Origin: Parcubacteria group bacterium
GTDB lineage: Bacteria; Patescibacteriota; Patescibacteriia; UBA2169
Length of the DNA stretch: 64,000 nucleotides
Assembly: GCA_016181765.1 (NCBI GenBank)
Contig: JACOYR010000001.1
Coordinates: 93,062 to 157,061, forward strand
Direction of reading: 5' to 3'
Shown here: one piece after another, positions 1-64,000 of the stretch
Layout of the letters: the number at the start of each line of letters is the position of its first letter
Numbering within the stretch: position 1 is the first letter of the stretch
Notes under the pieces: generated by a model
What the model saw: only the letters and a program-made list of their open reading frames with translations
Database searches by the model: none
Told to the model about the DNA's origin: nothing
Made by a program: the position numbers and the translations under genes

Positions 1-324
1 ATCTATCACCACCTGCGTGCCAAACACGTTGGTTTGGATGAACTCATGGCTTGAGTGGATGGAGCGGTCAACGTGCGACTCCGCCGCAAAGTGCACCACC
101 GCATCAACCCCTCCTGATGCGCCAGCGACCGCATCATAGTCGCACACATCGCCTTTTATGAAAGAGTACCGCTTGTCATCCTTAAACTCCTGCAGATTTT
201 CAAGGTTGCCCGCGTAGGTCAGCTTGTCAAAATTTAACACGCTATCTTCTGGATAGTTCTTGAGAATGTAGCGGATAAAGTTGGAGCCGATAAATCCAGC
301 TCCTCCGGTGACTAATAATTTCAT
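1..324 (-). CDS. rfbB: dTDP-glucose 4,6-dehydratase, N-terminal fragment truncated by the window edge
   Basis: My translation of the reverse complement of 1-324 is [44 protein letters not shown]...[25 protein letters not shown]. This shows the Rossmann GGAGFIGS motif and the conserved [10 protein letters not shown] block of the RfbB/RmlB family. Its ATG overlaps the stop of the downstream kinase gene (ATGA). Confidence 0.8.
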
Positions 325-1271
325 ACTAACGGGCTTTCCGCATTAAAATTCTTTTTGTACCGCTCCTTGAACTCCCGCATGGTAAAACAATGCTCCTGGG
401 TGCCATACTTCTCAACCGCATATGAGGCAATAGTTGCCGCGACCTGCCCGGTTTCCTTCCAGCTCCACTCGTTCATATACCCGGCCACGATTCCGGCGCG
501 AAACGCATCCCCGGCTCCGGTCGGATCAATCACCTCGCGAGGCTTTGCCGCCCCAATTTCCAAATCATAATCCAAGTCTTTTGAATAGATCACCGAGCCT
601 TGAGCCCCCTGCGTCACCATAACCACGGTTCCCTTGCTGGTGAGATCTTCCAGCTCCACACCCGCCTTCTCGCGGAACATCTGCCACTCGTAGTCGTTGA
701 AAATCGCGATTGCCGCGGTTTCGGCGCCGTACAAGAGCTCTTCTGTGGAAAGCGCGGTCATCTGCTGCCCGGGGTCAAACAAATACGGGATCTTGCGGTC
801 GCGCGCCTCTTTGCAGCGCTTGATGATTTCCTGCTTGGACGAAGCAGCCACCACCAGGAAATCGCCCCTGCCGAACTGCCTCGGAATGCCGGATTCGCCG
901 CCGCGGCCAAGCGCGCCCGGATAAAACGCGCTGATCTGGTTGTCGTCCAAATCAGTGATGATGGTAGCAACCGCCGTGTACTCATCCTCGTGGGTTGTGA
1001 TGTGGCTCGTGCCAATAGAAAGGCTCTTGAGGTACTCCGCGTACCTGCCGAAGTCCTTCCCAACGCTTCCGATGATGACTGGATCAAAACCCAGGAGCTT
1101 GAGGTTGTACGCGATATTGCCGGCCGTGCCCCCGAACTTTTCCTCCAGCCGCTCCAGCACAAACGACACATTCAGCATGTGGATTTTATCCGGAATGATG
1201 TGGTTCCGGAAGCGGTCGTTAAAATCCATGATCCGGTCGTACGCGAGCGATCCGGTTACCGCGATGTTCAT
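321..1271 (-). CDS. PfkB-family carbohydrate/nucleoside kinase (ribokinase-like)
   Basis: The 316 aa ORF has a Gly-rich N-terminal region and the C-terminal DPTGAGDAF anion-hole motif typical of PfkB kinases. Confidence 0.75.
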
Positions 1272-1320
1272 ATTTCACACGTCACCCTGAACGAAGTGAA
1301 GGGTCTAATGCCTTTACTGA

Positions 1321-1728
1321 TTAGAGATTCTTCTTAATATCTTCCGCAACCTTTGCAAGCTCGCCTTGATTGGTCTGCGTGCCGTGCCACAGTTGATGCC
1401 CATCTCCGGCGAACCGCGGCATGATATGGAAGTGCGCGTGGAACACAATCTGTCCGGCTCCGGACCCGTTGTTTACGCCGAGGTTGAAGCTGTCAGCCCC
1501 AACGCCCGCAAGAACCGCGGGAGCGATTTTCTGGATGGCATTCATGAGTTTGGCGCCAAGCTCCGGGGGCATATCCAGCACATCTCTATGGTGCGCTTTG
1601 GGAATCACGAGCGTGTGCCCGGGATTTACTGGATTGATGTCCAAAAACGCAAGCACCTCTCTATCCTCATATACCTTATGAGACGGAATGTCTCCGGAAA
1701 CTATTTTGCAAAAAATGCAATCCTGCAT
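1321..1728 (-). CDS. HIT-family (histidine triad) nucleotide hydrolase
   Basis: The 135 aa ORF contains the HAHFHIMPR histidine-triad motif. Confidence 0.8.
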   Translation of the reverse strand: MQDCIFCKIVSGDIPSHKVYEDREVLAFLDINPVNPGHTLVIPKAHHRDVLDMPPELGAKLMNAIQKIAPAVLAGVGADSFNLGVNNGSGAGQIVFHAHFHIMPRFAGDGHQLWHGTQTNQGELAKVAEDIKKNL

Positions 1729-1772
1729 AATGATTTTCGTCTATAGTTTTTCCCTGTCCAGCCCTGCCCGTT

Positions 1773-1970
1773 TCAAACTGGAATTGGCTTATGGCGCTCG
1801 TGCAATGTCTCAATATAAACTTCAATAGCTTCACGAATATTCACCTTTGCCTGCTCCAAGGTATCTCCCTCTGAAATGCATCCAGGAAGGTCCGGGACTT
1901 CCACGGTATACCCGCCTTCTGTTTGAGACATACATACGGCTTCGTATCGTAATGATTTTATAGTATTCAT
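1773..1970 (-). CDS. HicB-like (UPF0150) antitoxin-domain protein, orphan
   Basis: The 65 aa ORF reads YTVEVPDLPGCISEGDTLEQAKVNIREAIEVY, which is characteristic of the HicB N-domain. No HicA partner is visible. The start overlaps the methyltransferase stop (ATGA). The region is low in GC. Confidence 0.55.
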   Translation of the reverse strand: MNTIKSLRYEAVCMSQTEGGYTVEVPDLPGCISEGDTLEQAKVNIREAIEVYIETLHERHKPIPV

Positions 1971-3151
1971 ATTCTAACGTTCGCGTATATCTGATGTTTT
2001 TCGGAGTATAGCGGAGCAAAATAGGGGTGGAGGCTTTTTTCTTTTTCCATTAAAAACAGGTACTCATGATGTTTGCTGTCGCTATGTATCCATTCATTTG
2101 TCCAGCGCATGCCACCCATAACATTTACTTTATAGTTAATCTCAACCACATTCAGCAGCTTCCCTGATTCATGCATTAAATCACTTAATTCTTGCTTCGT
2201 TGCTCTTCCGCCAGAACTATATGAAAGAAGAATGTAGCGAGATTTAGTTTCTTGGATAAGTTTTTTTAAGGCTTCCATGGCGATAAAAAATCCTTCTTCG
2301 TTTTTTCTAAATTCTTCAAATACGGAAGCGGAGAGTAAATCTCTTGTGTCTACTCTGCGATTGACCTTCCCGAACAATTCCGGTTTATCGTTTTTGATAA
2401 TGGTAGTCCAAATATGATAATAAGAAGCATATCTAACCCTGCTGGGGGGCATTTTTTCATTATTTGATCCGTACGGCGGGTCAAAATACGCAAGATCAAA
2501 TTCATTTTTTGATATGGTGTCAAAAATGTCCCCGCGAATTATGCGATGTTGTTTGTTAGTTTTAAATCTTTTTGGCAATTTTAAGAATAAATCATTGTGC
2601 GATCTTGGAGACCATTTTGCCAAATATGACACATAGTGGCCGAGCGTGCTGTCAACGGAATCAAGGGCATAAATCAAGCTTGTCAGAATAACGCATTTGT
2701 CTTCCCACCCTAAATTGAGTTTATCTATTTCATCTCTGATGGCATCTAGTTTCCTGGTATTTTTAGCTTGGAACGGTTTTTTGCCTTCATCTAATTCCGC
2801 GCCATAGTGTTTTGTGTACCAACCATCATATCCTTTTAGATTGTTTAAATGATCTAAAATTTCTTGGTAATACTTATCTTCTTTTTCTGATTTTAAGTAG
2901 CATGTGCCAAAAACTTCAGACCAAGCTGAAATATCGCTGACAGTCGTATTGTACCCAAGTTGAGCAAGCGCTTGTGACACTCTGGTCGTTCCGCTAAATC
3001 CATCAAGTATATTTTTTACTCCGTCAAGTTCGCTTAGAAGTTGGACAATATACGGCAATATTTTTAATTTTGACCCCGCATACTTAATCCCTTCTGTTTT
3101 GGGAACACTCAATTTTTTATTGCCGAAAATATCTATTTGCTGGCCGCTCAT
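1967..3151 (-). CDS. N6-adenine DNA methyltransferase, D12/Dam-like class, of a type II restriction-modification system
   Basis: The 394 aa ORF has an N-terminal FxGxG-like SAM-binding region (DGFSGTT) and the catalytic DPPY motif (FDPPYGS). It is ATGA-coupled to the upstream endonuclease gene. GC is about 38%, against more than 55% in flanking genes. Confidence 0.8.
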   Translation of the reverse strand: MSGQQIDIFGNKKLSVPKTEGIKYAGSKLKILPYIVQLLSELDGVKNILDGFSGTTRVSQALAQLGYNTTVSDISAWSEVFGTCYLKSEKEDKYYQEILDHLNNLKGYDGWYTKHYGAELDEGKKPFQAKNTRKLDAIRDEIDKLNLGWEDKCVILTSLIYALDSVDSTLGHYVSYLAKWSPRSHNDLFLKLPKRFKTNKQHRIIRGDIFDTISKNEFDLAYFDPPYGSNNEKMPPSRVRYASYYHIWTTIIKNDKPELFGKVNRRVDTRDLLSASVFEEFRKNEEGFFIAMEALKKLIQETKSRYILLSYSSGGRATKQELSDLMHESGKLLNVVEINYKVNVMGGMRWTNEWIHSDSKHHEYLFLMEKEKSLHPYFAPLYSEKHQIYANVRI

Positions 3152-4011
3152 AATTTTTTAAGCCTATCAATGTCTTTTTGCAAAATTTCATTTACTGCCT
3201 TATGGCCCTGTTCGGAACTGTTTAATGCAAGGCTGAATAACGTAACAAGCGTGTGATTATGCGAATAATCTATCCATCCGTTTGTCAGAGAATCAAAGTA
3301 ATCTACGGCATTTTTTGTGTGGGTCCAAAGTCCCCGCTGTAACGCATTGGCAGACGCTCCGCCGTATCTCACTTCGCATAGGTAACGGTTTTTTGAGTCA
3401 ACAAACATGTAAATTGGGTGCGAACGACCCTTGCCTGGAACAATATTGCCAGTCAAAAAATCGAATCTCTGCCCTTTTCCCACAAATATAATTCTTTTGG
3501 TCTTGGCCATCGCTTTTTTGTGGTCAAAAATCATTATATTACAACGTTGATTTTTTTCATCGTAAATCAATGGCATAATGTTTATAGCCCCAAATTCAGA
3601 AAATTCAGCTGATTCAAAAATGTTGGCTATGTGCGCAACGCCCTTAATCTCTGATCCGTGTTTTTGGAGAAATGGGAACATTTTTTGATTGCTGTCGGTG
3701 GATAGCTGGAGCGGCCCGTCGCCATAAGCTTTTAAGCTGACTGGAAATTTTGTTTTACTGACTTCGTTTATTATCATTATGTCTTCTTCGTGCTCTTTTG
3801 CCCGAAAAAGATCTTTGCCGACATGAATACTCTTAAAATCGTACATGAATTGATTAATAAATTCAGCCATGCCGATTTCCGCCAAATCGCCATGTGTTTT
3901 ATTGCCTATCAGCCGCATTGTAAAAATATTGGATAGTGTATTGACCACCAAATGACGATTTTTGCTTGCCAGTAGTTTGAACCGATTTTTAAAATCTTCG
4001 TAATTACTCAT
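3148..4011 (-). CDS. Putative type II restriction endonuclease (DpnII/MboI-like, probably GATC-specific)
   Basis: The 287 aa ORF lies immediately upstream of, and is translationally coupled to, the Dam-like methyltransferase. Its size and an RFDF...YLCEVRYGG region recall the DpnII/MboI family from memory, which is unverified. GC is low. Confidence 0.5.
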   Translation of the reverse strand: MSNYEDFKNRFKLLASKNRHLVVNTLSNIFTMRLIGNKTHGDLAEIGMAEFINQFMYDFKSIHVGKDLFRAKEHEEDIMIINEVSKTKFPVSLKAYGDGPLQLSTDSNQKMFPFLQKHGSEIKGVAHIANIFESAEFSEFGAINIMPLIYDEKNQRCNIMIFDHKKAMAKTKRIIFVGKGQRFDFLTGNIVPGKGRSHPIYMFVDSKNRYLCEVRYGGASANALQRGLWTHTKNAVDYFDSLTNGWIDYSHNHTLVTLFSLALNSSEQGHKAVNEILQKDIDRLKKL

Positions 4012-4472
4012 AATATCTTGTTATTAATTTTAAACGGCGCGCCAGGTTCCTGCTCCCAGCGTATCTCGTCAACCGCATCCTGCTTGCCCTCGCCTTTGTA
4101 GAGTTGATTCGGCAGATTGACGTAGTAGCCCGGCTCTTTTGAAATGCACTTATACCCGTGCACCACCCCAGGAGGCACCATAATCATGCACGGGTTGTCC
4201 TCGCCCACTTCCATGGTTGAAAGTTCCCGGTACCCAAGTCTTCCCTCGCGGTTCTCCCAGAGGTACATGCGGAAGTTCCCGGGACCCGTAAAAATAAAGC
4301 AGTCTGACTGCTCCTTGTGCTCGTGCGGCCCCCGCACGGCTCCGGGCTCGGTCTTTGAGATATATGCCATGCTCGGCTGGAAATCTGATTCATCATTCCG
4401 CCACGCCTCGCAGAGCCATCCGCGCTCATCAGAAAAGCGCTCCAATGGTTTGATGACAACGCCCTCTATCAT
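4008..4472 (-). CDS. rfbC: dTDP-4-dehydrorhamnose 3,5-epimerase (cupin)
   Basis: The 154 aa ORF shows RmlC-like motifs (ERGWLCEAWR; VVHGYKCISKEPGYYVNLPNQLY). Its stop overlaps the endonuclease ATG (ATGA). Confidence 0.85.
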   Translation of the reverse strand: MIEGVVIKPLERFSDERGWLCEAWRNDESDFQPSMAYISKTEPGAVRGPHEHKEQSDCFIFTGPGNFRMYLWENREGRLGYRELSTMEVGEDNPCMIMVPPGVVHGYKCISKEPGYYVNLPNQLYKGEGKQDAVDEIRWEQEPGAPFKINNKIL

Positions 4473-4666
4473 ACCCCTACTCTACCAGAATCAGGCGTAA
4501 AAAGCCAGATTGCGCCGGTTGCGATAAACACCGCGAGCGCTATGGCCGGATTGATGAAAAACGACACATATCCGTCCTTCAGCGTTTCCAAGAGGTATAG
4601 GATGAGCGTGAGGCTGCCTGATGCGCGGAACAGTTCTGTGTTGAGTTGTAGGATGAGTGGTTTCAT
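4469..4666 (-). CDS. Small hydrophobic protein (65 aa), hypothetical
   Basis: The ORF has 4-nt overlaps with both neighbours and one predicted transmembrane segment. No recognisable family. Confidence 0.35.
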   Translation of the reverse strand: MKPLILQLNTELFRASGSLTLILYLLETLKDGYVSFFINPAIALAVFIATGAIWLFTPDSGRVGV

Positions 4667-5475
4667 TTTTTAAGGCGCTTGAGTTGGTTGGCGACATACT
4701 CAACAAATCCATCCCAATCCAATGGGTCGCGCAAGAGCCGGATGGAAATGTCTGCGAGCACAATTTGCCCGTGCCCTTTGTTAAGCTCGGGCGCGGAAAT
4801 GAGAAAACTGATCTCATTGATGTACAGCTCAAAGTCGCTCCAATCATAGGTAACGCTAGCCTGGTACCAGCCATCTCCAAATGACTCGGGGGGCGTGTAT
4901 GTTGCCACCAGATAATTATATTGATTGATATCTGTGTTCACATTCATCACATCATGCTTGACATTCGCGGGAAGCGCATAGTTGTACGCAAGAACCGGCT
5001 CGCTCGGCGGCTGGGCAAGGAGCGCTGAAAGATTTGCGTAACGTTCTTGTTTTTGGCAAAACACCACCCCATCATACCGCTGGCACGGCCAATTGACGCC
5101 ATCAATGATTTTGTTCTGCAAGGGCTTCATCACAAATCCCCAAGATCCGCGCAGCTTGCGCGCCCCCAATTCCAAAATGGGCTGGGACTGATTCTGGAAC
5201 GCCATGGTGACCGTGACATGATTAAACTCGCGCGGCACCTTTGCGTCAAAGTACACGGGGTCTATGAAAAAACTCTGGTTATTATCATCCAAATCAATCA
5301 CCCGCTTCTCCGGATGGATGTCCGAAATCGGGGAAATGGCGCTCCCCTTCTTGTACTCAAGAACGAACTCGCCGCTCGGCACCAGGTTCTGGAAAAAGAG
5401 CCACCCTAAAAGCAAGCATGCCCCTCCCCACAGGACTGCCCGCCATGCAATGACAATACGTTGTTCGTGATTCAT
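4663..5475 (-). CDS. Hypothetical membrane-anchored protein (270 aa)
   Basis: N-terminal hydrophobic anchor (AVLWGGACLLLGWLFF) followed by an extracytoplasmic domain. No family recognised. Confidence 0.5.
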   Translation of the reverse strand: MNHEQRIVIAWRAVLWGGACLLLGWLFFQNLVPSGEFVLEYKKGSAISPISDIHPEKRVIDLDDNNQSFFIDPVYFDAKVPREFNHVTVTMAFQNQSQPILELGARKLRGSWGFVMKPLQNKIIDGVNWPCQRYDGVVFCQKQERYANLSALLAQPPSEPVLAYNYALPANVKHDVMNVNTDINQYNYLVATYTPPESFGDGWYQASVTYDWSDFELYINEISFLISAPELNKGHGQIVLADISIRLLRDPLDWDGFVEYVANQLKRLKK

Positions 5476-5584
5476 ATACCACTACAGTACCAGATACTGG
5501 AGAAAACACAAAAAAATCAACTGCCCAAGACAATGGGCCGCGTTGAGAAAAGAATTATTCCCAGTGTCTTTTTGAAACACCCAA

Positions 5585-5812
5585 CTAAGCCGCCAAACGC
5601 AAAGACTTGGCAACGGGTTTCAGCACTTGTGACGCGTTCAGCACCTCCACGCCAATGGCGCGGCCAAATTTGTCCAGTTCAACGCTCACCCCGGGCGCGA
5701 CTTCCGCGAACTCCTCTTCCGCGCCGCGCTTAACCCCAAAGTAGAGCACGTCGCTCTCCTTGTCGTAGTATACGTTTTTCTTTGCAATGGATTGGTTCAT
5801 AATTTTTTCCAT
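5585..5812 (-). CDS. DUF2283-family small protein (putative antitoxin-like partner)
   Basis: The 75 aa ORF contains YYDKESDVLYFGV...GVSVELDKFGRAIGVEV, which is typical of DUF2283. It overlaps the upstream DUF4258-like ORF by 16 nt. Confidence 0.55.
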   Translation of the reverse strand: MEKIMNQSIAKKNVYYDKESDVLYFGVKRGAEEEFAEVAPGVSVELDKFGRAIGVEVLNASQVLKPVAKSLRLAA

Positions 5813-6081
5813 CTCCCGGATTTTATCCGGCTGTTCTTTTGGCCCGGCTTGAGCGGATGTATGGTGATGAGCCGCGCCTCTTTGGCTGTCTCGCGGTACA
5901 CCAGAGCCACTTCCCGCACCTTGCCCCGGTATGCAGTTTTGTTGATGGCGACCGACAGTTGGGTTATGGCGTCAGTGTATCGCTCGCTGGATGTTTGGTA
6001 TATGATGCGAGGCAGTTCATGGTGGATTGACCGCAGTTTTAATCGTAACTCCAAGTGTTTTGAATAGACCACCTCCCTCAT
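5797..6081 (-). CDS. DUF4258-family protein (putative toxin-like partner of DUF2283)
   Basis: The 94 aa ORF forms the canonical two-gene arrangement with DUF2283. The sequence assignment itself is tentative. Confidence 0.45.
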   Translation of the reverse strand: MREVVYSKHLELRLKLRSIHHELPRIIYQTSSERYTDAITQLSVAINKTAYRGKVREVALVYRETAKEARLITIHPLKPGQKNSRIKSGRWKKL

Positions 6082-6194
6082 GCAACCAGTATATCAAAAT
6101 TGCCTAAAAAGAAAAGCGCCCGGATCCTCCGAAGAGAACCCGGGCGCGGAACAGTCGGGCGGCGTGGCTACCGATCAAATGCTGACGCGATGGG

Positions 6195-6569
6195 TCAGCC
6201 GGGGAGCCACTCCCCCATCCCCCTCTTGGATGGCGCCTGCGTATCCCGGGAGTGCTGCTCGCCGCACTCGAAACCCGCCGCGAAAATCGTGGCAAGCAAG
6301 TCGGAGACCACAGGAGTCTCGCCGAGAACATCCAGAGCCAGGACTGCTTCGAGAGTCTCGTGCACGTGACCTTCCGAAACGGCGTTATTCCAGATTGCCG
6401 GAACCTCGAACCACCCGGTTACCGTCACCGAAACACCGGAACATTCACTCCACCAGCTGATGAAAGCCTCGCGGCTTTCAGCTGCCTCGCCGCTTACCAG
6501 CATGGAGAGGGGATCGTTCCAACTCCCTTCACCATGACTCTCCATAAAACGAACGAACGCATACTTCAT
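6195..6569 (-). CDS. Hypothetical acidic protein (124 aa)
   Basis: A strong AGGAGG ribosome-binding site lies 5-6 nt upstream of the ATG. The segment is GC-rich (about 60%), unlike its neighbours. No family recognised. Confidence 0.45.
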   Translation of the reverse strand: MKYAFVRFMESHGEGSWNDPLSMLVSGEAAESREAFISWWSECSGVSVTVTGWFEVPAIWNNAVSEGHVHETLEAVLALDVLGETPVVSDLLATIFAAGFECGEQHSRDTQAPSKRGMGEWLPG

Positions 6570-6629
6570 GCCTTTCCTCCTGATTTATCGCATGATTGCG
6601 ATTTATTACCATATCATAGTATTATATTT

Positions 6630-6659
6630 TTGTCAAATACCTCTTGTAAATGCTAATAT
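6630..6659 (+). promoter_or_regulatory. Putative sigma70-like promoter giving a near-leaderless transcript for the GT2 gene: TTGTCA-N18-TAATAT
   Basis: TTGTCA at 6630-6635 and TAATAT at 6654-6659 lie in an AT-rich divergent intergenic region. The likely start codon at 6668 is only about 8 nt downstream. Confidence 0.3.
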
Positions 6660-6667
6660 GGAATCAC

Positions 6668-7540
6668 ATGAAACAACCATATATCTCAATTATTGTGCTC
6701 CACTACAAAAACCTTGATGATACCCAGGCCTGCTTAAAGTCGTTGGAAAAAATTGACTACCCGAAATACTCAGTGATTGTGGTGAATAATGACGCGGTTG
6801 AACACGGGCGAACGCTGAAAAACGAATTTTCGGACATTACACTGATTCAAAACCAGAGCAATGCGGGGTTTGCCGAAGGCAATAATGTCGGTATTCGGCA
6901 CGCACTTGCAGACAGCCGAACAGACGCGGTGTTGATATTGAACAATGACACCGAAGTTGAATCGGATTTTTTGTCTGAAATGGCACATGCCAAGGGCGAT
7001 ATGATAGCCGCTTGCATGATGCAGTATGACAAACGCGATACAGTGGATAATCTCGGCGTGGTCATGATGAAGAGCGGCCTGCCCTTCAACCGGCGTGATG
7101 AACATCAGAAGCTCTTCTGCCCGTCTGCCGGATGCGCACTCTACTCTCGGAAACTTTTGGAAACAGTCGCAATGTATGTCCCCTCCTTTACTAAGGAGGG
7201 GGTGAGGAAGTGGTATTTTGACCCGCTCTACTTTGCGTACGCCGAAGACCTGGATCTCGGCTTCCGGGCGCGGCTACAAGGCTTTGAGCCTGGGTATGCA
7301 AAAGGCGCAATAGTATACCACAAAGGCTCCGCATCAACCTCAAAACTTTCCGACCTTGCGGTGTACCATACCTACCGGAATCTAATATGGACGCAATACA
7401 AAAACTATCCCTTGACGTTATGCCTGCGAAACCTATTCTGGCTCATCCTGGGCTGGAAACTCATCTTCTTAGGCTATGTGTTCAAAGGCAGGCCCCTGGT
7501 GATGATAAGAGCCGTATTTGACGGCATACGCGGACCCTAA
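6668..7540 (+). CDS. Family 2 glycosyltransferase (GT-A fold)
   Basis: The ORF begins MKQPYISIIVLHYKN and has a DxD-like VNNDAVE region plus a LILNNDTE motif. The ORF-track start at 6650 is likely an N-terminal over-extension. The gene contains in-frame palindromic element A at 7180-7214. Confidence 0.8.
   Translation: MKQPYISIIVLHYKNLDDTQACLKSLEKIDYPKYSVIVVNNDAVEHGRTLKNEFSDITLIQNQSNAGFAEGNNVGIRHALADSRTDAVLILNNDTEVESDFLSEMAHAKGDMIAACMMQYDKRDTVDNLGVVMMKSGLPFNRRDEHQKLFCPSAGCALYSRKLLETVAMYVPSFTKEGVRKWYFDPLYFAYAEDLDLGFRARLQGFEPGYAKGAIVYHKGSASTSKLSDLAVYHTYRNLIWTQYKNYPLTLCLRNLFWLILGWKLIFLGYVFKGRPLVMIRAVFDGIRGP
7180..7214. repeat. In-frame SD/anti-SD palindromic element, copy A
   Basis: CCCCTCCTT-TACT-AAGGAGGGGG followed by TGAGGAAGTGGT. 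It lies inside the GT2 coding sequence and encodes PSFTKEGV. Confidence 0.8.
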
Positions 7541-7551
7541 AAATCTCCTAT

Positions 7552-7596
7552 AAAAAAATGAGCTTCCCTCTCTCTCCGGAGAAGAAAGCTCACTCA
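7552..7596 (-). terminator. Intrinsic terminator hairpin for the minus-strand HNH-like gene
   Basis: TGAGCTTCCCTCTCTCTCCGGAGAAGAAAGCTCA forms an imperfect stem-loop at 7559-7593. It is followed on the minus strand by a run of seven T (7552-7558), directly after the stop at 7597. Confidence 0.45.
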
Positions 7597-8052
7597 TCAT
7601 GCGGCAAGGACAAGCGCCTCTTGCCTCACGAGCAGAAACGACCAGCGCGGATCTAGGAACCACGCGTTGATGGCATCAACGGCTGTTTGGGGATCCGTCC
7701 CCGGAGGGAACAGCTCAAACCACGCGTCCAGGTTCGGCGGCTGCTTGAGCCGGAACCGCTTGTGCCGGATCGGCTCGGGGTCCCTGCGTCGTCCCCAGAG
7801 CAGGACCGGCCTGATCCGGGAACCTTCCAGCGGGTACTTGCGGGTCAGGTCATCCGCAATCCAGTCCCCCCGCCAGGCAAACACCATGTGGTGCCAGAGC
7901 TGGTGCGGCGTTTCCGGGATCAGCTCCGCATTGCCTTTCGGCCACCGGCGTGTGCCCCCCAAACAGCTCGGAAAGCGGTGGTGTACAGTAATGCGGTCCC
8001 CCCTCCACCGGTCCATGAAACCGGCTAGACTGCCGTTCACCCCAATATCCAA
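7597..8052 (-). CDS. Putative HNH-family endonuclease (151 aa)
   Basis: VHHRFPSCLGGTRRWPKGNAELIPETPHQLWHH matches the HH-x3-S-x-GG...N...H...H architecture of the HNH motif. The segment is GC-rich. Antisense ORFs here are Arg/Pro-rich shadows. Confidence 0.45.
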   Translation of the reverse strand: MDIGVNGSLAGFMDRWRGDRITVHHRFPSCLGGTRRWPKGNAELIPETPHQLWHHMVFAWRGDWIADDLTRKYPLEGSRIRPVLLWGRRRDPEPIRHKRFRLKQPPNLDAWFELFPPGTDPQTAVDAINAWFLDPRWSFLLVRQEALVLAA

Positions 8053-8117
8053 ACGTCAAGGAACATCCCTGCCCTCCTCTCATTTTGTTAGGCCCTATTG
8101 CCTGGTTTCATTATACC

Positions 8118-8273
8118 CTAATTGCGGCTGACTCTCCATATGTGCACATCCCCCACGCGCCGCGGCTCGCCCAGGAGCTCAACTGTCTTATCTAAAACAA
8201 CATCATTGATCCACTTGTTCTCGGTCATGTAGTAGCATACATCTGCTCCGGTAATGCGGAATGCGGCGCTCAT
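8118..8273 (-). CDS. Possible 51 aa small protein, translationally coupled
   Basis: An ATG at 8273-8271 overlaps the TGA of the upstream 706 aa membrane-protein gene (ATGA). MSAAFRITGADVCYYMTENKWINDVVLDKTVELLGEP... is protein-like but has no known family. Confidence 0.25.
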   Translation of the reverse strand: MSAAFRITGADVCYYMTENKWINDVVLDKTVELLGEPRRVGDVHIWRVSRN

Positions 8274-10390
8274 CCAGGCTTGGGACGGGGATTTTGACAT
8301 GCCGCTTCCAAGCCAAGCAAGGGCCAGGTGTTGGCGATGACGCAATAAGGTTCCCCGTCTTTTTGATGCTCTTGCCATACCAGGCGGCTCGCTTCCAGTT
8401 CATCTGTAGTTACGACTTCAAGCTTGGGGCCCGAGGCATAGGTTGATGTTGCCCCGAATGCGAGCAGAAATGTGATGGCAAGTATTTTTTTACGCATGGG
8501 AATCTTGATGCGCTTCTCGTGGAGGAAGAGCCATATCCCCCACCCCAAAAACAGAATCATAAAAAACACAATGGTCTCGTTCAGCCTGCGCGCGAGGATG
8601 TGCACGCCCTCGGTGAATGACCAGGAAATGAAGTACGCGCCGAGCGTTACTCCGAACAGGACCGCAAGCAGGACAATAACGCGCCGCTCGCGCTTCCGCC
8701 TCAAAAGGCGATACAGCGCCCAACAAATCACAAGCCACGCGCCCATGGAGACAATGAACGGCACGATGCGGTACGAGAACAAGGGCAGCCGCGACAGTGA
8801 TTCTTTACTCTGGTTATATAAAAAGTTCCCCTGGTCAATGAAATCCGGGGGCACCACGATTCCGATGAACCCGGACAGCCTGCCGAACGCGTCAGCCAGA
8901 GCGTCAATGACGCCTGGAATTGAGAGAGAGCCTGGCGCATAACTGGAAAGGCCCTGGAAGAGCTCCAAAAACGGAATCGCGAACACGGACGCGATGACGA
9001 GCAAACCGAAAATGGTTTTGTCGCGCAGCGCTATCCTGCGGTCGCTGAATCCGAACTTGAGCTTGAGCTTGTACCAGTGGTTGCGCTCCATAAAGAGCTT
9101 CCGCCAGCCGACAGCGAGAATGCCGAACAGGGCAAGCGCAAAAAAATTCAGGATGTACCCCCAGTAAAATGCGAACGAGAAGAAGCTTGCCGCAACAAGC
9201 GTGGAGCGCCTGCCCTCTGTTGCGTAGTGCGCCCACACGAGCAACACGAAAAAGAAAAACAAGTGCCCGAACGAAACCGGAATCGTGATGGCCCCTTCTG
9301 ACTGGAAGGTGTAGAAAAGCGTTGGCAAAAACGCGAACAGCAAACCTATTCGTTCCCCCTCCTTACCAAGGAGGGGGCCGGGGGGTGGTCCTTCATCAAA
9401 AACCAGCCGCCCGAACCAGTATAAAATGAGCGGCAGAAACAGCGACCAGAGCGCAAAAACAAGCAGCAGATCAACCCAGAACAAGCTCACCCCAAGGGAT
9501 TCGCTCAAAAAAATTGTTGATGCCCACTGTGATGCGTATGATGTTTTGTTGCCCGCAACCAGGGCCTCGGGCACTGCAATGGGCCCAAAGTAAATATTTG
9601 ACCGTTCTTCGCCCCAGATGCTCGGGGTGTAGATGTTCCCCTCCTGGAGCCACTCTTCCGCGCCCAGGTGCCGCCACTTGTCCCCTCCGAATCCGGTTTC
9701 ATACACCACCGGCAGATACGCGTGCGAGAGGTACGAGAATAGGATAATGAGGCCGAGCACGAGCTTGACGGAGCCGCGGGTAAACACCATATACCCAAGC
9801 AGAAACACGAGCCCGAAAAACAGCATCAATGTGAATGATGAGAGCGCGGCCCACGGGGAGAGGATGTACACCCCGGTGCGGCTGTGGAAGATGAAAAACG
9901 CGAACAGCGCCGAGAGGGCTATAAAACCAATGACCTGCCAGTCCCGTGTCATTGCGAGCGAACGTACTCGTGAGCGAAGCAATCTTAACGTCGCGCCTAA
10001 GAATGTCCTTTTGACACCAAGCCATCGTCGCGTTGATAGGATTGCTTCGCCTCGCTGTCGCTCGGCTCGCAATGACAAGAGCACTCCAACCAGCCCGACA
10101 ACAAGCAACGCCGCGGCAACCGCAATCCTATCGTACTTCCACACCACCACCGGAATGCCAATGGCAAACGCGGAGAGATAGAATCCAGTGAGAAATCCAA
10201 ACACTCGCGCCCATGCGGCGCTAAACGGAAGCACGCGTTCCAGAACCGCGCCCCAGGCCATGGCGTTCACGCCATAGTACAGGATCAAGCCAAAAACGCC
10301 GACCAAAAACGACTGGCCCCCGGTCCAGTTTCCGTACAAGAGCGCAACTGACGCTATGAGGAGCAGTGTGCGTGTTATGATCCGCCACAT
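8270..10390 (-). CDS. Large polytopic integral membrane protein (706 aa), possibly a GT-C-like glycosyltransferase or polymerase
   Basis: At least 12 hydrophobic helices with a hydrophilic C-terminal domain. It is embedded among glycosyltransferase genes. It contains in-frame palindromic element B (9355-9390, encoding GPPPGPLLGKEGE). Confidence 0.65.
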   Translation of the reverse strand: MWRIITRTLLLIASVALLYGNWTGGQSFLVGVFGLILYYGVNAMAWGAVLERVLPFSAAWARVFGFLTGFYLSAFAIGIPVVVWKYDRIAVAAALLVVGLVGVLLSLRAERQRGEAILSTRRWLGVKRTFLGATLRLLRSRVRSLAMTRDWQVIGFIALSALFAFFIFHSRTGVYILSPWAALSSFTLMLFFGLVFLLGYMVFTRGSVKLVLGLIILFSYLSHAYLPVVYETGFGGDKWRHLGAEEWLQEGNIYTPSIWGEERSNIYFGPIAVPEALVAGNKTSYASQWASTIFLSESLGVSLFWVDLLLVFALWSLFLPLILYWFGRLVFDEGPPPGPLLGKEGERIGLLFAFLPTLFYTFQSEGAITIPVSFGHLFFFFVLLVWAHYATEGRRSTLVAASFFSFAFYWGYILNFFALALFGILAVGWRKLFMERNHWYKLKLKFGFSDRRIALRDKTIFGLLVIASVFAIPFLELFQGLSSYAPGSLSIPGVIDALADAFGRLSGFIGIVVPPDFIDQGNFLYNQSKESLSRLPLFSYRIVPFIVSMGAWLVICWALYRLLRRKRERRVIVLLAVLFGVTLGAYFISWSFTEGVHILARRLNETIVFFMILFLGWGIWLFLHEKRIKIPMRKKILAITFLLAFGATSTYASGPKLEVVTTDELEASRLVWQEHQKDGEPYCVIANTWPLLGLEAACQNPRPKPG
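9355..9390. repeat. In-frame SD/anti-SD palindromic element, copy B
   Basis: CCCCCTCCTT-ACC-AAGGAGGGGG followed by CCGGGGGGTGGTC. It lies inside the 706 aa membrane-protein gene and encodes GPPPGPLLGKEGE on the minus strand. Confidence 0.8.
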
Positions 10391-11526
10391 AGTGCGAGCA
10401 ATTGTTTTCCAATACTATCCCAATTATACCTCTTTTCCGCAAGTGCGCGAGCAGCTTTCCCCATGACTGCGCGCTTTGACGGATCAGCAAGCACAGTGCT
10501 GATTGCGGCAGCGAGCGCTTGTTCGTCCTTAATAGGCACTGTGATGCCGGACACGCCATCCTCGTACACGGACCGGACCCCGGGTAAATTTGACGTAATC
10601 ACCGGCGTGCCAGCTGCCATGGATTCAGCCAAAACAATCCCGAATGATTCTGACTGGTCAATGGACGGCAAAACCGTGACTGCCGCGGTTTGATACAGCT
10701 TCATCAATTCCTCATCTGATACGCCGCCTGCAAAGTTGACGCGGCCACTGACACCCAACTCTTGGGCTAATTTTTTGTACTGTTCCGCCAACTCCCCTTT
10801 TCCGGCTATGACAAGCCTTACTTCCCCCCTTGTATTCAGGAGGGGACCAAGGGGGGGTCTCGCAACCAACGAAAATGCCTTAATCAGGTATTCCACGCCC
10901 TTAAAATAGTGCGCCCTATCCAAACCCCCCACGAACAAAACTATATTCTCCCGCGGCGCGGGATTGAACGTAAACCGCTCAAAATCAACGCCAATGGGAA
11001 TGACGCGGAATTTTTTGTCATCTGACCAAAAGCGCCGCAAATCCGAATGCCGCGCATAATCTTCACTTGATGCGAGCACCGCATCTGCGGCGTTGATGAT
11101 CCGCGGCAGAAAAAATGCCGTGGCATACCAAAATACTAAGCCTTTCAACCCCGAACCTACCACATCCATGTTGTAGTTGAGGATAAGCTTGAACCCATAT
11201 TTCTTTTTTGCGCGATACACGGCCCGCATGCCCCCGAAAAACGGGTACTGCAAAATGACTGCATCAAAACCGCGCAGTTGACGTTCCAACTGCGGCACCC
11301 AAGCCGCGTTCCCGTATTTGAGCTTAGGCTCAAGCAGAATCACCTCCCCCTCCTTTATTAAGGAGGGGGTCGGGGGGTGGTCAGGTGCGGGGCTATATCC
11401 GTAATTCGGCGTAAACACGGACACACTCTGCCCTTGGCCCGCCAAAAGCCGCGCATGATGGTACGCGATGGTCCCCATGCCTCCGCGGTACGGAGGAAAT
11501 ACCGGCGTGACAACGGCTATCTTCAT
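10375..11526 (-). CDS. Family 4 glycosyltransferase (GT-B fold)
   Basis: The ORF has the ESFGIVLAESMAAGTPVI nucleotide-sugar-binding motif. It carries two in-frame palindromic elements: C (10824-10860) in the interdomain linker and D (11346-11385) near the N-terminus. Confidence 0.85.
   Translation of the reverse strand: MKIAVVTPVFPPYRGGMGTIAYHHARLLAGQGQSVSVFTPNYGYSPAPDHPPTPSLIKEGEVILLEPKLKYGNAAWVPQLERQLRGFDAVILQYPFFGGMRAVYRAKKKYGFKLILNYNMDVVGSGLKGLVFWYATAFFLPRIINAADAVLASSEDYARHSDLRRFWSDDKKFRVIPIGVDFERFTFNPAPRENIVLFVGGLDRAHYFKGVEYLIKAFSLVARPPLGPLLNTRGEVRLVIAGKGELAEQYKKLAQELGVSGRVNFAGGVSDEELMKLYQTAAVTVLPSIDQSESFGIVLAESMAAGTPVITSNLPGVRSVYEDGVSGITVPIKDEQALAAAISTVLADPSKRAVMGKAARALAEKRYNWDSIGKQLLALCGGS
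10824..10860. repeat. In-frame palindromic element, degenerate copy C
   Basis: CCCCCCTTGTATTCAGGAGGGGACCAAGGGGGGGTCT lies inside GT4 and encodes RPPLGPLLNTRGEV. Confidence 0.6.
11346..11385. repeat. In-frame SD/anti-SD palindromic element, copy D
   Basis: CCCCCTCCTT-TATT-AAGGAGGGGG followed by TCGGGGGGTGGTCAGG. It lies inside GT4 and encodes PDHPPTPSLIKEGEV. Confidence 0.8.
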
Positions 11527-12563
11527 ATGAGTCGCACGATATGGAAATACAGTGACGAAAACGGGCTCATGACATAGGTGAGCGCCGGATTCCTGATTTC
11601 GGAAAACGAAAATCCCGCATCCATGGTCCTAAAAATCTTTCGGTCATTGACCGTGCGCATTGACTGCACGCGCCTGCGTTGGCGCGCGATTGAGGGAATA
11701 TTCACCAAAATCCAACCATAGCTTCTCAATTTCTTCCCGAGCCAGCCGCCCGCAATGCTGTACAAGAGCATCATCGCCTCAATCGCCAAAAGCATGGGGC
11801 TAAGCAATACCAGCGACTTGACGCTGTAGTTCTGCAAAAGCACGGCCCACCGGTTGCGCTCGGTCCAGTAAAACATTTCCTTGTTGCGGTTGAACTGGTA
11901 GTAGTGGTATGCAACCGCGCGTGGCGCGAGCATCACGCGGTAGCCGGCCAGTTTCGCGCGCCAGCACAAATCCAGATCCTCGTGGTACATAAAAAACTTC
12001 TCATCCAGCACGCCAATGCGCTCTAAGGCGCTGCGTTTGACGAGAAGCGCGGCGCCGGACGCATACCCAATGGAAAGCGGCTCGCGATCCTTCCATCGCT
12101 CCAGAGGCTCGCGATAATGCGAAACAAATCCGAATCCAAGGTAGTGCAAGGCATTGCCCGCGTTATTCGCCAATGACCGCTCATCGCCCAAAACCAGCAT
12201 CCCCTGCACGATTCCGACATCATCCGGTGACGCGGCTTTTACGATTTCAGACAAAAAATCAGGCGCAACTTCCATATCCTGGTTCAGCATCAAAATATAT
12301 TCGTACTTGTGGCGAAGCGCCTCCTTGATGCCGAGATTGCTGCCTCCCACAAACCCGAGATTCTTTACGGAACGGATTACATCAACATCAGGAAATTCTT
12401 TTTCCACGATGTCCGCAGTCCCGTCGGATGAAGCGTTGTCAACGACAATGACGCCAAAGCCCCCCGTGTACGCATTCCGAAAAACGGAAGCTAGGCATTT
12501 CTGTATCCACCTGCTTCCGTTGTAGGTAACGATAATTACTGCGACTTTATTCTTCATCACCAA
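11523..12563 (-). CDS. Family 2 glycosyltransferase (rhamnosyltransferase-like)
   Basis: KVAVIIVTYNGSRWI and VVDNASSDGT are a typical GT2 N-terminus. Confidence 0.8.
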   Translation of the reverse strand: MVMKNKVAVIIVTYNGSRWIQKCLASVFRNAYTGGFGVIVVDNASSDGTADIVEKEFPDVDVIRSVKNLGFVGGSNLGIKEALRHKYEYILMLNQDMEVAPDFLSEIVKAASPDDVGIVQGMLVLGDERSLANNAGNALHYLGFGFVSHYREPLERWKDREPLSIGYASGAALLVKRSALERIGVLDEKFFMYHEDLDLCWRAKLAGYRVMLAPRAVAYHYYQFNRNKEMFYWTERNRWAVLLQNYSVKSLVLLSPMLLAIEAMMLLYSIAGGWLGKKLRSYGWILVNIPSIARQRRRVQSMRTVNDRKIFRTMDAGFSFSEIRNPALTYVMSPFSSLYFHIVRLI

Positions 12564-12921
12564 TCACCCCGGACGATTCCTCTGGAATCGCCGGGGGCCC
12601 CGATTTCATGGCCACATGGCGCACGATTTTCGTAATGTCGCGCTCCACGCGCTCAATGTGCACGAATAACCGGAAGATGAGGTAAAACGCCAATGCAACG
12701 GCAATGTAAACGACCAAATCAATTCCGGTTGCCGTCTGCAACCCAATGTATGATGCAACGCGGTCCGCAAGCTGGGGGTACAGCGCCACCATGCCCACGC
12801 CAAACCACAGGAGCGCCCAAAACACAGCTTCCCGAAACGTGATTTCGCGCCGCTTGAGCTTGGCGCCAACGCGCGTAATCAGGAACAGAACGACAATGAT
12901 GGTAACAACTTGTATAAGCAT
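12547..12921 (-). CDS. Small membrane protein, DUF2304-like
   Basis: The 124 aa ORF has three predicted transmembrane helices and lies downstream of a polyprenol-phosphate GT2. This is the usual DUF2304 context. Confidence 0.5.
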   Translation of the reverse strand: MLIQVVTIIVVLFLITRVGAKLKRREITFREAVFWALLWFGVGMVALYPQLADRVASYIGLQTATGIDLVVYIAVALAFYLIFRLFVHIERVERDITKIVRHVAMKSGPPAIPEESSGVIGDEE

Positions 12922-12927
12922 AGGAAT

Positions 12928-13014
12928 AAGGTGTACAGGGTGTGTAAAATTTTTCGCGAGAATGCATGGGCAAAGCCCCCTTCGGAGCGAAAAATTTTAC
13001 ACACCCGAACACCT
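12928..13014. repeat. Intergenic palindromic element, copy 1
   Basis: 26-nt inverted arms AGGTGTACAGGGTGTGTAAAATTTTT / AAAAATTTTACACACCCGAACACCT flank the core CGCGAGAATGCATGGGCAAAGCCCCCTTCGGAGCG. Related copies lie at 17018-17116 and 31937-32040. Confidence 0.8.
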
Positions 13015-13026
13015 ATTACGGAAACA

Positions 13027-13698
13027 TTATTTTATCACTTTCCCCCATAAGAATCTGACCCCGAGCAGCACTTTCTTTATATTACTCTCTCCTTTCGCTT
13101 TTGAGTAGTCCGTGTACGCGATAGTCACCGGAACTTCGCAGACGGATAATCCATGCTCCGCGATCTGGTCAATCACCTCGGACGCATAGGACATGCCGTC
13201 CTGCCTGCAGTCAATAGCCTCCAGAGCGCGCGCCGAAAACGCGCGGAACCCGTTGTGGCTGTCCGTGAGCCTGATGCCGGAAAACGCCCACGTAAAAATA
13301 ATGGCAATCTTGATGAGAACTTTACGTACGAACGGCGTTGACGCATTGCCACGCAAAAATCGCGACCCAACCACCACATCAGCCTCGCCCGCCTGAATCG
13401 GCCCGATAACCCGGGCAATCTCGCCCGCATCATGCTGGCCGTCCCCGTCAAAGTGCACCACAATATCGTACCCATGCCCCAAGGCGTACTGATTTCCGGT
13501 TTCCAAAGCAGCGCCATACCCCCGGTTGACGAAATGGCGAAGTACCGCAGCACCGGCGCGACGAGCCTCATCCGCCGTGGCATCTAAAGACGCGTCATCA
13601 ACCACAAGCACCCCGTACCCGAGCTCCCGCACGGAGCGGACAACGCCAAAAATTTTTCGGGACTCATGGTATGCTGGAACAACGACGAGCGTGCGCAT
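13027..13698 (-). CDS. Polyprenol-phosphate glycosyltransferase (GT2, GtrB/ArnC/DPM1-like)
   Basis: The 223 aa ORF reads VVVPAYHES...VVDDASLDAT...DGDGQHD, which is a DPM1-like GT2 pattern. Confidence 0.8.
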   Translation of the reverse strand: MRTLVVVPAYHESRKIFGVVRSVRELGYGVLVVDDASLDATADEARRAGAAVLRHFVNRGYGAALETGNQYALGHGYDIVVHFDGDGQHDAGEIARVIGPIQAGEADVVVGSRFLRGNASTPFVRKVLIKIAIIFTWAFSGIRLTDSHNGFRAFSARALEAIDCRQDGMSYASEVIDQIAEHGLSVCEVPVTIAYTDYSKAKGESNIKKVLLGVRFLWGKVIK

Positions 13699-13705
13699 AA
13701 TTGGG

Positions 13706-13735
13706 GTCCCCAGAAACTGCCGAAGGCATTTCTGG
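13706..13735. other. Stem-loop between the ugd stop and the GT2 start
   Basis: CCCCAGAAACTGCCGAAGGCATTTCTGGGG gives a 9-bp stem with a structured loop. There is no T-run, so it may act as an attenuator or processing site. Confidence 0.3.
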
Positions 13736-13744
13736 GGTGATATA

Positions 13745-15037
13745 TTAGCGGCCTATCCCCTCGTACTCAAAACCAAGCTTTTTCATCTCGCGGGGGTCAA
13801 GCAAATTCCGGGCGTCAATCACCAAAGGCTTGCGCATGATGGTCCGGATTTTAGCCCAGTCCAGCTCCCTGAATTCCGGCCACTCGGTCGCAATTACAAT
13901 GGCATCAGCTCCCAACGCGCCCTCGTGGGCATCACGCACCAAAATGACCAGGTCATTCAAAACTTTTTTCGCGTTCAATAAGGCGAGCGGGTCATAGGCG
14001 CTGATGTTGGCGCCCTGCTGCTGCAGCCGGCCGATGATGTCAATGGCGCCGGATTCGCGCACGTCATCCGTGTGCGCCTTAAACGCCAAACCCAGCACCA
14101 GGATATTCTTGCCGTTCAAAATTTTCAGGCGCTTATTCACCTTGTCAACCACTATTCTCCGCTGCTGCTCGTTCACCTCTATCACGGATTTCAAAAGTTT
14201 GAACGCGTACCCTTCGGCATCAGAAAACTGGTGCAGGGCGCGCACGTCTTTGGGGAAGCAGGAGCCGCCGTAGCCCATGCCCGCTTTCAGGAACGCCTTG
14301 CCGATGCGGGGGTCGGTTCCAATCCCTTCCGCGACTTTGTCCACGTCAGCGCCGGTCAGCTCGCAGATGTTCGCCACTTCGTTGATGAACGAAATCTTGG
14401 TCGCCAAAAACGCGTTTGCCGCGTACTTGATCATTTCAGCGGTCGCAAGGTCCGTCATGACAACCGGAGCTTTCACTCCCTGGTACATGTCCGCAACCGT
14501 CTGTGCCGCTTCCTCGTCATTGGAACCCACCACAATGCGGTCGGGCCGCATCATGTCCGCGACTGCCTGCGACTCGCGCAAAAATTCCGGATTTGAAACC
14601 ACGCTGAACTCGCCCTTAAACGCCTGGCGGATGGTGCGAGCCACGAGCTTGCCCGTACCCACAGGCACCGTGCTCTTGGTCACGACAATCGGCGTTTTCA
14701 CCTTCAGTTTTGCAAATTGCTTCCCGAGCTCGCGGGCAACCGCGCGCACCGCGGACAAATCAGCGCCCCCGTCCAGAAGGGGCGGGGTCCACACGCAGAT
14801 GAAGTGCACCCACGATTCGCGCACCGCCTCTTCCATGTTGGTAGTGTACGAGATGCGGTCCGCGTTCTTGTTCAGGAGCCGCTCCAGTCCGGGCTCGTGG
14901 ATGGGAATAATGCCGCGCTCAAGCTTCTCAATCTTCTCACGGTCAATATCCATGATGATGACCTCATGCCCAAACTCCGCGAATGCGGCCCCGGAAACGA
15001 GACCCACGTACCCGGCTCCAATGATGGATAGTTTCAT
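13745..15037 (-). CDS. ugd: UDP-glucose 6-dehydrogenase / nucleotide-sugar dehydrogenase
   Basis: The 430 aa ORF has an N-terminal GAGYVG Rossmann motif and the GGSCFPKD catalytic-Cys motif. Confidence 0.9.
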   Translation of the reverse strand: MKLSIIGAGYVGLVSGAAFAEFGHEVIIMDIDREKIEKLERGIIPIHEPGLERLLNKNADRISYTTNMEEAVRESWVHFICVWTPPLLDGGADLSAVRAVARELGKQFAKLKVKTPIVVTKSTVPVGTGKLVARTIRQAFKGEFSVVSNPEFLRESQAVADMMRPDRIVVGSNDEEAAQTVADMYQGVKAPVVMTDLATAEMIKYAANAFLATKISFINEVANICELTGADVDKVAEGIGTDPRIGKAFLKAGMGYGGSCFPKDVRALHQFSDAEGYAFKLLKSVIEVNEQQRRIVVDKVNKRLKILNGKNILVLGLAFKAHTDDVRESGAIDIIGRLQQQGANISAYDPLALLNAKKVLNDLVILVRDAHEGALGADAIVIATEWPEFRELDWAKIRTIMRKPLVIDARNLLDPREMKKLGFEYEGIGR

Positions 15038-15945
15038 ACGTTTGTCCTAAACCACTCCCAGGTCACCCCAAGCCCTTCCTGAATGCCAACGCTCGGCTGC
15101 CAGCCGAGTTCTCGGGCCGCGAGACCATTATCCAAACTATTCCGCACTACCTCTCCTGCAACTGGTTTGGTACGCTCAATAGTAGTATCTTTTTGCGCTT
15201 CCTGCAAGAGTATGGAAGCAATCGTGTTAATGCTGGTTTCTATGCCCGTTGAAACATTATACATGCCAAATTTCTGGTTTGATGACAATGCCTTGATGTT
15301 TGCGCGTACTACGTCATCCACAAACACAAAATCCCTGGTCTGCTCCCCGTCTCCAAAAATAGTTAATGACGATCCAACCGCCAATTTCTTGCAGAAAACT
15401 GCCACCACTCCGCCCTCTCCCATGGTTCCCTGGCGCGGGCCGTACACGTTTGAATATCGCAATATGATTGACGGAATGCCGGACTCTTTCAACGCTCTTT
15501 CTATCTCTGCTTTCTGCTCTCCATAAGGTGATGTCGGCGCAACTGCTTCTGACTCTTTGATGGGCAGATTCTGGTTGTCCCCGTACACTGCCGCTGACGA
15601 CGCGAAGATGAACTTTGTGACACCCGCGGCTTTTGACGCGTTGATGACGTTCATTGATCCCGTGACATTCACGCCGTACGCAGCTTTAGGATCCTTGAAA
15701 CTCTCCCGAAGCTCAATCATAGCAGCCAAATGGAACACTGCTTCTGGCTTGTGTTCTGCAAACGCGCGACTGACGCTATCAGCATCACGAATATCAGCTT
15801 TTATGACCGTTGCCGCGGGGTTAATGAATTCGCGATTCCCCGCGCTAAAATCATCAAGGATCACGATTTCGTGACCCTCGCTGATCAAACCATCAACAAT
15901 GTGCGAACCGATGAACCCCGCTCCGCCGGTGACCAGGACGTTCAT
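15034..15945 (-). CDS. NAD-dependent sugar epimerase (UDP-glucose 4-epimerase-like)
   Basis: The real start is the internal Met ([15 protein letters not shown]) at 15945. The ORF-track N-terminal extension is Arg/Ser-rich out-of-frame-like sequence. A YxxxK (YGEQK) motif is present. Confidence 0.8.
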   Translation of the reverse strand: MNVLVTGGAGFIGSHIVDGLISEGHEIVILDDFSAGNREFINPAATVIKADIRDADSVSRAFAEHKPEAVFHLAAMIELRESFKDPKAAYGVNVTGSMNVINASKAAGVTKFIFASSAAVYGDNQNLPIKESEAVAPTSPYGEQKAEIERALKESGIPSIILRYSNVYGPRQGTMGEGGVVAVFCKKLAVGSSLTIFGDGEQTRDFVFVDDVVRANIKALSSNQKFGMYNVSTGIETSINTIASILLQEAQKDTTIERTKPVAGEVVRNSLDNGLAARELGWQPSVGIQEGLGVTWEWFRTNV

Positions 15946-15946
15946 G

Positions 15947-17008
15947 CTACTCTTTCCTGTCAAGCGTGCTCTCCTCCCACAAGCCCTGCTGCTCGTAACT
16001 GGATTTGACGCTGCGCATGTACTCAATGGTTTCTTTGAGCCCTTGTTCCATCTTGACCACCGGAAACCATCCGAGCGAATCTTTGGCGCGTTTGATGTCC
16101 GGAAGACCCTGGTCATGCATGTCCGGCAACGGCTTATCAAAAATGACCTTGGATGCGGAACCGACCAGGGTGATGACCTGCTCGGCGATGTCCGCAAGAT
16201 GGTGCTCCTCATCGCTCCCGATGTTCACCGGCCCCTGCTCTTTGGGGAACTCCATGAGCTTCAGGATGCCCTCAACCGTGTCCCGCACGTAGCAGAACGT
16301 GCTCGCTTTTTCTTTTTCCCCGTAGATGGTGATGTCGTTCCCGTCAATGGCAGCGGCAATAAAATCCGGAATGTGCCGCCCCTCGGCCATGATCATGCGC
16401 GGCCCGTACGTGCTGAATATGCGGGCTATGGAAACGTCAACTCCTGCCTGATCGCGGTACACCGTGCACAGGGCCTCGCTGAAGCGCTTGCCCTCGTTGT
16501 ACGCGGCGCGCGAGCCAACCGGGTCAATGAACCCCCAGTAGTCTTCCTTGAAGTGCCCGTCCTCGGGGGGCGGGTCGCCGTAGATCGCGGATGACGAAAG
16601 GTGTACAACCCGCGCGCCATACTGCTTGGCAAGGTCAAGCACGTGTTTGGCGCCCAGAGAGTGCACGAGCGCAGTTTCCATGGCAAAGCGCTTGGGGTCT
16701 TTGTACGAGGTCGGGGTCGCGCAGTTGTAGATCTCCTGGATGCCCGCGAACTCAACCTCAAACACTTTCAACTCCGGGAACCGTACCAAGTTAATGGACT
16801 CGGTGATGTCGTGCCGCAGAAATTTGAAATTCGGCAGTGCTAGCTGCCGCTCAATGTTCATCACGGTGCCCGAAACCAGGTTATCAATGCAAATCACGTT
16901 CACGCCCGCATCGGACGCGAGCGCCTCGCAGATGTGCGAACCGATGAACCCCGCCCCTCCCGCAACAATCACATTCTTTTTTTTGAATACTCCTTGAGTG
17001 TTTGACAT
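15947..17008 (-). CDS. UDP-glucuronate decarboxylase-like (UXS / UDP-xylose synthase family) SDR
   Basis: The start is the internal Met ([25 protein letters not shown]). The YNEGKR motif is typical of UXS. The gene is adjacent to ugd, which would supply UDP-GlcA. Confidence 0.7.
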   Translation of the reverse strand: MSNTQGVFKKKNVIVAGGAGFIGSHICEALASDAGVNVICIDNLVSGTVMNIERQLALPNFKFLRHDITESINLVRFPELKVFEVEFAGIQEIYNCATPTSYKDPKRFAMETALVHSLGAKHVLDLAKQYGARVVHLSSSAIYGDPPPEDGHFKEDYWGFIDPVGSRAAYNEGKRFSEALCTVYRDQAGVDVSIARIFSTYGPRMIMAEGRHIPDFIAAAIDGNDITIYGEKEKASTFCYVRDTVEGILKLMEFPKEQGPVNIGSDEEHHLADIAEQVITLVGSASKVIFDKPLPDMHDQGLPDIKRAKDSLGWFPVVKMEQGLKETIEYMRSVKSSYEQQGLWEESTLDRKE

Positions 17009-17017
17009 ATAGTAACG

Positions 17018-17116
17018 CAGTAATGAATTTTCAGGGGTACAAATTTCGTAGCGAGAATGATGAAGCGAAGCTTCCCTTCGGAGCGGAGAAATTTCGTACC
17101 CCTGACAATTCATTGC
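17018..17116. repeat. Intergenic palindromic element, copy 2 (divergent arms, same core)
   Basis: Arms GCAGTAATGAATTTTCAGGGGTACAAATTTC / GAAATTTCGTACCCCTGACAATTCATTGCC flank the core GTAGCGAGAATGATGAAGCGAAGCTTCCCTTCGGAGCGGAG. It sits between the S8 peptidase stop and the UXS-like start. Confidence 0.75.
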
Positions 17117-17121
17117 CTAAT

Positions 17122-19200
17122 CTATGTTCCAACATTCACCCCCCCCTTATAACCATCTTCAAAAACTTTGAACACGGAATCCTGCGCAAAGTCAACGCCG
17201 AACTTGCTGAACACCCGTACCTCGGTAGCCCTGCCCCGGCCTGACCCCGCGATAATCTCTGCCGTAGCATCCGCATCCACATTTCCGACCGCGAGGTTGG
17301 TGCCGCCCCGGAACGAAGGCTCAAATGCGAAGAACTGGGTTTCCACGTCTCCGTTTGATGAGAACACGCGCACCTGGGGCCCTCCCCCGAACCCGGCCGC
17401 GGTGACCACTTCAAGCGCCCCGTCCCCATCCACATCCCCCACCGCAACATTGAGGCCTCCGCGGAAGAACTTGGGATACGCGAGCCATGATGCCTCCTGC
17501 ACTCCCATCTTATCAAAAATCTGGACCAGCGGCAACGAGCCGCCTCCGGTACCTGTAATAACCTCAACTTCGCCGTCTTTGTCAATATCAGCCGCTTGCA
17601 CCGTAACCCCGCCGACCAAGCCGTCTGCTGTAACTTTGAATGACCATTTGATTGCGCCGCCTTTGTCAACGATTTTAACCTCGCTTGAGAGCCCGGAGCC
17701 GGCTGATGCCACAATCTCGTCAATTCCGTCTTTGTCAAAATCAGCCACTGCCACGTGCACGCCCCCGCGGAAATGCGAATCATACGCAAAGAACTGGCCC
17801 TCCACTTCCCCGCGAGTATTGAATATGCGCACTTGCGGCCCGCCTCCACCCCCTGCTCCGGTGATGATTTCCAGCTCCCCGTCTCCGTCCACGTCCCCGG
17901 AAACAACTTCAGCGCCGCCTCGGAAAAACGCGGGGTAGGCGCGCCACGAAAATGCCCCTTCTCCGCCCGGCCCGGACATACGCACGTCAACGGTGCGGTT
18001 CTGGCCGGATGAGGCAAGAATGCGCTTCGGCGCTTGCGAAATTGCTGAACGCGCCGGTGATGCGGTCCGCTTTGAGCCGTCCCCCGCTGTTTCAGCGGCT
18101 TTCTTGACTGCTGCAGCCGCGTTCAAAAGCCCGGCGCCGAGCTGGCCGCCATAGATGCCGTTGGCACGATCTATGTTTATCGCGGTCTCGCGGACAATGG
18201 AAATAACTTGGCTGTTGGAGAGCGTTGGGTTTATTGACTTCATTAAGCCCGCAACTCCAGACGCAATAGGTGCGGCGACTGACGTGCCCTGCCAGCCTCC
18301 GCGGTACCGGTTCTCAAAATCTTTGCCTAAAGCCGGGTCATAGAGCTGGGGCCCGGCAATGCCGTCCCCCGGCGTGTTGATGTCAATGCACGAAAACCCG
18401 TAATTGGAAAAATCGGACTTAGCGTTGTTGCTGCCGAGAGACCCCACGCCCAGGACGCGGTTTGCGCCTCCGTCCAAACACACCGGGTACAAAGGCCTGA
18501 AATCCAGGTCCCCTGCAATAAACCCACTGTCCGCGTCATTGCCCACTGCCGCAACCAGGATCACGCCCGCCTCGTACGCCCGAGCCACAGCATCGGAGAG
18601 GGCCGCGTCCGTGAGCGCTCCCACAAAGCTCATGTTGATGATGTCAGCCCCGTTTGCCACGGCATAATCAATGGCTTTCGCAATGTGCGCGGTGTCGCCC
18701 TCGCCGTTTGAGTCCAGGGCGCGCAAAGCCATGATCTTGCAGGTCCAGCACACCCCGGCCAAGCCGATCCCGTTGTTGGTGGCAGCAGCCGCGACCCCAG
18801 CCACGGTGGTGCCATGGTTTGCCCCGCCGAACGTATAGCCATTCCCAAACTTCGGGTGCGGATCAGAAACCTCATCCAAAAAATCCCAGCCGTTCAAATC
18901 ATCAACATAGCCGTTCTGGTCGTCATCAATGCCGTTGAGGGGTTTTTCCCCTCGGTTGAACCACATGTTTCCGATGAGGTCAGGGTGATCTGTGTCCGTG
19001 CCCGCGTCAATCACCGCAATAATGACGCCGCGCGACCCAGTAGTCAAATCCCAGGCTCCGGGAAGCTGTATCTGGTTAAAATCCGCTGCCTGTTCCTCGG
19101 CATAGAACGGGTCATTGGGCGCCACAGCCGCGAACGCAAAAACCGGCGCGAGCAGGCCCGCAATAGAAGCAAGGAGCAGTTGTGGCGCTCGCTTCCGCAT
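17122..19200 (-). CDS. Secreted subtilisin-like serine peptidase (S8) with four C-terminal FG-GAP/VCBS-type repeats
   Basis: Signal peptide (MRKRAPQLLLASIAGLLAPVFAFAA). S8 triad motifs VIDAGTD, HGTTVAGV and GTSVAAP. Four tandem repeats of roughly FFRGG..VAVGDVDGDG.EV.TGAG.GGGPQVR.F. Confidence 0.85.
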   Translation of the reverse strand: MRKRAPQLLLASIAGLLAPVFAFAAVAPNDPFYAEEQAADFNQIQLPGAWDLTTGSRGVIIAVIDAGTDTDHPDLIGNMWFNRGEKPLNGIDDDQNGYVDDLNGWDFLDEVSDPHPKFGNGYTFGGANHGTTVAGVAAAATNNGIGLAGVCWTCKIMALRALDSNGEGDTAHIAKAIDYAVANGADIINMSFVGALTDAALSDAVARAYEAGVILVAAVGNDADSGFIAGDLDFRPLYPVCLDGGANRVLGVGSLGSNNAKSDFSNYGFSCIDINTPGDGIAGPQLYDPALGKDFENRYRGGWQGTSVAAPIASGVAGLMKSINPTLSNSQVISIVRETAINIDRANGIYGGQLGAGLLNAAAAVKKAAETAGDGSKRTASPARSAISQAPKRILASSGQNRTVDVRMSGPGGEGAFSWRAYPAFFRGGAEVVSGDVDGDGELEIITGAGGGGGPQVRIFNTRGEVEGQFFAYDSHFRGGVHVAVADFDKDGIDEIVASAGSGLSSEVKIVDKGGAIKWSFKVTADGLVGGVTVQAADIDKDGEVEVITGTGGGSLPLVQIFDKMGVQEASWLAYPKFFRGGLNVAVGDVDGDGALEVVTAAGFGGGPQVRVFSSNGDVETQFFAFEPSFRGGTNLAVGNVDADATAEIIAGSGRGRATEVRVFSKFGVDFAQDSVFKVFEDGYKGGVNVGT

Positions 19201-19202
19201 AG

Positions 19203-19874
19203 TTACTCTCCAACGCCCAGCGCGCGCCCGAGCCGCTCAACGTGCGCGGCCGCATCTTTATTGTCCGGCTCCGCAACACTCACCTCGCTCCAGTACACCC
19301 ATGCCTGCCGAATGTCGCCGCGGTCTTCCAAAAATTGCGCGTACTCTGCCCAGATTTCAGGGCTTGCGGTGTAGTCGCTCGCGGCCCGAAAAATGTTCTC
19401 AAGCTCGTCCGATCTCCCTGGGAAATGGCGCTTGTAGAGCGTAATCAGCGCTTGGAACGGCTTGGGGTCGCGCGGCTCAAGCTGGGTTGCGGCGCGGAGC
19501 GCGCTGTTCGCATCCTCAAAACGCTCCATGTCGCCGTATAATATACCGAGGTGCATGTAGACGATATAATCGCGGCTGTTGATTTTGAGCGCTGATTTGA
19601 ATGCCCGTTCCGCAGCCGAAAGCCGCCCGAGCTTTTGTTCCAGGATGCCCATGGAAATGCGAGCATCAACGTCTTGGGAATTTTCAAGTGATTTTTGGCG
19701 CACGCTTGCAAGTTCAGCCTCAAGCTCTTCGCGGTATTCGTCCGTAATGTTGGGCAGAACCACAACATCCGGCTTTAGCTTTTGGTATGCTCCAAACCCG
19801 GCTCCCCCCACGAGCGCCAATGCCCCAAACGCGCCCAGAGCGAGTATGATTTTTTCTTTCTTCTTAAGCCGCAT
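19203..19874 (-). CDS. Membrane-anchored TPR-repeat protein
   Basis: N-terminal transmembrane anchor followed by TPR-like helical repeats. Confidence 0.6.
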   Translation of the reverse strand: MRLKKKEKIILALGAFGALALVGGAGFGAYQKLKPDVVVLPNITDEYREELEAELASVRQKSLENSQDVDARISMGILEQKLGRLSAAERAFKSALKINSRDYIVYMHLGILYGDMERFEDANSALRAATQLEPRDPKPFQALITLYKRHFPGRSDELENIFRAASDYTASPEIWAEYAQFLEDRGDIRQAWVYWSEVSVAEPDNKDAAAHVERLGRALGVGE

Positions 19875-19879
19875 GCCCG

Positions 19880-22207
19880 TTACTCACTGATAAAATCAGC
19901 GGCCCCGCTTTTCACTTTTTGCACAAAATCATCAACCTGGCCTTTGAGCGATGGATCAGCGGCTACCACGTCCTCTGTCGCAACAATGGCTTCCTCGGTT
20001 CTTCCCATCTGCGCGAGAGTCGCCGCAACTTTTGCGTATGCATTGCCGCTTCCAGTATCTTTCGCGACTTTTTGGTAAAGCCGGAGCAGGCGCTCCCAAT
20101 CGCCCTGCCCTGCAAGCGCGGAAGCGACCGGCTGGGCTTCGCTCTCGCTCCGAAACGTGTAGCCCGCGGAAAGGGCTGCGTCCGCGCTTGCAATGCCGGG
20201 CCCATACTCGCCTGCCTGCAGGTACGCGAACGCCAATAACCAATGGGTTATCCCGTTGTCCGGATTAATCTCTGTGGTCGCAACAAGTGTGCTAATTCCC
20301 TTTTCTCGGTCGCCCATAATCAAGTAGGTGTTCGCGAGCGAGTGGAACACCTGCTGCCGCGCGCTCCCGAGTTCTGCCGCCTCCGTAAGGATGCGTTCGG
20401 CTTTCTGCAGGACGCGTCGCGAGGCTTGCGCATCCTGCTGTTGCCGCAGTACCTCGCCGTACACGTTTAACGTGTTCCCGTAGGAGAGCAAAAGCCTCAC
20501 GTCCTTGGGATTGCGCTCAATAATCTGGTCAAGCGCATCCATAAGAAACGAGTACCCGCGCTGTAGTTCCGCAACCGTCAGTTCCCCGGAAAGAGCGCGT
20601 TGGCCTAGGTACTGCGAGAGCTTGATGCCCACTTCGCGGCTGTCAAAACCGGAAAGTTCAAAAATTGTTTTGTAGCTTTCCATGGTTTTTGAAAAGGGCT
20701 GGGCCTGCGCGTACGCAAGGTTCGTAAGCAACAGCCGGTTGTGGGTGACGAGCTTGATGTTGCCCGCGTATGCGACCGGCGCCATGAGCCCGAGCGCTAC
20801 CAGCCCGCCAACCCACCAGTGCCGCTCCGGAATGCGGGGAAGGAATTCGCGCGCCTGGTCAAGAGTTCCGGAAAGCAAGCGCCCAAGCGCGCCTCCCGCG
20901 TCCCCGGCTTTGCCAGTGCGCGCCACAATGTAGCCAACGAGCGCCGTAAGCATTACGTACGAGCTGACCGTATCAAACACAAATAAATTCTGGATGAAGT
21001 AGCCGGCCAGAAACGCCAGAATAACGAGCGCTTCCATGCGGTGTTCTAGCTCGCGTACGCCCATCCGGTACAAGCTGTATGCGAGCGCAATCCCCACCCC
21101 AAGGTACGCAAGCAACCCGAAAATGCCCATGGTCACCGCAACCTCAAGCACCATATTGTGCGCCCGATCCCACCAGGTCTCATCCCCTACAAGCCCGTAA
21201 AACGCGGGGTCAAAATACTGGTTAAACACCACGTCAAATTTTTGCGGTCCCACGCCCAACCAGAAGTTGTCCTTAAACCCGGCCACAGCCCCGCGCCAGG
21301 AAACCAAACGCGTCTGGATGGTTGAGTCAGCCAGGTCAATCCTAAAGAGCCGGCCGAAGTTCTGGGTCACGAGTGCGCTCTTGCCCACCAAGCCATAGAG
21401 CAAGGCGAGCGCCACAACGAACGCGAAAAATCCCTGCCCCACCCTGCGTTTTATGCGCGCGGTAGTGCCCCACAGGAGCGTGCCTAGGAAAAATATAATA
21501 ACCGAAGCAATAAAGCCGAGAAACGCGCCCCGCACTCCAGTTAAAAGGTACGCGCTAAAAATTAAAACCAATGCAGCTCCGGCCGAGCCGCGCCACCACA
21601 TGCCGATTGAGCGCTCAATGATTATGATCAGCGCAAAGGTAATGTTAAACAAAAGGTATACCGCGAGGAATGCGGGATTTGCAATGGTGCCGGTAATACG
21701 GCCGAGGTCAGTTTCATAAATAGTCAAGGGCCCAAACGTTGCAACCCCGGCGCGCTGCAGGAACCCATAGCCCGATATCAAGCTTGCCGCGGCAATGGAC
21801 CAAGAGAGTAGCACGAGCCAGTCCCTGCGGCTCCGCAGTACGCTTGGAGCGATAACAATCACAGCCCAGTAGTGCAGCCAGCTGAAGATGCCATCCATGC
21901 GCTCGTAGTTGCCCCAAAAACTGTAACTGAAGTTCTCGCCCGCAAGCGAAGTCAAAAGCACCAAGGCCGCGAACACAACCAGCGCCGCATACGCCACATG
22001 GTAGCGCGGCCGGAACGCCGGTGACAAGATTGCCAGCGCAACATATGCAACCACTGCGACCTCAATCAAAAGCCGAAAGTACACGGCTTTCGGAAAAATG
22101 GCCGGAAAAAAGTAATCAGCCGAAAGCAAAAGCGGCGCCAAAACCGCAAGGCACAAACACGCCTTAATAATCCGTGCCAATACTCGCTCAATGGTTGCCT
22201 GGTGCAT
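19880..22207 (-). CDS. O-antigen ligase/polymerase-family membrane protein (Wzy_C-like) fused to C-terminal TPR repeats
   Basis: The 775 aa ORF has about 11 transmembrane helices with a periplasmic-loop region, then about 300 aa of TPR repeats. The exact start is uncertain. Confidence 0.7.
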   Translation of the reverse strand: MHQATIERVLARIIKACLCLAVLAPLLLSADYFFPAIFPKAVYFRLLIEVAVVAYVALAILSPAFRPRYHVAYAALVVFAALVLLTSLAGENFSYSFWGNYERMDGIFSWLHYWAVIVIAPSVLRSRRDWLVLLSWSIAAASLISGYGFLQRAGVATFGPLTIYETDLGRITGTIANPAFLAVYLLFNITFALIIIIERSIGMWWRGSAGAALVLIFSAYLLTGVRGAFLGFIASVIIFFLGTLLWGTTARIKRRVGQGFFAFVVALALLYGLVGKSALVTQNFGRLFRIDLADSTIQTRLVSWRGAVAGFKDNFWLGVGPQKFDVVFNQYFDPAFYGLVGDETWWDRAHNMVLEVAVTMGIFGLLAYLGVGIALAYSLYRMGVRELEHRMEALVILAFLAGYFIQNLFVFDTVSSYVMLTALVGYIVARTGKAGDAGGALGRLLSGTLDQAREFLPRIPERHWWVGGLVALGLMAPVAYAGNIKLVTHNRLLLTNLAYAQAQPFSKTMESYKTIFELSGFDSREVGIKLSQYLGQRALSGELTVAELQRGYSFLMDALDQIIERNPKDVRLLLSYGNTLNVYGEVLRQQQDAQASRRVLQKAERILTEAAELGSARQQVFHSLANTYLIMGDREKGISTLVATTEINPDNGITHWLLAFAYLQAGEYGPGIASADAALSAGYTFRSESEAQPVASALAGQGDWERLLRLYQKVAKDTGSGNAYAKVAATLAQMGRTEEAIVATEDVVAADPSLKGQVDDFVQKVKSGAADFISE

Positions 22208-22299
22208 TGCTTAATTGTACCCAATCCGCGGCCCCTATGCAAATGGGGTACCTTGATTTTTGCACGGCGCTGTGGTATAGTCCATTACTTGATTATTGT

Positions 22300-24081
22300 A
22301 TGAATTTCGTCAACGCCATGCCAAATAAGGAAAAACGGCTCAAGCGCCTCCGCATTGCCATGTTCGTGGTTGGCACAGCGCTCGCGGTTGCCGTGGGAGC
22401 CGCCGCAAAACAAGCCTTACAGCCAAGCAAGGCATCTGACGCGCCAGCCATATCAGAGCTTAAAACCATACAGGTCAAAACCATTTCAGTCGGCGACCAG
22501 GCCTCGGGGGAGATTGTTTCCACGGCTGGCGTGGTAACCGCAAAGACTAAAATTGATGTGTCAGCGCTTGCCGGAGGCACGGTGCAGGAACTGCTCTTTA
22601 GTGTGGGCGACAGCGTTTCCCCGAACCAACTGCTTGCGACTTTGTACGACGGCAGCACGCTTACCAGCTACCAGACTACCAGCGCAAACTACCAAAACGT
22701 GGCGCAGTCCGTTGCCGCAGCCAAGCAATCCGCCCAAGAAGCGGTAAGGCTGGCCCAGATTTCTGTTGAACAGGCGAACCAGTCCGTTGCAAGCGCGGAA
22801 ACAAGCTTGGCGAGCGCCGAGGAAAGCTACCAAGCCACCCTGCCCATCCACGAGCAGCAGTTAAAAAAAACCATCCAGGATGCCCTGGTTTCGTACCACA
22901 CGAACCTTGCAGGCGTGCAGGCAAGCTTGGATGACATCAACTACATCATACGGGCCGAGGGAACGGGCCAATTGGAAGATATTTCACCCACGCTCTCCAT
23001 AAACGACCCCGCGTCCCTGGTTCGTGCGCGCGAAAGCTGGAAAACCGCAAAAGCGGGCTATAACAGCCAGATTCTCCGAGAAACTTCCGAGGAAAACATC
23101 AAAGAGCGGCTCGCGGAGCTCGCGGGCGTACTCGGGCAAACGCTCGCAGCCGCCAATGACGCGGTCGCGGTATTGCAGTACACGGCTCCGAATTTCCTGT
23201 TTACGGAAAGCGAGCTGAAGGCCGAGCAAACCGCAATGGTCAGCTTAAAGACGGGCGTGGCCCAGAACAGAGCATTGGTCACGATCAGCCTTGACGCAAT
23301 TGGCGCTATAAAAACCAGCCAGCAAAAAGAGCAAACCGCGCTCCAAAACGCCGCCAAAACCGCGGAAAACCAGCTGGAGGCCAGCCGCATTGCCCGCGAC
23401 TCCGCCGAAGCCCAGCTTTCAAGCGCCCGTGCGGGCTACGACCGCGAGCTTGCGGGCGCCCAAACGTCGCTCAATAGCGCGTCTGGAAGCCGCAACCTGG
23501 CGTCCCAGGCAGTTGCGGATTTGTCCGTGCGCTCGCCCATCAGCGGCACGGCCACGGCGCGCTACGTTGAAATCGGGACCAAAGTCGCGCCCGGCCAAAA
23601 AATCGCCGAAGTGTCGCAAACTGATTTGGCCGCCATTGAAGTAGGGCTCTCCCTTGAACTGGCCAAGCGCGTCCGGATCGGGGACGCCGCGGTGATAGAG
23701 GGAACCTTCTATGGAGTCATAAGCCGCATTGATCCAACCGCAGACTCGTTCAGCCGGAAAATCAATATGGAAATCGCCTTTGACAACACTAACAAGGACC
23801 TCATTCCGGAAACGTTCGTCAACGTTGAAATTCCGCTCGCCCCCGCAAACAAAGAAACCAACGAAAGCGTCCTTGTTCCGCTCAAAGCGGTTTCCATTGC
23901 CCCAGCCGAGCGGTACGTGTTTGTCGTGCAAGAGGGAAAAGCGAAAAAAGTCCTCGTTGAAACCGGGGCAACCGCAGGCCTTGACATTGAAATCACGAGG
24001 GGGCTCGCACGGGGAGACGAGCTGATTGTTGAAGGGAACCGCGGGCTCCGGGACGGGCAAGAGGTGTATGCTGACCAATAA
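22300..24081 (+). CDS. Efflux transporter periplasmic adaptor (membrane fusion protein, HlyD/RND-adaptor family)
   Basis: Transmembrane anchor, a lipoyl-like hairpin region, a long coiled-coil and a C-terminal beta-barrel. The start could be 22300 or 22318. The stop overlaps the RND pump start. Confidence 0.7.
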   Translation: MNFVNAMPNKEKRLKRLRIAMFVVGTALAVAVGAAAKQALQPSKASDAPAISELKTIQVKTISVGDQASGEIVSTAGVVTAKTKIDVSALAGGTVQELLFSVGDSVSPNQLLATLYDGSTLTSYQTTSANYQNVAQSVAAAKQSAQEAVRLAQISVEQANQSVASAETSLASAEESYQATLPIHEQQLKKTIQDALVSYHTNLAGVQASLDDINYIIRAEGTGQLEDISPTLSINDPASLVRARESWKTAKAGYNSQILRETSEENIKERLAELAGVLGQTLAAANDAVAVLQYTAPNFLFTESELKAEQTAMVSLKTGVAQNRALVTISLDAIGAIKTSQQKEQTALQNAAKTAENQLEASRIARDSAEAQLSSARAGYDRELAGAQTSLNSASGSRNLASQAVADLSVRSPISGTATARYVEIGTKVAPGQKIAEVSQTDLAAIEVGLSLELAKRVRIGDAAVIEGTFYGVISRIDPTADSFSRKINMEIAFDNTNKDLIPETFVNVEIPLAPANKETNESVLVPLKAVSIAPAERYVFVVQEGKAKKVLVETGATAGLDIEITRGLARGDELIVEGNRGLRDGQEVYADQ

Positions 24082-27000
24082 CCACCGCAACAAAGCAGAG
24101 CGCGAAGCGAGGTCGCTATTCGGATTTTTCATTGCCAAATTCCGGCTCACCTACCTCATTCTTGGGGCAATCATCCTTCTGGGCTCGTTCTCGCTCTTCA
24201 CCCTGCCGCGCGAAGCTGACCCGGAAGTCCAAATTCCTTTTGCCGTCGTGAGCGCCGTATACCCGGGTGCCACACCCCAGGATGTGGAAGCCCTCGTCAC
24301 GGACAAACTGGAAGACAAAATAGCAACCCTGGAGCAGGTGCGCAGGTTCACCTCAAGCTCAAACACGGGCATCTCCTCCATCTTTGTTGAGTACGAGGCC
24401 GAAGCAGACCTCGCGGAAAGCATCCGCAAGCTTGAGGACGCGGTGAGCGAGGCCGCGCCGTCCCTGCCCTCGGACGCCCTTGACCCCGTGGTCACCGAGA
24501 TACGCGCCAATGACTTCCCGATCGTCACCTACAGCCTGGTGGGCGGCTATAGCGGCCAGGAACTAAAAGATTTCGCCGAAACCCTGCAGGCCGCATTTGA
24601 AAACATCAGAGGAGTTTCCAAGGTTCCGATTCTCGGGGGAACCGCGCGCGAATTCCAAATCATCGCGGATCCCGCGCGGCTTGCGAACTTCGGCATCTCC
24701 TTGGGCCAGGTGGCTGGAGCAATCGGAAGGGCCAATATAAACGTTCCCGCGGGCAGCATTGATATTGACGGCTTCTCCTATAACGTCCGCGTGCAGGGCT
24801 CTTTCCAGGCCGCCGAAGAGCTCGCGGGCGTGGTCATCGCAACCGCGCAAAACACTCCGGTGTATGTTTCAGACGTTGCCCGGATTTTGGATACCACGGC
24901 GTCCAAGCGAACCGAATCCCGCATCGGTTTTCCGGGCCAGGAACCCCAGAACACCATCTCGCTCCAAATTTTCAAGCGGACCGGCGGCAACATTTTGGAC
25001 ATTGTTGATGAATCCAAGGAGGCCGTGGAAACCCTGCAGGCGAACCAATCGCTCCCCAACGGGCTGCATGTTGAAAAAACCAACGACAACGCGGTCTTCA
25101 TCAGGGACGATCTCGCAACGCTCGGAACAAACGGCATCCAAACCATGCTCCTGATTTTCATTCTGCTCGCCCTGGTCATCGGGTTCCGTGAAGCCGTGAT
25201 CACTGGGCTTTCGGTCCCCATTGCGTTCCTCGCGGCGTTTATCGCGCTCCAGATCCAGGGCATGACCTTGAACGGCATCGTGCTCTTTGCATTGGTGCTC
25301 TCGCTCGGGCTTATGGTTGACAACTCAATCGTCATCATTGAGGGCATCAACGAGTTTATGGAAAAACACGGCATGAATTCCCGGGACGCGGCCTTGGCGA
25401 GCATTGCGGCCTACAAGTGGCCCATTGTATCCGGAACCCTCACCACGGTTGCCGCGTTTTTGCCCATGCTCCTCGTTTCCGGCATTGTGGGAGACTACCT
25501 CTCCTACATGCCGAAAACAATTACCTGGACCCTGCTCGCCTCCCTGTTCGTGGCGCTCGTGATCCTGCCGACCATTATCTCCCGCGCCCTCAAGAACGGC
25601 ACGAAAAAAATACAGGCCGAAACTCGCCGAGGCATTGTGCATAGGCTCATTGAGAGCAACAAAGAGCCCTACGCCCGGCTCCTTGTAGGCATCCTGCCGA
25701 GCAAGAAAAAGCGGCGCGCCATACTCGCGGCTGTGTGGGTGCTCTTTATGGTAAGCCTTGCCCTGCCTATTTCCGGGCTCATGAAAATAGAAATGTTCCC
25801 CCGGATCAACTTGGACTACTTCGTCATCAACGTGGAACTCCCGGAGGGCAGCGTGCTCGCCTCAACGGACCGCATCACGCAAGCGGCGGAACGCGTCGTC
25901 GCCCGCATTCCGGAACTCAAGAACTACGTCACCAACCTCGGCACCTCGGCTTCGCTTGGCCTTACGGATGCGTTCTCATCAGGAGGCGGAGACTCCGGCA
26001 ACCGCGCAACCATCACGGTCAACCTTGTTGATAAAGGCGAGCGCGAGCGCACGAGTTTTGCAGTCGCGGATGCGGTCCGCAAAGAGCTTGAAGCAATCCA
26101 GGGCGGGACGGTCCGCGTGCAGGAATTGTCCGCAGGGCCCCCCACGGGCGCGCCCATTGAAATGCGCATCATCGGCAACGACAGCGAGGCGCTCGCCGAG
26201 GCGGCGCGCGATATCACTGCGGCGCTTGAAAGTATCCCGGGCGCTATCAATGTGGAGACGAGCATCAGCGAATCCCCGGCTGAATTTACCTACACCATAG
26301 ACAAGCAAAAAGCCAACTACTACGGCCTGGATATCGCGGCCGTGGCCGCCTCCGCGCGCACGGCCATTTTTGGGGCCACCGCGTCCACAGCAACCATTGC
26401 CGGGGAAGACGTTGACATTATGGTCAAGTATGATGATGCGGCGTTTGGCACCAGTTCAAGCCTGGAGCACATCATCCTGGAAACGCCGTCCGGAGCCGCC
26501 ATTCCCCTCTCCTCGGTGGCGCGCCTTTCGCTTGAGCCCGCTTCCGCATCCATCAGCCACCGCAATGGCGACAAAGTCATAACCGTGCGCGCGGAGGCAG
26601 CTGAGGGAGCGAGCGTGCCGGGCATTCTTGACGCCTTCAACCAGGCGCGCGAGGGCAGTGCCCTGCCCGAGGGCATAAGCCTTGAAATCGGCGGGGAAGT
26701 GGAGGATATCCAGCAGTCGTTTACGGAAATGTTCTACTCCATGATCCTTGCGGTGCTCTTGATCCTCATCATTCTGGTGCTGCAGTTCAATTCGTTCCGC
26801 CAGCCGTTCATCATCATGTTCACCCTGCCCTTGGCCATGATCGGCGTTATCGCGGGCTTGATGGCAACGCGCCAGCCATTTTCGTTTCCCGTATTCATTG
26901 GCCTGGTCTCGCTCGCCGGCATCGCGGTCAACGACGCCATTGTGCTGATTGATAAAATCAACAGCAACATCGCGGAAGGCAAAGAATTCCTGGATGCGAT

Positions 27001-27226
27001 CATTGATGCCGGCACCTCCCGCGTCCAACCCATACTCTTAACGACCTTCACCACGGTGGCGGGCATTTTTCCGCTCATCTGGTCCAGCGAGCTCTGGCGC
27101 GGCTTGAGTATTACCATTGTGTTCGGCCTCCTGTCCGCGACATTCCTGACCCTCGTCATCATTCCGGTCTTGTATGCGGGATTCGGCCGCAAAGAAGCGC
27201 TGGCGCGCCAACTCGGCGAACACTAA
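24068..27226 (+). CDS. RND-superfamily efflux permease (AcrB-like, 12 transmembrane segments)
   Basis: About 1050 aa with the typical two-large-loop architecture and conserved RND transmembrane motifs (GLMVDNSIVIIE; AVNDAIVLIDK). A GAGG ribosome-binding site precedes the ATG at 24068. Confidence 0.85.
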   Translation: MLTNNHRNKAEREARSLFGFFIAKFRLTYLILGAIILLGSFSLFTLPREADPEVQIPFAVVSAVYPGATPQDVEALVTDKLEDKIATLEQVRRFTSSSNTGISSIFVEYEAEADLAESIRKLEDAVSEAAPSLPSDALDPVVTEIRANDFPIVTYSLVGGYSGQELKDFAETLQAAFENIRGVSKVPILGGTAREFQIIADPARLANFGISLGQVAGAIGRANINVPAGSIDIDGFSYNVRVQGSFQAAEELAGVVIATAQNTPVYVSDVARILDTTASKRTESRIGFPGQEPQNTISLQIFKRTGGNILDIVDESKEAVETLQANQSLPNGLHVEKTNDNAVFIRDDLATLGTNGIQTMLLIFILLALVIGFREAVITGLSVPIAFLAAFIALQIQGMTLNGIVLFALVLSLGLMVDNSIVIIEGINEFMEKHGMNSRDAALASIAAYKWPIVSGTLTTVAAFLPMLLVSGIVGDYLSYMPKTITWTLLASLFVALVILPTIISRALKNGTKKIQAETRRGIVHRLIESNKEPYARLLVGILPSKKKRRAILAAVWVLFMVSLALPISGLMKIEMFPRINLDYFVINVELPEGSVLASTDRITQAAERVVARIPELKNYVTNLGTSASLGLTDAFSSGGGDSGNRATITVNLVDKGERERTSFAVADAVRKELEAIQGGTVRVQELSAGPPTGAPIEMRIIGNDSEALAEAARDITAALESIPGAINVETSISESPAEFTYTIDKQKANYYGLDIAAVAASARTAIFGATASTATIAGEDVDIMVKYDDAAFGTSSSLEHIILETPSGAAIPLSSVARLSLEPASASISHRNGDKVITVRAEAAEGASVPGILDAFNQAREGSALPEGISLEIGGEVEDIQQSFTEMFYSMILAVLLILIILVLQFNSFRQPFIIMFTLPLAMIGVIAGLMATRQPFSFPVFIGLVSLAGIAVNDAIVLIDKINSNIAEGKEFLDAIIDAGTSRVQPILLTTFTTVAGIFPLIWSSELWRGLSITIVFGLLSATFLTLVIIPVLYAGFGRKEALARQLGEH

Positions 27227-27280
27227 AACGATTGTCATTGCGAGGAGGCGTACTCGCCGACAAAACAATCTTACCAATCA

Positions 27281-27314
27281 AAAACAGCCTGCCGAATCGG
27301 CGGGCTGTTTTTAT
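27281..27314. terminator. Bidirectional intrinsic terminator
   Basis: AAAAACAGCCTGCCGAATCGGCGGGCTGTTTTTAT gives a GC-rich stem flanked by an A-run and a T-run. It lies between the convergent RND gene and the secreted-protein gene. Confidence 0.7.
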
Positions 27315-27336
27315 AACATCAAACTATACTTTCTGG

Positions 27337-28476
27337 CTATCTGGTCGCGCCGCTGTAGGCGATCGCCCGCACCGCGTCCCAGGCAGTTGCAGTCTCGGGA
27401 GTGCGCTTAAAGATTGCCTCATAGCTCTTGATGGCTGCCTTTTCGCTGTCCAACTTCCGGCCGCTCGGGCGCAAGCCATACGCCATCACCACCACTGCGG
27501 CGTCATCCCGCGCATTGGTCCGCACCGGAGCGCGCTTGTAGATGACTCTAAAGTTCGCTTCTGCGGTTGCCTCGCGGTCCGTATCCGTCTGCCCGGGCCA
27601 GCGGCCGTTTGCGATCTTTACCACATCTTCCCAGTCAGTATCGCTCGCCGGCAAACGTCCGAACGCTTCTTTGAACGAGTTCACGACTCCTCCGCGCTCA
27701 CCTGCGCCCAGCGTGGTGGTCGTCGGCGTCCCGTAGGTCACGAAACTCACCAGTTTTTCCCGCACTGCGCTTGAAACGCTCGGCTCGCTTGCCACAACCT
27801 TGCTCACGATTGATTTATCATACGAAGCCTCTTGCGCCGCATCAACAACCTTGTTCACTCTGGCCGCAATGTCCGCTTTCAGGCTCTGCGCGATGCTTGC
27901 GGCGTCTGACTTGACATTCGCGAGGTTCGTGTCCCCTGAAGCCGCAGGAGCTGATGCCGCCGGTGCTGCAGAAGCTGACTCGCTAGTGGTCAATTCTCCT
28001 GTTGTCGGATTGTACGTCTGTTGGGTTGTTTTGCCGCCGCCGCCACCTCCACCTCCGCCGCCCGTGGAAACGCCGCCTCCGCCGCAATCATTGGAACGAG
28101 GAACCACTGTATACGTCGCAGCTGTAGTGGGGAGCGTTATTTGAGTGGTTCCCGGGTTGCCGTTTCCGGAGCACGTAACCTTGATGCCGCTGTTATCAAT
28201 TTGAATTGACCGCACCGCAACATCAGATGAACCAACATTGAACGTGCCGGGATTGGTAACGCTGAACGTGCCGCTTGAGAATGACCATGATTCTGTTGTG
28301 GAGCCGCTGAAGATAATCATGTCTACCGTAGCGCCAGTTGTTGCGTCAATAGTAACGCCGGTTACGGTAATGTTCGCGTCTGCTGTAAAGTCCGTGGTTG
28401 CAGCCTGAACGGCAACACTGAACATAAGCGGAGTAATAAGCAGGGCGACCAGCGCTGCTATGGATATTTTTCTCAT
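27337..28476 (-). CDS. Secreted or cell-surface protein with a poly-Gly linker and C-terminal tandem repeats
   Basis: Signal peptide (MRKISIAALVALLITPLMFSVAVQA), a Thr/Ser-rich beta-rich N-domain, a GGGGVSTGGGGGGGGGG linker and three C-terminal repeats of about 35 aa (..F.RxP....W..V..IAY.G). Confidence 0.6.
   Translation of the reverse strand: MRKISIAALVALLITPLMFSVAVQAATTDFTADANITVTGVTIDATTGATVDMIIFSGSTTESWSFSSGTFSVTNPGTFNVGSSDVAVRSIQIDNSGIKVTCSGNGNPGTTQITLPTTAATYTVVPRSNDCGGGGVSTGGGGGGGGGGKTTQQTYNPTTGELTTSESASAAPAASAPAASGDTNLANVKSDAASIAQSLKADIAARVNKVVDAAQEASYDKSIVSKVVASEPSVSSAVREKLVSFVTYGTPTTTTLGAGERGGVVNSFKEAFGRLPASDTDWEDVVKIANGRWPGQTDTDREATAEANFRVIYKRAPVRTNARDDAAVVVMAYGLRPSGRKLDSEKAAIKSYEAIFKRTPETATAWDAVRAIAYSGATR
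28031..28087. repeat. GCC/ACC trinucleotide simple-sequence tract encoding poly-Gly
   Basis: GCCGCCGCCGCCACCTCCACCTCCGCCGCC... lies within the secreted-protein gene and could allow in-frame length variation. Confidence 0.7.
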
Positions 28477-28515
28477 AGGTATGTGTTATGGTTACTCTTC
28501 ATGAATACCTATGCC

Positions 28516-29247
28516 TTAGAAGCAACTGGTGGTGGAAGTCGCCCATCCGCCGAGCGTGTTGTCCACATCCGGCCACATGTAGTAGTTAATAACCGTACCA
28601 TCGGCTTTGTATGACTTAACACGGAAGCAGGGCAAACCCACATCAATAGATGAAGTGGCGTTTGCTTGCGGATCGCCTATCGAAAGCAGTGCCTGCGGAG
28701 TGCTGGATCCGATACCGACCCTATCAGCCGATGCATCAACCATGAATAAATTATTGAGTGAATCACCCTCCCACCTCAAATCAGCAAAAGCCAGAGAATC
28801 TTCATTGCCAACAGTCACGCCGCTTGCATTAATAGTAAGTAATTCCGCGGTAGTTGAACCAACCATGAAAGCCGTCTTCCCTGCTGCCGCTTGAACCGCG
28901 AGCGTGGCATTTGGCGTGGAGCTTGCAACGCCCACATTGCCGCCATCCAGAACCGTAAAGACCTCGGTTTGCCCGTCAATTATATTCACCAAATCGCCGG
29001 TGCTGGAGTTGTATACCGCAAACGTGGTTGATGATGTGGCGCCATTAACTGTCAGCGGGGTGTCGGCGCTGGCGGTTATGTCAACAATACCCGTGGCAGT
29101 AACCGTCCCGGTTGAGACATTGTTGCCGATGGTGGTGGCCGCACTGGTCATAGTAACCACAACCAAGGCAACAAAAAAAGTAGCCAGCGCACTCTGCAGA
29201 GCTACTCTCGTGTGTTGTTTTATTTTCATATGCATTTGGTTAAGCAT
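28516..29247 (-). CDS. Ser/Thr-rich surface protein with an N-terminal signal anchor
   Basis: Hydrophobic N-terminus (ALATFFVALVVVTMTSAA). Recurring V-G-x-x-S-S-T-P-x-A-x-L motifs resemble tail-fibre or adhesin-like repeats. The start may be the internal MKIKQ at 29229. Confidence 0.5.
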   Translation of the reverse strand: MLNQMHMKIKQHTRVALQSALATFFVALVVVTMTSAATTIGNNVSTGTVTATGIVDITASADTPLTVNGATSSTTFAVYNSSTGDLVNIIDGQTEVFTVLDGGNVGVASSTPNATLAVQAAAGKTAFMVGSTTAELLTINASGVTVGNEDSLAFADLRWEGDSLNNLFMVDASADRVGIGSSTPQALLSIGDPQANATSSIDVGLPCFRVKSYKADGTVINYYMWPDVDNTLGGWATSTTSCF

Positions 29248-29275
29248 AGTTTAGCTTTAAGCGTTTTAATAAAAT

Positions 29276-29345
29276 TGTGGATAAATATTTTTATCCATAT
29301 CCAGTATACCATATTCTTGACAGTCAAGTGAAAAGTTATCCACAT
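29276..29345. promoter_or_regulatory. Cluster of DnaA-box-like 9-mers and an inverted repeat in a bidirectional promoter region
   Basis: TTATCCACA lies on the minus strand at 29277-29285 and on the plus strand at 29336-29344. A one-mismatch copy TTATCCATA lies at 29292-29300. TGTGGATAAATATTTTTATCCATA is itself an inverted repeat. TTGACA is at 29318-29323. Confidence 0.35.
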
Positions 29346-29417
29346 AGTGAACAAATTAAGTCCAAGCGCACTCAAGCTTTACAAAATGCAAAAAATTGGG
29401 TAGATTAGTGATGTTGT

Positions 29418-30782
29418 ATGACTGAAAAATTCCGACAATTTATCCTGTTTTTGGGGGATATTGCACTTCTTTATGCCTCTCTGTTCCTGGCGCTCTCCGC
29501 AAGAAACCAGTCCATTATCTCGGGCCAAGACTGGTCAAGCCACTGGCCCGTGTTTTCCATTGCCTTTGCCATTTGGATCATTATCTTCTATATCACCGGG
29601 GTCTATGACCTCAACAACATCAGGAACGATTTGCGGTTCTACGCCACCGCGAGCCAGGCCATGGGAGTCAATATCCTGCTTGCTATTGCCTTTTTCTACG
29701 TTCTCCCGCAGGCCCAATTGGCCCCTAAAACGATTCTGGTGCTGAATGGAGTGTTGTTCTTTGTCCTGTTCGTGGGCTGGCGCCAGCTCGCGCATAGGTG
29801 GATTTCCAAAACCGCGCTCAAGCGCAATGTGCTCATTATCGGGGAGGGCGCCATTGCCCGGGAACTCACCGAGCTTCTGGACCACAACCCGCAGTTCGGG
29901 TACCAGATTGCGGCGATTTTGAACCACAACGCAAACGACCACCACGGGAACCTCGCGGACTACCGCGACCCGGGCCAGCTCTCCGGAGTGCTCGCTCATC
30001 ACCGCATCTCGGTTGTGGTGCTGGATAGCGAAGGCCGGAAATCAAAACAGCTCATCGCTAACCTCTACCGCCACTTGGGCGAACCTTTGGAATTTATCGC
30101 CCTGGACCGGTTCTACGAGGCAATCGCCAAGCGCATTTCCCTGGATACCATAGACCAGTTCTGGTTCCTGGAAAACCTCCAGGAGGGCAAAAAACGGCTC
30201 TACGACCTTGGAAAACGCACGGTTGATATGGTTGCCGCGGCAATCGGCCTTGTGTTCGGTATTGCCTTGATTCCGCTCATAGGCCTCATTATTTTGATAT
30301 TCCACGGCAGGCCCGTCTTTTTCACACAGACGCGCCTGGGTAAAAACGCAAAACCATTCCGGGCCATCAAATTCAGGACCATGGTCCCAGACGCGGAAAA
30401 GCACGGCCCCCAGCTCGCGGTAAAAGACGACAGCCGCGTCACTAGGCTCGGCAGAATCCTGCGCAAGAGCAGGCTGGACGAAATTCCGCAGCTGTTTAAT
30501 ATTTTCAAGGGCGAAATGAGCTTTGTGGGCCCTAGGCCGGAGCGGCCTGAATTCGTGGAACAACTGGAACGGGACGTGCCGTTTTACCGCGAACGTTTGC
30601 TTGTAAAACCGGGCTTGACTGGCTGGGACCAAATCTCCGGGGAATACCACTCCGCAAGCCGGCCTGACTCCTTGAAAAAGCTTCAGTACGATCTGTACTA
30701 CATCAAAAACCGTTCTCTATTCCTGGATATCACCATCATCCTTAAAACCATTAAAACCGTGCTCGCCGGAGCCGGGCGCTAA
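29418..30782 (+). CDS. Undecaprenyl-phosphate sugar phosphotransferase (WbaP/CpsE-like initiating transferase)
   Basis: N-terminal transmembrane segments, then the conserved bacterial sugar-transferase C-domain (FKFRTM...RLDEIPQLFNIFKGEMSFVGPRPE). Confidence 0.85.
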   Translation: MTEKFRQFILFLGDIALLYASLFLALSARNQSIISGQDWSSHWPVFSIAFAIWIIIFYITGVYDLNNIRNDLRFYATASQAMGVNILLAIAFFYVLPQAQLAPKTILVLNGVLFFVLFVGWRQLAHRWISKTALKRNVLIIGEGAIARELTELLDHNPQFGYQIAAILNHNANDHHGNLADYRDPGQLSGVLAHHRISVVVLDSEGRKSKQLIANLYRHLGEPLEFIALDRFYEAIAKRISLDTIDQFWFLENLQEGKKRLYDLGKRTVDMVAAAIGLVFGIALIPLIGLIILIFHGRPVFFTQTRLGKNAKPFRAIKFRTMVPDAEKHGPQLAVKDDSRVTRLGRILRKSRLDEIPQLFNIFKGEMSFVGPRPERPEFVEQLERDVPFYRERLLVKPGLTGWDQISGEYHSASRPDSLKKLQYDLYYIKNRSLFLDITIILKTIKTVLAGAGR

Positions 30783-30785
30783 CCT

Positions 30786-31955
30786 ATGGCTGGACAACCA
30801 CGCGTTTTATTCTGCACCGGCGTGTTTCCGCCCGCAATCGGCGGACCAGGTAAAATTGTTGAACAATTGGCTGGTGCGCTCTCGGGAAATGGATACGAAT
30901 GCCGTGTATTGACGTTTGGCAGGGATGATGGAGCGAGCCAGCCGTATGACGTCAATCGGATACCACTCGCAATCCCCCAACCCTTGCGATTAATGATGAC
31001 ACTGTTTAAGACGCTTTGGCTTGGCCGACGCGCTGACATCATCTATTCCCTGGATACGTACTCAAGCGGCTTTGCCGCCGCAATCGCATCACAAATACTC
31101 CGCAAACCTTTGATTCAGCGGTTCAGCGGAGACTCGGCCTGGGAAAGCGCCTTTAATGCCGGAGAGACGGATGATGATATAGCCACATTCCAGAACAGGC
31201 CCCATGGCGTGAGGACGAAACTATTGATGTGGCGTAGGAATTTTGTTCTCAAAACAGCGCGGACAATTATTACGGACAGTGAATTCCTCAAAAATTTCCT
31301 CCAAACAATCGGGATTGATGCAAGCAAGGTGATAGTCATCCGAAATCCGGTTGAAGCGCAATCCTCTTTTGACTTTGACAGAGAAGCTTTCAAACAAGAA
31401 CATGGCTTCAAGCAAAACGTCATACTGACCATGGCGCGTCTGGTTCCTTGGAAAGGAATTTCTGCTCTAATTGAGAGCATGCCTGATATTCTTGCCAGCC
31501 ACCCGGACACAACACTGGTTATCGCAGGCGTTGGCCCGAGCGAACAGGAGCTTAAAAAATTGGTAAATGACCAAAAGATTGGTAATTCTGTTTTATTCCT
31601 TGGGAACGTGACAGATAGGCAAGAAAAGCAGAAGCTGTACGCCGCAACTGACGTATTCGTGCTCAACACGTTCTACGAAAGCATGTCCAATGTGTTGCTT
31701 GAAGCAATGGCAGCGGGTCGCGCGATTGTGACAACCCGGGCAGGCGGCAATCCGGAATTTGTGAATGATGAGAATGGCATGCTCGTGCGCTATAATGATA
31801 ATGTCCAGATGACAAGCGCCATCGCAAATCTCCTGGATGATGCGGCGCTTCGGCAAAAGCTCGGCCAACAAGCCCGCCAGACGGTCCAGCAGTTCACTGT
31901 GGAAAATTTTGTAAATGAGAATACTAAAATTTTAACAGGTGTGCAGGGTGTGTAA
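30786..31955 (+). CDS. Family 4 glycosyltransferase
   Basis: GT-B fold with an E-x7-E region (NVLLEAMAAGRAIVTT). Its last six codons and the stop lie inside the left arm of palindromic element copy 3. Confidence 0.8.
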   Translation: MAGQPRVLFCTGVFPPAIGGPGKIVEQLAGALSGNGYECRVLTFGRDDGASQPYDVNRIPLAIPQPLRLMMTLFKTLWLGRRADIIYSLDTYSSGFAAAIASQILRKPLIQRFSGDSAWESAFNAGETDDDIATFQNRPHGVRTKLLMWRRNFVLKTARTIITDSEFLKNFLQTIGIDASKVIVIRNPVEAQSSFDFDREAFKQEHGFKQNVILTMARLVPWKGISALIESMPDILASHPDTTLVIAGVGPSEQELKKLVNDQKIGNSVLFLGNVTDRQEKQKLYAATDVFVLNTFYESMSNVLLEAMAAGRAIVTTRAGGNPEFVNDENGMLVRYNDNVQMTSAIANLLDDAALRQKLGQQARQTVQQFTVENFVNENTKILTGVQGV

Positions 31956-32040
31956 ATTTTGAAACGAGAATGCATGGAGCCCGCCGAATCGGCGGGCGAC
32001 CCTTCGGAGTTGAAAAATTTATACACCCGAACACCCTGCA
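31937..32040. repeat. Intergenic palindromic element, copy 3 (with an inserted GC hairpin)
   Basis: Arms AGGTGTGCAGGGTGTGTAAATTTT / AAAAATTTATACACCCGAACACCCTGC flank the core GAAACGAGAATGCATGGAG[CCCGCCGAATCGGCGGGC]GACCCTTCGGAGTTG. The inserted hairpin resembles the terminator at 27285. Confidence 0.8.
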
Positions 32041-32053
32041 AAATCCCATTCAT

Positions 32054-32982
<929 letters not shown>

Positions 32983-32986
<4 letters not shown>

Positions 32987-33933
32987 CTGTGCTTGTAACC
33001 GGCTCTGCCGGATTCATCGGATTCCACGTTGCCAAATCCCTGCTTGACCGGGGCGATGTTGTGGTTGGCATTGACAACTTCAACTCCTATTATAACCCCA
33101 AACTCAAAGAAGACCGGAATGCGATTTTGGAAAAGTACGACAATTACAAACTTTACCGCGTTGACATCACGGACCGGAACTCACTCAACGATGTATTCAG
33201 TAAAGAAAAAATTGACATAGTGTGCCACCTCGCGGCCCAAGCAGGAGCGCGCTATTCCATTGATCATCCAGCCGAATACGTGCAAACAAACATTCAGGGC
33301 ACACTGAATATTTTTGAAGCGGCACGCGACCATGGCGTAAAAAACATTATATTTGCCTCAAGCTCTTCGGTGTACGGGAACAATCCGGTTCCTTGGAGCG
33401 AATCCCAGGCAGTTGACGAACCTATTAACCCATACGGTGCCTCAAAACGCGCAACTGAACTCTTAGCCTACACCTACCACACGCTGTACGGCCTCAATAT
33501 GACTGCCTTGCGTTTTTTTACGGTCTACGGCCCTTGGGGCAGGCCTGACATGGCTTACTTTAAGTGGACCCAGGCAATCACTAAAGGCGAGCCTATTGAT
33601 GTCTATAACAATGGCAACATGAAGCGCGACTTCACATACATTGATGACATTGTGGCAGGAACCCTGGCCGTGATTGACAATCCGAAGCCGTACGAAATCT
33701 ACAACCTCGGCAACCACGCCAGCGAAGAGCTTGGCGCTATGATTGGGCTGATTGAACGAGAGCTGAAAAAACAAGCGCAAAAAAATCTCCTGCCCATGCA
33801 AGCCGGGGACTTTTTAGAAAACTTTGCGGACATTACAAAAGCAAAACGCGACCTGGATTTTGAACCCAAAACGCGGCTAGAAGAAGGAATCAAAAAATTT
33901 GTGGCCTGGTACAAAGAGTACTACCAGCTATGA
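32983..33933 (+). CDS. UDP-glucuronate 4-epimerase-like NAD-dependent epimerase
   Basis: The 316 aa ORF has GSAGFIG, YGASK and the FFTVYGPWGRPDMA motif typical of UDP-GlcA/GalA epimerases. Confidence 0.7.
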
Positions 33934-34902
33934 TAAACGCTTGAGGTCCGCATCCATCATCATCGCAACCAACTCACTAAATGAAACTTTCGGCTCCCAG
34001 CCAAGTATGTGCTGGGATTTTCGGTAGTCCCCGCACAGGTCCTTCACGTCCGAAGGCCGTTTAAAACGCGGGTCTATAACCACATAGCGCTCCCAATCCG
34101 TGATTCCCGCATGCCGAAACGCGGCATCCACAAACTCCCGGACCGAATGCGACTCCCCGGTCGCAACCACAAAATTATCCGGCTCATTCTGCTGGAGCAT
34201 GAGCCACATGGCTTCCACCTCATCCCCGGCAAACCCCCAGTCGCGCTTGGCATCAAGATTTCCGAGCCGCAACTCGCTCGCTTTTCCGAGTTTGATGCGC
34301 GCCACGCCGTCCGTGATTTTCCGCGTCACAAATTCGCGCCCGCGGATTGGTGATTCGTGGTTGAAGAGGATGCCGTTGGCGCAAAACATGCCGTATGATT
34401 CTTTGTAGTTATTCACCATCCAGTAGGCATACAGCTTGCTGATGGCATACGGGCTCTGGGGCGCGAATGGCGACCCTTCGTTGAGAGGCTCGCCGTTGCC
34501 GGAATGCCCAAACATTTCGCTGGTTGATGCCTGGTAAAATTTGGTGGCCGGGCTGTGCAACTTGATTGCATTCAAAAGGTACAGCACCCCGAGCGCATTC
34601 ACCTCGGTGGTAAGTTTTGCCAAATGCCACGAAGAGCCTACGAACGACTGGGCCGCAAGATTATACACCTCATCCGGACGGATGTTTTTGATGACGTGAA
34701 TCAAGGAGGATTCATCGGTTAAGTCCCCGCTCACAAACTCAATCTGGTTCGTAACCCCGAGGTAATCCGTGTTCTCAAAGTTCGGATTCGTGTACCGCCG
34801 GATCATGCCATACACCTTGTAGCCCTTCGTAAGCAAGAGCTTGGCAAGGTACGGCCCGTCCTGGCCCAAAATCCCTGTGATGAGCGCTGTTTTTTGGTCC
34901 AT
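33928..34902 (-). CDS. gmd: GDP-mannose 4,6-dehydratase
   Basis: The start is the internal Met (MDQKTALITGILGQDGPYLAKLL). STSEMFG and YAISKLYAYWMVNNYKESYGMFCANGILFNHESPIRG are highly conserved Gmd blocks. Confidence 0.85.
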   Translation of the reverse strand: MDQKTALITGILGQDGPYLAKLLLTKGYKVYGMIRRYTNPNFENTDYLGVTNQIEFVSGDLTDESSLIHVIKNIRPDEVYNLAAQSFVGSSWHLAKLTTEVNALGVLYLLNAIKLHSPATKFYQASTSEMFGHSGNGEPLNEGSPFAPQSPYAISKLYAYWMVNNYKESYGMFCANGILFNHESPIRGREFVTRKITDGVARIKLGKASELRLGNLDAKRDWGFAGDEVEAMWLMLQQNEPDNFVVATGESHSVREFVDAAFRHAGITDWERYVVIDPRFKRPSDVKDLCGDYRKSQHILGWEPKVSFSELVAMMMDADLKRLS

Positions 34903-34906
34903 GAGG

Positions 34907-35584
34907 TTAATGGTTAGGATCAAACAACACCTCCTCTTGCGTCTGCCGGAGTTTGACAATTTTGTTTGATTCAATAAACCCGCGCAACACTGCGCCCGGG
35001 TAGCCATACACATTCTTGCCGATGAATGTGGCGGGCTGGGTCACGGTGTTGCATCCGAGCGAGCTTCCGTCCCCAATAATGGCTCCGATTTTCTCCAGGC
35101 CGGTTTTGACGCCCGCGACCTCAATCTCGTCCATGGTGACTTTTAAGTTGGAGAGCTTGGTGCCGGCGCCCAAATTGACCTTGTTGCCTAAAATACTATT
35201 CCCTACAAACGCGAAGTGCGGGGCGCGCGACTCATTCAGAAACACGGAACTGCCCACCTCGGATGCATGGCCAATGACTACGTGATCGCCGGTGAGCGTG
35301 TTGGCGCCAACGTACGCGCCATGCCTAATCTGGCAGTCCTCTCCGATAATGGCGGGCCCTGCCACCCATGCCCCGGGCTGTACCACGCTCCCTTTGCCAA
35401 GATAGACATTACTCCCGATAAACGCGCCGTCCATAACCTCCCCTAGAATCTCGGGCTTGAGGTTGTCTTTAATGTACTGTTCAAGACGCTTGATAAAATC
35501 AAACACATACTCGCTATTCTCAAATAGCGTTTTGTGCTTGAAATTTGAAAGGTCAAAGTAGTACGACAGGTCTCTTATTTCCAT
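34907..35584 (-). CDS. Hexapeptide-repeat (left-handed beta-helix) transferase, probably a sugar acyltransferase
   Basis: Repeating [LIV]-G-x-x-x-x hexapeptides run throughout the 225 aa ORF. Confidence 0.55.
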   Translation of the reverse strand: MEIRDLSYYFDLSNFKHKTLFENSEYVFDFIKRLEQYIKDNLKPEILGEVMDGAFIGSNVYLGKGSVVQPGAWVAGPAIIGEDCQIRHGAYVGANTLTGDHVVIGHASEVGSSVFLNESRAPHFAFVGNSILGNKVNLGAGTKLSNLKVTMDEIEVAGVKTGLEKIGAIIGDGSSLGCNTVTQPATFIGKNVYGYPGAVLRGFIESNKIVKLRQTQEEVLFDPNH

Positions 35585-36072
35585 ATTTTTAGAAAATCCT
35601 TAATGGCGCGCTGGTTGCTCTTGAAAGCTATTTTTTTCGGCATGTCTTTCTTCGCGAACCACTTGCTCTCAGACACGTCGTCAAACGCCCCGAGCGAGCT
35701 GGCTTTCGCCGCGGCAACATAAATGATGCACAGGGTGTGAAACGAATCAGAGCCGTGCGTATATTCATCCGGGTAAATGCCAAAAATTTTCTTTACGCTA
35801 ATGTCCAACCTGGTCTCTTCTTTCAGCTCCCGCACCACCGCGCGTTTTGGATCTTCTCCGCGGTCAATGAAGCCTCCAGGCAAATCCCATGATCCTTTAT
35901 ACGGCGCCCGGGCTCGCCTGGTCAAAAGTAGTTTATTCTTGTGCAGCACCAAAGCTGTTGCCGTAGGACGAGGATTTCGGTAGTTCACAAAATCGCACTT
36001 CGTGCACGCGAGATTATCGTCCGGCCGCAGCTTGAGTCGGCCGCCGCAGATTGAACAGAATTTATAAGACAT
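35575..36072 (-). CDS. NUDIX hydrolase with an N-terminal zinc ribbon
   Basis: Zinc ribbon CSICGG...CTKC plus the Nudix box GGFIDRGEDPKRAVVRELKEETRL. The start is uncertain (36072 or 36108). Confidence 0.7.
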   Translation of the reverse strand: MSYKFCSICGGRLKLRPDDNLACTKCDFVNYRNPRPTATALVLHKNKLLLTRRARAPYKGSWDLPGGFIDRGEDPKRAVVRELKEETRLDISVKKIFGIYPDEYTHGSDSFHTLCIIYVAAAKASSLGAFDDVSESKWFAKKDMPKKIAFKSNQRAIKDFLKIWK

Positions 36073-36116
36073 AGGGTGAATAATACATTTAATTATTATA
36101 ATCGACAAGTATTACT

Positions 36117-37046
36117 TTACTGTGCGCGAACAATTTTTTCTGCAATAATCAAATCAGTTACAGCTCTAGATTCTTGAGTAAACCCGCCGATATGGGGGGT
36201 GATGACAACATTGTTGTGCAATTTGGCATATTTGACGATTGGGTGGTTGGACGCATTGTTTCCAAATTCAGTCTCTCCTACTAGAACATCGGCCCCATAT
36301 CCGGCGATGATTTTATGCTCCAGCGCTTCCAATAAATCCGATTCATTCACTAGTGCTCCGCGGCTGGTATTGATGAGATAGGCACCGGATTTCATTTGTC
36401 TGAATGTTTCTTTATTAAATAAATCCTTGGTCTCTTCGTTGAGAGGCGCATGGATGGAAACAACATCGGACTCCGAAAGCAACATATTAAAATCAACAAT
36501 TTTGGCGCTATCAGACTCCTCCTTGTGTGGATCATGCGCTATAACGCGCATGCCAAATGCCTTGCCATACTGTGCCACCATGGAACCCAAACGGCCAAGT
36601 CCAACAATGCCGAGCATCTTTCCGGAAAGGTTATTGCCTAAAAATTTTTCCCTGCTCCAATTTCCGGATTTGACATCGTCAAATGATTCCGGAATGCGCC
36701 GCACAAGTGAAAGCAATAATCCAAACGCAAGCTCCGCGGTTCCGGTGACTTCACGTAAATCTTCATCCTGCAAACTTAATACTTCAATACCTTTCTCTTG
36801 CGCGTACGAAACATCAATATGGTCCAGTCCGGTTGTTGCGGTTGCGATAAGCTTTACATTAGGTCCGGCATCAATTATGCCCGCGTCCAAACGCAATCCA
36901 AGGCCAACGACAATTGCGTTACAATTTTTGATTGCGCCTTTAAGCTCGTCTTGCGCAAGCGCGCGATACTCAACTTCTCCGGCTTGCTCTAAAATCTTTT
37001 TCGCCTCAGGATTAAACTGATCTCCTATGGTATTAAGAATTTTCAT
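36117..37046 (-). CDS. D-isomer-specific 2-hydroxyacid dehydrogenase family protein
   Basis: GIVGLGRLG NAD-binding motif and a catalytic His region (ITPHIGG). Confidence 0.75.
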   Translation of the reverse strand: MKILNTIGDQFNPEAKKILEQAGEVEYRALAQDELKGAIKNCNAIVVGLGLRLDAGIIDAGPNVKLIATATTGLDHIDVSYAQEKGIEVLSLQDEDLREVTGTAELAFGLLLSLVRRIPESFDDVKSGNWSREKFLGNNLSGKMLGIVGLGRLGSMVAQYGKAFGMRVIAHDPHKEESDSAKIVDFNMLLSESDVVSIHAPLNEETKDLFNKETFRQMKSGAYLINTSRGALVNESDLLEALEHKIIAGYGADVLVGETEFGNNASNHPIVKYAKLHNNVVITPHIGGFTQESRAVTDLIIAEKIVRAQ

Positions 37047-37759
37047 ACTTTTTTTGAAAGTAAAAACTCTGCAAACTCCAAATCCTGCGGCTCGTTGATG
37101 TCAACAGAACGCTCGCTCGGCATACTATATGCACGCGACACCGTGCCGAACAAATCATTGTTCATAATATGCTCCGTCTTAGTAAGATAAATGGCGCAGT
37201 TGCGCTTGTATGCTTTTTTGCCGTTCTGCCGCAAGGCGGATGACGCGCCCTCATCGCCAAACAGAGGGCGGATAACGTCGCCGTCTATCTCTTTAACCTT
37301 AACCGGGTCAAAATCAGAAAGCGCAACCATGCTCATCACGGAATCCGCATCTGTCTCAACTGCTTTTTTGATAGCCGAGTCAATATCGTCCGCCGTGCGC
37401 AGAGGTGAAGTTGGTTGGAGAATCATTACATAATCATATGCTTGTCCCTCGTTATCCTTGAGCCATGCAAGCGCATGCTGGACAACAGGAAGGTGTGGCG
37501 TGTCATCTTGTGCGAGTTCAACAGGCCGCATAAACGGAATATCAGCTCCGTACTCACGACTTACCCGCGCGATTTCCTGATTATCTGTTGAGACAACGGT
37601 GCGTGTGAGCAACCGGCTTTTTTGCGCGGCATCAATCGTATACCAAATCAACGGCTTGCCGGAAAGCTCGGCAAGATTTTTGCGCGGAATGCTTGTTGAG
37701 CCGCCCCGCGCCGTGATAATGCCTATAATGCGCTTATCTTTGTACATACTAGTCAACAA
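37043..37759 (-). CDS. CMP-nonulosonate synthetase (acylneuraminate cytidylyltransferase family), copy 1
   Basis: IGIITARGGSTSIPRKNL...GKPLI is the NeuA/CTP_transf_3 N-terminal signature. Confidence 0.8.
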   Translation of the reverse strand: MLTSMYKDKRIIGIITARGGSTSIPRKNLAELSGKPLIWYTIDAAQKSRLLTRTVVSTDNQEIARVSREYGADIPFMRPVELAQDDTPHLPVVQHALAWLKDNEGQAYDYVMILQPTSPLRTADDIDSAIKKAVETDADSVMSMVALSDFDPVKVKEIDGDVIRPLFGDEGASSALRQNGKKAYKRNCAIYLTKTEHIMNNDLFGTVSRAYSMPSERSVDINEPQDLEFAEFLLSKKV

Positions 37760-38897
37760 ACTTTTTCTGCGAATACAATTTTATCTTGGCAAGCGTTTGC
37801 GCGATTTTGGCGCTGGTTCCTTTTTTGTAATAGATGGATGACGGCTCGTATGGCCCGTGGCTAACCTGCCGCTTGATGGCGCGCTTGATTTCAGCTTTGC
37901 CGTAACCAACGTCAACCACATTTCCAGCCCGCATGCGCCGGTTCTGGCGCGTGCCGATGTTCACCACCGGAACCCCGAGATATGAGCACTCTTTAATGCC
38001 GGCCGATGAATTGCCAACGAGGCATGACGCGCGCTTGAGAAGCCCAATGAACTGCTCCGGCGGCAAATGCTTGAGGAACCGCATGTGGTGCGGCTTTTTG
38101 AGCTCCCGAAACTCGCGGATTGCCTTGGAAACCTCGTCCGCGCCCGCGTCCACGTTCGGCCAGAACCAAACAGTCGGAATGTTAAGCGAACGGACGGCCT
38201 CAAGCGTTTCTGTAAGGTGAGCGCGGTTAGCGCCAATCTCACTCGTAACCGGGTGCTGCATTGCTATCAGAAACGGCTTGTCAATATCAACAACATCCCC
38301 CACGCCGAGCTGGTTGATGAGCTTCTCTGAAACGCGGAACCGATTGCGCGCCACGAACTCAATGTCAGTCGCACCCACGTTGAACACATACTTCGGATTC
38401 TCGCCCATGCGGATAATGCGCTCTGCCGACTGTTCATTAGTGGGAAAATGGATGTGGCTAAGCTTGCTAATGGCATGGCGCACGCTCTCGTCTATGGTGC
38501 CAGAAACGTCCCCGCCCTCTAGGTGCGCAACCGGAATGTTAAGGTATGCGGCAGCCACTGCGGCGGAGAGCACCTCGTACCGATCTCCGCGCACCACAAC
38601 AATGTCGGGCTTGAGGTTATCAAACGCGGTCGTAAATTCCATAATGCCAACACCCGCTGTTTTCGCCATGGCAACCGTGTTGCCGCCCTCAAGCGTCATG
38701 ACAATTTTATTGTTGACGGCAAAACCGTCACGTTCCAAATCATCCAAAACATTTCCATACATATCCAAGAGCGCGGAGGCGGCAACCACGATTGAAAGTT
38801 CCACGTCCGCGCGCTTGCGCAAGTGGAGAAGCACGAGCTTGCTGCGGCCGTAGTGGATTTTGGAAGTGATGACAAAACAAACTTTTCTCTTCTTCAT
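37749..38897 (-). CDS. Hydrolysing UDP-N-acetylglucosamine 2-epimerase (NeuC-type), copy 1
   Basis: The 382 aa ORF has blocks conserved in the NeuC family (DIVVVRGDRYEVLSAAVAAAYLNIPVAHLEGGDVSG; HFPTNE). Confidence 0.8.
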   Translation of the reverse strand: MKKRKVCFVITSKIHYGRSKLVLLHLRKRADVELSIVVAASALLDMYGNVLDDLERDGFAVNNKIVMTLEGGNTVAMAKTAGVGIMEFTTAFDNLKPDIVVVRGDRYEVLSAAVAAAYLNIPVAHLEGGDVSGTIDESVRHAISKLSHIHFPTNEQSAERIIRMGENPKYVFNVGATDIEFVARNRFRVSEKLINQLGVGDVVDIDKPFLIAMQHPVTSEIGANRAHLTETLEAVRSLNIPTVWFWPNVDAGADEVSKAIREFRELKKPHHMRFLKHLPPEQFIGLLKRASCLVGNSSAGIKECSYLGVPVVNIGTRQNRRMRAGNVVDVGYGKAEIKRAIKRQVSHGPYEPSSIYYKKGTSAKIAQTLAKIKLYSQKKFVD

Positions 38898-38902
38898 ATT
38901 GC

Positions 38903-39985
38903 TTAACTGATTGAATCAGCGGTTATGGGATCATATTTTTTAAAATCTTTTGCTGCTTTCTTGCCGACAACATTCTCATACTCCTCGGAGGGTAAACCCC
39001 CTGCGTACTGCTGCGGCCGCATGGCATACACCATCTCTTTGGTGATAACTGTCCCTGACGGGATGTCTTGTCCGGCCATAAGCGACTTCCTGAATACCGG
39101 GCGGAATGACTTTTCGTGTTCATCCATCTCCTTAATTCCCAAACCATACGGCGCACTATCGCGCCTTTCAGTCTTCTGAATGGCCCGTATCATTTCCCGC
39201 AACTCATCCGGAGTCTGCGAAACCTTGTGGTCCGAACCCCATAAATCACGGCTTGCGGTAAAATGTTTTTCAATAATAGCCGCACCCTTCTCAACTGCCA
39301 CAAGCGCCGCATCATATCCCAGTGAATGGTCGGAAAACCCAACCGGCACGCCGTACCGCTTCTTAAGGTATGGAATAGTGTCCAAAAACAATTCTTCCGG
39401 CGGGCACGGATATTTTGAGACGCAGTGCAGGATTGCAATCTTATCAGTCCGCTCTTTAAGGAACGCCACGGACCGATCCAGTTCTTCTATAGTGCTCATA
39501 CCCGAAGAAAGGATAATGGGCTTTTTTGTTTCCGCGAGATAATCAAGCAGTACGAAATCCAGCATATCCCCGGAGCCAACTTTCCAAAGTGGAAAATCAA
39601 GAGATGCAACGCGCTGTGCCGCGCCCCGGCTCATAGGCGTCGTGAACATCACGATATCCAAACTGTCTGCGTACTCTTTCAATGCTTTCCAGAATTCCAG
39701 CGGAGTTGCTTCGGTATTTCGTTTTACCCAAGAATATCGGTCTGCGCCGTCAAAATGCGGAGACGTAATCTGAATATTCAGCTGCTCATCTTCTACATTG
39801 TGCGTCTGAAACTTGACTGCGTCGGCGCCCGCGTCTTTTGCCGCCTTTATCAAATTCTTAGCATTTTCAAGATACACCTTGCGATCATCCTCTTCTTTCT
39901 GGATGAAATTCTTTCCAATTTCCGCAACCACAAACACGCCTTCTTGTGTCTTCTTCCAAATTACATCATGGTCGCGCATATGCAT
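38903..39985 (-). CDS. NeuB-family nonulosonic acid synthase (N-acetylneuraminate, legionaminate or pseudaminate synthase), copy 1
   Basis: TIM-barrel synthase motifs (AEIGKNF; KFQT; GFSDHS) and a C-terminal SAF domain. Confidence 0.8.
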   Translation of the reverse strand: MHMRDHDVIWKKTQEGVFVVAEIGKNFIQKEEDDRKVYLENAKNLIKAAKDAGADAVKFQTHNVEDEQLNIQITSPHFDGADRYSWVKRNTEATPLEFWKALKEYADSLDIVMFTTPMSRGAAQRVASLDFPLWKVGSGDMLDFVLLDYLAETKKPIILSSGMSTIEELDRSVAFLKERTDKIAILHCVSKYPCPPEELFLDTIPYLKKRYGVPVGFSDHSLGYDAALVAVEKGAAIIEKHFTASRDLWGSDHKVSQTPDELREMIRAIQKTERRDSAPYGLGIKEMDEHEKSFRPVFRKSLMAGQDIPSGTVITKEMVYAMRPQQYAGGLPSEEYENVVGKKAAKDFKKYDPITADSIS

Positions 39986-39988
39986 CTG

Positions 39989-41242
39989 TTAACTCACTTT
40001 GTACCGCAACTGCCAGGTATCCCCTTCTTTCTTCCAGAGCAACGGGTCGCGGAATGTATCAACCGTCTCCCAAAACTTCTCTTCCGTAATATCAGCGTAC
40101 TCTAAAAATTCCTTAAAGTACTTCTTGGGGAACTCCCCGTCAAACCGATTTACCAGCGCAACGCCCTCCTCCCGCGTGATGTGCCGATGCCGGATTTCCG
40201 ACGCCGCATCCTGTGTGGCGCGGCCGTAGCCGAACTTGATGTACGTAGTGTAATAGAAAAACCCGTCTGTCTTGTCATCCAAACTTACATACTTGGTGTA
40301 CGTGCCTTCGGTGCGCATGGGGTTTGTTTCAAAACCCGCGTTCTCTACGGCGTAGTAATAGCACTCCTGCGGAATCCATTTGAGATAGTACCCTAAAAAA
40401 TGAAACTCAATTCCCGATTCTCGCGCAAGCCGCGGGTCAAGCGGCAGGTACGGTGATAAATCCCCTTCTGAAACACCCGCCTTCAGATACTCTGAAACCT
40501 TTTTTCCGCCGAGATATATTTTGTCGTAATCAGTCGTATCATCCACATAATCAAGCCGAAATCCCGAACTTTTGTGGCCCGTGCTTTCTGCTTCTTTCAA
40601 GATATACCTGTTCTGCGTAATGGGCGTGTTGCCTCCGTTTTCTCCCGGGCTTGGGCCGTAGAACACCAGCGGTATGCCGAACCGGGCCGCCATTTTAATG
40701 GGAAACGTCTTTTGCCCCAGAATGAACGGCTGGAACGGGTGCAAGAGGTTCAAGAAAGCGTTCTTGGTGAGCAGGCGGTGCACCTCCCCGTTCGGGGTAA
40801 ACAAATAGTTGTCGTGCCCTGCGATATGTATCCAGTTCTGGAAATTCTTCCATCCGATATCCGTGTACAAATGCGGCGCCCAGGTCACGGTTAAGGGGTG
40901 CATATTGTATTTTGTCTTGAGGATGTGGGACGCGTACACGCTGTCCTTGCCTCCGCTCCCCGGAACCAAACAGTCGTATGAGCCGTCCTTTGAACGGTAC
41001 TTATCCAGCAACGCACATAATTCTTCCTCCCGCTCTTTCCAATTTATGGTTCCGTCAAATTTTGCATCGCAAAACCGGCACGCGCTACATACGCCTTCTT
41101 CATCAAACTCAATATAGTCGTGCCCGCGCGCTACCTGGTGCGTGTACTCGTTTGAGGCCGTGGGCCTGGTGTTCGGGATAACGCACCGCTTGCAGAATTT
41201 TACCTCTTGCGGAAGGCCGTATTTTGGTTCTTGGCGTATCAT
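39989..41242 (-). CDS. N-acetyl sugar amidotransferase (WbpG/PseA-like PP-loop ATPase)
   Basis: SGGKDS PP-loop and Cys-rich N-terminal zinc ribbons. It is followed by HisH and HisF homologues, which is the canonical acetamidino-forming trio. Confidence 0.75.
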   Translation of the reverse strand: MIRQEPKYGLPQEVKFCKRCVIPNTRPTASNEYTHQVARGHDYIEFDEEGVCSACRFCDAKFDGTINWKEREEELCALLDKYRSKDGSYDCLVPGSGGKDSVYASHILKTKYNMHPLTVTWAPHLYTDIGWKNFQNWIHIAGHDNYLFTPNGEVHRLLTKNAFLNLLHPFQPFILGQKTFPIKMAARFGIPLVFYGPSPGENGGNTPITQNRYILKEAESTGHKSSGFRLDYVDDTTDYDKIYLGGKKVSEYLKAGVSEGDLSPYLPLDPRLARESGIEFHFLGYYLKWIPQECYYYAVENAGFETNPMRTEGTYTKYVSLDDKTDGFFYYTTYIKFGYGRATQDAASEIRHRHITREEGVALVNRFDGEFPKKYFKEFLEYADITEEKFWETVDTFRDPLLWKKEGDTWQLRYKVS

Positions 41243-41874
41243 ACGAGTGAAAAAAAATTCTTGAAAATCTGAATGCCGAGAGTGCCGCTTTTCTCCGGAT
41301 GGAACTGGACTCCGTAGGTATTTTCTTTCTCAATTACAGCTGGAATTGAACTTTTACAATACCACGTATTGGCTGCTACGTCAACTAAATTAGTAGGATA
41401 TCCGGCATATGAATGAACAAAATATGCCTGCGAGCCCGGCTTTATTCCCTTAAGCAAGTGGCCGCGAAATTCATCCCCGTCTGGAGGCAGAAGCGTGTTC
41501 CAGCCGATGTGCGGAATTTTACAGAACGGCTCATTGGGAACTGAAATCTTTTTTACTTCACCGGGGATAATGCCAAGCCCCTGCTGCTCCCCGAACTCAT
41601 AGCTCTTGTCAAATAAAAATTGCATGCCCAAACAAATTCCCAAAAGCGGCTTGCCGGCCTTGACCTCATCAAGAACAGCTTGTTTAAAACCCCGCTTTTC
41701 AAATTCAGCCATGCCGTCTCCAAATGCGCCCACTCCGGGCAGAACCAGCGCATCCGCGCCGGATATATCCTCGGGATGTTCGGATGGGGAAACGTCTGCG
41801 CCCGCGTACGCGAGCGCTTTTTTGAGGCCGAACAAATTGCCGAGTCCGTAGTCAATGATGAGTATTTTTTTCAT
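41239..41874 (-). CDS. Glutamine amidotransferase, HisH-like (WbuY-type)
   Basis: Class I glutamine amidotransferase triad context: GICLGMQ, then H and E near the C-terminus (FHPEKS). Confidence 0.8.
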   Translation of the reverse strand: MKKILIIDYGLGNLFGLKKALAYAGADVSPSEHPEDISGADALVLPGVGAFGDGMAEFEKRGFKQAVLDEVKAGKPLLGICLGMQFLFDKSYEFGEQQGLGIIPGEVKKISVPNEPFCKIPHIGWNTLLPPDGDEFRGHLLKGIKPGSQAYFVHSYAGYPTNLVDVAANTWYCKSSIPAVIEKENTYGVQFHPEKSGTLGIQIFKNFFSLV

Positions 41875-42638
41875 ATCCGAACCGGTATGGAATTATTCCG
41901 TAACGCTTCTTTTACTGATTGAATGGAGTGCTTGTTGTAATGGAATATGTGCGCCGCAGACACCGCGTCCGCGCATCCCGCCGTAATGACTTCAACCATG
42001 TCTTTGGGCTTTCCAGCGCCGCCGCACGCAATTACCGGAACCGGAACGTGCGGCGCGATGCGTGCAACGAGCTCCACATCATACCCCTTAGCAGTGCCCT
42101 CCTGGTCTATTGAGGTAACAAGCAGCTCCCCGGCCCCAAGATCAACAAGTTTTTGGGCCCACGTAACCGCGTCCAGGCCGGTTTCAACTCGGCCGTTGTC
42201 CGTGTATGCCTCCCACCTTCCTTCGCCAACGCGCTTTGCCTCAATGGATCCCACAATGCACTGCGCCCCGAACGCATGCGCCGCTTTGGTGATGAATGCG
42301 GGGTTTTTAACCGCATAGGTATTAATGGCGACCTTGTCCGCCCCGGCGCGCAGAATGCGCTTAATATCCTCAATGGACCGGATGCCGCCGCCTGCGGTAA
42401 GCGGGATAAATATGCGCTCTGAAGCTTTTTCCACGATATCCAGCAAATTGTTGCGGCCGTACAAACTGGCAACAATGTCCATATAGATAAGCTCGTCAGC
42501 GCCCCCTTCATAATAGCGCTTTGCCATGTCCTCGGGATCGCCGACCACGCGCAACGCTTCAAGATGCACGCCCTTTATGACGTTGGGGCCTTTTACATCC
42601 AAACGCGGGATGACTCTAATTGTTTTTGGAATGCCCAT
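41871..42638 (-). CDS. HisF-like cyclase subunit (WbuZ-type)
   Basis: (beta/alpha)8 HisA/HisF family blocks (DVKGPNVIKGV; TAGGGIRSIEDI; VIACGGAG). Confidence 0.8.
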   Translation of the reverse strand: MGIPKTIRVIPRLDVKGPNVIKGVHLEALRVVGDPEDMAKRYYEGGADELIYMDIVASLYGRNNLLDIVEKASERIFIPLTAGGGIRSIEDIKRILRAGADKVAINTYAVKNPAFITKAAHAFGAQCIVGSIEAKRVGEGRWEAYTDNGRVETGLDAVTWAQKLVDLGAGELLVTSIDQEGTAKGYDVELVARIAPHVPVPVIACGGAGKPKDMVEVITAGCADAVSAAHIFHYNKHSIQSVKEALRNNSIPVRI

Positions 42639-42662
42639 GGTATCATCTGTGAAGCTGAAAAT

Positions 42663-43343
42663 TTAAGAAAACCAGCCGCGCACTTTAAAGTAGTATTTCC
42701 TTGTAAAAACAAGCGTTTCCCAGAACATGAAATCCAGCCACCTCGCAATCGCTGAATGCGAGCGCTTGCAGCGCACTTCTAGTCCGCCCACCCATTTTTT
42801 GCCTTGGACGTATATTTGCTTGTGCACCCGAAACGCGCATACGTACTTTTTCTGGAGCGCCCGGCGGACCAGATCGCGCTGCAGCCCGCGGTACCCTTCT
42901 ATATATACCGCATCTACTGAATCCAGATATTCCAAAAACAACTGCGCCGCCAGAGGATACCCTCCGTCCCCCACGAGCCCGTTGCCGCCGTCAATAACCA
43001 CCACGCCATAATATTTTCCTGGCGGCAGCATCCGGTAGGTATCAATGATCTGGAAACGACCCTCAAATTCGGCTAAATTCTTTTTAAGCTCCCTGCGGCA
43101 AAATTCATTATCTTCGTAGATATCCAGAAAAGCATTGGAATGTTTTAACAGAGTATAGCTCAACGCGCCAATACCGCCACCCATCTCCAAAATCCTCTCA
43201 GGATTCGTGTCCCTGCAAATGTTGATAAGCGCATCTATGCTCACGGGCTTGCCAATATGTTCAGAACCGGGAAAACCTTGAAAACGGTTATAAATTCCAA
43301 CTGATTCACTTGAAGGTTGAATATTCATGTATTGTTTAATCAC
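42663..43343 (-). CDS. Class I SAM-dependent methyltransferase
   Basis: Motif I is ILEMGGGIG. Confidence 0.6.
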   Translation of the reverse strand: MIKQYMNIQPSSESVGIYNRFQGFPGSEHIGKPVSIDALINICRDTNPERILEMGGGIGALSYTLLKHSNAFLDIYEDNEFCRRELKKNLAEFEGRFQIIDTYRMLPPGKYYGVVVIDGGNGLVGDGGYPLAAQLFLEYLDSVDAVYIEGYRGLQRDLVRRALQKKYVCAFRVHKQIYVQGKKWVGGLEVRCKRSHSAIARWLDFMFWETLVFTRKYYFKVRGWFS

Positions 43344-43360
43344 TGCTAATCACACTCTTG

Positions 43361-44188
43361 CTATTTAACTCCCACCATAAAATGTTCTTGGGAAAGCAAA
43401 GCAGAACTTTTAAAAGGATGCTGCAGAAAACGATCGCGAACCCGGAATATGCGTTCGTATAATGCGGCAAGGCGCTGTTCGGCGGGCTGGCTGACGGGAG
43501 TGAATATGGGGAACGGGTTTGCGTGGAATGTATACACGTCCGTAAAGCCCGCTGCCCGCGCTTTTGCGGCATACTGGGCCGGAGTTTCACTGGTTCGGAA
43601 ATAATCTTTTTTGTGCTCCTCTTTATGGTGGGCAATCCTACGCGCCGCGCGGTAGATACGGTTAAGAGCCTGGACTGATGCCTTTTTAGGGATGTTGATG
43701 GAAACCAGCACCCCGCCTTTTTTAAGGACGCGGTACTGTTCGCGCAAAAGCGACATATAGTCCGGAACATGCTCAAGCAGGCCCACGGACATGGTCATAT
43801 CAAACGAATCATCCGCGAATGGAAGCCTTGCCGCATCCGCGCGGAGAATGTCTCCTTCGCCGTTGTGGAGCGCGAAATTTTCTTTTGCCAGCGCAACCGC
43901 GTCCTCCGAAATATCGGTTGCCGCAACGCGGACGCCAAAATAGCGGTTAAGGTACAGCGCCATGGTGCCGCGTCCGCAGCCGATTTCAAGCGCTGTTTTT
44001 ACTCCGTGCTTTTTCGCAATCTCGGCAATCAGCTCAAACTCACGGAACAGGATAAACTGGCGCTGCGTATGCGGAACATAACCCTGTGGCACAAACACGG
44101 AACGCTCTTCCTGATAGCCGCCCTTGAGCGCAGATGCCCATTTTGATTCAAATGCCTTGTTGTTATTTTCCATAGTGTGCTTGCGCAC
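43361..44188 (-). CDS. Class I SAM-dependent methyltransferase (Methyltransf_11-like)
   Basis: Motif I is ALEIGCGRG and the post-I acidic residue is ATDISEDA. Confidence 0.7.
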   Translation of the reverse strand: MRKHTMENNNKAFESKWASALKGGYQEERSVFVPQGYVPHTQRQFILFREFELIAEIAKKHGVKTALEIGCGRGTMALYLNRYFGVRVAATDISEDAVALAKENFALHNGEGDILRADAARLPFADDSFDMTMSVGLLEHVPDYMSLLREQYRVLKKGGVLVSINIPKKASVQALNRIYRAARRIAHHKEEHKKDYFRTSETPAQYAAKARAAGFTDVYTFHANPFPIFTPVSQPAEQRLAALYERIFRVRDRFLQHPFKSSALLSQEHFMVGVK

Positions 44189-45557
44189 CGCACGCTACGG
44201 CGTCCGCATACCGTTCGCCGCTCTTACCATCCAACTTAAAGCAGAGGCGCGCGCATACCGCCTTCTGGCTGTCCGCCAGCCGGTTTGATTCGCGCAGAAG
44301 CGTATTAATGGTTTCGCGAAGCGATTCGGGGTCACGCGCAACCAAAGCGGGGCGGTAGCGCATAAGCTCCGTATAGTAATCGCACACATACCAGCGCGCG
44401 CTGCTGGCATGGAATGGTTTTTTCTCGTATCCATCAAAGGTAATAAGTACTGTAGGCGTGCCGAGCGCTGCCGCATCCAGCGTAAGTGTTGAGCCGGTAT
44501 TCACCAGGACATCGGCATGGCGCACCACACTTAAAAAATGGTTCATGTGTCCCGTGGAATAGTCCCACTCATCTCGAAATCCCTTTGAAGGATGATTGTA
44601 TGTATCTATAACCACGCCGGGCTTGCCTGCCAGCGAACCAAACTTTTTTTCGTCATTTTTGTATCCGAAGTGGGGGCGGATAAACAGCTGGCAGTCTTGG
44701 CACAACATGCGTTTGTCCACGAAATCAGATAGCATCTCCGCAATAGGAACATCAGACAGCATCACTTTTCCTTCTGAACCAAAACATATAATCTTCTTTT
44801 TTGGATTAAGCCCCACCCGCAAGCAAAAATCTTCGCGCGACTCATGCCGGGAACGGTCCGTGTAGTAATCAAACTGGGGTATGCCCATCACCTCCACTTC
44901 GGTATCTCGATAATCCTGAAGCCGCATCATTTGCTCCTTCATATACGGACTCCACACGAACACCTTATCGGCTTTTGCACGGAAGTAGCGTTTTGAGGGG
45001 TTGTCCCACGTCTTTGGCATGGCAAAAACCGGAATCTGTTGGCGGCGCGCCGCTTTTATGATTGCTTCTTCTTCTATAATATTGGTAGCAAATACGACAC
45101 TTGGCTGGTATTTTTCAAATAACTGCTTATAGTGCGCGACTGCTTGCTTCTGTAAAAACAAATAATCAAGTCGCTGCAAGGCGCGGCGCGCCCAGGAGAC
45201 ATGTGAGAGGGGTTGGAACACCATCCGGATCGCGGTAAACTTAACCAGCTTAAAAATCCACGCAAGCCTCCCAGATATTTCTATGTACCAGTATAATCCC
45301 CGGCCAACAGTACTCTCGTTGAATATCAGGAACTTATACAATCGCGTAACCAGCGTGTCCCAAAACGTATCCTGTTCCACGGGCATGGAAACCATTTCCA
45401 CGTTGGGCGCGCCAAACGCCTCGCGAAAGCGCGCGTCATGCGCCGCGGGCGTCACAATCACAACCTTTTCAAAACGCCGCTTTACCGAATCGTAAAACGC
45501 GTTCTGCAGCATGTTGCGCGCAATTGCGCCGCGTGAAATAGTGAGGAGGAGGGTCAT
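44163..45557 (-). CDS. Putative GT-B-like transferase, TagF/CDP-glycerol glycerophosphotransferase-like or capsule-type transferase, paralog 1
   Basis: About 464 aa from the internal Met at 45557. It shares conserved blocks with the ORF at 56090-57523 (IPV..MPK.WDN; FGSEG; N.GSTLTLDAA). The family assignment is tentative. Confidence 0.45.
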   Translation of the reverse strand: MTLLLTISRGAIARNMLQNAFYDSVKRRFEKVVIVTPAAHDARFREAFGAPNVEMVSMPVEQDTFWDTLVTRLYKFLIFNESTVGRGLYWYIEISGRLAWIFKLVKFTAIRMVFQPLSHVSWARRALQRLDYLFLQKQAVAHYKQLFEKYQPSVVFATNIIEEEAIIKAARRQQIPVFAMPKTWDNPSKRYFRAKADKVFVWSPYMKEQMMRLQDYRDTEVEVMGIPQFDYYTDRSRHESREDFCLRVGLNPKKKIICFGSEGKVMLSDVPIAEMLSDFVDKRMLCQDCQLFIRPHFGYKNDEKKFGSLAGKPGVVIDTYNHPSKGFRDEWDYSTGHMNHFLSVVRHADVLVNTGSTLTLDAAALGTPTVLITFDGYEKKPFHASSARWYVCDYYTELMRYRPALVARDPESLRETINTLLRESNRLADSQKAVCARLCFKLDGKSGERYADAVACGAQAHYGK

Positions 45558-45567
45558 GGCAAAAAAA

Positions 45568-46593
45568 TTATCCGTTCTGCTGCATCCGCTGCAGCATTTT
45601 TTTAATTTCATCCACAGAAAGCTTTTTAACATTCTTGGAACTATACTCCGTAACCTGCCCCTTTTTTGCGCCGGGATACAGCGGTGCCTTTTTTTTGGCA
45701 TCCGGAACTTCCTGTGGAACAATAACAAACATGTCCTTGGTTTCGAGAGAATTCTCTGCCTCCTCTGCGGTGAGCAGCTTTTCGTGTATGCGCTCTCCGT
45801 TCCGCTTGCCAATCGTCTTAATGGCAACCTTCAGCGCCGCGCTGTTGCCACCGTTTTCCAGCTCCACAACCGCTTTTGCCAGATCTTTAATTTTCAAGGC
45901 AGGCATCTTAAAAATAAAAATCTCCCGGTCCCTCATGAGTGTTGCGGCCTTAAACACAAGGCTGACTGCATCCTGAATAGTCATAAAAAACCTGGTCATG
46001 CTTGGGTCGGTAATAGTAAGGGGTCCGCCTTGCCGAATCTGGCTTTGCAGGAGCGGCACTACGGAACCGCGACTGCCCAGCACATTACCAAAACGCACAA
46101 AACAGAACTTAGTCCTATGCGCGCCTTTGTAAAAATATGTGGCAAGCATAATCTTCTCCGCAAGAAGCTTGGTGCATCCCATAACACTCATAGGGCTTGC
46201 CGCTTTGTCCGTTGAAATGCCGATGACCTTTTCGACATCGTTCGCGAATGCGCAGTCAATCACGTTCTGCGTTCCCTGCACATTGGTTTTAACCGCCTCA
46301 AACGGATTATTCTCACAAGAGGTAACATGCTTAAGCGCGGCTGCATGAAATACAATATCAACATTTTCCATGGCCATATTGAGCCGCTCCTTGTCCCGGA
46401 TGTCGCCAACCAAAAACCTGACTCTCGAATCGCCTCCAAGCTCCTGTTCCAGCTCAAACTGCTTGCTCTCGTCCCGGCTATATATTCGGACCTGTTTCGG
46501 ATTGTAGGTTAAAAGCTGGCGCACAATCGCCGACCCGATGGTGCCCGTTCCTCCGGTCACTAAAATCCGTTTGCCGATAAATTCATTTTTCAT
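45568..46593 (-). CDS. UDP-N-acetylglucosamine 4,6-dehydratase-like (PseB/CapD short form), paralog 1
   Basis: ILVTGGTGTIGS, YSRDESKQ and a YxxxK region are typical of PseB/FlaA1-type dehydratases. Confidence 0.7.
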   Translation of the reverse strand: MKNEFIGKRILVTGGTGTIGSAIVRQLLTYNPKQVRIYSRDESKQFELEQELGGDSRVRFLVGDIRDKERLNMAMENVDIVFHAAALKHVTSCENNPFEAVKTNVQGTQNVIDCAFANDVEKVIGISTDKAASPMSVMGCTKLLAEKIMLATYFYKGAHRTKFCFVRFGNVLGSRGSVVPLLQSQIRQGGPLTITDPSMTRFFMTIQDAVSLVFKAATLMRDREIFIFKMPALKIKDLAKAVVELENGGNSAALKVAIKTIGKRNGERIHEKLLTAEEAENSLETKDMFVIVPQEVPDAKKKAPLYPGAKKGQVTEYSSKNVKKLSVDEIKKMLQRMQQNG

Positions 46594-46640
46594 ACAGTTC
46601 ACGCCGCTTAATAACAAATAATAAATACTCTTCCGCCAAG

Positions 46641-47045
46641 CTATACTGCTTCAAGGTTGCGCATGACTTTCGCAGGAACGCCATACGCAACAACATTATC
46701 CGGAATGTCTTTGGTTACAAAGGAGAAAGCCCCGACAATGGCATTCTCTCCTATGGTAACGCCCGGCATAATAACCGAATGGCTCCCGATTTTGCAATTT
46801 TTCTTAAGCGTCACTTTCCCCTCTTTGCCGTCAATGGTTGATATTGAATAAATCGAACAATGCGACCCAATCTGGACATGGTCCCCGATATCAACCCCGT
46901 TCTTAGCATTTATGTAGGTAAAAGCGCCAATATCGGTATGGGAACCCAGTATAAACTGCGGCACATGCCGCACAACCCAGTGCCAGCGGGTGGGTTTTCC
47001 TTCCTCAATAACCGGAGCTTCCCATGAATCAAATCGTGATTGCAT
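46641..47045 (-). CDS. Hexapeptide-repeat sugar acetyltransferase
   Basis: Left-handed beta-helix hexapeptide repeats (IGDHVQIGSHCSI...IGSHSVIMPGVTIGENAIVGA). The start is the internal Met at 47045. Confidence 0.65.
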   Translation of the reverse strand: MQSRFDSWEAPVIEEGKPTRWHWVVRHVPQFILGSHTDIGAFTYINAKNGVDIGDHVQIGSHCSIYSISTIDGKEGKVTLKKNCKIGSHSVIMPGVTIGENAIVGAFSFVTKDIPDNVVAYGVPAKVMRNLEAV

Positions 47046-47055
47046 ACAGTTCTTG

Positions 47056-47730
47056 TTACGTGTTATTAGAATGCTCAACTCCCCGTACGAGCATAAACGC
47101 TTCAGCAACCGCAACCCCGGCCTCAGAACCCCGAACTTTTGCCAGTGCTTCCAGAAGCTCCAAGGACCGCGGGTGGGGGTACTCCCGCATTTCAGAAGAA
47201 TATGCCTTCATTGCGCCTAGCTTTACCTGCAGACCCTCCTGCGAAATCCCTACATAATAGGTGGGAACAAAATTCCCCAGGATTCTCCCCCACTCGGTTT
47301 CTGATACGGTTTCGTAGCACAGGATTTTTTGTATGCGCAGACCATGGAGCGGTCTGGTTGCGACCAATCCTGCCTCAAAAACTAATCGGTGATCTTTGTT
47401 TAAGTCCCCTCCGTGGGGAAGGAGAACAACATCCGGATTAATTTCTTTAACTACGTCCAGCAAAGCGTTGTTCAGCTCTTTTTGCGGAATCGTATCCAGT
47501 TTTGCGGCGGGCAAATCTAAAAGAAACGTCTTTTTAATCTGAAGTATGCGGTGCGCATCTTCTATCTCGCGACGCCGATTTGTTATGAACTCCGCGGACC
47601 AATCCGGCGTGTATGCGCTCGTCACAATGCAGACGTACACGTGATGTCCGTCTTTGACGTATTGCGCAATTGAACCACCGCAACCAAGTACTTCATCATC
47701 AGCATGCGATGCAATAACAAGAATATTCAT
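47056..47730 (-). CDS. PIG-L/LmbE-family N-acetyl-sugar deacetylase
   Basis: ILVIASHADDEVLGCGG is the zinc-binding HxDD signature. Confidence 0.75.
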   Translation of the reverse strand: MNILVIASHADDEVLGCGGSIAQYVKDGHHVYVCIVTSAYTPDWSAEFITNRRREIEDAHRILQIKKTFLLDLPAAKLDTIPQKELNNALLDVVKEINPDVVLLPHGGDLNKDHRLVFEAGLVATRPLHGLRIQKILCYETVSETEWGRILGNFVPTYYVGISQEGLQVKLGAMKAYSSEMREYPHPRSLELLEALAKVRGSEAGVAVAEAFMLVRGVEHSNNT

Positions 47731-48830
47731 ACGTTCTTCTTGTATAAATTCTTAATAACCCGGCATACGTGCATTATTTCGCTGTTAGGCATGTGCGAAT
47801 ACAGCGGGACATCCAGAATAGCGCGTGCGAGCCTGTTGGTTTCCGGCAAAGGCACATTTTTATACTTCACATAGACTTTCTTTTGGTGCAGCGGCGGATC
47901 AAAATATGCCTTGGTCTGAATATTGTTTTTCTTAAGTTCGGCAAGCAGTTGGTCGCGGGACGCGCCGAATTTTTTCTTATCAATTACTATTGCCAAGTCT
48001 TTGTATACCGAAAATGCATTAGGCAGCACTTCCTGGAAAGAAATCCCGGCAACTGACGCCAACTCTTCTTTGTAACGCGCGACTTTGGCGCGACGCTCCT
48101 TGATTGCCGTGCGCAAAATCTTCAACCCCTCAATACCCAGGATAGCACTCGGCTCGCTCATACGGGCAGACAACCCCAAAAACTCCTCATTCCGGTTAAA
48201 GCTGTCGCCGTTGTGCTTGGCAAGCTGCAGTTTGTGCGCCAGCTGCCTGTTGTTGGTTGCAATAAGCCCGCCTTCTGCAGTGGTGAGCAGCTTTGTCGGG
48301 GTGAGACTGTAAATGGCGGCATCGCCGAACTGGGCCACTGATTTTTTATTGTAGCGCGCCCCGAACGCGTGCGCGGCATCATAGATGACTTTAAGCTTGT
48401 GCTTTTTTGCGATACGCCCTATTGCCCTAATGTCGCACGGATTTCCAAACACGTGCGTGGGCATAATCGCGGATGTTTTTTTGGTGATCTTTTTCTCAAT
48501 GACGTCCGGATCCACGTTAAAAGTGCCGGGATCAACATCAACAAACACGGGCTTAAGGTTATTCCAGAGGAGCGTGTGACCACCTGATGTGAACGTAAAG
48601 CTCGGAAGTATGACTTCGCCTTTCAAATCCATGCACTTGAGCGTTAAAAGAAGCGCGCTGGTTCCGCTATTCACGGCAACAACGTGCTTTACGCCCAAAA
48701 AACGCGCGCAACGATCTTCGAATTCCCGAGTAAACTTAAATTCGGTAATCATGCCCGAGCGGAACATCTCCTCCATCTTTTTATGTATTGATGAGAGGTC
48801 GGGTAAATTTGGTCTGGTGAGTGGAATCAT
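47727..48830 (-). CDS. DegT/DnrJ/EryC1-family PLP-dependent sugar aminotransferase (PseC/LegC-like)
   Basis: The 367 aa ORF has a GTSAL motif and a PLP-Lys region (SLTPTKLLTTAEGG). Confidence 0.85.
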   Translation of the reverse strand: MIPLTRPNLPDLSSIHKKMEEMFRSGMITEFKFTREFEDRCARFLGVKHVVAVNSGTSALLLTLKCMDLKGEVILPSFTFTSGGHTLLWNNLKPVFVDVDPGTFNVDPDVIEKKITKKTSAIMPTHVFGNPCDIRAIGRIAKKHKLKVIYDAAHAFGARYNKKSVAQFGDAAIYSLTPTKLLTTAEGGLIATNNRQLAHKLQLAKHNGDSFNRNEEFLGLSARMSEPSAILGIEGLKILRTAIKERRAKVARYKEELASVAGISFQEVLPNAFSVYKDLAIVIDKKKFGASRDQLLAELKKNNIQTKAYFDPPLHQKKVYVKYKNVPLPETNRLARAILDVPLYSHMPNSEIMHVCRVIKNLYKKNV

Positions 48831-48835
48831 AATAG

Positions 48836-49987
48836 TTAGTAGGTTATTTTTTTATGGAGTAATGCTTCGTCAATTTTTACTGTATCCAGTATGTCGACGA
48901 TTTTTTTTGCCGCATGTCCGTCTCCGTAAGGGCTCTTAAGGTGTTTGACCTTTCGCAGAAACCGCGTATCATGCAACGCTTTTTTTATCGCTTTTCGTAT
49001 GTGCTCCTTATTATAATCCACATCAATAACGTTTCCGGCGCGCTCTCTGCCGCCCTGCCGCGGACCAATGTTGACCGCAGGAACTCTGAATGAGGGCGCC
49101 TCTATAATTGCCGAGGATGAATTCCCCACAATAACTGAAGTGTGCTTCAGCAACCCAAGGTAATCTTCGAAAGGCACGTTTTTGTACGCATGCATAAACG
49201 GAAGCTTCTCAAATGCTTTTATGTCGCTCACCATGCGCCGGGCATAGGTATCTGAATTCGGATATACCACAATACTTGCCACATCCAGTTCCTTAAGCGC
49301 CCCCAAGGTCATGCGCATTTCATGCGGAGGTGCGCCGAATTCAAGCGTTAATGGATGCTGAATCACTAATGCATATGGTTTTCTAAAATCAATCTTATAC
49401 TTTTTAGCAAGCTCATCTTTGCCTGGCAAGAGCGCGTGCAGAATGGTATCCAGCGCAGGCGACCCGGTTCGGTGGACGCGCCATGGCTCTTCCCCCAGCT
49501 TTTTAATCCGCTCCGCGGATTGCTTAGTGCACGCAAAGTGGATATGCGAAAACTTGGTAATGGAAAAACGGATTGCCTCATCAATATGGCCGCCGGTTGC
49601 CACCTCTCCGCCGGCTATGTGCGCAACTGGAATATCGGAACAGAGCCCGGCAACTGCTGCGGCAAACGGCTCTTCCCGGTCTCCAAGCACCACAACGATA
49701 TCCGGCTTCAGGCGTTTAAAAATCTTGGTAAACTGGATTATGCCCGTTCCGGCGGACTGCGCCATGCGCGCGCCGGTGTCGCCCGTAAGGAGTGTATTAA
49801 ATGTTGCTGCAACTCGAAAACCGTCTTTCTTAATTTCGTTGATAGTGTAGCCAAACTGTTTCGAAAGATGCATGCCGCCAACCACGAGCTGCAGTTTAAG
49901 GCGGGGATGTTTTTGAATGGCAGAAAGCACGGGCTTTAAAATGCCATATTCAGACCGCGCTCCGGTTATGACTGCTATTTTTCTCAT
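48836..49987 (-). CDS. Hydrolysing UDP-N-acetylglucosamine 2-epimerase (NeuC/LegG-type), copy 2
   Basis: Paralog of the ORF at 37749-38897 (DIVVVLGDREEPFAAAVAGLCSDIPVAHIAGGEV; HFACTKQ). Confidence 0.8.
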   Translation of the reverse strand: MRKIAVITGARSEYGILKPVLSAIQKHPRLKLQLVVGGMHLSKQFGYTINEIKKDGFRVAATFNTLLTGDTGARMAQSAGTGIIQFTKIFKRLKPDIVVVLGDREEPFAAAVAGLCSDIPVAHIAGGEVATGGHIDEAIRFSITKFSHIHFACTKQSAERIKKLGEEPWRVHRTGSPALDTILHALLPGKDELAKKYKIDFRKPYALVIQHPLTLEFGAPPHEMRMTLGALKELDVASIVVYPNSDTYARRMVSDIKAFEKLPFMHAYKNVPFEDYLGLLKHTSVIVGNSSSAIIEAPSFRVPAVNIGPRQGGRERAGNVIDVDYNKEHIRKAIKKALHDTRFLRKVKHLKSPYGDGHAAKKIVDILDTVKIDEALLHKKITY

Positions 49988-50670
49988 AGTGTTTGGCTAA
50001 GTATCTCGCGGCTTTTTGGCCCACAATTAAAGAGTAAATCTACAATGGACATATTTGGCGCAAAACCGTCCTGGGGAAACTGCTGTTCATACACGGGATG
50101 GTTGAAATCTTGGAACTCGACTGCTATGCCTTCTTCTTCAAATCTCTTTAAATCCATATAATTTTTTCCACCTTCCCCGGAAAGGTAGAAATCTGCATTC
50201 ACTTTTTTGCAGATAGTAATAAGCAACTCTGTGCTTTTGCCCTCAACTCCGAGCTCGGATGATTTTTGAATGGGAACCGCTATATCCAGCATGCTCATAA
50301 GGTACTGCATCAGGTGCATATCAAGATCGGAAATATTTTGCCAGTCGCGGCTAAAGGTCTCCGTAAAAAAATCTGCATGCTTTTTAAAGAAAGGGGCGTT
50401 CGCATAATTATGCTGCAGCGTAAGCAAATGCTCACGTTTCCAGTCCGTCTGGTTATTGATTAGCACCGTGTTAATAGAGCTTCGGTGAAATTTGTGCATA
50501 ATGGGAACAGTCAGCCAATGGGTTCCATGCGGAGTCTTAATCCGATTCCGGTTAATGAACCCGCGCTGGTACTGAACATGGTCCAGTGCAACATACAAAT
50601 CACACGTGGTGAGTTTGTCGAAAAATCCAAGCCACGGGAGATACTCTGGTTGGTGAATGACGATCTTCAT
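49984..50670 (-). CDS. WbqC-family protein
   Basis: MKIVIHQPEYLPWLGFF is the characteristic WbqC N-terminus. The family is usually found in amino-sugar biosynthesis loci. Confidence 0.7.
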   Translation of the reverse strand: MKIVIHQPEYLPWLGFFDKLTTCDLYVALDHVQYQRGFINRNRIKTPHGTHWLTVPIMHKFHRSSINTVLINNQTDWKREHLLTLQHNYANAPFFKKHADFFTETFSRDWQNISDLDMHLMQYLMSMLDIAVPIQKSSELGVEGKSTELLITICKKVNADFYLSGEGGKNYMDLKRFEEEGIAVEFQDFNHPVYEQQFPQDGFAPNMSIVDLLFNCGPKSREILSQTL

Positions 50671-51599
50671 ACATTGTACTTTTTAAGTTCGCCGATATAT
50701 TGCTGTAATCCTTTATCCAGCGGCGTGGGCTTGAATCCCAGCAATCGTTTTGCCTTGGCAATATCAAAATAGAAGTGTGATGCGGGATTTTTAGCCAGCT
50801 TTGTGCCACATACAATGTTGGAGGCAGATTTGCTTATCCGAATAATTTTCTCCGCCAATTCTTTTATATTCACCTCTTTGCCGCTGCCGATATTAATGAT
50901 TTCAAACCCGAGCGTCCCTGCCTTTTTAAACGCCTGCTCATTTGCGCGGGCAATGTCCGGCGCGCTTACAATGTCCCAGTTGATATTATTATCAATCTTG
51001 ATTGGCGCGTCTTGGAGCGCATTGCTGGTAAAGTTTGCCAGCGCGCCCCAGTATCGCCGTAGGCCGTACGCGCCGACATACCGCAGTACGACAACATTGA
51101 TGCTGTGCGTTTTCGCGTAAAACTCGCACGACTGCTCTCCGAGCAGTTTGGTAAAACTGTAAAAATCATACGGCCGCGCCGGATGGGTTTCGCGGACCGG
51201 CAATTCTGTAACGCCGGTTCCGTATATACTCATTGAAGAACTATACACAAACGTTTTCACGCCGTGCAGCCTGCACGCCTCCAACAGATTGAGCGTGCCC
51301 TGCACATTTGCCTTAAAAAACGACTGAACGCTCTCTATTGGTTTTGGGGAATGCAGAGCCGCAACATGCACCACGCCCGCCGGCTGAATGCGTTTAACAA
51401 TGTTCGATACAGACCGAGCATTGGCAATATCGACCTTTGCAAGTTTAAAATTCTTTTTATACTCAAGATGGCGCGCCTTTTCTTTGGTGCTGTGGTAGAG
51501 CCCAACAACCGAATACCCTGCATTCACGAAACGCTCGCAAACATGGGACCCGAGGAATCCGCCGACACCGGTTATGAGTATTGTTTTCTTATTTGCCAT
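50667..51599 (-). CDS. NAD-dependent epimerase/dehydratase (SDR)
   Basis: ILITGVGGFLGSH and a YxxxK region. The start is the internal Met (MANKK) at 51599. Confidence 0.7.
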   Translation of the reverse strand: MANKKTILITGVGGFLGSHVCERFVNAGYSVVGLYHSTKEKARHLEYKKNFKLAKVDIANARSVSNIVKRIQPAGVVHVAALHSPKPIESVQSFFKANVQGTLNLLEACRLHGVKTFVYSSSMSIYGTGVTELPVRETHPARPYDFYSFTKLLGEQSCEFYAKTHSINVVVLRYVGAYGLRRYWGALANFTSNALQDAPIKIDNNINWDIVSAPDIARANEQAFKKAGTLGFEIINIGSGKEVNIKELAEKIIRISKSASNIVCGTKLAKNPASHFYFDIAKAKRLLGFKPTPLDKGLQQYIGELKKYNV

Positions 51600-52659
51600 A
51601 GTGCTTTTTGGTAAGTAACATATCAGCAGCAATGTCCTTTACTGCCTGTTTCCCAAGCAACACGGAATAATAACGCGGCGGCAATCCAGTCCCCGGCCGT
51701 TTAATTCCGATGTTTGTCCGCGTAAAGCGCTCGCCTTTTTTTATAACGGCCGTCGTAACCAAACTTTTCCGTGCGTTTTTAATCATGGGGATTTCGCAGA
51801 CAACCGGCTTTTTTTGGGATGATCCAAGTATGGCCGGAGTTTCGTGGATCGCACTCACCATACAAGCAAATTCTTCCGGCTCAAGGGACGCGGCATGGTC
51901 CGGGCCCTCTGCCTGTTTGTCGAGGGTGAGATGTTTTTCGATAACACATGCCCCGAGTGCTGCCGCCATAATCGGCACATGGATGCCGAGCGTATGGTCG
52001 GAATACCCAACTAATACGCCTAATTCATGCATCATGGTTTGCATTGCCGCAAGATTAACATCGCCTAAAGGGCATGGATAGCTGGTTGTGCAATGTAAAG
52101 CAATAATCTTATCATTCCCCGCTTTCTTAATGCATTGAATGGCATCCTTAACTTCTTGTAAGGTCGACATTCCAGTTCCCAATATCATTGGTTTTTTAAA
52201 TTTAGCAGCATATTCCAAAACCGGTAAATTCGCAAGATCGCCGGAGCCTATTTTAAATGCTTTAACGCCGAGCCTTTGCAAAAAATCAACTGATGAGAAT
52301 CCACTTCCCGGGGTTGATAAAAATAGTATGCCGCGCTTTTTACAGCGTTTGATTATTTTTTCATAATACTCTTCTTTAAGCTCCAGCGGACGCAGCATTT
52401 CCAATTGGCTTTGCTTTTTACCGATATTTTTTTTCTGGTATGCAGCCATAGGAACGCTTGCAGTTGTCACTTCCGCGGCCTTAAACGTCTGGAACTTTAC
52501 AGCATCAGCGCCGGCAATGGCCGCGGCATCCACGAGCCGTAATGCCACATCAAGCTTTCCGTTGTGGTTGACCCCTGCCTCGGCAATAATAAAAGTAGGA
52601 TGGCCATATCCGACTTTTTTTCTTCCTATCTTGATAGTTTGTGCGCGTGCGTGCTTCAT
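51589..52659 (-). CDS. NeuB-family nonulosonic acid synthase, copy 2
   Basis: FIIAEAGVNHNG, KFQTF, GYSDHT and a C-terminal SAF domain. Confidence 0.8.
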   Translation of the reverse strand: MKHARAQTIKIGRKKVGYGHPTFIIAEAGVNHNGKLDVALRLVDAAAIAGADAVKFQTFKAAEVTTASVPMAAYQKKNIGKKQSQLEMLRPLELKEEYYEKIIKRCKKRGILFLSTPGSGFSSVDFLQRLGVKAFKIGSGDLANLPVLEYAAKFKKPMILGTGMSTLQEVKDAIQCIKKAGNDKIIALHCTTSYPCPLGDVNLAAMQTMMHELGVLVGYSDHTLGIHVPIMAAALGACVIEKHLTLDKQAEGPDHAASLEPEEFACMVSAIHETPAILGSSQKKPVVCEIPMIKNARKSLVTTAVIKKGERFTRTNIGIKRPGTGLPPRYYSVLLGKQAVKDIAADMLLTKKHYGK

Positions 52660-53660
52660 ACGGTAATTCGTTTTCCTGTTCGCGAACTTTCTTCTAAAGC
52701 AAACATGGTTTTAAGCAGTTGGCTGTTCTCTTTAAAAGTGTAAGGATATTCTCCTTGACTGTTAATAGCGTCCACGAAGATTTTAATTTCCTCATTATAC
52801 ATCTCTTCTTCGTTGACATAGCCTTTTTCTGGATGTCCTTTGGGCACGGAAATTATTTCGGTCTTTTTTGATTCCGCGTCATACACGCGAATCTCCGAAT
52901 CAAACCGCTCCCACTCAAGAATACCTTCCGAGCCCAACACGCGCAACGTCCGAAACGGCTTGCGGGAAATAACGTCGATCATAATATTTCCCCTAATCCC
53001 GTTTTCGTATTTGATATTTGCCATAAACATATCATCCGCCTCCATGTCCAGATCAGAAACTTTTTCCACGGATCCTGAAATTTCTGCAACAGCTGAACCC
53101 ATCAGCCAATTAAGCAAAATCAGCTCAAATGGAAGCATTTCGCGGCACGCGCCGGTTTCTTTTTTAGAAAAATACACCTCGCGATAATCCTCCCATGGGT
53201 GCCAATCCGGCAGGTACTGGCCCATATGATATTGAAACGCCAAAATTTTACCGATTCTGCCTTCTTCTAAAATATTTTTCATCATCTTAATCGGGGTATA
53301 AAAACGCATAGTACACGAAGGCGCTTTGATAATATCCAAATCCGCGGATTTAAAAATGTCTTCATAACCATCATCATTAACCGGATGCTCAACAAAAAAG
53401 TGTTTGTTATGCTTGAGCGCGAAACGGATGTAATCCCCGTGCGCCTCCGGAGATGTCGAAATAATCACCACATCAAAATCATCCGGGGAAATATCTTTAA
53501 AATCGGCAATGATTTTGATTCCGTATTTTGACTTTGCTTCCTCGTTCCGATCAGGGCGGATATCAAAGCCAACGATATCGCGCTCGTTGTTCGCGAGTAG
53601 GTTCCGAATCCTGCGTTTTCCCATGGACCCCAAGCCCACGATTAAAAATCTCAATTTCAT
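52656..53660 (-). CDS. Gfo/Idh/MocA-family oxidoreductase
   Basis: N-terminal Rossmann motif (LIVGLGSMGKRR) and a Gfo-type fold of this length. Confidence 0.7.
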   Translation of the reverse strand: MKLRFLIVGLGSMGKRRIRNLLANNERDIVGFDIRPDRNEEAKSKYGIKIIADFKDISPDDFDVVIISTSPEAHGDYIRFALKHNKHFFVEHPVNDDGYEDIFKSADLDIIKAPSCTMRFYTPIKMMKNILEEGRIGKILAFQYHMGQYLPDWHPWEDYREVYFSKKETGACREMLPFELILLNWLMGSAVAEISGSVEKVSDLDMEADDMFMANIKYENGIRGNIMIDVISRKPFRTLRVLGSEGILEWERFDSEIRVYDAESKKTEIISVPKGHPEKGYVNEEEMYNEEIKIFVDAINSQGEYPYTFKENSQLLKTMFALEESSRTGKRITV

Positions 53661-54373
53661 ATCCGTTTAATGCGCGCTTTAATGCTCTTTCTGTTCTTAA
53701 ACAAAAGTTCCGCGACCACCCAATCCTCCGGAGTATCCAAATCAACCGAACGCCACGCAGCGCAGACAACGGCCTTGGTGTGTTTGGTAACCACCTGTTT
53801 TTCTTTCAAAAGCGCCTTTACTTTAACAATATACACAAAACAACCATTCAATAAATATCCCTTAGGCCAATCTTGTGCGTTAGTTGACGGGTGTGCTGAT
53901 TTATTCGCCAGAACTATATTTTGCTTGCTGTCCAAATGGTACAACCGGGGATGCGTAGGGCATACAGTAAGCACGGTGGTTGCGTTTGAGTCCCGCATAA
54001 GCTTCCATGAGCGCGCAATATCTTCCATCTCGCGCAGCGGCGAGGTCGTCTGCAGAATCATAACGTGCGTGGGCTCGTACCCCTCTTCCTTTTTGAGCCA
54101 GGCAAGTAGGTACAAAATCGCATCCACGCCCTGCGACGTGTCCTGCGCCAGGCGCTTGGGCCGCAAAAACGGGGCCTCCGCACCGAGCTTTTTTGCCAAC
54201 GCGGCAATCTTCGGCGAATCCGTATCAACAATCACCCGATCGGCGAACTTCACTTTTCTTGCCTGCTCAATAGTGTACGCAATAAGCGGCCTGCCTAAAA
54301 ACGGGCGGATATTCTTACGCGGAATCCGCTTGGAGCCGTAGCGTGCCGGAATGATAATAAGTAGCTTATGCAT
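53657..54373 (-). CDS. CMP-nonulosonate synthetase (cytidylyltransferase), copy 2
   Basis: IIIPARYGSKRIPRKNI...GRPLI. Confidence 0.8.
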   Translation of the reverse strand: MHKLLIIIPARYGSKRIPRKNIRPFLGRPLIAYTIEQARKVKFADRVIVDTDSPKIAALAKKLGAEAPFLRPKRLAQDTSQGVDAILYLLAWLKKEEGYEPTHVMILQTTSPLREMEDIARSWKLMRDSNATTVLTVCPTHPRLYHLDSKQNIVLANKSAHPSTNAQDWPKGYLLNGCFVYIVKVKALLKEKQVVTKHTKAVVCAAWRSVDLDTPEDWVVAELLFKNRKSIKARIKRI

Positions 54374-56059
54374 GTTTGATAATCAATGTTGTATTAAGCA
54401 GCAACGCATCCAAACCGGAATTGGTGAATGTATGCCAGGCATCTTCCGCGTTTCGCACAATGGGCTCTCCGTGCAGATTGAACGACGTATTCAGCAGCGC
54501 GCCGATGCCCGTCTTCTTCTCAAAATCCCGGATCAGCCCGTAGTAGTCCGGATTTGCTTCCTGGGTCACCATCTGCGGGCGCACCGTAAAATCCGCCGGG
54601 TGAATGGCCGCGGCAAGGTGCTCCTGCCCGAGCGGCGTGGTGTCGAACGCTATGGTCATGTACGGCGATTCAATGCCTTTCGGGTTCATCAGATAGTCAT
54701 TGGCGCGGTAATCCAGAATACTTGGCGTAAACGGCATCCAGAAATCCCTGAATTTTATTTTCTCGTTTATCAGCCGGATATTGTCGTAATTGGAGGGATT
54801 GCAGAGAATGGAACGATTTCCAAGCGCGCGTGCGCCAAATTCCATTGGTCCAACGCACCGCGCAACCACCTTATTGTCCACCAACAAATCCGCAATAACG
54901 TCTGTTGAGGTATTTTCTATGACTGCATACGAATTTCTGATGTGATATTTCTCAATCAACGCGGCCACCTCATCATCCGGCAAAGAAAAACCCAGATAAC
55001 CGTGGGAAAGCGGATTAACGGCAATATTGCGCTCCACACACACTGAATACGCGGCCCCAATGGCTGTTGACTCATCTCCCCCGCTCGGCGGCACAAAAAA
55101 ATTTTTAAGTCGTGGTATGCCCGCAATCGCCTGGTTGGTTTTAACATTCATGGAAAGCCCGCCGCTGTACGCCAAACTATCAACCTCCAAATGGTCCAGA
55201 ATGTTTGTCATCCACTCGACAACTAGTTCATCAACCCATTTCTGGAGTCCGGCGGCAATGCCGTCAAAACGCATTCCCTCAAGCTTTTCCCTAAAATAAA
55301 AGTACAAATCAGGCGGCTTATTATACCATTTGAAATCAATTCCGTCAACTACCAAAGTCTCTTTAAAAACTTTATATGCCGGCTCCATAATATAATCTTT
55401 TGCATACGGCGCAAGCCCCATGACTTTATATTCGTGCTCAAACGGCTTCATGCCCAAAATAAGGGTTACATAGCGGTAAATGCGCGCAAGGTTGCACATG
55501 TTGATTCCGTGGACTTTCTCCAGTTTTCCGTTTTCCGCGCGCCAGATGGTTGCGTTCTCTCCGTCGCCCCAGCCGTCGGCAGTAACCACTGCCGCAGGAG
55601 TGGTTTTGTCGATATTGGAAGCGTAATACGCAAACGAAGCATGGCAACGATGATGGTTATCGTTTCCAGGAAACCTAAATCATAGTACTGGTTTTCAAGA
55701 TTTTGGAATCGGGGTTCCCGCATAATCTTCTCCCAAAACGTTGAGGGCTTTTTTTCTATCAGTAGCGGTTTCCAATGCTCATGCATTTCCCGGACATAAT
55801 CCGCAATTTTAAATGTGGTAATCCGTTTGATCTTAAAATCAATAGGGCTTAAGGGCAGCGCGGATGTGTACACCACATAATCAATATCAGGGCCGGCCAA
55901 ACCGGTTTCCGCAAGCGCCCGCCGGATAGTCTGGTGCGGATAGCCAACATCATTTTTCAAACGCGTAATGCGCTCCTCGGATGCGGCATACAGAACCCTG
56001 CCGTCTTTGATGAGGGCGGCGGTTGCGTTGTGATTTTCGTTGATTCCAAGGACAATCAT
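54366..56059 (-). pseudogene. NodU/CmcH-family carbamoyltransferase interrupted by a -1 frameshift, either a pseudogene or an assembly error
   Basis: The N-terminal ORF (55466-56059, MIVLGINENHNATAA...) and the C-terminal ORF (54366-55589) belong to one approximately 564 aa carbamoyltransferase. The HHRCHASFAYYAS motif lies in the C-frame upstream of its called start. The frames join near 55655-55672 at a short A/T run. Confidence 0.65.
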
Positions 56060-56089
56060 ATACTTGTTAGGATTGGTTTAATGAATTAA

Positions 56090-57523
56090 TTATGCCGGTA
56101 GGCGCTTCCGCGAGCCATCTTCTAATATTTCATCTAAATAATCAACCATTCTCCGGGAAGATTTCCCGTCTACTTTATAACAAAGTTTCTCGCGCAATAA
56201 TGCCCTTTCTTGCGCTTTGTGTGTCGGGTTGTGCAAGTAGCCGTCTATCGCTTCTTTTAATGCGGCTGGAGTGTCCACTTTTGTTGTTGCTTCTGTTTCT
56301 AATACCCAAGTAAAATGATCAGAATCATACATCGTTGAAGTAATGTCTTTCCCGTTTCTATCCCCATCCTCATAGACGCAACCAAAACCAATGTTTATGA
56401 TTGGCTTATCAAAACAGGCGGCATCTAGTGTTAGCGTAGAAGCGGCATTAATCATAATATCACAGTGATAAAGCGTATTAACAAAATCAATGATTTCTTC
56501 CTTGTCTGGATCCCACCTATCCGGCATAAAATCAACTATCCGGTAGTCGTCTACGGCAACTCCTTTTTTATTTCGTAATTTTTTAAAAATATCCATATAT
56601 GCGTTAGTGTAATGGGCTCGCACCACTAATTGGCAAGGTTTTGTTAATTCGTTATTTGTCATCCATCCATATATCATTTCCGCAACTTCGTGGTCGCGTG
56701 TCGCCCAAACGCCCTCGGAGCCGAAAAAAATTAATGGAAGCGCCGGATCCAGGCCTTTCTTTTTAAAATGTTCTTCGCGGCTTTTAATAATATCTTCCCG
56801 AACATACCAATCAAACTGAGGAATGCCAACAATACGCACTCTTCTGGCAGGAATATTCTGCAGGTAAACTCCGGCATCTCTTGATGGTTTGTTTGGAACA
56901 ATAAAATAATCCGGCAAAAATTGCATGTATCCCACTGTTATATTGTCCCAACTTTTTGGCATGGAAACTACCGGAATCCTTCTCCGTTTCGCTTCTTTTA
57001 TGAAACTGGTATCCAGGTAAGACACAAAAGATGTGGAAAGTGCTATATTCGGCTTATATGTATCAAAATAAAATTGAATTTGGGGATGTTTTTGCGCAAA
57101 AAACTTTTGTTCTATAAACCGGTATAAATGTTTTATAGTTGTACTTTTACTCATGAGTATTAAATAAAGGTAACGCAGCCAAGGGATAATTTTTGTCTGT
57201 TTCAAAAATTTTTTTGAGGCAAAACGGGTTTTGGCGTTTTCATTAAAATCAAACGCGGAATGTTTCGCTGATTTGCTTAAAAGCAGATACCTAAAACTAA
57301 ATTTCGTAAATATGCGGTGCAATCGTGTTGAAGCAACCTGAACCGGAACTAATGTTACCTGATCATCTTCAAATTCATCTTTCAAATACGCAGGTATCTT
57401 CTTGGCTGGAAAAAAAACAAAAACACTGTAACCCTTCTTTTTAAGCAAATCCAACACTCCGCAACGCAAAATGTTTCTGGTGATGAATGATCTGGTAATG
57501 GTGATAAAAATCGTTTTCCGCAT
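56090..57523 (-). CDS. Putative GT-B-like transferase (TagF-like or capsule-type), paralog 2
   Basis: It shares IPVVSMPKSWDN, FFGSEG and NAASTLTLDAA blocks with the ORF at 44163-45557. The start is the internal Met (MRKTIF). Confidence 0.45.
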   Translation of the reverse strand: MRKTIFITITRSFITRNILRCGVLDLLKKKGYSVFVFFPAKKIPAYLKDEFEDDQVTLVPVQVASTRLHRIFTKFSFRYLLLSKSAKHSAFDFNENAKTRFASKKFLKQTKIIPWLRYLYLILMSKSTTIKHLYRFIEQKFFAQKHPQIQFYFDTYKPNIALSTSFVSYLDTSFIKEAKRRRIPVVSMPKSWDNITVGYMQFLPDYFIVPNKPSRDAGVYLQNIPARRVRIVGIPQFDWYVREDIIKSREEHFKKKGLDPALPLIFFGSEGVWATRDHEVAEMIYGWMTNNELTKPCQLVVRAHYTNAYMDIFKKLRNKKGVAVDDYRIVDFMPDRWDPDKEEIIDFVNTLYHCDIMINAASTLTLDAACFDKPIINIGFGCVYEDGDRNGKDITSTMYDSDHFTWVLETEATTKVDTPAALKEAIDGYLHNPTHKAQERALLREKLCYKVDGKSSRRMVDYLDEILEDGSRKRLPA

Positions 57524-57524
57524 A

Positions 57525-58379
57525 TTATAATGCCTCCAGCACAAACCCCACTTTGCGATGGCCGAATCCGCCCATGTTAAACGGCACGAGTAGCTCTACA
57601 TCGCCAACGTCGTTTTTGAGCGCGCGATTATCTGGAGTGTCTGTTTTTATGGCAACGCGGGAGAGGAGCTTAAATCCCGACTCGATAAAAAAATGTTCTA
57701 ATTCTTGATAGCGCCACTCATGCTCGCCGTTGTCGCGACGCGTCAAGGTCATGTTTTCATCAAGGTAATTTTTCCGCAGATACTCTTTGTCGTACACAAT
57801 ATTGAGCATACGCTCAATTTCCGAATCAGGAGTGCTGTTGTTGTGCGCTCGGTCGATAATAACAAGCCTGCCTCCCTTTTTAAGCACGCGGCGGCACTCG
57901 GAAAGTGTTTTCACGGGCTCGTACGAATGGTGGATGGAATCCCAGGAAACCGCAAAATCCATGCTCGCGTCCGGAAGCTCCAGATTGTTAAAGTCCCCAA
58001 CCACGGAAACAATTTTATCCGCGCGGTCGCCAAGAATGCTTTGTTTGATAATGGGCTGGCACAGCTTAACCAGCTCTTCGGTGTATTCCACGCAATGGAT
58101 GTCTTTAACTTCTTCTTTCCGCGCGATGATGGAGGAAATGCACGCAATACCGCCGCCCAGATCCACACCGCGGCCTTGAAAACTATCCCATGCCAATGGA
58201 AGGAGTTTGAATGTCTTTTCCACATCCTCGGGGGTAATAAAAATATATTGGATAGCAATGTCGCGGTAATGCTTGCCCGCGAGTTCATGCGCCAAGGTCT
58301 TTCCAACCAAAAACTCATGCTCATTGATTGGCTGCTGAATTTTTTTCCAAACTTGGTAGGTGTTGTTTTGCATACGCAC
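57525..58379 (-). CDS. Class I SAM-dependent methyltransferase
   Basis: Motif I is GVDLGGGIA and the acidic post-I residue is HCVEYTEE. Confidence 0.65.
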   Translation of the reverse strand: MRMQNNTYQVWKKIQQPINEHEFLVGKTLAHELAGKHYRDIAIQYIFITPEDVEKTFKLLPLAWDSFQGRGVDLGGGIACISSIIARKEEVKDIHCVEYTEELVKLCQPIIKQSILGDRADKIVSVVGDFNNLELPDASMDFAVSWDSIHHSYEPVKTLSECRRVLKKGGRLVIIDRAHNNSTPDSEIERMLNIVYDKEYLRKNYLDENMTLTRRDNGEHEWRYQELEHFFIESGFKLLSRVAIKTDTPDNRALKNDVGDVELLVPFNMGGFGHRKVGFVLEAL

Positions 58380-58382
58380 AAA

Positions 58383-58961
58383 TTACTTTTGACGGGCCAG
58401 CAGCTGGGCTTCGGCCTTTTTAAAATCTTCTTCAGTATGGATATCAACGGCATCGTCGACAATCAGCAGTTCCGGCTCCGGATTCCACGCGTCAAGATAA
58501 TTCTCCAAACGTTCCCGCGAAAGCGCCCACACGGAGCCGTACACGCAATTTTTTGGCTCGTAGCCGCGGATTGGGTATGTGGTCATGATTTCATTATACC
58601 CATAACGCTCCATAAGCTCTTTTGTTTGCTGGATGATTTCCGACCTGGTTGTCGGTGAGTCCGCCTTGACCGCGACAATGCCATCCGGGTTGTCCATGTG
58701 TTCAAAAGCGTGTTGGTACACATCAATGTTCGGCACATCGCTTTTGCATAGCTCGACCGGCCGCTTAATGGGGCAGGCGCCGAGCTTTTTGCTTTCTTCA
58801 AGAATAAAATCCGAATCAGAGCTTACATACACCTCATCAAACAAATCAAGGCACTTTTCCAAATTCCACACAAACATTGGTTTGCCGCAAAAATCCCTGA
58901 AATTTTTATCCGGCAAACGCTTGCTTTCTTTTTTGGCTATCATGAGTGCAACGGTTCTCAT
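58383..58961 (-). CDS. Short cytidylyltransferase-like protein (CTP_transf_3-like), copy 3
   Basis: MIAKKESKRLPDKNF...GKPMF resembles the NeuA/PseF N-terminus. The protein is shorter at 192 aa. Confidence 0.5.
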   Translation of the reverse strand: MRTVALMIAKKESKRLPDKNFRDFCGKPMFVWNLEKCLDLFDEVYVSSDSDFILEESKKLGACPIKRPVELCKSDVPNIDVYQHAFEHMDNPDGIVAVKADSPTTRSEIIQQTKELMERYGYNEIMTTYPIRGYEPKNCVYGSVWALSRERLENYLDAWNPEPELLIVDDAVDIHTEEDFKKAEAQLLARQK

Positions 58962-59608
58962 ACAATCTCCGGAGCTGCGCCATAGTTTGCGCGGATGCGC
59001 AAATGGCGGTGAATATTAAAACCTTTTTTGCTTTTGGCTTTCCAGTCGCAATACCGGCCAACGTATATCTGGTCGCCATTGCCATCCGTGTCTGAACACC
59101 AGATAAAATCATGTTTCCAGAGCGTGCCACCTTTTGTGTGCAGATAGTACGCAAAAAAGGTAAACGCGGCGAGTATTGCTGATGGAAACAATTTCCGGCC
59201 TTTTATGCGCGATGGCTCCTTGCCGCGCGTTGCGGATTTGATACTCGCGCTGACCAGGTGCCATTGCGCTCCCAAAGCCTGAGATGCAAATCTTTCTTTA
59301 AGGTACCAGTCCTGATTATAAAAACACGGCTGTTTTTTTGGATTCATCCCGAACCGATTACGCATATTGTTGATGGTTACATTTTTGCCGCTCTTAAACT
59401 TTGGAACACCCAGAATCAACACAGCGCTTGCGCGGTACTTTTTAAGTGTCTGCGCGGAAAAAGGAATTTTCGGTGATTTTAATACGCGCGCAATGCTCAG
59501 TTGTGAACTGATTGCATTAAGCTCATCCGGCCCAATAAAATTCCTGCCCATTATTTTTTTAGCTACTGCAATATCCATATATGACGTTATGCTTGCGCCT
59601 CTTTCCAT
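58958..59608 (-). CDS. Hypothetical protein
   Basis: The 216 aa ORF is in-operon with 4-nt overlaps. No family recognised. Confidence 0.4.
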   Translation of the reverse strand: MERGASITSYMDIAVAKKIMGRNFIGPDELNAISSQLSIARVLKSPKIPFSAQTLKKYRASAVLILGVPKFKSGKNVTINNMRNRFGMNPKKQPCFYNQDWYLKERFASQALGAQWHLVSASIKSATRGKEPSRIKGRKLFPSAILAAFTFFAYYLHTKGGTLWKHDFIWCSDTDGNGDQIYVGRYCDWKAKSKKGFNIHRHLRIRANYGAAPEIV

Positions 59609-60174
59609 TCTTGATATTTGAATGCGTCTTGGATTGATGCGACATGGCCCCTTGCGGAATATTCCTCTATCTTTTGAATCTCGCCTTCAAACAATTCTTT
59701 GCGATTCTTGTCAATGACTTTTGCAAACCACGCCAAATCTCGTGCGGGCGAATTATATATCTGAATCTTGAGATTGGCGTTTTTCATTGCCTGTAAAAAT
59801 GTGAGGTATGCCCGCAACTGGTGATAGTGTGAAGCAACCAGAATGATTTTCTGCCAACCGCGCTCGGCAATAATTTTCATAACTTCCGTACCTTGTTCAA
59901 ATGTGTTTTGTGATGCCGATTCAAGAATGATCTTTTCTTTGGGAATGTCTCTTGCGTACAGTTCCTCAGCAAGTCCCGGGGCTGGAATGGCAACTTCCGG
60001 GTTTCCCTCAAATCCACCCGAAACCACGACATAATCCGCGAGTCCTTGTTCAAAAATTCGAATAACTTCATCACGTCGCGCCAAACCATCCCCCTCAAGC
60101 AAAACAACTGCATCAGATTTTTTCACCGTGTCATTGCTCACGATAGCGACAATTATTGCAAGTTCTGTATTCAT
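59587..60174 (-). CDS. DUF218/YdcF-like (SanA/ElyC-family) protein
   Basis: The pattern DAVVLLEGDG...VVVSGG...ILVASHYHQLRA is consistent with DUF218. Confidence 0.55.
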   Translation of the reverse strand: MNTELAIIVAIVSNDTVKKSDAVVLLEGDGLARRDEVIRIFEQGLADYVVVSGGFEGNPEVAIPAPGLAEELYARDIPKEKIILESASQNTFEQGTEVMKIIAERGWQKIILVASHYHQLRAYLTFLQAMKNANLKIQIYNSPARDLAWFAKVIDKNRKELFEGEIQKIEEYSARGHVASIQDAFKYQEWKEAQA

Positions 60175-60178
60175 ACAT

Positions 60179-61243
60179 TTAAGCCACATCATCCCACTTA
60201 ATTGGCTCGCCCGCAGAAATGTCGCGCTTAGCCGGTTTGCCGATAATGTCTTTTTTGTGTTTCGGCAGAATACCGAGTGCCGGACGCAGTTCTATGACAT
60301 TCTCTCCACTAAATGCCTCGCCCTTTTTGACATCAACCTTGGCGCACAAACCGCGCCGCTGGACAATCACGGTTTCCGATTCTTCGGGGACAACTTCTTT
60401 TTTTGCGCTTCCGAGCGCTTGCTCCATCTCCCTGACTCTCCGGACCATTGCGCCAAACTCTTTTGGGTCCATTGAATGCGGATGATCCGGCCCGTGCGCG
60501 CTCTTATCAAGCGTAAAGTGCTTTTCAATCACTTTGCCGCCGAGCGCAATTGAGCCGAGCACCACCGTGTCCCCTGGCGTGTGGTCCGAGTATCCGGTAA
60601 TAATGCCATAGGATTCCTGGTACGTCTTTAGTACATTTAGGTTTGCGCTCTCGATTTTTGAAGGATAATTGGTAATGCATTGCAAAAGCGCCAAATCTAT
60701 ATTGCCGGTTGCGGCAATGGCGGCAACTGCCTCATCCACTTCCGCGAGTGTTGATGCTCCGGTGGCAAGAATTACCGGCTTTCCTTTGCGGGCAATGTAC
60801 TCAAGCATTTCAAGCCAGGTAATGTCCCCGGAGCCGATTTTATAAAAATCAACTCCGCATTCTTCCATAAGGTCAACCGCCTCAAAATCGTACGGCGCGC
60901 TGGATGCCATAATGCCGATTGATTTGCAGTAGTCAAAAAACTCTTTATGCCACTCGCGAGGAAATTCCGCTTCTTTAAAAATTTCATCGACTGGCCTGCC
61001 CCAGCTGCCGTGCACGCCTTTGAGTTGCATGGACGCAAAACCTTTGCCGGATACGATCTTGGGCGCGAGAAAGCTTTGGATTTTAACCACATCGCCGCCC
61101 GCTTGTTTGACCGCCAAAGCAAGCTCCTTTGCCTTATCCAAATTGCGGTCAAAATTCGCGCCAATATCAGCAATAATCAGTGCTGGCTGACCTTCGCCGA
61201 TTAACCTGCCCCCTATATTGATTGTTTTGGGAAAATTATACAT
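60179..61243 (-). CDS. NeuB-family nonulosonic acid synthase, copy 3
   Basis: The start is the internal Met (MYNFPKTINIGGRLIGEGQPALIIADIGANF). It has GYSDHT and a C-terminal SAF domain. Confidence 0.75.
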   Translation of the reverse strand: MYNFPKTINIGGRLIGEGQPALIIADIGANFDRNLDKAKELALAVKQAGGDVVKIQSFLAPKIVSGKGFASMQLKGVHGSWGRPVDEIFKEAEFPREWHKEFFDYCKSIGIMASSAPYDFEAVDLMEECGVDFYKIGSGDITWLEMLEYIARKGKPVILATGASTLAEVDEAVAAIAATGNIDLALLQCITNYPSKIESANLNVLKTYQESYGIITGYSDHTPGDTVVLGSIALGGKVIEKHFTLDKSAHGPDHPHSMDPKEFGAMVRRVREMEQALGSAKKEVVPEESETVIVQRRGLCAKVDVKKGEAFSGENVIELRPALGILPKHKKDIIGKPAKRDISAGEPIKWDDVA

Positions 61244-61247
61244 ACGC

Positions 61248-62024
61248 TTACGTAATCGTAAACCCTCCATCAACCGGTATGACCGCGCCGGAGATATAGC
61301 GCGAAGCATCGCTCGCCAAGAAAACCACAACGCCTTTTATGTCATCGGCCTCTGCCATGCGGCCCAGAGGAACTTTTTTAGTATACTGCTCAACAAACCG
61401 CTCGCTCTGATTATTAAACAACCCGCCCGGCGCAATACAGTTAACTCTGATGCCGTCTTTTGCAAGCAGAGAAGCCAGATACTTGGAAAACATAATCATG
61501 CCGCCCTTGTGATACGGATAATCCGGCTCTGTCTGCAAATCTGTCCTTTGGTAGACATTCTGATCCGGCGCAACCAATCCATAGATTGAGCTGACGTTGA
61601 TAATTGAGCCGCCTTTCTCTTTCATTGCTCGCGCGAATGCACGGCAGGTGATAAAGAGGCCGCGGGCGTTTACGGCCATGGAGCGATCCCAATTTTCTAC
61701 GGTATCGTCAAAAAATTTCTTCATAGGCCGCTCCACAGCACAATTGACCAGGATATCCGGCGTCTTGAATTTCTTGGTAACCTCCTGCAAGCACGATACG
61801 ACGCTGGCCTCGTCTGACTGGTCCATCGCAAACCCTTCAGCAATCAGACCTTGCGCCTTTAATCTGCCGGCCGCATCATCACACCGTTCTTTACTCTTGG
61901 ACGCAACGCACACATTCGCTCCTGCCTCTGCCAAGGCCTCGCTGATGGGGAGTCCGATTTTGCCGGCCCCGCCAATAACCACCGCACATTTCCCCTGCAA
62001 TGAATATAAATCCCTAATATGCAT
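61248..62024 (-). CDS. SDR-family oxidoreductase (FabG-like)
   Basis: VVIGGAGKIG, NVSS and YxxxK (YHKGGMIMFSK). Confidence 0.8.
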   Translation of the reverse strand: MHIRDLYSLQGKCAVVIGGAGKIGLPISEALAEAGANVCVASKSKERCDDAAGRLKAQGLIAEGFAMDQSDEASVVSCLQEVTKKFKTPDILVNCAVERPMKKFFDDTVENWDRSMAVNARGLFITCRAFARAMKEKGGSIINVSSIYGLVAPDQNVYQRTDLQTEPDYPYHKGGMIMFSKYLASLLAKDGIRVNCIAPGGLFNNQSERFVEQYTKKVPLGRMAEADDIKGVVVFLASDASRYISGAVIPVDGGFTIT

Positions 62025-62907
62025 ACTGACCTTCTAAAATTACGTTTGCTATCTTAACGGTATCGTTATACGAAACCGGCCTTTTTCCGGTTTCAACCAT
62101 ATTCACAAATGATTCCAGCATCTTGCGGAAACTGTAGAAGAAATCCGTAAACGGAACAACATACGGCTCTCTGTCTGCGGAAAACACCGTGAACTGAATG
62201 GGCAAATGCGCGTCTTTAATGCACTCCAGTATCACATTCAAACCTGATCGATATTTAATTTGGACAATATCGTGATCTTTTTTGCCTGGCAGAGGTTTGA
62301 CTGACTCAATATCTAATCCGAATATCTCCGCAATTCCCTCAAGTAAGTGGTGCCCATACCGCATCCACGATTCCCGGCTTACGCCGTGGACTGTCCGGAC
62401 AGAACCAAGATCTATGTCTTTTTTTGCTTTTGCAACGTCCCGTGTAAACCGGGAACTAGAGCCCGCCATAAACGGATATTCCAGGCCGGTCAGCTTTTCG
62501 AATTCGACAAGCTCCTGCTTGGTTGCCGCAATTTGCTTATCAATAAACAGCGGCACGCGCTTTTCTAAAAATGGCTTTGCCATCTCTAAATGATTCTCTA
62601 CATCATCCCGCGCAAGAATGACCGCATCAACCTTTCCGATTAAATCCGTATAATTATCAACGATATTCTGAATCTTTGATACTGCGGCAACATCTTCTGA
62701 AAGCTTCTTATCCTGCGTCCAGACGTGCGTGACTTTCGCGCTATCAAGCATGTTCTCGTTGCGGTGCTCACGGGGCAAATATTCGCGGATCAGCTCATAC
62801 GGACAGCGCTTTTCCAGCTCGCCGGGATCATACCCGTTAAAAATCGCGGAATACGAAAACGGATGCCCGTTGCCTTCGTTTAATCCTATAATGCCTAAGG
62901 TAATCAT
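62014..62907 (-). CDS. Putative oxidoreductase (divergent Gfo/Idh/MocA-like)
   Basis: N-terminal GIIGLNEGNGH Rossmann-like start. The family is uncertain. Confidence 0.4.
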   Translation of the reverse strand: MITLGIIGLNEGNGHPFSYSAIFNGYDPGELEKRCPYELIREYLPREHRNENMLDSAKVTHVWTQDKKLSEDVAAVSKIQNIVDNYTDLIGKVDAVILARDDVENHLEMAKPFLEKRVPLFIDKQIAATKQELVEFEKLTGLEYPFMAGSSSRFTRDVAKAKKDIDLGSVRTVHGVSRESWMRYGHHLLEGIAEIFGLDIESVKPLPGKKDHDIVQIKYRSGLNVILECIKDAHLPIQFTVFSADREPYVVPFTDFFYSFRKMLESFVNMVETGKRPVSYNDTVKIANVILEGQYAY

Positions 62908-63932
62908 ATATTCTCACCGCCGTCGACGTGTACTTTAATCAGCTCCCTAAGCTGTTCAGCCGAAAGCCATTCTTTGTTCTTGTCGCTTGTATACTCAAAC
63001 CCTTCTGCGCATCTGCTGCCTCCGAATTCTTGAATGTATTCCTCTTCGGACCACTTTTTTCGGGATGGCATAATAGCGAAACGGTCGCCAAAATCCACCG
63101 CCGAAAGCGAATCGTTTGCGGTTATCATTTCTTCGTGCAGTTTTTCGCCGGGGCGGACGCCGATTACCTCCTGTTTACAGTCAGGCGCGACCGCGGTTGC
63201 CAGGTCCGTAATTTTGTAGCTTGGGATCTTTGGGATAAATATCTCCCCGCCCCACATGCGGCTTAGGGTTTCCAGGACAAAACGCGCGCCCTGTTCTGCG
63301 GTAATATTAAAACGCGTCATCCGCGGATCCGTAACTGGCAGCACGCCCGAACCCTGCCGCTCGATAAAGTACGGGATCACGCTCCCCCTGCTTCCCATAA
63401 CATTGCCGTAGCGAACTACGGAAAATGCAATGTCCCGGCTGCCTTTAAAGTTATTGGCTGCCACAAACAGCTTGTCCGAACACAGTTTAGATGCTCCGTA
63501 CAGGTTAATAGGCGCTGCCGCCTTATCTGTGGAGAGCGCCACAACTTTTTTAACACTGGAATCAAGGCACGCCTCAATCACGTTCTGCGCGCCCATAATG
63601 TTGGTCTGTATGCACTCAAACGGATTGTACTCGGCGGTAGTAACCTGTTTTAAGGCCGCGGCATGGATTACGTAATCAATGCCTTCCATGGCCCGCCGCA
63701 GGCGGGCCTGATCGCGCACGTCACCGATAAAGTAGCGCATTTTGGCGTCGCGTCCGTACTCCCCGGCCGGATACTGCTTGGCCATTTCGTACTGCTTAAG
63801 CTCGTCACGCGAATAAATAACAACTCTCCGCACGCCGGGATACTGCTCGTGAATCACTTTCACCAGCGCATGGCCGAGAGATCCTGTCCCTCCGGTAATA
63901 AGTATGGAAGCGTTTTGTAAAGTAGTATCCAT
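62904..63932 (-). CDS. UDP-N-acetylglucosamine 4,6-dehydratase (PseB/FlaA1-like), paralog 2
   Basis: ILITGGTGSLG, YSRDELKQ and YGASK are strongly PseB-like. Confidence 0.8.
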   Translation of the reverse strand: MDTTLQNASILITGGTGSLGHALVKVIHEQYPGVRRVVIYSRDELKQYEMAKQYPAGEYGRDAKMRYFIGDVRDQARLRRAMEGIDYVIHAAALKQVTTAEYNPFECIQTNIMGAQNVIEACLDSSVKKVVALSTDKAAAPINLYGASKLCSDKLFVAANNFKGSRDIAFSVVRYGNVMGSRGSVIPYFIERQGSGVLPVTDPRMTRFNITAEQGARFVLETLSRMWGGEIFIPKIPSYKITDLATAVAPDCKQEVIGVRPGEKLHEEMITANDSLSAVDFGDRFAIMPSRKKWSEEEYIQEFGGSRCAEGFEYTSDKNKEWLSAEQLRELIKVHVDGGENI

Positions 63933-64000
63933 ATCGTTCTGATTAAAGACCCAAAGCGCTGGACAAGGCTTTGGATAAGTTAGTAAGATTATCGTCGTGG

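Follow-up and report, generated by a model that had tools for sequence, protein, structure and literature searches.

Probable recent arrival of an SspI-family restriction-modification cassette at the end of a cupin gene in a Parcubacteria envelope-sugar operon

The window analysed here, a 64-kb stretch of a Parcubacteria genome, contains part of a long co-directional operon for cell-envelope sugars. Within this operon an insert of 2,296 bp (1730-4025, minus strand) has an RmlC-like cupin gene on one side and a gene of the HIT family on the other. As the preliminary description had it, the insert is a low-GC island in which a nuclease gene (R) and a methyltransferase gene (M) adjoin on the same strand, overlapping by 4 nt; a HicB-like ORF follows. 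The features, in their order of reading, are the following.

4008..4472, minus strand: RmlC-like cupin gene, 154 aa, a host gene (Pfam PF00908, 39.9 bits, cut-off 27).
4012..4028, minus strand: left junction and shortened cassette leader, of which ~15 nt are retained; nucleotide homology to the cassettes of L086 and L088 begins at 4026-4028.
3148..4011, minus strand: R, 287 aa, predicted SspI-family Type IIP restriction endonuclease, apparently intact (PADLOC match, SspI-named homologues).
1967..3151, minus strand: full ORF of M, 394 aa (ORF list).
2036..3151, minus strand: core of M, residues 1-372, predicted D12-class N6-adenine DNA methyltransferase (PF02086, PADLOC MTase_II).
1967..2035, minus strand: read-through tail of M, 22 codons (SLHPYFAPLYSEKHQIYANVRI); its DNA is the 3' trailer of the cassette and it ends at the TGA within the ATGA of hicB.
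1773..1970, minus strand: hicB remnant, 65 aa, HicB N-terminal domain only (PF15919), host-resident and outside the cassette.
1729..1772, minus strand: spacer left by the deleted hicB 3' end and hicA; ~290 nt are absent relative to L092/L093 in the alignment.
1321..1728, minus strand: host gene of the HIT family (Pfam PF01230, 97.4 bits; 95% nucleotide identity to L081).
321..1271, minus strand: PfkB-family kinase gene (Pfam PF00294), continuing the host operon.
324..1, minus strand: N-terminus of RmlB, first 108 codons (translation), with an ATGA overlap with the PfkB gene.

The cupin is best called RmlC-like, as it scores 23.2 bits on the NCBIfam rmlC model TIGR01221 for a cut-off of 155.75. 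In relatives of this genome the genes for RmlB and for RmlD-like and RmlA-like proteins come a few genes downstream, and the HIT and kinase genes are, by gene order, the native occupants of their positions. Hence rmlB does lie beyond the insert and both of these genes, as first described, but the HIT and kinase genes are not additional separators.

By its composition the island is foreign. The GC content is 0.387 in R, 0.373 in the core of M, 0.434 in hicB and 0.386 over the whole insert, against 0.540 in the cupin gene, 0.525 in the HIT gene, 0.557 in the PfkB gene and 0.510 in the entire window, of which the island is the lowest-GC 2-kb stretch. Third codon positions follow the same trend, with a GC3 of 0.36-0.40 inside the island and 0.60-0.73 in the neighbouring genes. 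The GC profile thus agrees with the segment of ~2.2 kb and ~38% GC reported between rfbC and HIT, which measures 2,296 bp and 38.6%. The contrast with the flanks also stands, although placing these above 55% was a slight overstatement (52-56%).

Comparison with relatives reveals an empty site. In the closest one (L081), whose cupin is 91% identical in amino acids and whose flanks are 90-95% identical in nucleotides, a single nucleotide separates the cupin stop from the HIT start and there is no island. The expectation that rfbC directly precedes HIT in close relatives is therefore borne out in this genome, and the island was inserted right after the rmlC-like gene. Homology with L081 ends at position 4026 and restarts at 1729. 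The island is also absent from L085 and L082-84. Such proximity between the cupin and HIT genes in so close a relative indicates that the insertion is recent. An assembly chimera was ruled out: the window from 7501 to 1179 is matched at 99.97-100% by six contigs (L172-L177), each the product of an independent assembly of a different sequencing run, and all of them span both junctions.

The limits of the inserted unit can be placed almost to the base pair. Nucleotide homology to other cassettes is confined to 4028-2036. The closest cassettes (L086 and L088) share a conserved leader of ~50 nt (TATTCAnTGTATTATT...AAACATAAAACATT-ATG) that is absent from the window copy. Almost all cupin homologues have 150 aa; the window copy has 154, ending in five codons (NNKIL) and a stop that come from the inserted DNA. 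The unit lacks integrase and transposase genes and its junctions display only a few nucleotides of possible microhomology. Searches with R on plasmids (PLSDB), phages (INPHARED) and viral contigs (IMG/VR) returned no homologue, so no vehicle was identified.

R matches the PADLOC model REase_II PDLC03568, a REBASE-derived model of Type II endonucleases, over its full length (E=3.4e-112, residues 3-286 of 287). It is 79% identical to the metagenomic proteins KKT24480.1 and OGZ41788.1, which are annotated 'SspI', the comparison being by database name. No family of Pfam or NCBIfam matched R, that of DpnII included, and searching the PDB by sequence with R, with M and with a profile of the R family gave chance-level matches only. 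The initial assignment of R to a DpnII/MboI-like nuclease must thus be abandoned; by homology, R is a predicted SspI-family Type IIP endonuclease. R.SspI was classified as a one-member family of 'Unknown superfamily' (Orlowski & Bujnicki 2008, PMC2441816), and the lack of Pfam and PDB sequence relatives of the window R fits such an ORFan family. Every invariant residue of the R family is kept in the window copy (E45, S92, K94 and others). An AF2 model built on a deeper alignment with 50%-cluster representatives reached a pLDDT of 92.9 (the model from a shallower alignment, of 76-91% identity, had a pLDDT of 57 and was discarded), and its best Foldseek matches are PD-(D/E)XK nucleases, all weak and none with E<=0.001. 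Relative to its nearest relatives R is 90-91% identical in protein and ~84% in DNA. This excess of protein over DNA identity indicates purifying selection on R.

M belongs to the D12 class (PF02086, 72.9 bits, cut-off 22; PADLOC MTase_II PDLC03342, E=2e-141), with DGFSG at residue 50, DPPY at residue 224 and the alpha-type motif order. It shares this class, motif and order with the Dam/DpnII systems, but it scores 16.6 bits on the Dam subfamily model TIGR00571, below the cut-off of 114.85. Of the earlier label, Dam-class DPPY N6-adenine methyltransferase, the D12 class and the DPPY motif are upheld and the Dam subfamily is not. Homologues of M stop at EYLFLMEK plus 0-2 residues, and the window M lacks this stop codon. 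Because its trailer aligns colinearly with DNA ~157 nt past M in L088 (local score 26, shuffles with mean 15.2 and sd 2.2), a deletion of ~160 bp probably removed it. Non-homologous C-terminal tails of M occur in about half of the Patescibacteria-clade cassettes.

The pair is part of a widespread family. In each of the 83 cassette loci examined R is directly followed by a homologue of M, and these loci come from Patescibacteria, Proteobacteria, Bacteroidota, Verrucomicrobiota, Planctomycetota and Chloroflexota. In nearly all of them the GC of the cassette is below that of its flanks, and most have the ATGA overlap between R and M. SspI is a Type IIP enzyme that recognises AATATT and, like the pair described here, its system has separate genes for the endonuclease and the N6-adenine methyltransferase. 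Given that R belongs to the SspI family, the target of the cassette is probably AATATT, not GATC. The host part of the window shows no significant depletion of AATATT (22 sites for 30 expected, z -1.5; 26 versus 21.5 by shuffling), as expected if the cassette arrived recently. The window-only count being uninformative, we pooled carrier loci and compared them with controls. Over 424 kb of DNA flanking cassettes AATATT is depleted (O/E 0.75, z -4.8); of the 64 palindromic hexamers, no other one listed has so strong a z. The ratio is 0.53 inside cassettes (z -5.8) and 0.92-0.98 in control contigs. The predicted specificity thus draws on the name given to homologues in databases, on the family to which R belongs and on a depletion that is modest. 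The literature gave no match for M.SspI, and only unrelated papers for AATATT and methyltransferase.

The HicB-like ORF has a different origin. It matches PF15919 (52.6 bits, profile positions 7-56 of 123) and PF21748 (34.5 bits), and so carries the N-terminal (UPF0150 / HicB_lk_antitox) domain of the antitoxin of HicAB type II systems. Its homologues precede a hicA gene. In L092 and L093 HicB is 78-80% identical, has 85-87 aa and is followed by a HicA of 70 aa (PF07927, 61 bits in L092), and the two genes stand between cupin and HIT without any R-M system. No HicA ORF was found in the window between 1729 and 2035, which confirms that the ORF lacks its partner. Compared with L092/L093, a deletion has removed hicA together with ~25 codons from the end of hicB. 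This comparison identifies HicB as a truncated orphan remnant of a resident hicBA pair, not a member of the cassette. The preliminary description hesitated between a remnant and a controller of the R-M system. The former is backed by the hicBA pair of these relatives. The latter is unlikely: Pfam searches detected no HTH, RHH or other DNA-binding domain in the remnant, and none of the 83 cassette loci has a relative of this HicB near the R-M pair. A role as cassette part or C protein was rejected on the same grounds, and in contrast to C-protein-controlled systems no small HTH controller gene is conserved with the cassette.

ATGA start/stop overlaps are present at all three junctions for which they were reported, cupin/R (4011), R/M (3151) and M/hicB (1970). 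Two junctions farther upstream (4472 and 4666) and that of PfkB with RmlB (324) have it too. Of the 47 pairs of neighbouring genes on one strand in the window, 17 overlap by exactly 4 nt, the commonest type of junction. Hence the translational chaining to a housekeeping gene, read at first as a feature of the island, seems mostly a by-product: ATGA is the default junction of this genome, the R/M overlap belongs to the cassette itself, and the outer two would result from the cupin frame running into R and from M, its stop lost, running to hicB. We consider the chaining largely incidental. Some selection for tight coupling may nevertheless have acted, as by our estimate the read-through of M had only ~10% chance of ending exactly on the hicB ATGA.

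As regards expression, no terminator-like or strong promoter-like site was found between the cupin gene and R. There is a strong terminator farther upstream (6147-6116), and a weak promoter-like site closely precedes HIT (TGGACA-16-GAAAAT, 1760-1733). As only ~15 nt of the cassette leader are kept, the R-M genes probably depend on read-through transcription of the host operon. AT-rich promoter-like sites inside R and M (3560-3533, 2623-2594 and 2566-2538) could also drive expression.

We thus propose, with a probability of about 0.8, that the island is the recent horizontal gain of a mobile two-gene SspI-family Type IIP R-M cassette, endonuclease first and D12-class methyltransferase second, with AATATT as predicted target, illegitimately inserted at the end of the cupin gene. 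A DNA fragment with little beyond the two ORFs (~15 nt of leader, ~55 nt of trailer) would have been inserted by illegitimate recombination into the final codon or two of the rmlC-like gene, directly upstream of a resident hicBA toxin-antitoxin module that was already decaying. The cupin frame would then have extended by five codons into the cassette, to the TGA inside the ATGAGT of R, while the R/M overlap was brought along. After the deletion that took its stop, M would have gained 22 codons, to the TGA inside the ATGAAT of hicB. With the leader the cassette would have lost its likely promoter, and R and M would most likely be transcribed by read-through of the host operon, with termination-reinitiation where the genes overlap as their mode of translation. 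M would protect the AATATT sites of the host by methylation while R cuts incoming DNA that lacks the modification, with HicB uninvolved.

The reading closest to the preliminary description, a DpnII/MboI-type endonuclease specific for GATC, accompanied by a Dam methylase and a HicB controller and deliberately wired into the operon by translational coupling, could invoke the D12 (Dam-class) family of M, the three consecutive ATGA overlaps joining cupin, R, M and hicB, and the strong depletion of GATC in the window (135 observed, 230 expected). Yet this depletion (O/E 0.55) is equal in relatives lacking the island, and is thus a trait of the lineage that cannot be taken as the sign of a GATC system. 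R is unrelated to DpnII, its homologues being SspI-named, M fails the Dam model, and the overlap is the default junction of the genome. HicB, devoid of HTH or RHH, accompanies no other cassette and occurs in L092/L093 without one. This reading is largely refuted and we hold it to be extremely improbable. It is quite unlikely that the cassette is instead decaying or domesticated, M surviving alone as a methylase and R having lost its activity or being in the course of loss. The losses of the leader and of the M stop would fit such a fate, as would the absence of AATATT avoidance in the host window and the degraded copies found elsewhere (L048, with R truncated at residue 247 and M fragmented; L020, with M split). 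But R is full length with all family-invariant residues kept, its protein is more conserved than its DNA, the core of M is intact with DGFSG and DPPY, and the sequence is identical in six assemblies.

One might also suppose that the promoterless fusion is adaptive, tying the R-M system to the envelope-sugar operon so that its loss becomes costly through polar effects downstream. Other cassettes lend this some credit: R lies <=10 nt from an upstream same-strand ORF in ~10 of 75 other loci, the tails of M vary in about half of the Patescibacteria-clade copies as if flanking DNA often supplied the stop, and by our estimate the two outer ATGA junctions would arise together with a chance of only a few percent. 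However, ~65 of the 75 cassettes keep an upstream gap of 100-300 nt, 4-nt overlaps arise everywhere in the compact genomes of Patescibacteria, and so recent an insertion leaves little time for selection. We therefore regard operon capture under selection as very unlikely. A broader proposal is speculative, and we find it doubtful: the promoterless R-M genes might be expressed only as passengers of the envelope-sugar operon via ATGA termination-reinitiation, this 'operon-hitchhiking' might be recurrent among SspI cassettes, given the tight upstream fusions and variable M tails just mentioned, and SspI might be assignable to PD-(D/E)XK with an E...D...SxK active site. If the passenger reading were true, restriction activity would be tied to operon expression and cassette loss buffered by polar effects.

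R-M systems are viewed as selfish mobile elements, and mobile R-M gene complexes are found inserted in operons. The cassette is an ordinary mobile defence island of this kind: a low-GC two-gene unit, present or absent between near-identical flanks and spread over many phyla, that lacks integrase or transposase and has at most a few nucleotides of microhomology at its junctions. It differs from such complexes in being inserted inside the last codons of a gene, with three ORFs chained by run-on translation, and in having limits that nearly coincide with the ORF ends. It differs from the SspI system, which it resembles in protein similarity and in the AATATT depletion of carrier genomes, in residing in a Parcubacteria MAG, stripped of its leader and M stop and fused into a host operon.

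The importance of this particular locus beyond its source genome is small. Still, it provides a clean case, resolved to the base pair, of the arrival of an R-M cassette in a streamlined Patescibacteria genome, with a sister genome as the empty site. The reconstruction illustrates how run-on ORFs may produce an apparent 'translational chaining', and calls for caution before reading design into ATGA overlaps. The SspI family, which in 2008 was an ORFan with a single member, now has thousands of them over many phyla, and the confident predicted structure of one of its nucleases could settle the fold of the family.

The genes from a 270-aa ORF to RmlB form one uninterrupted chain:

4663-5475, minus strand: 270-aa protein, no assigned function
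4469-4666, minus strand: 65-aa protein, no assigned function
4008-4472, minus strand: RmlC-like cupin, 154 aa
3148-4011, minus strand: R, the nuclease ORF, 287 aa
1967-3151, minus strand: M, the methyltransferase ORF, 394 aa
1773-1970, minus strand: HicB-like ORF, 65 aa
1321-1728, minus strand: HIT gene, after a 44-nt gap from hicB
321-1271, minus strand: PfkB kinase
324-1, minus strand: RmlB, first 108 codons

In the raw sequence, an ATGA start/stop overlap marks each junction from the 270-aa gene through hicB, including those first described between cupin, R, M and hicB, and also PfkB/RmlB. The island is the lowest-GC 2-kb stretch of the 64 kb (R 0.387, M core 0.373, hicB 0.434, versus cupin 0.540, HIT 0.525, PfkB 0.557), and its GC3 is 0.36-0.40 versus 0.60-0.73 in the neighbours. 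Its low GC was thus correctly perceived, but flanks above 55% were slightly too high a figure. Additional lower-GC stretches (0.34-0.45) at 52000-53700 and 56000-57500 carry surface-glycan genes (NeuB-family synthase, GFO/IDH/MocA oxidoreductase, 484-aa glycerophosphotransferase-like protein) and look like variable polysaccharide genes, not defence islands. A local high-GC patch (0.61-0.65, against 0.51 on average in the window) holds a 151-aa ORF without Pfam match (7597-8052, minus).

A protein search assigns the window to a Parcubacteria MAG (MBI2050269.1). Comparison with relatives indicates that the island is a real and recent insertion, whose position, boundaries and recency are established. 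The preliminary description had asked whether the cupin is elsewhere followed directly by HIT. It is in the closest relative found, L081 (GCA_016177305.1; cupin 91% identical in protein, flanks 90-95% in DNA), where a single base separates the end of the cupin from the HIT start. Homology with L081 ends at 4026 and picks up again at 1729; therefore window 1730-4025 (2,296 bp) is extra, in place of 6 nt (GGATAA). An assembly chimera is ruled out by six contigs, independent assemblies of six sequencing runs, which agree with 7501-1179 at 99.97-100% and run across both junctions. More distant relatives have the orders cupin-HIT-PfkB-RmlB-RmlD (L085) and cupin-Ham1-HIT-PfkB-NUDIX-RmlB-RmlD-RmlA (L082-L084), which argues that HIT and the kinase are native downstream of the cupin. 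The presence of RmlB, RmlD and RmlA in this synteny makes the proposed dTDP-sugar context reasonable. The naming of the cupin as rfbC fares less well: it matches PF00908 weakly (39.9 bits) and falls short of TIGR01221 (23.2 bits, cut-off 155.75).

R had been regarded as DpnII/MboI-like. We reject this assignment because R has no match by sequence in Pfam, NCBIfam or PDB; close homologues bear the name SspI. Along its entire length R fits PADLOC's Type II REase model PDLC03568 (E=3.4e-112). The public protein collection contains 3,854 homologues of R, the closest being 76-91% identical; among these, KKT24480.1/OGZ41788.1, annotated 'SspI', share 79% identity. The lack of family matches fits the listing of SspI as sole member of its family, under 'Unknown superfamily' (Orlowski & Bujnicki 2008, PMC2441816). 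In a deep alignment of homologues down to 28% identity, G41, E45, G65, R70, S92, K94, Q102, T105, N222, Q225, R226, G227 and W229 are invariant, and D77 and E213 nearly so. The AlphaFold2 model built from this alignment (pLDDT 92.9, pTM 0.88) places E45 on a helix and D77 where a strand opens; S92-x-K94 lies in the strand after it. Foldseek of the model against PDB gave nothing significant (best E=0.028); the leading rows, all below significance, are mostly PD-(D/E)XK nucleases (Hjc, R.SwaI, SPARDA nuclease domain, R.HinP1I, R.MspI, R.MvaI). The predicted fold is likely a PD-(D/E)XK variant.

M is assigned to the D12-class methyltransferases by PF02086 (72.9 bits), DGFSG at residue 50, DPPY at 224 and PADLOC MTase_II (E=2e-141). 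Of the proposed Dam-class DPPY N6-adenine methyltransferase, the class and the DPPY motif hold, but the Dam subfamily does not (16.6, cut-off 114.85).

R and M are both intact, and the Type II family to which they belong is widely mobile. In each of the 80 representative genomes with an R homologue (59-87% identity), an M homologue lies 3' of R on the same strand, and the order recurs in three of three additional close contexts. The hosts are Patescibacteria, Gamma- and Deltaproteobacteria, Bacteroidota, Verrucomicrobiota, Planctomycetota and Chloroflexota; R/M overlap by ATGA in most loci, and cassette GC is below that of the flanks in nearly all. Searches of plasmids, phages and viral contigs found no homologue of R. 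Some cassettes are decayed: L048 (6001-6966) has R cut at residue 247 and M in fragments, and L020 (2317-3429) has M split.

The SspI recognition sequence, AATATT, is under-represented in 424 kb of DNA on either side of cassettes whose R is at least 66% identical (O/E 0.75, z -4.8), with the strongest z among the hexamers listed of 64 palindromic ones and the lowest O/E of the AT-only ones. It is rarer still within cassettes (O/E 0.53, z -5.8), whereas control contigs without cassette have O/E 0.92-0.98. The window's own host DNA has no significant depletion, as expected because the cassette arrived recently. The host DNA of the window is markedly poor in GATC (O/E 0.55, z -7) and TCGA (O/E 0.33, z -7.4), but GATC depletion is rejected as a sign of the target: island-free relatives have O/E 0.55 and 0.47, respectively, so this signal is unconnected to the cassette. 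Under-representation of both is common to the window, L081, L082, L085, L092 and L093, and is a lineage-wide avoidance, perhaps left by past GATC- and TCGA-specific restriction systems.

The window cassette has lost its native leader and M stop. DNA homology with other cassettes is confined to 4028-2036. The closest ones (L002, L086, L088, L089) have in common a conserved ~50-nt leader that includes a -10-like TGTATTATT and may contain a promoter or operator native to the cassette; the window retains only its proximal ~15 nt (4012-4028). This leader (TATTCAnTGTATTATT...AAACATAAAACATT-ATG upstream of R) lies at 5940-6000, 4430-4482, 2460-2509 and 4951-5000, respectively. In most cassettes a stretch of 100-300 nt precedes R; in about 10 of 75 the fusion to an upstream ORF is tight. 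Since R starts ATGAGT, the cupin frame, broken by the insertion, continues for five codons (NNKIL) of inserted DNA until it meets the TGA within that start, giving 154 aa versus 150 in homologues. Homologues of M end in EYLFLMEK plus 0-2 residues, then stop; here 22 extra codons lead to the TGA in hicB's ATGAAT. This 65-nt trailer is colinear with L088 DNA ~157 nt 3' of M (local score 26; shuffles mean 15.2, sd 2.2), which implies that a ~160 bp deletion removed the stop. Across L001-L091, EYLFLMEK is followed by non-homologous tails of 15-38 aa in about half of the M genes of the Patescibacteria clade and by a stop within 0-3 residues in the rest, as though flanking DNA often provided the stop.

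Translational chaining of the island into the operon had been proposed from the overlaps. These are genuine, but special wiring is not indicated: the R/M overlap is intrinsic to the cassette and ATGA is this genome's commonest junction (17 of 47 same-strand pairs). With the run-on frames, this makes the chaining mostly a by-product of insertion and genome compactness, and no evidence for design.

The orphan HicB had been seen as either a remnant or a controller of the R-M system. Of HicB, the ORF retains just the N-terminal domain (PF15919, profile positions 7-56 of 123). In two metagenomic loci of matching synteny (L092, L093), an 85-87 aa HicB, 78-80% identical, followed by a 70-aa HicA (PF07927), sits between cupin and HIT without R-M; alignment with these loci shows the hicB 3' end and entire hicA gone from the window. 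On this comparison, HicB is a decaying resident antitoxin gene beside which the cassette landed, and the remnant reading is borne out. A controller role is unsupported, HicB being resident in those R-M-free loci and missing from all other cassette loci examined. Host-side homology suggests a true cassette insert from ~4025 to ~1978. The sequence CATCAGATATACGC..CGTTA, a short motif repeated in intergenic DNA, lies directly upstream of the hicB remnant (2000-1975) and three times in L088 (4676-4705, 5802-5814 inverted, 6408-6445), two copies forming an inverted pair around its hicBA genes. An overlapping pair encoding a 94-aa protein of no assigned function and a 75-aa DUF2283 protein (5585-6081, minus), just downstream of a strong terminator (6147-6116) and kept in L081-L083, could be another toxin-antitoxin-like pair.

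M would methylate AATATT, and R would cut it when unmodified. Transcription would come by read-through from the host operon, since neither a terminator-like site nor a strong promoter-like one lies in the cupin-R interval, and there is a strong terminator further upstream (6147-6116); translation would be coupled at the ATGA overlaps. AT-rich promoter-like sites within R and M (e.g. 3560-3533) could serve for transcription of M alone or for independent transcription. The island is an SspI-family Type IIP R-M cassette of known type, and its insertion is ordinary, though well resolved.

Follow-up and report, generated by a model that had tools for sequence, protein, structure and literature searches.

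The window analysed here, a 64-kb stretch of DNA from a Parcubacteria/Patescibacteria MAG, contains four short repeat elements that lie within three genes. A family 2 glycosyltransferase (GT2; 296 aa, PF00535, positions 6650 to 7540, + strand) hosts the first, a polytopic membrane protein of 706 aa with no Pfam match (8270 to 10390, - strand) hosts the second, and a family 4 glycosyltransferase (GT4; 383 aa, 10375 to 11526, - strand) hosts the third and the fourth. We refer to them as copies 1 to 4, in the order of their coordinates. The membrane-protein gene adjoins the GT4 gene, an arrangement conserved in Patescibacteria, and a deletion of 80 bp at 8302/8303 has here shortened the membrane protein from 784 to 706 aa.

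The four elements are 35-37 bp long and, read on the + strand, consist of a pyrimidine arm, a loop, a purine arm, a second loop and a third arm. Copy 1 (7180-7215), for which the sense strand of the GT2 gene is the G-rich strand, is composed of the pyrimidine arm CCCCTCCTT (7180-7188), the loop TACT, the purine arm AAGGAGGGG (7193-7201), the loop GTGAG and the third arm GAAGTGGTA (7207-7215), and encodes the peptide PSFTKEGVRKW. Copies 2 to 4 instead have the C-rich strand as the sense strand of their genes, so that orientation relative to transcription is mixed. Copy 2 (9355-9389), in the membrane-protein gene, comprises CCCCCTCCT, TACCA, AGGAGGGGG, CCG and GGGGGTGGT, and encodes GPPPGPLLGKEG. 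Copy 4 (11346-11381), which lies in the N-terminal domain of the GT4, in the loop connecting strands 2 and 3, differs from copy 2 in its loops only (CCCCCTCCT, TTATTA, AGGAGGGGG, TCG, GGGGGTGGT) and encodes DHPPTPSLIKEG. Copy 3 (10822-10858) is a degenerate poly-C/poly-G variant in the loop preceding the first strand of the C-terminal domain of the GT4, with the blocks TTCCCCCCT, TGTATTC, AGGAGGGGA, CCA and AGGGGGGGT, and the encoded peptide RPPLGPLLNTRGE. The first two arms form a perfect hairpin of 9 bp in copy 1 and of 10 bp in copies 2 and 4. Hairpin energies computed as DNA ranged from -9 to -14 kcal/mol by nearest-neighbour folding, a model that does not include triplexes. The G-strand oligonucleotide of the element has the sequence CCCCCTCCTTACCAAGGAGGGGGCCGGGGGGTGGTC.

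An earlier note on this DNA had reported a family of palindromic elements inserted in frame into coding sequence, and their existence is borne out, with three strong copies as it described. We scanned the window, along with 20 local shuffles of it, using a purpose-written scanner for class II triplex motifs (see below), and found exactly four matches in the 64 kb, all on the + strand, as against one at most in any shuffle. The pattern CCCTCCTTN4AAGGAGGG had no match in 100 shuffles. An independent Logan assembly (L001) is 100% identical over all elements, which rules out an artefact of the present assembly. All four copies lie within intact ORFs and keep the reading frame. They fall within 4.2 kb of the 64 kb (P ~1e-3), and the other 60 kb contain none. 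The + strand, which carries all four G strands, has a negative GC skew throughout the window. A scan with the Rfam 15 covariance models gave no match at the gathering score in the window, and none at the elements of 18 loci from many phyla; a tRNA/tmRNA scan found nothing at the elements.

The order of blocks is that of a known group of repeats. Holder et al. (2015, NAR, PMC4666352) described BoxC, PIT elements and TM motifs as intrastrand triplex repeats and defined their classes; earlier work on intrastrand triplex motifs (Hoyne/Maher, 2000) is cited in that paper. The class II purine motif is made up of a 5' pyrimidine domain, a loop, a purine domain, a loop and a 3' reverse-Hoogsteen domain, with stems of 6-15 nt, loops of 1-6 nt and a C:G·G, T:A·T or T:A·A triad at every stem position, one mismatch at most being allowed (PMC4666352). 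This block order is present in 4/4 window elements. At 9-nt stems, loop 1 measures 4-7 nt and loop 2 measures 3-5 nt, the 7-nt loop 1 of copy 3 slightly exceeding the published limit of 6 nt. Copies 2 and 4 have a triad at every position (9/9 each) and are intact motifs. Copy 1, which has a decayed tail (7/9), and copy 3 break the strict triad rule, with 2 mismatches each in 9 positions; we count them as decayed members, and the triplex structure is therefore not maintained in every copy. The TMECO pattern, CCCTCNCCC-N3-6-GGGNGAGGG-N3-GGGNGAGGG (PMC4666352), has no match in the 64-kb window, but it matches literally at the site of copy 4 (GT4 site 1) in the relatives L002/L003 and L005/L006. 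The window copies, with the stem CCCCCTCCT/AGGAGGGGG in place of the TMECO stem CCCTCNCCC, thus represent a sister variant and not TMECO itself.

The earlier note had taken the G-rich tail as a mere conserved extension of the hairpin. The tail is instead a G/T third arm that mirrors the purine arm, i.e., the third strand of the triplex motif. Across many phyla, GGGG[T/A]GGT was found within 45 nt in 119/143 hairpin copies, as against 0.9% of random windows. Among 29 other stem variants, also from many phyla, 85/104 hairpins carried a perfect 8/8 mirror third arm, where 6.3 were expected from swapping arms between stem variants. Mirror matches of the third arm outnumbered direct-repeat matches by 82 to 28. 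An alternative Watson-Crick pairing of the tail is excluded by geometry, because the repeat that the tail forms is of the mirror and not of the inverted type, except in homopolymer variants such as copy 3. This broad three-way covariation is comparative evidence for a constraint on the triple-helix geometry itself.

Comparison with orthologues showed the elements to be insertions, as proposed in the earlier note, which had likened them to Rickettsia palindromic elements. The site of copy 2 is empty in 22/30 membrane-protein orthologues. Relative to the closest of these, L127 (85% aa identity), copy 2 is a precise insertion of 36 bp between two Glu codons without a target-site duplication, the boundaries being defined from this one clean pair of filled and empty sites. 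The flanking TTC, considered as a candidate duplication, was rejected, as it corresponds to two adjacent Glu codons that are adjacent in the empty site too. Both GT4 sites are empty in L127 and L128. The GT2 site has no element in L127, while L005 carries an intact copy there that encodes PSFTKEGAGGW. At the site of copy 3, L002/L003 contain an intact orthologous copy with CCCCCC.../...GGGGGG(G) arms, and copy 3 descends from this poly-C/poly-G variant, which differs from that of the other copies, and has since decayed. At the site of copy 4, L002 and L005 carry the TMECO-type variant; L004 carries the same variant there, and its GC-rich element forms an island in a gene of 38% GC.

One site holds elements of different variants and in opposite orientations, the latter encoding unrelated peptides. 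Similar peptides (HPxTPSLxKxGE, PSFTKEG) recur at the same sites among orthologues of 57-62% identity. Across orthologues, the element sites are indel hot spots. The earlier note had suggested local proliferation as the source of the cluster. Copies 2 and 4 do look recent, in keeping with that suggestion, but the GT2 copy is common to the distant genome L005 and copy 3 to the close relatives L002/L003, so that proliferation at the locus fits only part of the set. The block of GT4, membrane-protein and GT2 genes is enriched in elements also in L005, L321, L322 and L323.

The structure predicted for the GT4 is confident (mean pLDDT 87.9), and its only segments below 50 are the two loops encoded by the elements, aa 228-231 (copy 3) and aa 49-54 (copy 4). 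The inserts are thus predicted to occupy permissive surface loops of their host proteins, in line with the loop or linker location anticipated by the earlier note, and their effect on these proteins is probably neutral. Other Patescibacteria carry copies inside genes with RarA/MgsA, beta-CASP metallo-beta-lactamase, Lgt and TsaE domains. Family-wide, the elements are mostly intergenic and occur in unrelated phyla and also in viral contigs; inverted pairs and tandem arrays are found too. Among 201 distinct copies, 88% have a T at position -1 and 63% a C at position -2. At other loci the G strand lies only slightly more often on the strand that is locally richer in C (genomes 37:44, metagenomes 21:31, viral contigs 19:43). 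As many copies share a contig, these counts are not independent, and we base no claim of a replication-strand bias on them.

The elements thus share with BoxC, PIT and TM repeats the three-block class II architecture and its triad rule, a length of ~35 nt, a G/C-rich composition, variable loops with conserved stems, frequent occurrence as inverted pairs and a distribution over many bacterial groups; a claim that such an element is new to the literature is accordingly wrong. A motif from E. coli formed a triplex in vitro as judged by CD and NMR, while DMS footprinting detected no protection and the duplex form prevailed in vitro (PMC4666352). TM motifs of E. coli have been linked to local genomic instability, are always intergenic and showed no association with mobile elements (PMC4666352). 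The window copies, in contrast, lie in frame within genes, and the present elements show clear insertion polymorphism, have used one site repeatedly and also occur in viral contigs. While the repeat family itself is known, in-frame insertions of 33-36 bp in surface loops of a tiny-genome bacterium are unusual. Four aspects are possibly new, namely in-frame insertion into Patescibacteria genes, the recurrent, independent arrival of different variants, in either orientation, in one protein loop, the absence of target-site duplication, and the occurrence in viral contigs. Literature searches with sequence words such as AAGGAGGGG and GGGGTGGTT returned only unrelated papers, and a search for palindromic repeats inserted in frame in Candidate Phyla Radiation genomes yielded no relevant paper.

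The elements resemble other repeat systems in some respects. Rickettsia palindromic elements (RPEs) are ~100-150 bp long and restricted to Rickettsia (reviewed in PMC10969869). Like the present inserts, they are palindromic, lie in frame in unrelated protein-coding genes of a reduced genome and add a conserved peptide compatible with the protein fold. RPEs, however, lack the triplex architecture, whereas the present inserts are structure-defined, much shorter (33-36 bp) and found in many phyla, so that the likeness is one of behaviour (fold-compatible in-frame insertion) and not of membership. REP/REPIN sequences carry a conserved 5' GTAG and are mobilised by RAYTs; they are specific to a lineage, and each is paired with a RAYT gene of its own. 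They too are short, non-autonomous hairpins of high copy number, mostly extragenic and often in inverted doublets, but the present elements have a (C/T)T flank in place of GTAG and possess a mirror third arm. Small dispersed repeats (SDRs) of heterocystous cyanobacteria, reportedly 21-27 nt long and mobile-looking, are by that description also inserted into otherwise conserved sequence.

Taken together, these results make it likely that the four elements belong to the intrastrand triplex-forming repeats (class II purine motif; BoxC/PIT/TM) and behave as small non-autonomous insertions, and that their likeness to a Shine-Dalgarno (SD) pairing is a by-product. On the G-rich strand, a pyrimidine arm (~9 nt) is followed by a loop (3-6 nt), the complementary purine arm, a second loop (~3 nt) and a G/T arm. 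This last arm mirrors the purine arm, with G facing G and either T or A facing A. Whenever replication, repair or transcription left the strand single-stranded, its first two arms could form a hairpin, onto whose purine arm the third arm could fold in antiparallel orientation, held by reverse-Hoogsteen triads (G·G:C, T·A:T and A·A:T). We infer that such folding occurs in vivo. The elements would insert as units of 33-36 bp without target-site duplication, and in gene-dense Patescibacteria the surviving copies would be those that landed in frame, free of stops and in permissive surface loops, where they encode Pro...Lys-Glu-Gly or Gly-rich peptides in either orientation. The resemblance to SD and anti-SD sequences would follow from the G-rich polypurine arm, and at the DNA level the elements would probably render their surroundings unstable, an effect reported for their E. 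coli counterparts. No mobilising enzyme, whether a RAYT or another HUH transposase, was seen among the window ORFs scanned (up to about 41 kb).

A selfish element spreading purely at random does not explain the concentration in GT4, membrane-protein and GT2 genes, a bias also present in L005. This concentration would be accounted for if the elements served the host as contingency loci, or local mutators, and were retained in genes for surface glycans, with the triplex and the G5-G7/C5-C6 runs promoting slippage, deletion and recombination. The reported link of TM motifs to local instability (Holder et al., PMC4666352), the indel hot spots at element sites and the 80-bp deletion, which shifts the frame of the membrane-protein gene between two otherwise identical assemblies, are consistent with such a role. 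However, this deletion lies ~1 kb from the nearest element and no length variation of homopolymer runs was observed. Housekeeping genes of other Patescibacteria host elements as well, and the remainder of the window, although also devoted to glycan biosynthesis, contains none. We therefore consider a host-kept mutator unlikely.

A second alternative is a REP/REPIN-like or IS200/IS605-related hairpin moved by a single-strand-specific HUH transposase of the RAYT or TnpA type; the third arm would then serve for recognition or as a guide, not as a triplex strand. Insertion of IS200/IS605 elements takes place 3' of a short motif and duplicates no target sequence, and the clean insertion, the strong preference for T and C in the flank, and the inverted pairs and tandem arrays seen here all agree with this. 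On the other hand, the third arm obeys a mirror rule with T or A opposite A, which fits a reverse-Hoogsteen strand and not a Watson-Crick guide. Together with the missing GTAG, the lack of such a transposase among the scanned ORFs and the lack of association with mobile elements in Holder et al. (PMC4666352), this makes transposase-moved hairpins of that type rather improbable.

The earlier note had placed an SD/anti-SD core at the centre of the element, and if the hairpin worked at the mRNA level, by pausing ribosomes, allowing internal initiation or masking an SD, the SD would be its functional part. The arms do read CCTCCTT and AAGGAGG, and copy 4 has an in-frame GTG 5 nt past its GGAGG run, as read directly from the sequence. 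In other genomes, however, these orthologous sites hold CCCTCTCCC/GGGAGAGGG or poly-C/poly-G stems, and stems with GGGAGAGGG or poly-G have no AGGAGG core; the SD/anti-SD resemblance is therefore incidental. Such a function would also have to accommodate a sense strand that is the G strand in the GT2 copy and the C strand in the others, a covarying third arm for which it provides no role, a family that is mostly intergenic and includes 29 other stem variants in many phyla, and the absence of an Rfam match. We regard it as very unlikely.

A G-quadruplex in place of a triplex is suggested by the G strand of copies 2 and 4, which has at least four G runs (GG, G5, G6, GG), but it is highly improbable, as it leaves the complementary pyrimidine arm and the T/A-for-A mirror rule unexplained, and CD and NMR of the E. 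coli motif pointed to a triplex (PMC4666352). Least credible of all, despite the recurrence of similar peptides at the same sites, is the idea that the Pro/Gly-rich peptides are ancestral or selected linkers and the palindromes a side effect of codon use, since the closest orthologues have no such peptides, the same DNA is mostly intergenic in unrelated phyla and found in viral contigs, opposite orientations at one site give unrelated peptides, one copy stands out by its high GC content within a gene of 38% GC, and the loops are disordered in the GT4 model.

BoxC, PIT and TM repeats have been known for decades. Because the E. coli motifs are intergenic, insertion events are hard to read there. 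The Patescibacteria copies lie inside conserved genes, and comparison of orthologues consequently yields filled and empty sites to the exact base, revealing recurrent and bidirectional use of the same loops without target duplication. The constraint on the triple helix is likewise supported by comparison, where in vivo experiments could not show it. For the candidate-phyla bacteria themselves, the inserts enlarge and diversify the predicted proteins and can be misread as functional linkers or regulatory SD sites. More tentatively, intrastrand triplex motifs may be structure-defined mobile DNA of ~36 bp, among the smallest mobile units, which would spread in dependence on their fold, insert precisely and without target duplication, preferentially 3' of (C/T)T, and repeatedly colonise the same loops in Patescibacteria. 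A propagation machinery that requires the triplex fold would explain three-way covariation over dozens of stem variants, in many phyla and in phage contigs. If this is true, the in-frame copies would provide, for the first time, a clean natural record of individual insertions of the BoxC/PIT type.

Perfect hairpins of the form CCCC(C)TCCTT-N3-4-AAGGAGGGG(G) were read directly at positions 7180, 9355 and 11346 of the window, as an earlier note had described. The core hairpin pattern gave no match in 100 dinucleotide shuffles, and no additional copy was found in the rest of the 64 kb window. The copies lie in intact open reading frames, namely a family 2 glycosyltransferase gene (GT2; 6650-7540, + strand) with one element, the gene for a 706 aa membrane protein (8270-10390, - strand) with one, and a family 4 glycosyltransferase gene (GT4; 10375-11526, - strand) with two. 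The same organism, a Parcubacteria/Patescibacteria MAG, is also represented by an independent Logan assembly (locus L001), which was 100% identical across 6.2 kb with three elements included; assembly artefacts are therefore excluded. At 8302/8303 the window lacks 80 bp present in the otherwise identical L001 (5432-5511); this deletion, flanked by just 2 bp of microhomology (GG), shifts the frame, leaves the membrane protein at 706 rather than 784 aa, and represents either a variant of the strain or a polymorphism within the population.

We then searched one genome per species for CCCCTCCTT-N3-5-AAGGAGGGG, which matched at least 120 stretches; sources among the matches listed were Bacteroidota, Acidobacteriota, Nitrospirota, Patescibacteria, Chlamydiota, Thiomargarita and others. 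The sequence GGGG[T/A]GGT lay within 45 nt of the hairpin, on one or both sides, in 119 of 143 usable copies, as against 0.9% of random windows, indicating that hairpin and tail form a single coherent element found in many phyla. Many further hairpins with different all-pyrimidine/all-purine stems were present at the same loci, and in every stem variant the tail mirrored the purine arm, retaining G and showing T or A in place of A: AAGGAGGGG was accompanied by GGGGTGGTT, GGGAGAGGG by GGGTGAGGG, AAGGGGAGG by GGTGGGGTA, AAGAGAGGG by GGGTGAGTT, and GAGGGGAGGG by GGGTGGGGTG. Covariation was assessed on 104 hairpins outside the searched variant (29 distinct cores), the mirror arm being sought within 30 nt. 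A perfect 8/8 mirror arm was found in 85 of them, compared to a mean of 6.3 and a maximum of 13 when arms were swapped between variants, and asymmetric cores gave 82 mirror matches vs 28 direct-repeat matches. Watson-Crick pairing of the tail was ruled out, since a mirror repeat cannot pair in this way. The rule relating tail to arm is that of G·G:C, T·A:T and A·A:T, the triads of an antiparallel (reverse-Hoogsteen) purine-motif triple helix. In some copies (L102 2048, L123 4471, L063 5670 and L089 1405 among many), loop 2, between the purine and third arms, is enlarged into a small G+C hairpin of its own with a GNRA- or UUCG-like loop (e.g. tggcagccgcttcggctgac), a composite form that falls outside the published definition of 1-6 nt loops.

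Class II intrastrand triplex motifs consist of a 5' pyrimidine, a purine and a 3' reverse-Hoogsteen domain; they were noticed first in E. coli as BoxC and later as PIT elements (Holder et al., 2015; PMC4666352). According to the same study, the E. coli consensus is CCCTCNCCC-N3-6-GGGNGAGGG-N3-GGGNGAGGG, and CD and NMR show triplex formation by the isolated motif strand, while none was detected in vivo; the motif is not associated with known mobile elements and is linked to local genomic instability, and purine-motif triplexes are reported not to form in RNA. A scanner coded to these class II rules, run on the window and 20 shuffles, recovered exactly the four window elements, every G strand being on the + strand, and at most one match per shuffle. 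The elements at 9355-9389 and 11346-11381 are perfect (9/9 triads each), and those at 7180-7215 and 10822-10858 are decayed, with 2 mismatches each. The published E. coli pattern did not match the window copies but literally matches elements at GT4 site 1 (the position of 11346-11381) in L002/L003, whose GT4 has 75% amino acid identity to that of the window, and in L005/L006; by sequence, the window elements are thus a sister variant within one structural family. The earlier note had taken the element to be undescribed; it belongs to the known BoxC/PIT/TM intrastrand triplex repeats, as a member with a new sequence. However, the E. coli motif is intergenic without exception (PMC4666352), whereas the window elements lie in-frame inside genes.

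Comparison with orthologues bore out in-frame insertion. An uninterrupted junction, F-(E/D)-(N/E)|E-R-L-G, was present in 22 of 30 membrane-protein orthologues, and the difference between the window and the closest orthologue (L127, 85% amino acid identity) is exactly 36 bp, GGACCACCCCCCGGCCCCCTCCTTGGTAAGGAGGGG, which lies between two Glu codons and comprises the three 9-nt blocks plus loops. No target-site duplication was seen at this one clean site. Both GT4 sites are empty in L127 and L128. The GT2 element occupies an identical position in the window and the distant L005 (PSFTKEG...); L127 GT2 carries no element there and one elsewhere, and L128 GT2 has a long unrelated insert at the site. 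At the membrane-protein site, the sense strand of the element is the C strand in the window and the G strand in L321; L005 and L322 carry an E. coli-type (TMECO) variant there, and L323 a poly-C variant that has decayed. One event cannot have given rise to opposite orientations, and at least three independent insertions into the same loop are therefore required. At GT4 site 1, the variant conflicts with the host-gene phylogeny (window and L004 share one, L002 and L005 another), and the L004 gene, at 38% GC, nevertheless carries the GC-rich element AACCACCCCCTAACCCCCTCCTTAGTAAAGGATGGGG.

Other inserts were seen in these proteins. A second in-frame repeat family, at about 9945-10055 (- strand) in the membrane-protein gene, consists of GCGAAGCAATC ... 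GATTGCTTCGC, an inverted repeat of 11 bp, with TCGCTCGCAATGAC after it; the encoded peptide is ...LRLLRSRVRSLAMT, and its relatives (GAGGCGAAGCAATCC ... TCGCAATGAC; 'DDKIA(T/A)VxSTLPRND') are inserts in the L322 and L005 membrane proteins, L128 GT2 and GT4 orthologue P0009. GT4 orthologues P0021, P0027, P0035 and P0033 share a recurrent short insert in a third loop (alignment A1 columns 165-174; LPARRSLGEVGK, WPVRRSLSEVGK), absent from the window GT4, which may be a further repeat family tolerant of coding sequence.

The four copies are clustered in the GT4/membrane-protein/GT2 block (P of about 1e-3), and this clustering recurs in L005, L321, L322 and L323. Short-range spread may account for it, as may a high capacity of the encoded proteins to accept insertions or a benefit of mutator activity in genes for surface glycans. 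In the part of the window scanned, to about 41 kb, the region from 13 kb is largely a glycan-biosynthesis island, with UDP-glucose dehydrogenase, several epimerases/dehydratases, an O-antigen-ligase-like TPR protein, an S8 peptidase with FG-GAP repeats, a priming glycosylphosphotransferase, NeuC/NeuB/PseF-like nonulosonic-acid genes and a WbuX-type amidotransferase, together with an RND efflux pair at 22-27 kb; none of these 13-41 kb genes contains a triplex element. A D12-class N6-adenine DNA methyltransferase gene (1967-3151, - strand) adjoins open reading frames without a family match and may mark a restriction-modification or orphan methylase locus.

Among 201 distinct copies (L007-L320), the base immediately 5' of the pyrimidine arm (-1) was T in 88%, and the preceding base (-2) was C in 63%. 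Because the T is part of the target at the single clean insertion, it hints at a preference for certain targets and not at an end of the element. Copies also occurred as inverted pairs and as tandem arrays, including a head-to-tail array of 41-bp period in a Thiomargarita MAG (L107 7128-7312; CCCCTCCTTACCAAGGAGGGGTTGGGGGTGGTTAAGTTCCT); Thiomargarita and Marithrix carry many copies on several contigs. In viral contigs the element was present in 72 stretches, and 82 of 89 copies had the third arm. These are IMG/VR contigs (L129-L200; e.g. IMGVR_UViG_3300044996_000692 and 3300038435_000085), some of which, at 24-36 kb, carry at least 6 copies each; the G strand was on the locally C-rich strand in 43 vs 19 cases, the copies being mutually non-independent. 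We propose that the G strand, once single-stranded, would fold into a hairpin-triplex, and that whatever copies or inserts the element would require this fold. One candidate would be an enzyme of the HUH type that acts on single strands, since insertion by these enzymes takes place beside a short motif without target duplication; no such gene was present among the window ORFs scanned.

The earlier note had also placed a Shine-Dalgarno/anti-Shine-Dalgarno pair at the core of the element. CCTCCTT and AAGGAGG can indeed be read in the arms, but the family has at least 30 polypurine stems, of which this is one, and stems without an AGGAGG core occupy the same protein sites. The sense strand is the G strand for one window gene copy (GT2) and the C strand for the other three. 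The covarying third arm has no RNA-level explanation. Taken together, these sequence comparisons suggest that the resemblance is incidental; individual copies may affect translation, but this is not what defines or maintains the element.

In the GT4 protein, both elements map to loops. The two GT4 sites are the main length-variable loops among 30 orthologues, and in a confident AlphaFold2 model of the window GT4 (mean pLDDT 87.9, pTM 0.85) pLDDT fell below 50 only within the two element-encoded loops, at residues 49-54 (between strands 34-40 and 60-65) and 228-231 (between helix 211-218 and strand 237-241). Copies of this element in other Patescibacteria were located inside genes that match the Pfam families MgsA/RarA, beta-CASP metallo-beta-lactamase, Lgt and TsaE. 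Family-wide, coding sequence is avoided: the median spanning open frame was 96 codons vs 361 at random positions, and 16 of 54 complete metagenome copies were inside long open frames, compared to 67% of random positions. To our knowledge, the literature searched does not describe in-frame intragenic copies in Patescibacteria, repeated insertion into identical loops in both orientations, three-way covariation of this breadth, or the presence of the element in viral contigs. The intragenic copies are a minority, in-frame landings in permissive loops, that would leave the host proteins unaffected.

Follow-up and report, generated by a model that had tools for sequence, protein, structure and literature searches.

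An intergenic hairpin repeat family with a conserved asymmetric core in Parcubacteria

Three palindromic sequences with a common core lie between genes in a 64,000-nucleotide stretch of a Parcubacteria group genome (contig JACOYR010000001.1), referred to here as the window. The locus raises the question of what kind of element these sequences are and why copies are retained. A first-pass annotation, made from the sequence alone, had described them as a three-copy palindromic repeat around a core, and its sequence claims all hold. The gapped core pattern GAGAATG..CCTTCGGAG has exactly three matches in the window, against a chance expectation of 0.01, and a covariance-model search of the window returned no further family member. 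The copies and their apical modules were located as follows.

12929..13014, + strand: copy 1, whole hairpin; arm subtype A, AGGTGTACAGGG…CCCGAACACCT; covariance model 94.1 bits
12957..12987, + strand: copy 1 apical module, composed of CGAGAATG, CATG, the small hairpin GGGCAAAGCCC (12968-12978) and CCTTCGGAG
17020..17116, + strand: copy 2, whole hairpin; arm subtype B, AATTTTCAGGGGTAC…GTACCCCTGACAATT; covariance model 82.4 bits
17052..17083, + strand: copy 2 apical module, composed of CGAGAATG, AT, the small hairpin GAAGCGAAGCTTC and CCTTCGGAG
31936..32040, + strand: copy 3, whole hairpin; arm subtype A; covariance model 88.2 bits
31965..32009, + strand: copy 3 apical module, with a long small-hairpin variant, GCCCGCCGAATCGGCGGGC, at 31979-31997

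Each copy folds as a single long hairpin, with energies of -48 kcal/mol for copy 1 (z = -9.3), -45.4 kcal/mol for copy 2 (z = -7.8) and -52.4 kcal/mol for copy 3 (z = -7.7); 0 of 200 shuffles were as stable in each case. The arms are 25-30 bp long and vary in sequence between copies while keeping their complementarity. As the annotation had noted, the arms of copies 1 and 3 are near-identical (85-86%), and those of copy 2 have another sequence that is still self-complementary.

Further copies, which the annotation had proposed to look for, exist in other genomes. Scans of public data combined with a covariance model gave 32 distinct copies, all derived from metagenome-assembled genomes (MAGs) and every one in assemblies of Parcubacteria/Patescibacteria type. 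An exact-core scan of 185,579 species genomes found 35 loci where about 17 were expected by chance; long arms were present at 19 of the 35, which carry 21 copies, all in MAGs of the candidate phyla radiation type, with at most seven copies in one MAG. These 21 long-armed copies and the three from the window make up alignment A1 (24 copies). A metagenome scan using the arm motif only gave 19 copies, corresponding to 11 distinct sequences, whose cores were nearly unchanged (sole variants GAAAATG and TGAG). No match was found in the phages, plasmids and viral contigs scanned, nor in Rfam at gathering thresholds, where the sole weak match was mir-3912 (21.8 bits against a gathering score of 95), and a literature search found no description of such a hairpin family. 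The three window sequences are thus genuine members of an undescribed family of 90-105-nt intergenic hairpin repeats which, as far as sampled, is confined to one Parcubacteria clade of the candidate phyla radiation.

The alignments identify the non-palindromic core as the most conserved part of the family. The apical module is almost invariant and asymmetric, consisting of CGAGAATG, (N)ATG, a mini-hairpin that is usually GCGAAGC, and CCCTTCGGAG. At the base lies a module of one of two types: GGTGTGCAGGG…CCCGAACACC, in which a GCA/GA internal loop is conserved, or ATTTTCAGGGG…CCCCTGAAAAT. The middle stem between them (10-15 bp) is variable, and its two sides change together. The annotation's proposal that the stem is kept while its sequence changes is borne out by the covariance-model alignment of the 32 distinct copies: 92.3% of cells are paired, against 33-57% in slid controls, 20 of 30 pairs show two-sided changes (111 such cells), and 0 of 500 shuffles reached any of five covariation measures. 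An independent count based on MAFFT gave 86.5% paired cells and 18 two-sided pairs, with 0 of 500 shuffles on four of the five measures. Template-switch correction of quasi-palindromes can keep complementary arms perfect without selection. Since the arms could persist in this way, the 'covariation' alone is no proof of structural function.

Orthologous copies were also compared with the gene beside them. Copy 1 and its orthologue L008a are 94% identical, while the adjoining GT2 gene reaches 77% overall and 58% at third positions; between the window and L020, the element is 80% identical and GT2 71% overall and 46% at third positions. These values indicate that copies, once in place, change far more slowly than adjacent synonymous sites. 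So high a level of conservation between orthologues is equally compatible with a host function and with a selfish element.

Relatives were compared at the same loci, as the annotation had suggested, and copies are absent from some of them. L008, a collinear relative, has amino-acid identities of 80-83% to the window. Its S8 peptidase/epimerase B junction is 4 nt long and empty, whereas in the window this junction spans 113 nt and is filled; conversely, its epimerase B/epimerase A junction spans 120 nt and holds a family member, and the corresponding site in the window is empty:

15943..15949, - strand: empty site; epimerase B stop codon 15947-15949 and epimerase A start codon 15943-15945, 1 nt apart

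All three sites are empty in three more collinear clusters (L095-L097). The reciprocal filled and empty sites in the window and L008, together with three relatives that lack all the copies, indicate that the element has been gained and lost. In a tree of GT2, the filled genomes form two clades with one empty genome nested among them; orthologues of copy 1 were found in L008, L020, L015, L072 and L004. The closest relatives of several copies lie within the same genome (80-83% in the OS_PC subfamily, 91% for L027/L033), and by sequence similarity some copies form genome-specific subfamilies. Copies enter spacers of 1-4 nt where genes are closely packed, and the end of the upstream ORF can become part of the element. 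The element borders show no target-site duplication, which the annotation had proposed to look for, and no clear target; the sole signal is a weak TA at -2/-1 together with A(T/C)T at +1..+3. The 25 commonest Pfam families among the flanking ORFs include no transposase, recombinase or HUH nuclease, and the analysis identified no partner gene. The REP/MITE-type intergenic behaviour put forward in the annotation in place of a classical riboswitch agrees with these data, but a MITE in the strict sense does not, as target sites are not duplicated and the arms lack the conservation of transposase-binding terminal repeats.

In the window, all three copies occupy intergenic gaps. Copy 1 separates a GT2 gene, whose stop codon is at 13027, from DUF2304-GT2-GT4, where the DUF2304 start codon is at 12921; both codons are on the - strand. 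Copy 2 fills the 113-nt spacer from the S8 peptidase stop codon (17122) to the epimerase B start codon (17008). The GT4 ORF (30786-31955) runs into the left arm of copy 3 (…ACA GGT GTG CAG GGT GTG TAA), so that, as had been reported, its stop codon (31953-31955) and the six codons before it lie inside the arm. Copy 3 is the sole window copy on the same strand as both flanking genes (GT4 and UXS-like), and copies 1 and 2 are oriented opposite to it relative to their neighbours; both orientations also occur across the family.

The genes 3' of copies 2 and 3 are NAD-dependent epimerase/dehydratase paralogs with a YNEGKR motif. The annotation had placed the two copies 5' of these UXS-like genes; the position is correct, but a special link to UXS-like or polysaccharide genes does not survive the comparison with other genomes. 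Among 115 flanking ORFs surveyed, the GT2-element-DUF2304 junction recurs and the others are housekeeping genes of many kinds, including LexA, FtsK, PilM, GMP synthase, Mur ligase, CTP synthase, tRNA synthetases and an amidohydrolase. With neighbours this diverse, the association with UXS-like genes is coincidental. A riboswitch-like leader or attenuator specific to UXS-like/epimerase and glycosyltransferase genes would account for the two copies that precede the epimerase paralogs, the one inside the glycosyltransferase operon and the recurring junction, but the survey contradicts it. Copies 2 and 3 differ in orientation, clusters L095-L097 work without the element, and in L008 it lies downstream, not upstream, of the same epimerase. 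We consider such a regulator extremely improbable.

A stable hairpin directly 3' of stop codons could also be a transcription terminator, intrinsic or without a U tract, as the annotation had considered. However, the copies have no T tract, a terminator scan made no call, and most copies lie within strings of co-directional genes that are translationally coupled in relatives. The same genome does contain canonical terminators in which a GC hairpin is joined to a T tract, one of them bidirectional:

27287..27305, no strand assigned: GC hairpin of a canonical bidirectional terminator, AAAAACA-GCCTGCCGAATCGGCGGGC-TGTTTTT; not a family member

A role as terminator is therefore highly improbable.

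The orientation of the copies bears on whether the element acts in transcripts or in DNA. Flanking genes are on the opposite strand in 21-24 copies, on the same strand in six and ambiguous in two. This bias of about 80% would suit a purely cis-acting mRNA element selected at the RNA level in operon transcripts, with its spread being incidental. Such an element could be a site for RNase III processing, a stabiliser of 3' ends, or a means of holding the stop and start codons of adjacent genes near each other. The hairpins form very stable duplexes that begin 0-14 nt past the upstream stop codon and end 6-42 nt ahead of the next start codon within co-directional gene strings, and across six genomes the GT2/DUF2304 copies are conserved far above synonymous sites. 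Yet the bias relative to immediate neighbours does not exceed the strand bias of genes in the region, which amounts to about 77% of long-ORF bases. The six inversely oriented copies have equally canonical cores, and the model scores same-strand copies no lower than the rest, at 101-112 bits; window copy 3, at 88, is the exception. The arms contain 589 Watson-Crick pairs, 15 G·U and 11 A·C (14 against 16 in another count); they bear no RNA-type wobble signature on either strand, and G·U is not in excess over A·C in the transcribed sense. Finally, the purine-rich tandem G·A motifs usually lie opposite the mRNA strand. We regard a purely mRNA-level element as unlikely, if still a serious candidate.

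The strand bearing CGAGAATG is the C-rich strand at 25 of 26 distinct loci, an association that is confounded with gene orientation in low-GC loci and contradicted by L014; in higher-GC loci, including the window, it holds within genes of both strands too. Orientation tracks GC skew better than gene direction, and the three window copies keep one orientation across a gene-strand switch. It thus appears to be set by the chromosome strand and not by the adjoining gene. A strand-specific chromosome signal that folds as single-stranded DNA on the lagging-strand template, its orientation fixed by replication direction, would match this pattern and the almost purely Watson-Crick arms. Recombination sites and signals for priming or of primosome type (ssi-like) are candidates. 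The consensus small hairpin GCGAAGC is an extraordinarily stable DNA mini-hairpin (Tm 76.5 °C), and the reverse strand of the invariant CCCTTCGGAG holds CCGAAGG, the mini-hairpin of RSF1010 ssiA; motifs of this type recur at phage G4 and ssiA priming sites (PMC13037366). In addition, the chimeric copy in L016, with a subtype-A left arm and a subtype-B right arm, could be a recombination scar at the core. Against this, the mini-hairpin likeness spans 7 nt only, the element has no link to a protein of replication or recombination, and the confounded skew weighs here too. We judge a chromosome signal of this kind improbable.

The CGAGAATG strand carries two to three tandem G·A motifs in an irregular, purine-rich apical region, and folding favours this strand over its complement by 1-11 kcal/mol in 23 of 24 copies. 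Both features would suit an independently transcribed multi-copy sRNA gene, a long hairpin with a protein-binding apical domain shaped like 4.5S/SRP or Y RNA. However, there is no conserved promoter within 50 nt on either side and no terminator, neighbouring ORFs are just 0-40 nt away, and copies are gained and lost between relatives, which makes an sRNA gene very unlikely.

We give about an even chance (roughly 0.5) to the element being a new structured repeat, REP/BIME-, ERIC- or Correia-like, whose invariant top marks it for recognition in the form of a folded single strand. The strand recognised would be DNA at the replication fork, RNA, or both. A putative protein would read the invariant apical module and the loop of the base module, and the middle stem would be required only to pair. 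Co-transcription of whichever strand would yield RNA with a 25-30 bp duplex between cistrons, a candidate RNase III substrate and barrier to 3' exonucleases. The duplex would stabilise or uncouple the flanking cistrons, which offers a plausible reason for the retention of copies.

REP/BIME elements of Enterobacteria and Pseudomonas, which are associated with RAYT, are likewise intergenic palindromic repeats, often in operons near stop codons, polymorphic between relatives and without target-site duplication. They function in folded single-stranded form, stabilising mRNA and binding proteins (IHF, gyrase), and a BIME has two inverted arms around a conserved asymmetric linker. REPs are, however, 20-40 nt long, with a conserved stem sequence, a 5' GTAG and hundreds of copies, whereas the Parcubacteria element is 90-105 nt long with a free, covarying stem and an invariant apical part, no RAYT was found, and its copy number looks low (3-7 per genome, counted with a strict pattern). 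Correia (NEMIS) elements of Neisseria and ERIC/IRU are also hairpin-forming, about 100-150 bp long and placed between genes in either orientation. They are co-transcribed and cleaved by RNase III, and can supply stop codons or promoter-like hexamers, as with the match TTTACA-16-TAAAAT within the left arm of copy 3. In Correia elements the 26-bp terminal inverted repeats are fixed and a TA is duplicated; the Parcubacteria arms vary from copy to copy through compensatory changes, and the borders show no duplication.

Integron attC sites (e.g. Vibrio cholerae repeats) share imperfect palindromes (57-141 bp) immediately 3' of ORFs with structure conserved and sequence not, are recognised as a folded single DNA strand whose unpaired bases give strand choice, and in chromosomal arrays have an orientation tied to replication. 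They differ in their conserved R''/R' boxes (RYYYAAC/GTTRRRY) at the base and variable top; the Parcubacteria element lacks these boxes, its top is invariant, its copies are dispersed, not arrayed, and no integrase is seen. The phage G4 complementary-strand origin and RSF1010 ssiA are strand-specific DNA hairpins with GCGAAGC-/CCGAAGG-type mini-hairpins (PMC13037366), but they are plasmid or phage origin elements with known primases, whereas the present element is chromosomal and multi-copy, the likeness being limited to 7-nt motifs. Organelle hairpin repeats (e.g. sponge mitochondria, PMC2800124) are likewise short and invade the intergenic spacers of compact genomes. Their hosts and sequences are unrelated to those described here. 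Such organelle repeats are not known to have a conserved asymmetric core.

Individual copies show further variation. L072 has a solo arm next to a full copy, and the rare small-hairpin variant of copy 2 also occurs in L008:6368-6475. The small hairpin of copy 3 resembles a terminator stem, as the annotation had observed, being identical to 27287-27305 at 18 of 19 positions, a difference of one base. The hairpin sequence gives four matches over both strands at two sites, where 0.11 were expected. The long apical hairpin is also found in L022 and L088, and is thus a family variant that is not unique to copy 3.

Three copies of an intergenic hairpin repeat of 90–105 nt, referred to here as the element, lie in the window. 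Their positions and their neighbours, as assigned by Pfam, are:

12929–13014, + strand: copy 1, arm subtype A, between a GT2 gene and a DUF2304-GT2-GT4 gene run
17020–17116, + strand: copy 2, arm subtype B, between an S8 peptidase/FG-GAP gene and an epimerase gene
31936–32040, + strand: copy 3, arm subtype A, between a GT4 gene and a UXS-like gene

The positions had been proposed in a first-pass annotation, together with a shared core and inverted arms, and all of this was confirmed, with the three copies in one and the same orientation. The window has three occurrences of the gapped core GAGAATG…CCTTCGGAG, compared with 0.01 expected. Copies 1–3 each fold as a single long hairpin (-48, -45.4 and -52.4 kcal/mol, respectively) with folding z-scores of -7.7 to -9.3, and shuffled sequences were never as stable. 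As claimed, the arms of copies 1 and 3 are 85–86% alike, while those of copy 2 are different yet self-complementary, and the GT4 open reading frame (ORF) indeed terminates at a TAA within the left arm of copy 3. A covariance-model search revealed no further copy in the rest of the window. The 19-nt GC hairpin noted in copy 3 (31979–31997) and a hairpin at 27287–27305, which belongs to a canonical bidirectional terminator, are one base apart. The two share their loop orientation; one serves as a terminator stem and the other as the apical hairpin of copy 3.

When aligned, the copies of the family form a single irregular hairpin. From base to tip, it consists of:

outer stem at the hairpin base: 5–6 bp, (A/G)GGTGT/ACACC(T/C)
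conserved asymmetric loop above the outer stem: GCA versus GA
main stem: about 15 bp, GGG-variable-AAATTT
purine-rich loop above the main stem: 3x3
2-bp helix: alternates between GC and AU among copies
tandem G·A step above the 2-bp helix, followed by a bulged G
toward the tip: GAA/UUC helix, then a U·C mismatch, then an (N)AU bulge
tip: small variable hairpin, most commonly GCGAAGC

The base reads GGTGTGCAGGG/CCCGAACACC or ATTTTCAGGGG/CCCCTGAAAAT, and the invariant part is the top. Copy 2 has a second base type (ATTTTCAGGGGTAC…), as do L017 and L022, two loci from public metagenome-assembled genomes (MAGs; such loci carry L-numbers throughout), and most copies of one MAG have a related, ATTTT-type base. 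The apical module, comprising the near-invariant core and the small hairpin, is invariant over 35 nt across genomes of 38 to 61% GC. The small hairpin itself is nearly deleted in L011:2253–2352 and lengthened in copy 3, L022 and L088. Compared by eye, none of the K-turn, 11-nt receptor, sarcin-ricin and T-loop readings fits the core. Changes in the arms are compensated, both sides being altered in 17 of 21 arm pairs and in 12 of the 15 main-stem pairs.

The family proposed in the first-pass annotation is real and extends beyond the window. An exact-match scan with a 21-base core pattern, run on one genome per species (185,579 species), returned 35 loci, compared with about 17 expected by chance; 19 loci (21 copies) had long arms. 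Seven MAGs contain these long-armed loci, up to seven copies being present in one of them; the labels are Patescibacteria, Parcubacteria, 'bacterium' and 'uncultured Gammaproteobacteria'. Metagenomes were scanned by arm motifs alone, leaving the core out of the query, which avoids circularity. This recovered 19 true elements (11 distinct sequences), all with the same core and with a single-base core variant in two of the distinct sequences (3/19 copies). Since the core is near-unchanged in copies retrieved by their arms, it is conserved on its own account. The covariance model added one further copy, located in the flanks of the collected loci.

When 32 distinct copies were aligned to the model, 92.3% of the cells were paired and 20 of 30 pairs were altered on both sides (111 cells). 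Slid controls were 33–57% paired, and none of 500 shuffles reached the observed value on any covariation measure. A count on a MAFFT alignment, made without fitting to the structure, agrees with this result. Template-switch correction of quasi-palindromes could also maintain perfect arms, so covariation on its own is no proof that pairing is selected. What does speak for selection is that the core and the specific asymmetric loops persist.

The element is a new family. Rfam 15 covariance models gave no match in the whole window at the gathering score, and copy 1 ± flanks matched only mir-3912 at E<=10, scoring 21.8 bits where the gathering score is 95. Known RNAs, including riboswitches, sRNAs, ribozymes, HEARO, EAR and wcaG, were therefore rejected at gathering and permissive thresholds alike. 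An origin from phages or plasmids was likewise discarded, since phages, plasmids and viral contigs contained no family match, and our literature search found no description of the element.

As for the hosts, L008 is collinear with the gene cluster of the window at 80–83% amino-acid identity, and its assembly is labelled Gammaproteobacteria. A window protein is 100% identical to one from a 'Parcubacteria group bacterium' MAG, and given the collinearity we judge the Gammaproteobacteria label unreliable. The MAGs CAZSGI01 and CAYIMZ01, which contain L008, L011, L014, L015, L023 and L030, are both titled 'uncultured Gammaproteobacteria', and given the collinearity of L008 these titles are probably wrong. 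We regard the hosts as a single clade of Parcubacteria.

The element fills the whole spacer in which it resides, beginning 0–14 nt past the upstream stop codon and ending 6–42 nt ahead of the next start. Many genes in the window overlap or abut by 1–4 nt. Copies 2 and 3 had been noted directly upstream of two UXS-like paralogs, NAD-dependent epimerase/dehydratase genes, and the YNEGKR motif that defines the pair is present in both. The association is not specific to the element, as most of its neighbours are varied housekeeping genes. Outside the window, 115 ORFs lie near copies; of these, only GT2, DUF2304 and UDP-glucose dehydrogenase recurred, and their recurrence marks one conserved junction, the other neighbours being housekeeping genes of many kinds; given this variety, the link to the UXS-like genes is coincidental. 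The 25 most frequent Pfam families of these 115 ORFs, all within 2.6 kb of copies, included no transposase or integrase family.

Shine-Dalgarno-like motifs precede the predicted starts of 11 of 52 window genes under a lenient pattern; because such motifs are rare in this genome anyway, their loss downstream of elements is uninformative. No conserved promoter was found beside the element, the one strong promoter-like match being confined to copy 3, and a promoter-bearing sRNA gene was rejected for lack of a conserved upstream signal. In a 20-kb region, the sigma-70-like match that scores best (TTTACA-16-TAAAAT preceded by TG, 10/12) is at 31956–31929 on the - strand, within the left arm of copy 3 and antisense to GT4. 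Its TTTACA derives from the conserved arm part GTAAATTT.

The element is gained and lost at orthologous junctions. Between the S8 peptidase gene and epimerase B, the epimerase gene beside copy 2, the window has 113 nt including copy 2, compared with 4 nt in L008. The junction between epimerase B and a second epimerase gene, epimerase A, measures 120 nt with an element in L008 versus 1 nt in the window. Copy 2 and this L008 element have a rare small-hairpin variant in common (GAAGCGAAGCTTC) and differ in arm type. Three more collinear clusters (L095–L097; 64–71% GT2 identity) have all three sites empty and no element in 81 kb; the MAG that contains one of these clusters has the element at another locus (L022). 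The longer spacers in L096 (163 nt) and L097 (68 nt) do not fold and are not family members. In a GT2 tree, the genomes whose GT2/DUF2304 junction is filled fall into two clades, among which a genome with an empty junction is nested, and for several copies the closest relative is another copy in the same genome.

Neither the comparison of filled and empty junctions nor the 32 aligned flanks showed a consistent direct repeat indicative of target-site duplication; one 8-nt near-repeat flanks the element in L004 only. A fixed target was not seen either, the flanks showing a weak TA before the element and A(T/C)T after it. At a GT2/DUF2304 junction, L072:3744–3791 (gene-sense) is a solo half-element (GGGTGTTCGTGGGCTTGCATTTTTTGTCG) directly before a full copy at 3792–3900, and it is probably the remnant of an earlier insertion. 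The family member L016:7060–7168 has non-complementary arms, subtype A on the left and subtype B on the right (AAATTTCGTACCC…), and folds weakly (-25 to -30 kcal/mol). This arm combination would be expected from recombination at the conserved core, and L016:7060–7168 looks like the product of such an event between two copies.

Where the element is retained, it changes slowly. The orthologous GT2/DUF2304 junction copies of the window and L008 are 94% identical, compared with 77% overall and 58% at third positions for the adjacent GT2 gene; between the window and L020, the corresponding values are 80% for the element and 71% and 46% for GT2. The arms of these orthologues differ by compensated changes, transversions included. 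On these identities, the element is constrained, or is being homogenised, above the level of the neighbouring coding sequence.

The composition of the arms does not identify a functional RNA strand. Arm pairs comprise 589 Watson-Crick, 15 G·U and 11 A·C pairs, and with arms almost purely Watson-Crick no wobble signature singles out one strand. A G·U versus A·C asymmetry was accordingly dropped as a pointer, being absent both here and in an earlier count (14 versus 16). Relative to the CGAGAATG strand, 21–24 copies are antisense to their flanking genes, six are sense and two ambiguous, and the sense copies fit the covariance model as well as the antisense ones. The CGAGAATG strand is the C-rich strand at 25 of 26 distinct loci. 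At the higher-GC loci, the window included, the sign of the skew is equal in genes of both strands, so that at these loci more than a coding-strand effect is involved; low-GC loci are uninformative on skew, and L014 contradicts the pattern. The strand bias of immediate neighbours (~80%) does not exceed that of genes in the region (~77% of long-ORF bases), as would be expected of a replication-linked orientation. The three window copies keep one orientation across a gene-strand switch. The GC skew of the window stays negative throughout its 64 kb, and ~78% of its coding sequence is on the - strand.

GCGAAGC, the commonest small hairpin of the family, is an extraordinarily stable DNA mini-hairpin, and ssiA of RSF1010 carries a CCGAAGG mini-hairpin (PMC13037366), a motif also present on the reverse strand of the invariant CCCTTCGGAG. 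This motif-level likeness and the skew association may hint at ssi/primosome-type single-stranded DNA signals, at which the folded strand supports primer synthesis or binds PriA or primase, as leads rather than tests.

The element has the lifestyle of intergenic palindromic repeats already described (REP/BIME, ERIC, Correia). What is unusual is its architecture, a freely covarying stem beneath an invariant asymmetric top. Classical REP/BIME sequences are 20–40 nt long with a conserved stem and a 5' GTAG, whereas the element has 90–105 nt, a stem that varies and covaries, and no GTAG. They number tens to hundreds per genome; the exact 21-nt pattern gave 3–7 copies per MAG. RAYT (Y1 HUH), whose gene REPs typically flank, was absent from the 25 most frequent Pfam families of the 115 nearby ORFs. 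A classical MITE does not fit, given the lack of target-site duplication and of conserved terminal inverted repeats, the mid-stem differing by compensatory changes. An integron attC site was rejected, since the R'' RYYYAAC and R' GTTRRRY boxes are absent at the hairpin base and conserved and variable parts are inverted. Sites of this kind form cassette arrays beside intI; the copies are dispersed among housekeeping genes, and no integrase was among the 25 most frequent families of flanking ORFs. IS200/IS605-derived elements (PATE), which occur in genomes with TnpA, would be compatible with the absence of duplication, but they have two different subterminal hairpins and a fixed 4–5-nt target, compared with a single hairpin and at most a weak TA here. 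Intrinsic termination was rejected: no copy is followed by a T tract or was called by a terminator scan, and the genome has canonical terminators, such as the true one at 27277–27312. A box-C-like UGAUG suggested a TIGR-Tas array, a reading that was rejected. TIGR arrays are tandem 36-nt units with box C/D-like UG…CCA motifs beside a tas (Nop-domain) gene (PMC12045711), whereas the copies are solitary and kilobases apart, with no tas gene and no Nop-domain family among the flanking genes.

The reading we favour, with a probability of about 0.5, is that the repeat is gained and lost and that a putative protein, reading its apical module, recognises it in the form of a folded single strand; its orientation is probably set by the chromosome strand. 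When transcribed, it would place a 25–30 bp RNA duplex between cistrons, a structure expected to concern RNase III and to act as an exonuclease barrier. The data show the family with its structure and covariation, its gain and loss, its constraint and its lack of gene specificity; we infer a partner protein, a stage as single-stranded DNA and these consequences for RNA. It is conceivable, though rather unlikely, that CPR bacteria have an undiscovered system for recognising hairpins and that the element, a strand-specific signal oriented by replication direction, is its DNA (or RNA) substrate, with a dedicated protein reading the 35-nt apical module and the stem only pairing. Such a substrate would differ from attC, REP/RAYT and IS200/IS605 ends and would constitute a new class of site for recombination, transposition or priming on single strands.

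CPR/Parcubacteria genomes are tiny and densely packed and, to our knowledge, described non-coding elements are almost absent from them. Entry into 1–4-nt junctions, conservation above the neighbouring coding sequence and the 35-nt invariant module point to a protein–nucleic-acid interaction that would be new for the lineage. If orientation truly follows the replication strand, the element would be a new example of biology based on single-stranded DNA. It can be used as a handle in strain typing of these MAGs, and the covariance model is ready for genome-wide surveys; gene callers should be treated with caution, as they extend ORFs into the arms.

The window contains two other repeats. A second palindromic family, CCCC(C)TCCTT-N3-4-AAGGAGGGGG…GGGGGGTGGT, forms 9–10 bp hairpins, and a 41-nt repeat, TGTCATTGCGAG-N4-CGTACTCG…CAATCTTA, occurs twice with 76% identity:

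7180–7214: second palindromic family
9355–9389: second palindromic family, within the - strand ORF of a 706-aa membrane protein (8270–10390)
10824–10858 and 11347–11381: second palindromic family, both within the - strand GT4 gene 10375–11526
9947–9987: 41-nt repeat, inside the 706-aa ORF, reading …LRSRVRSLAMT…
27233–27273: 41-nt repeat, intergenic, just upstream of the terminator

The three in-ORF copies of the palindromic family translate as PP(T/L/P)(P/G)(S/P)L(I/L)(K/N/G)(E/T/K)(G/R/E)GE(V/R) and are reminiscent of the Rickettsia RPEs, which are in-frame palindromic insertions.
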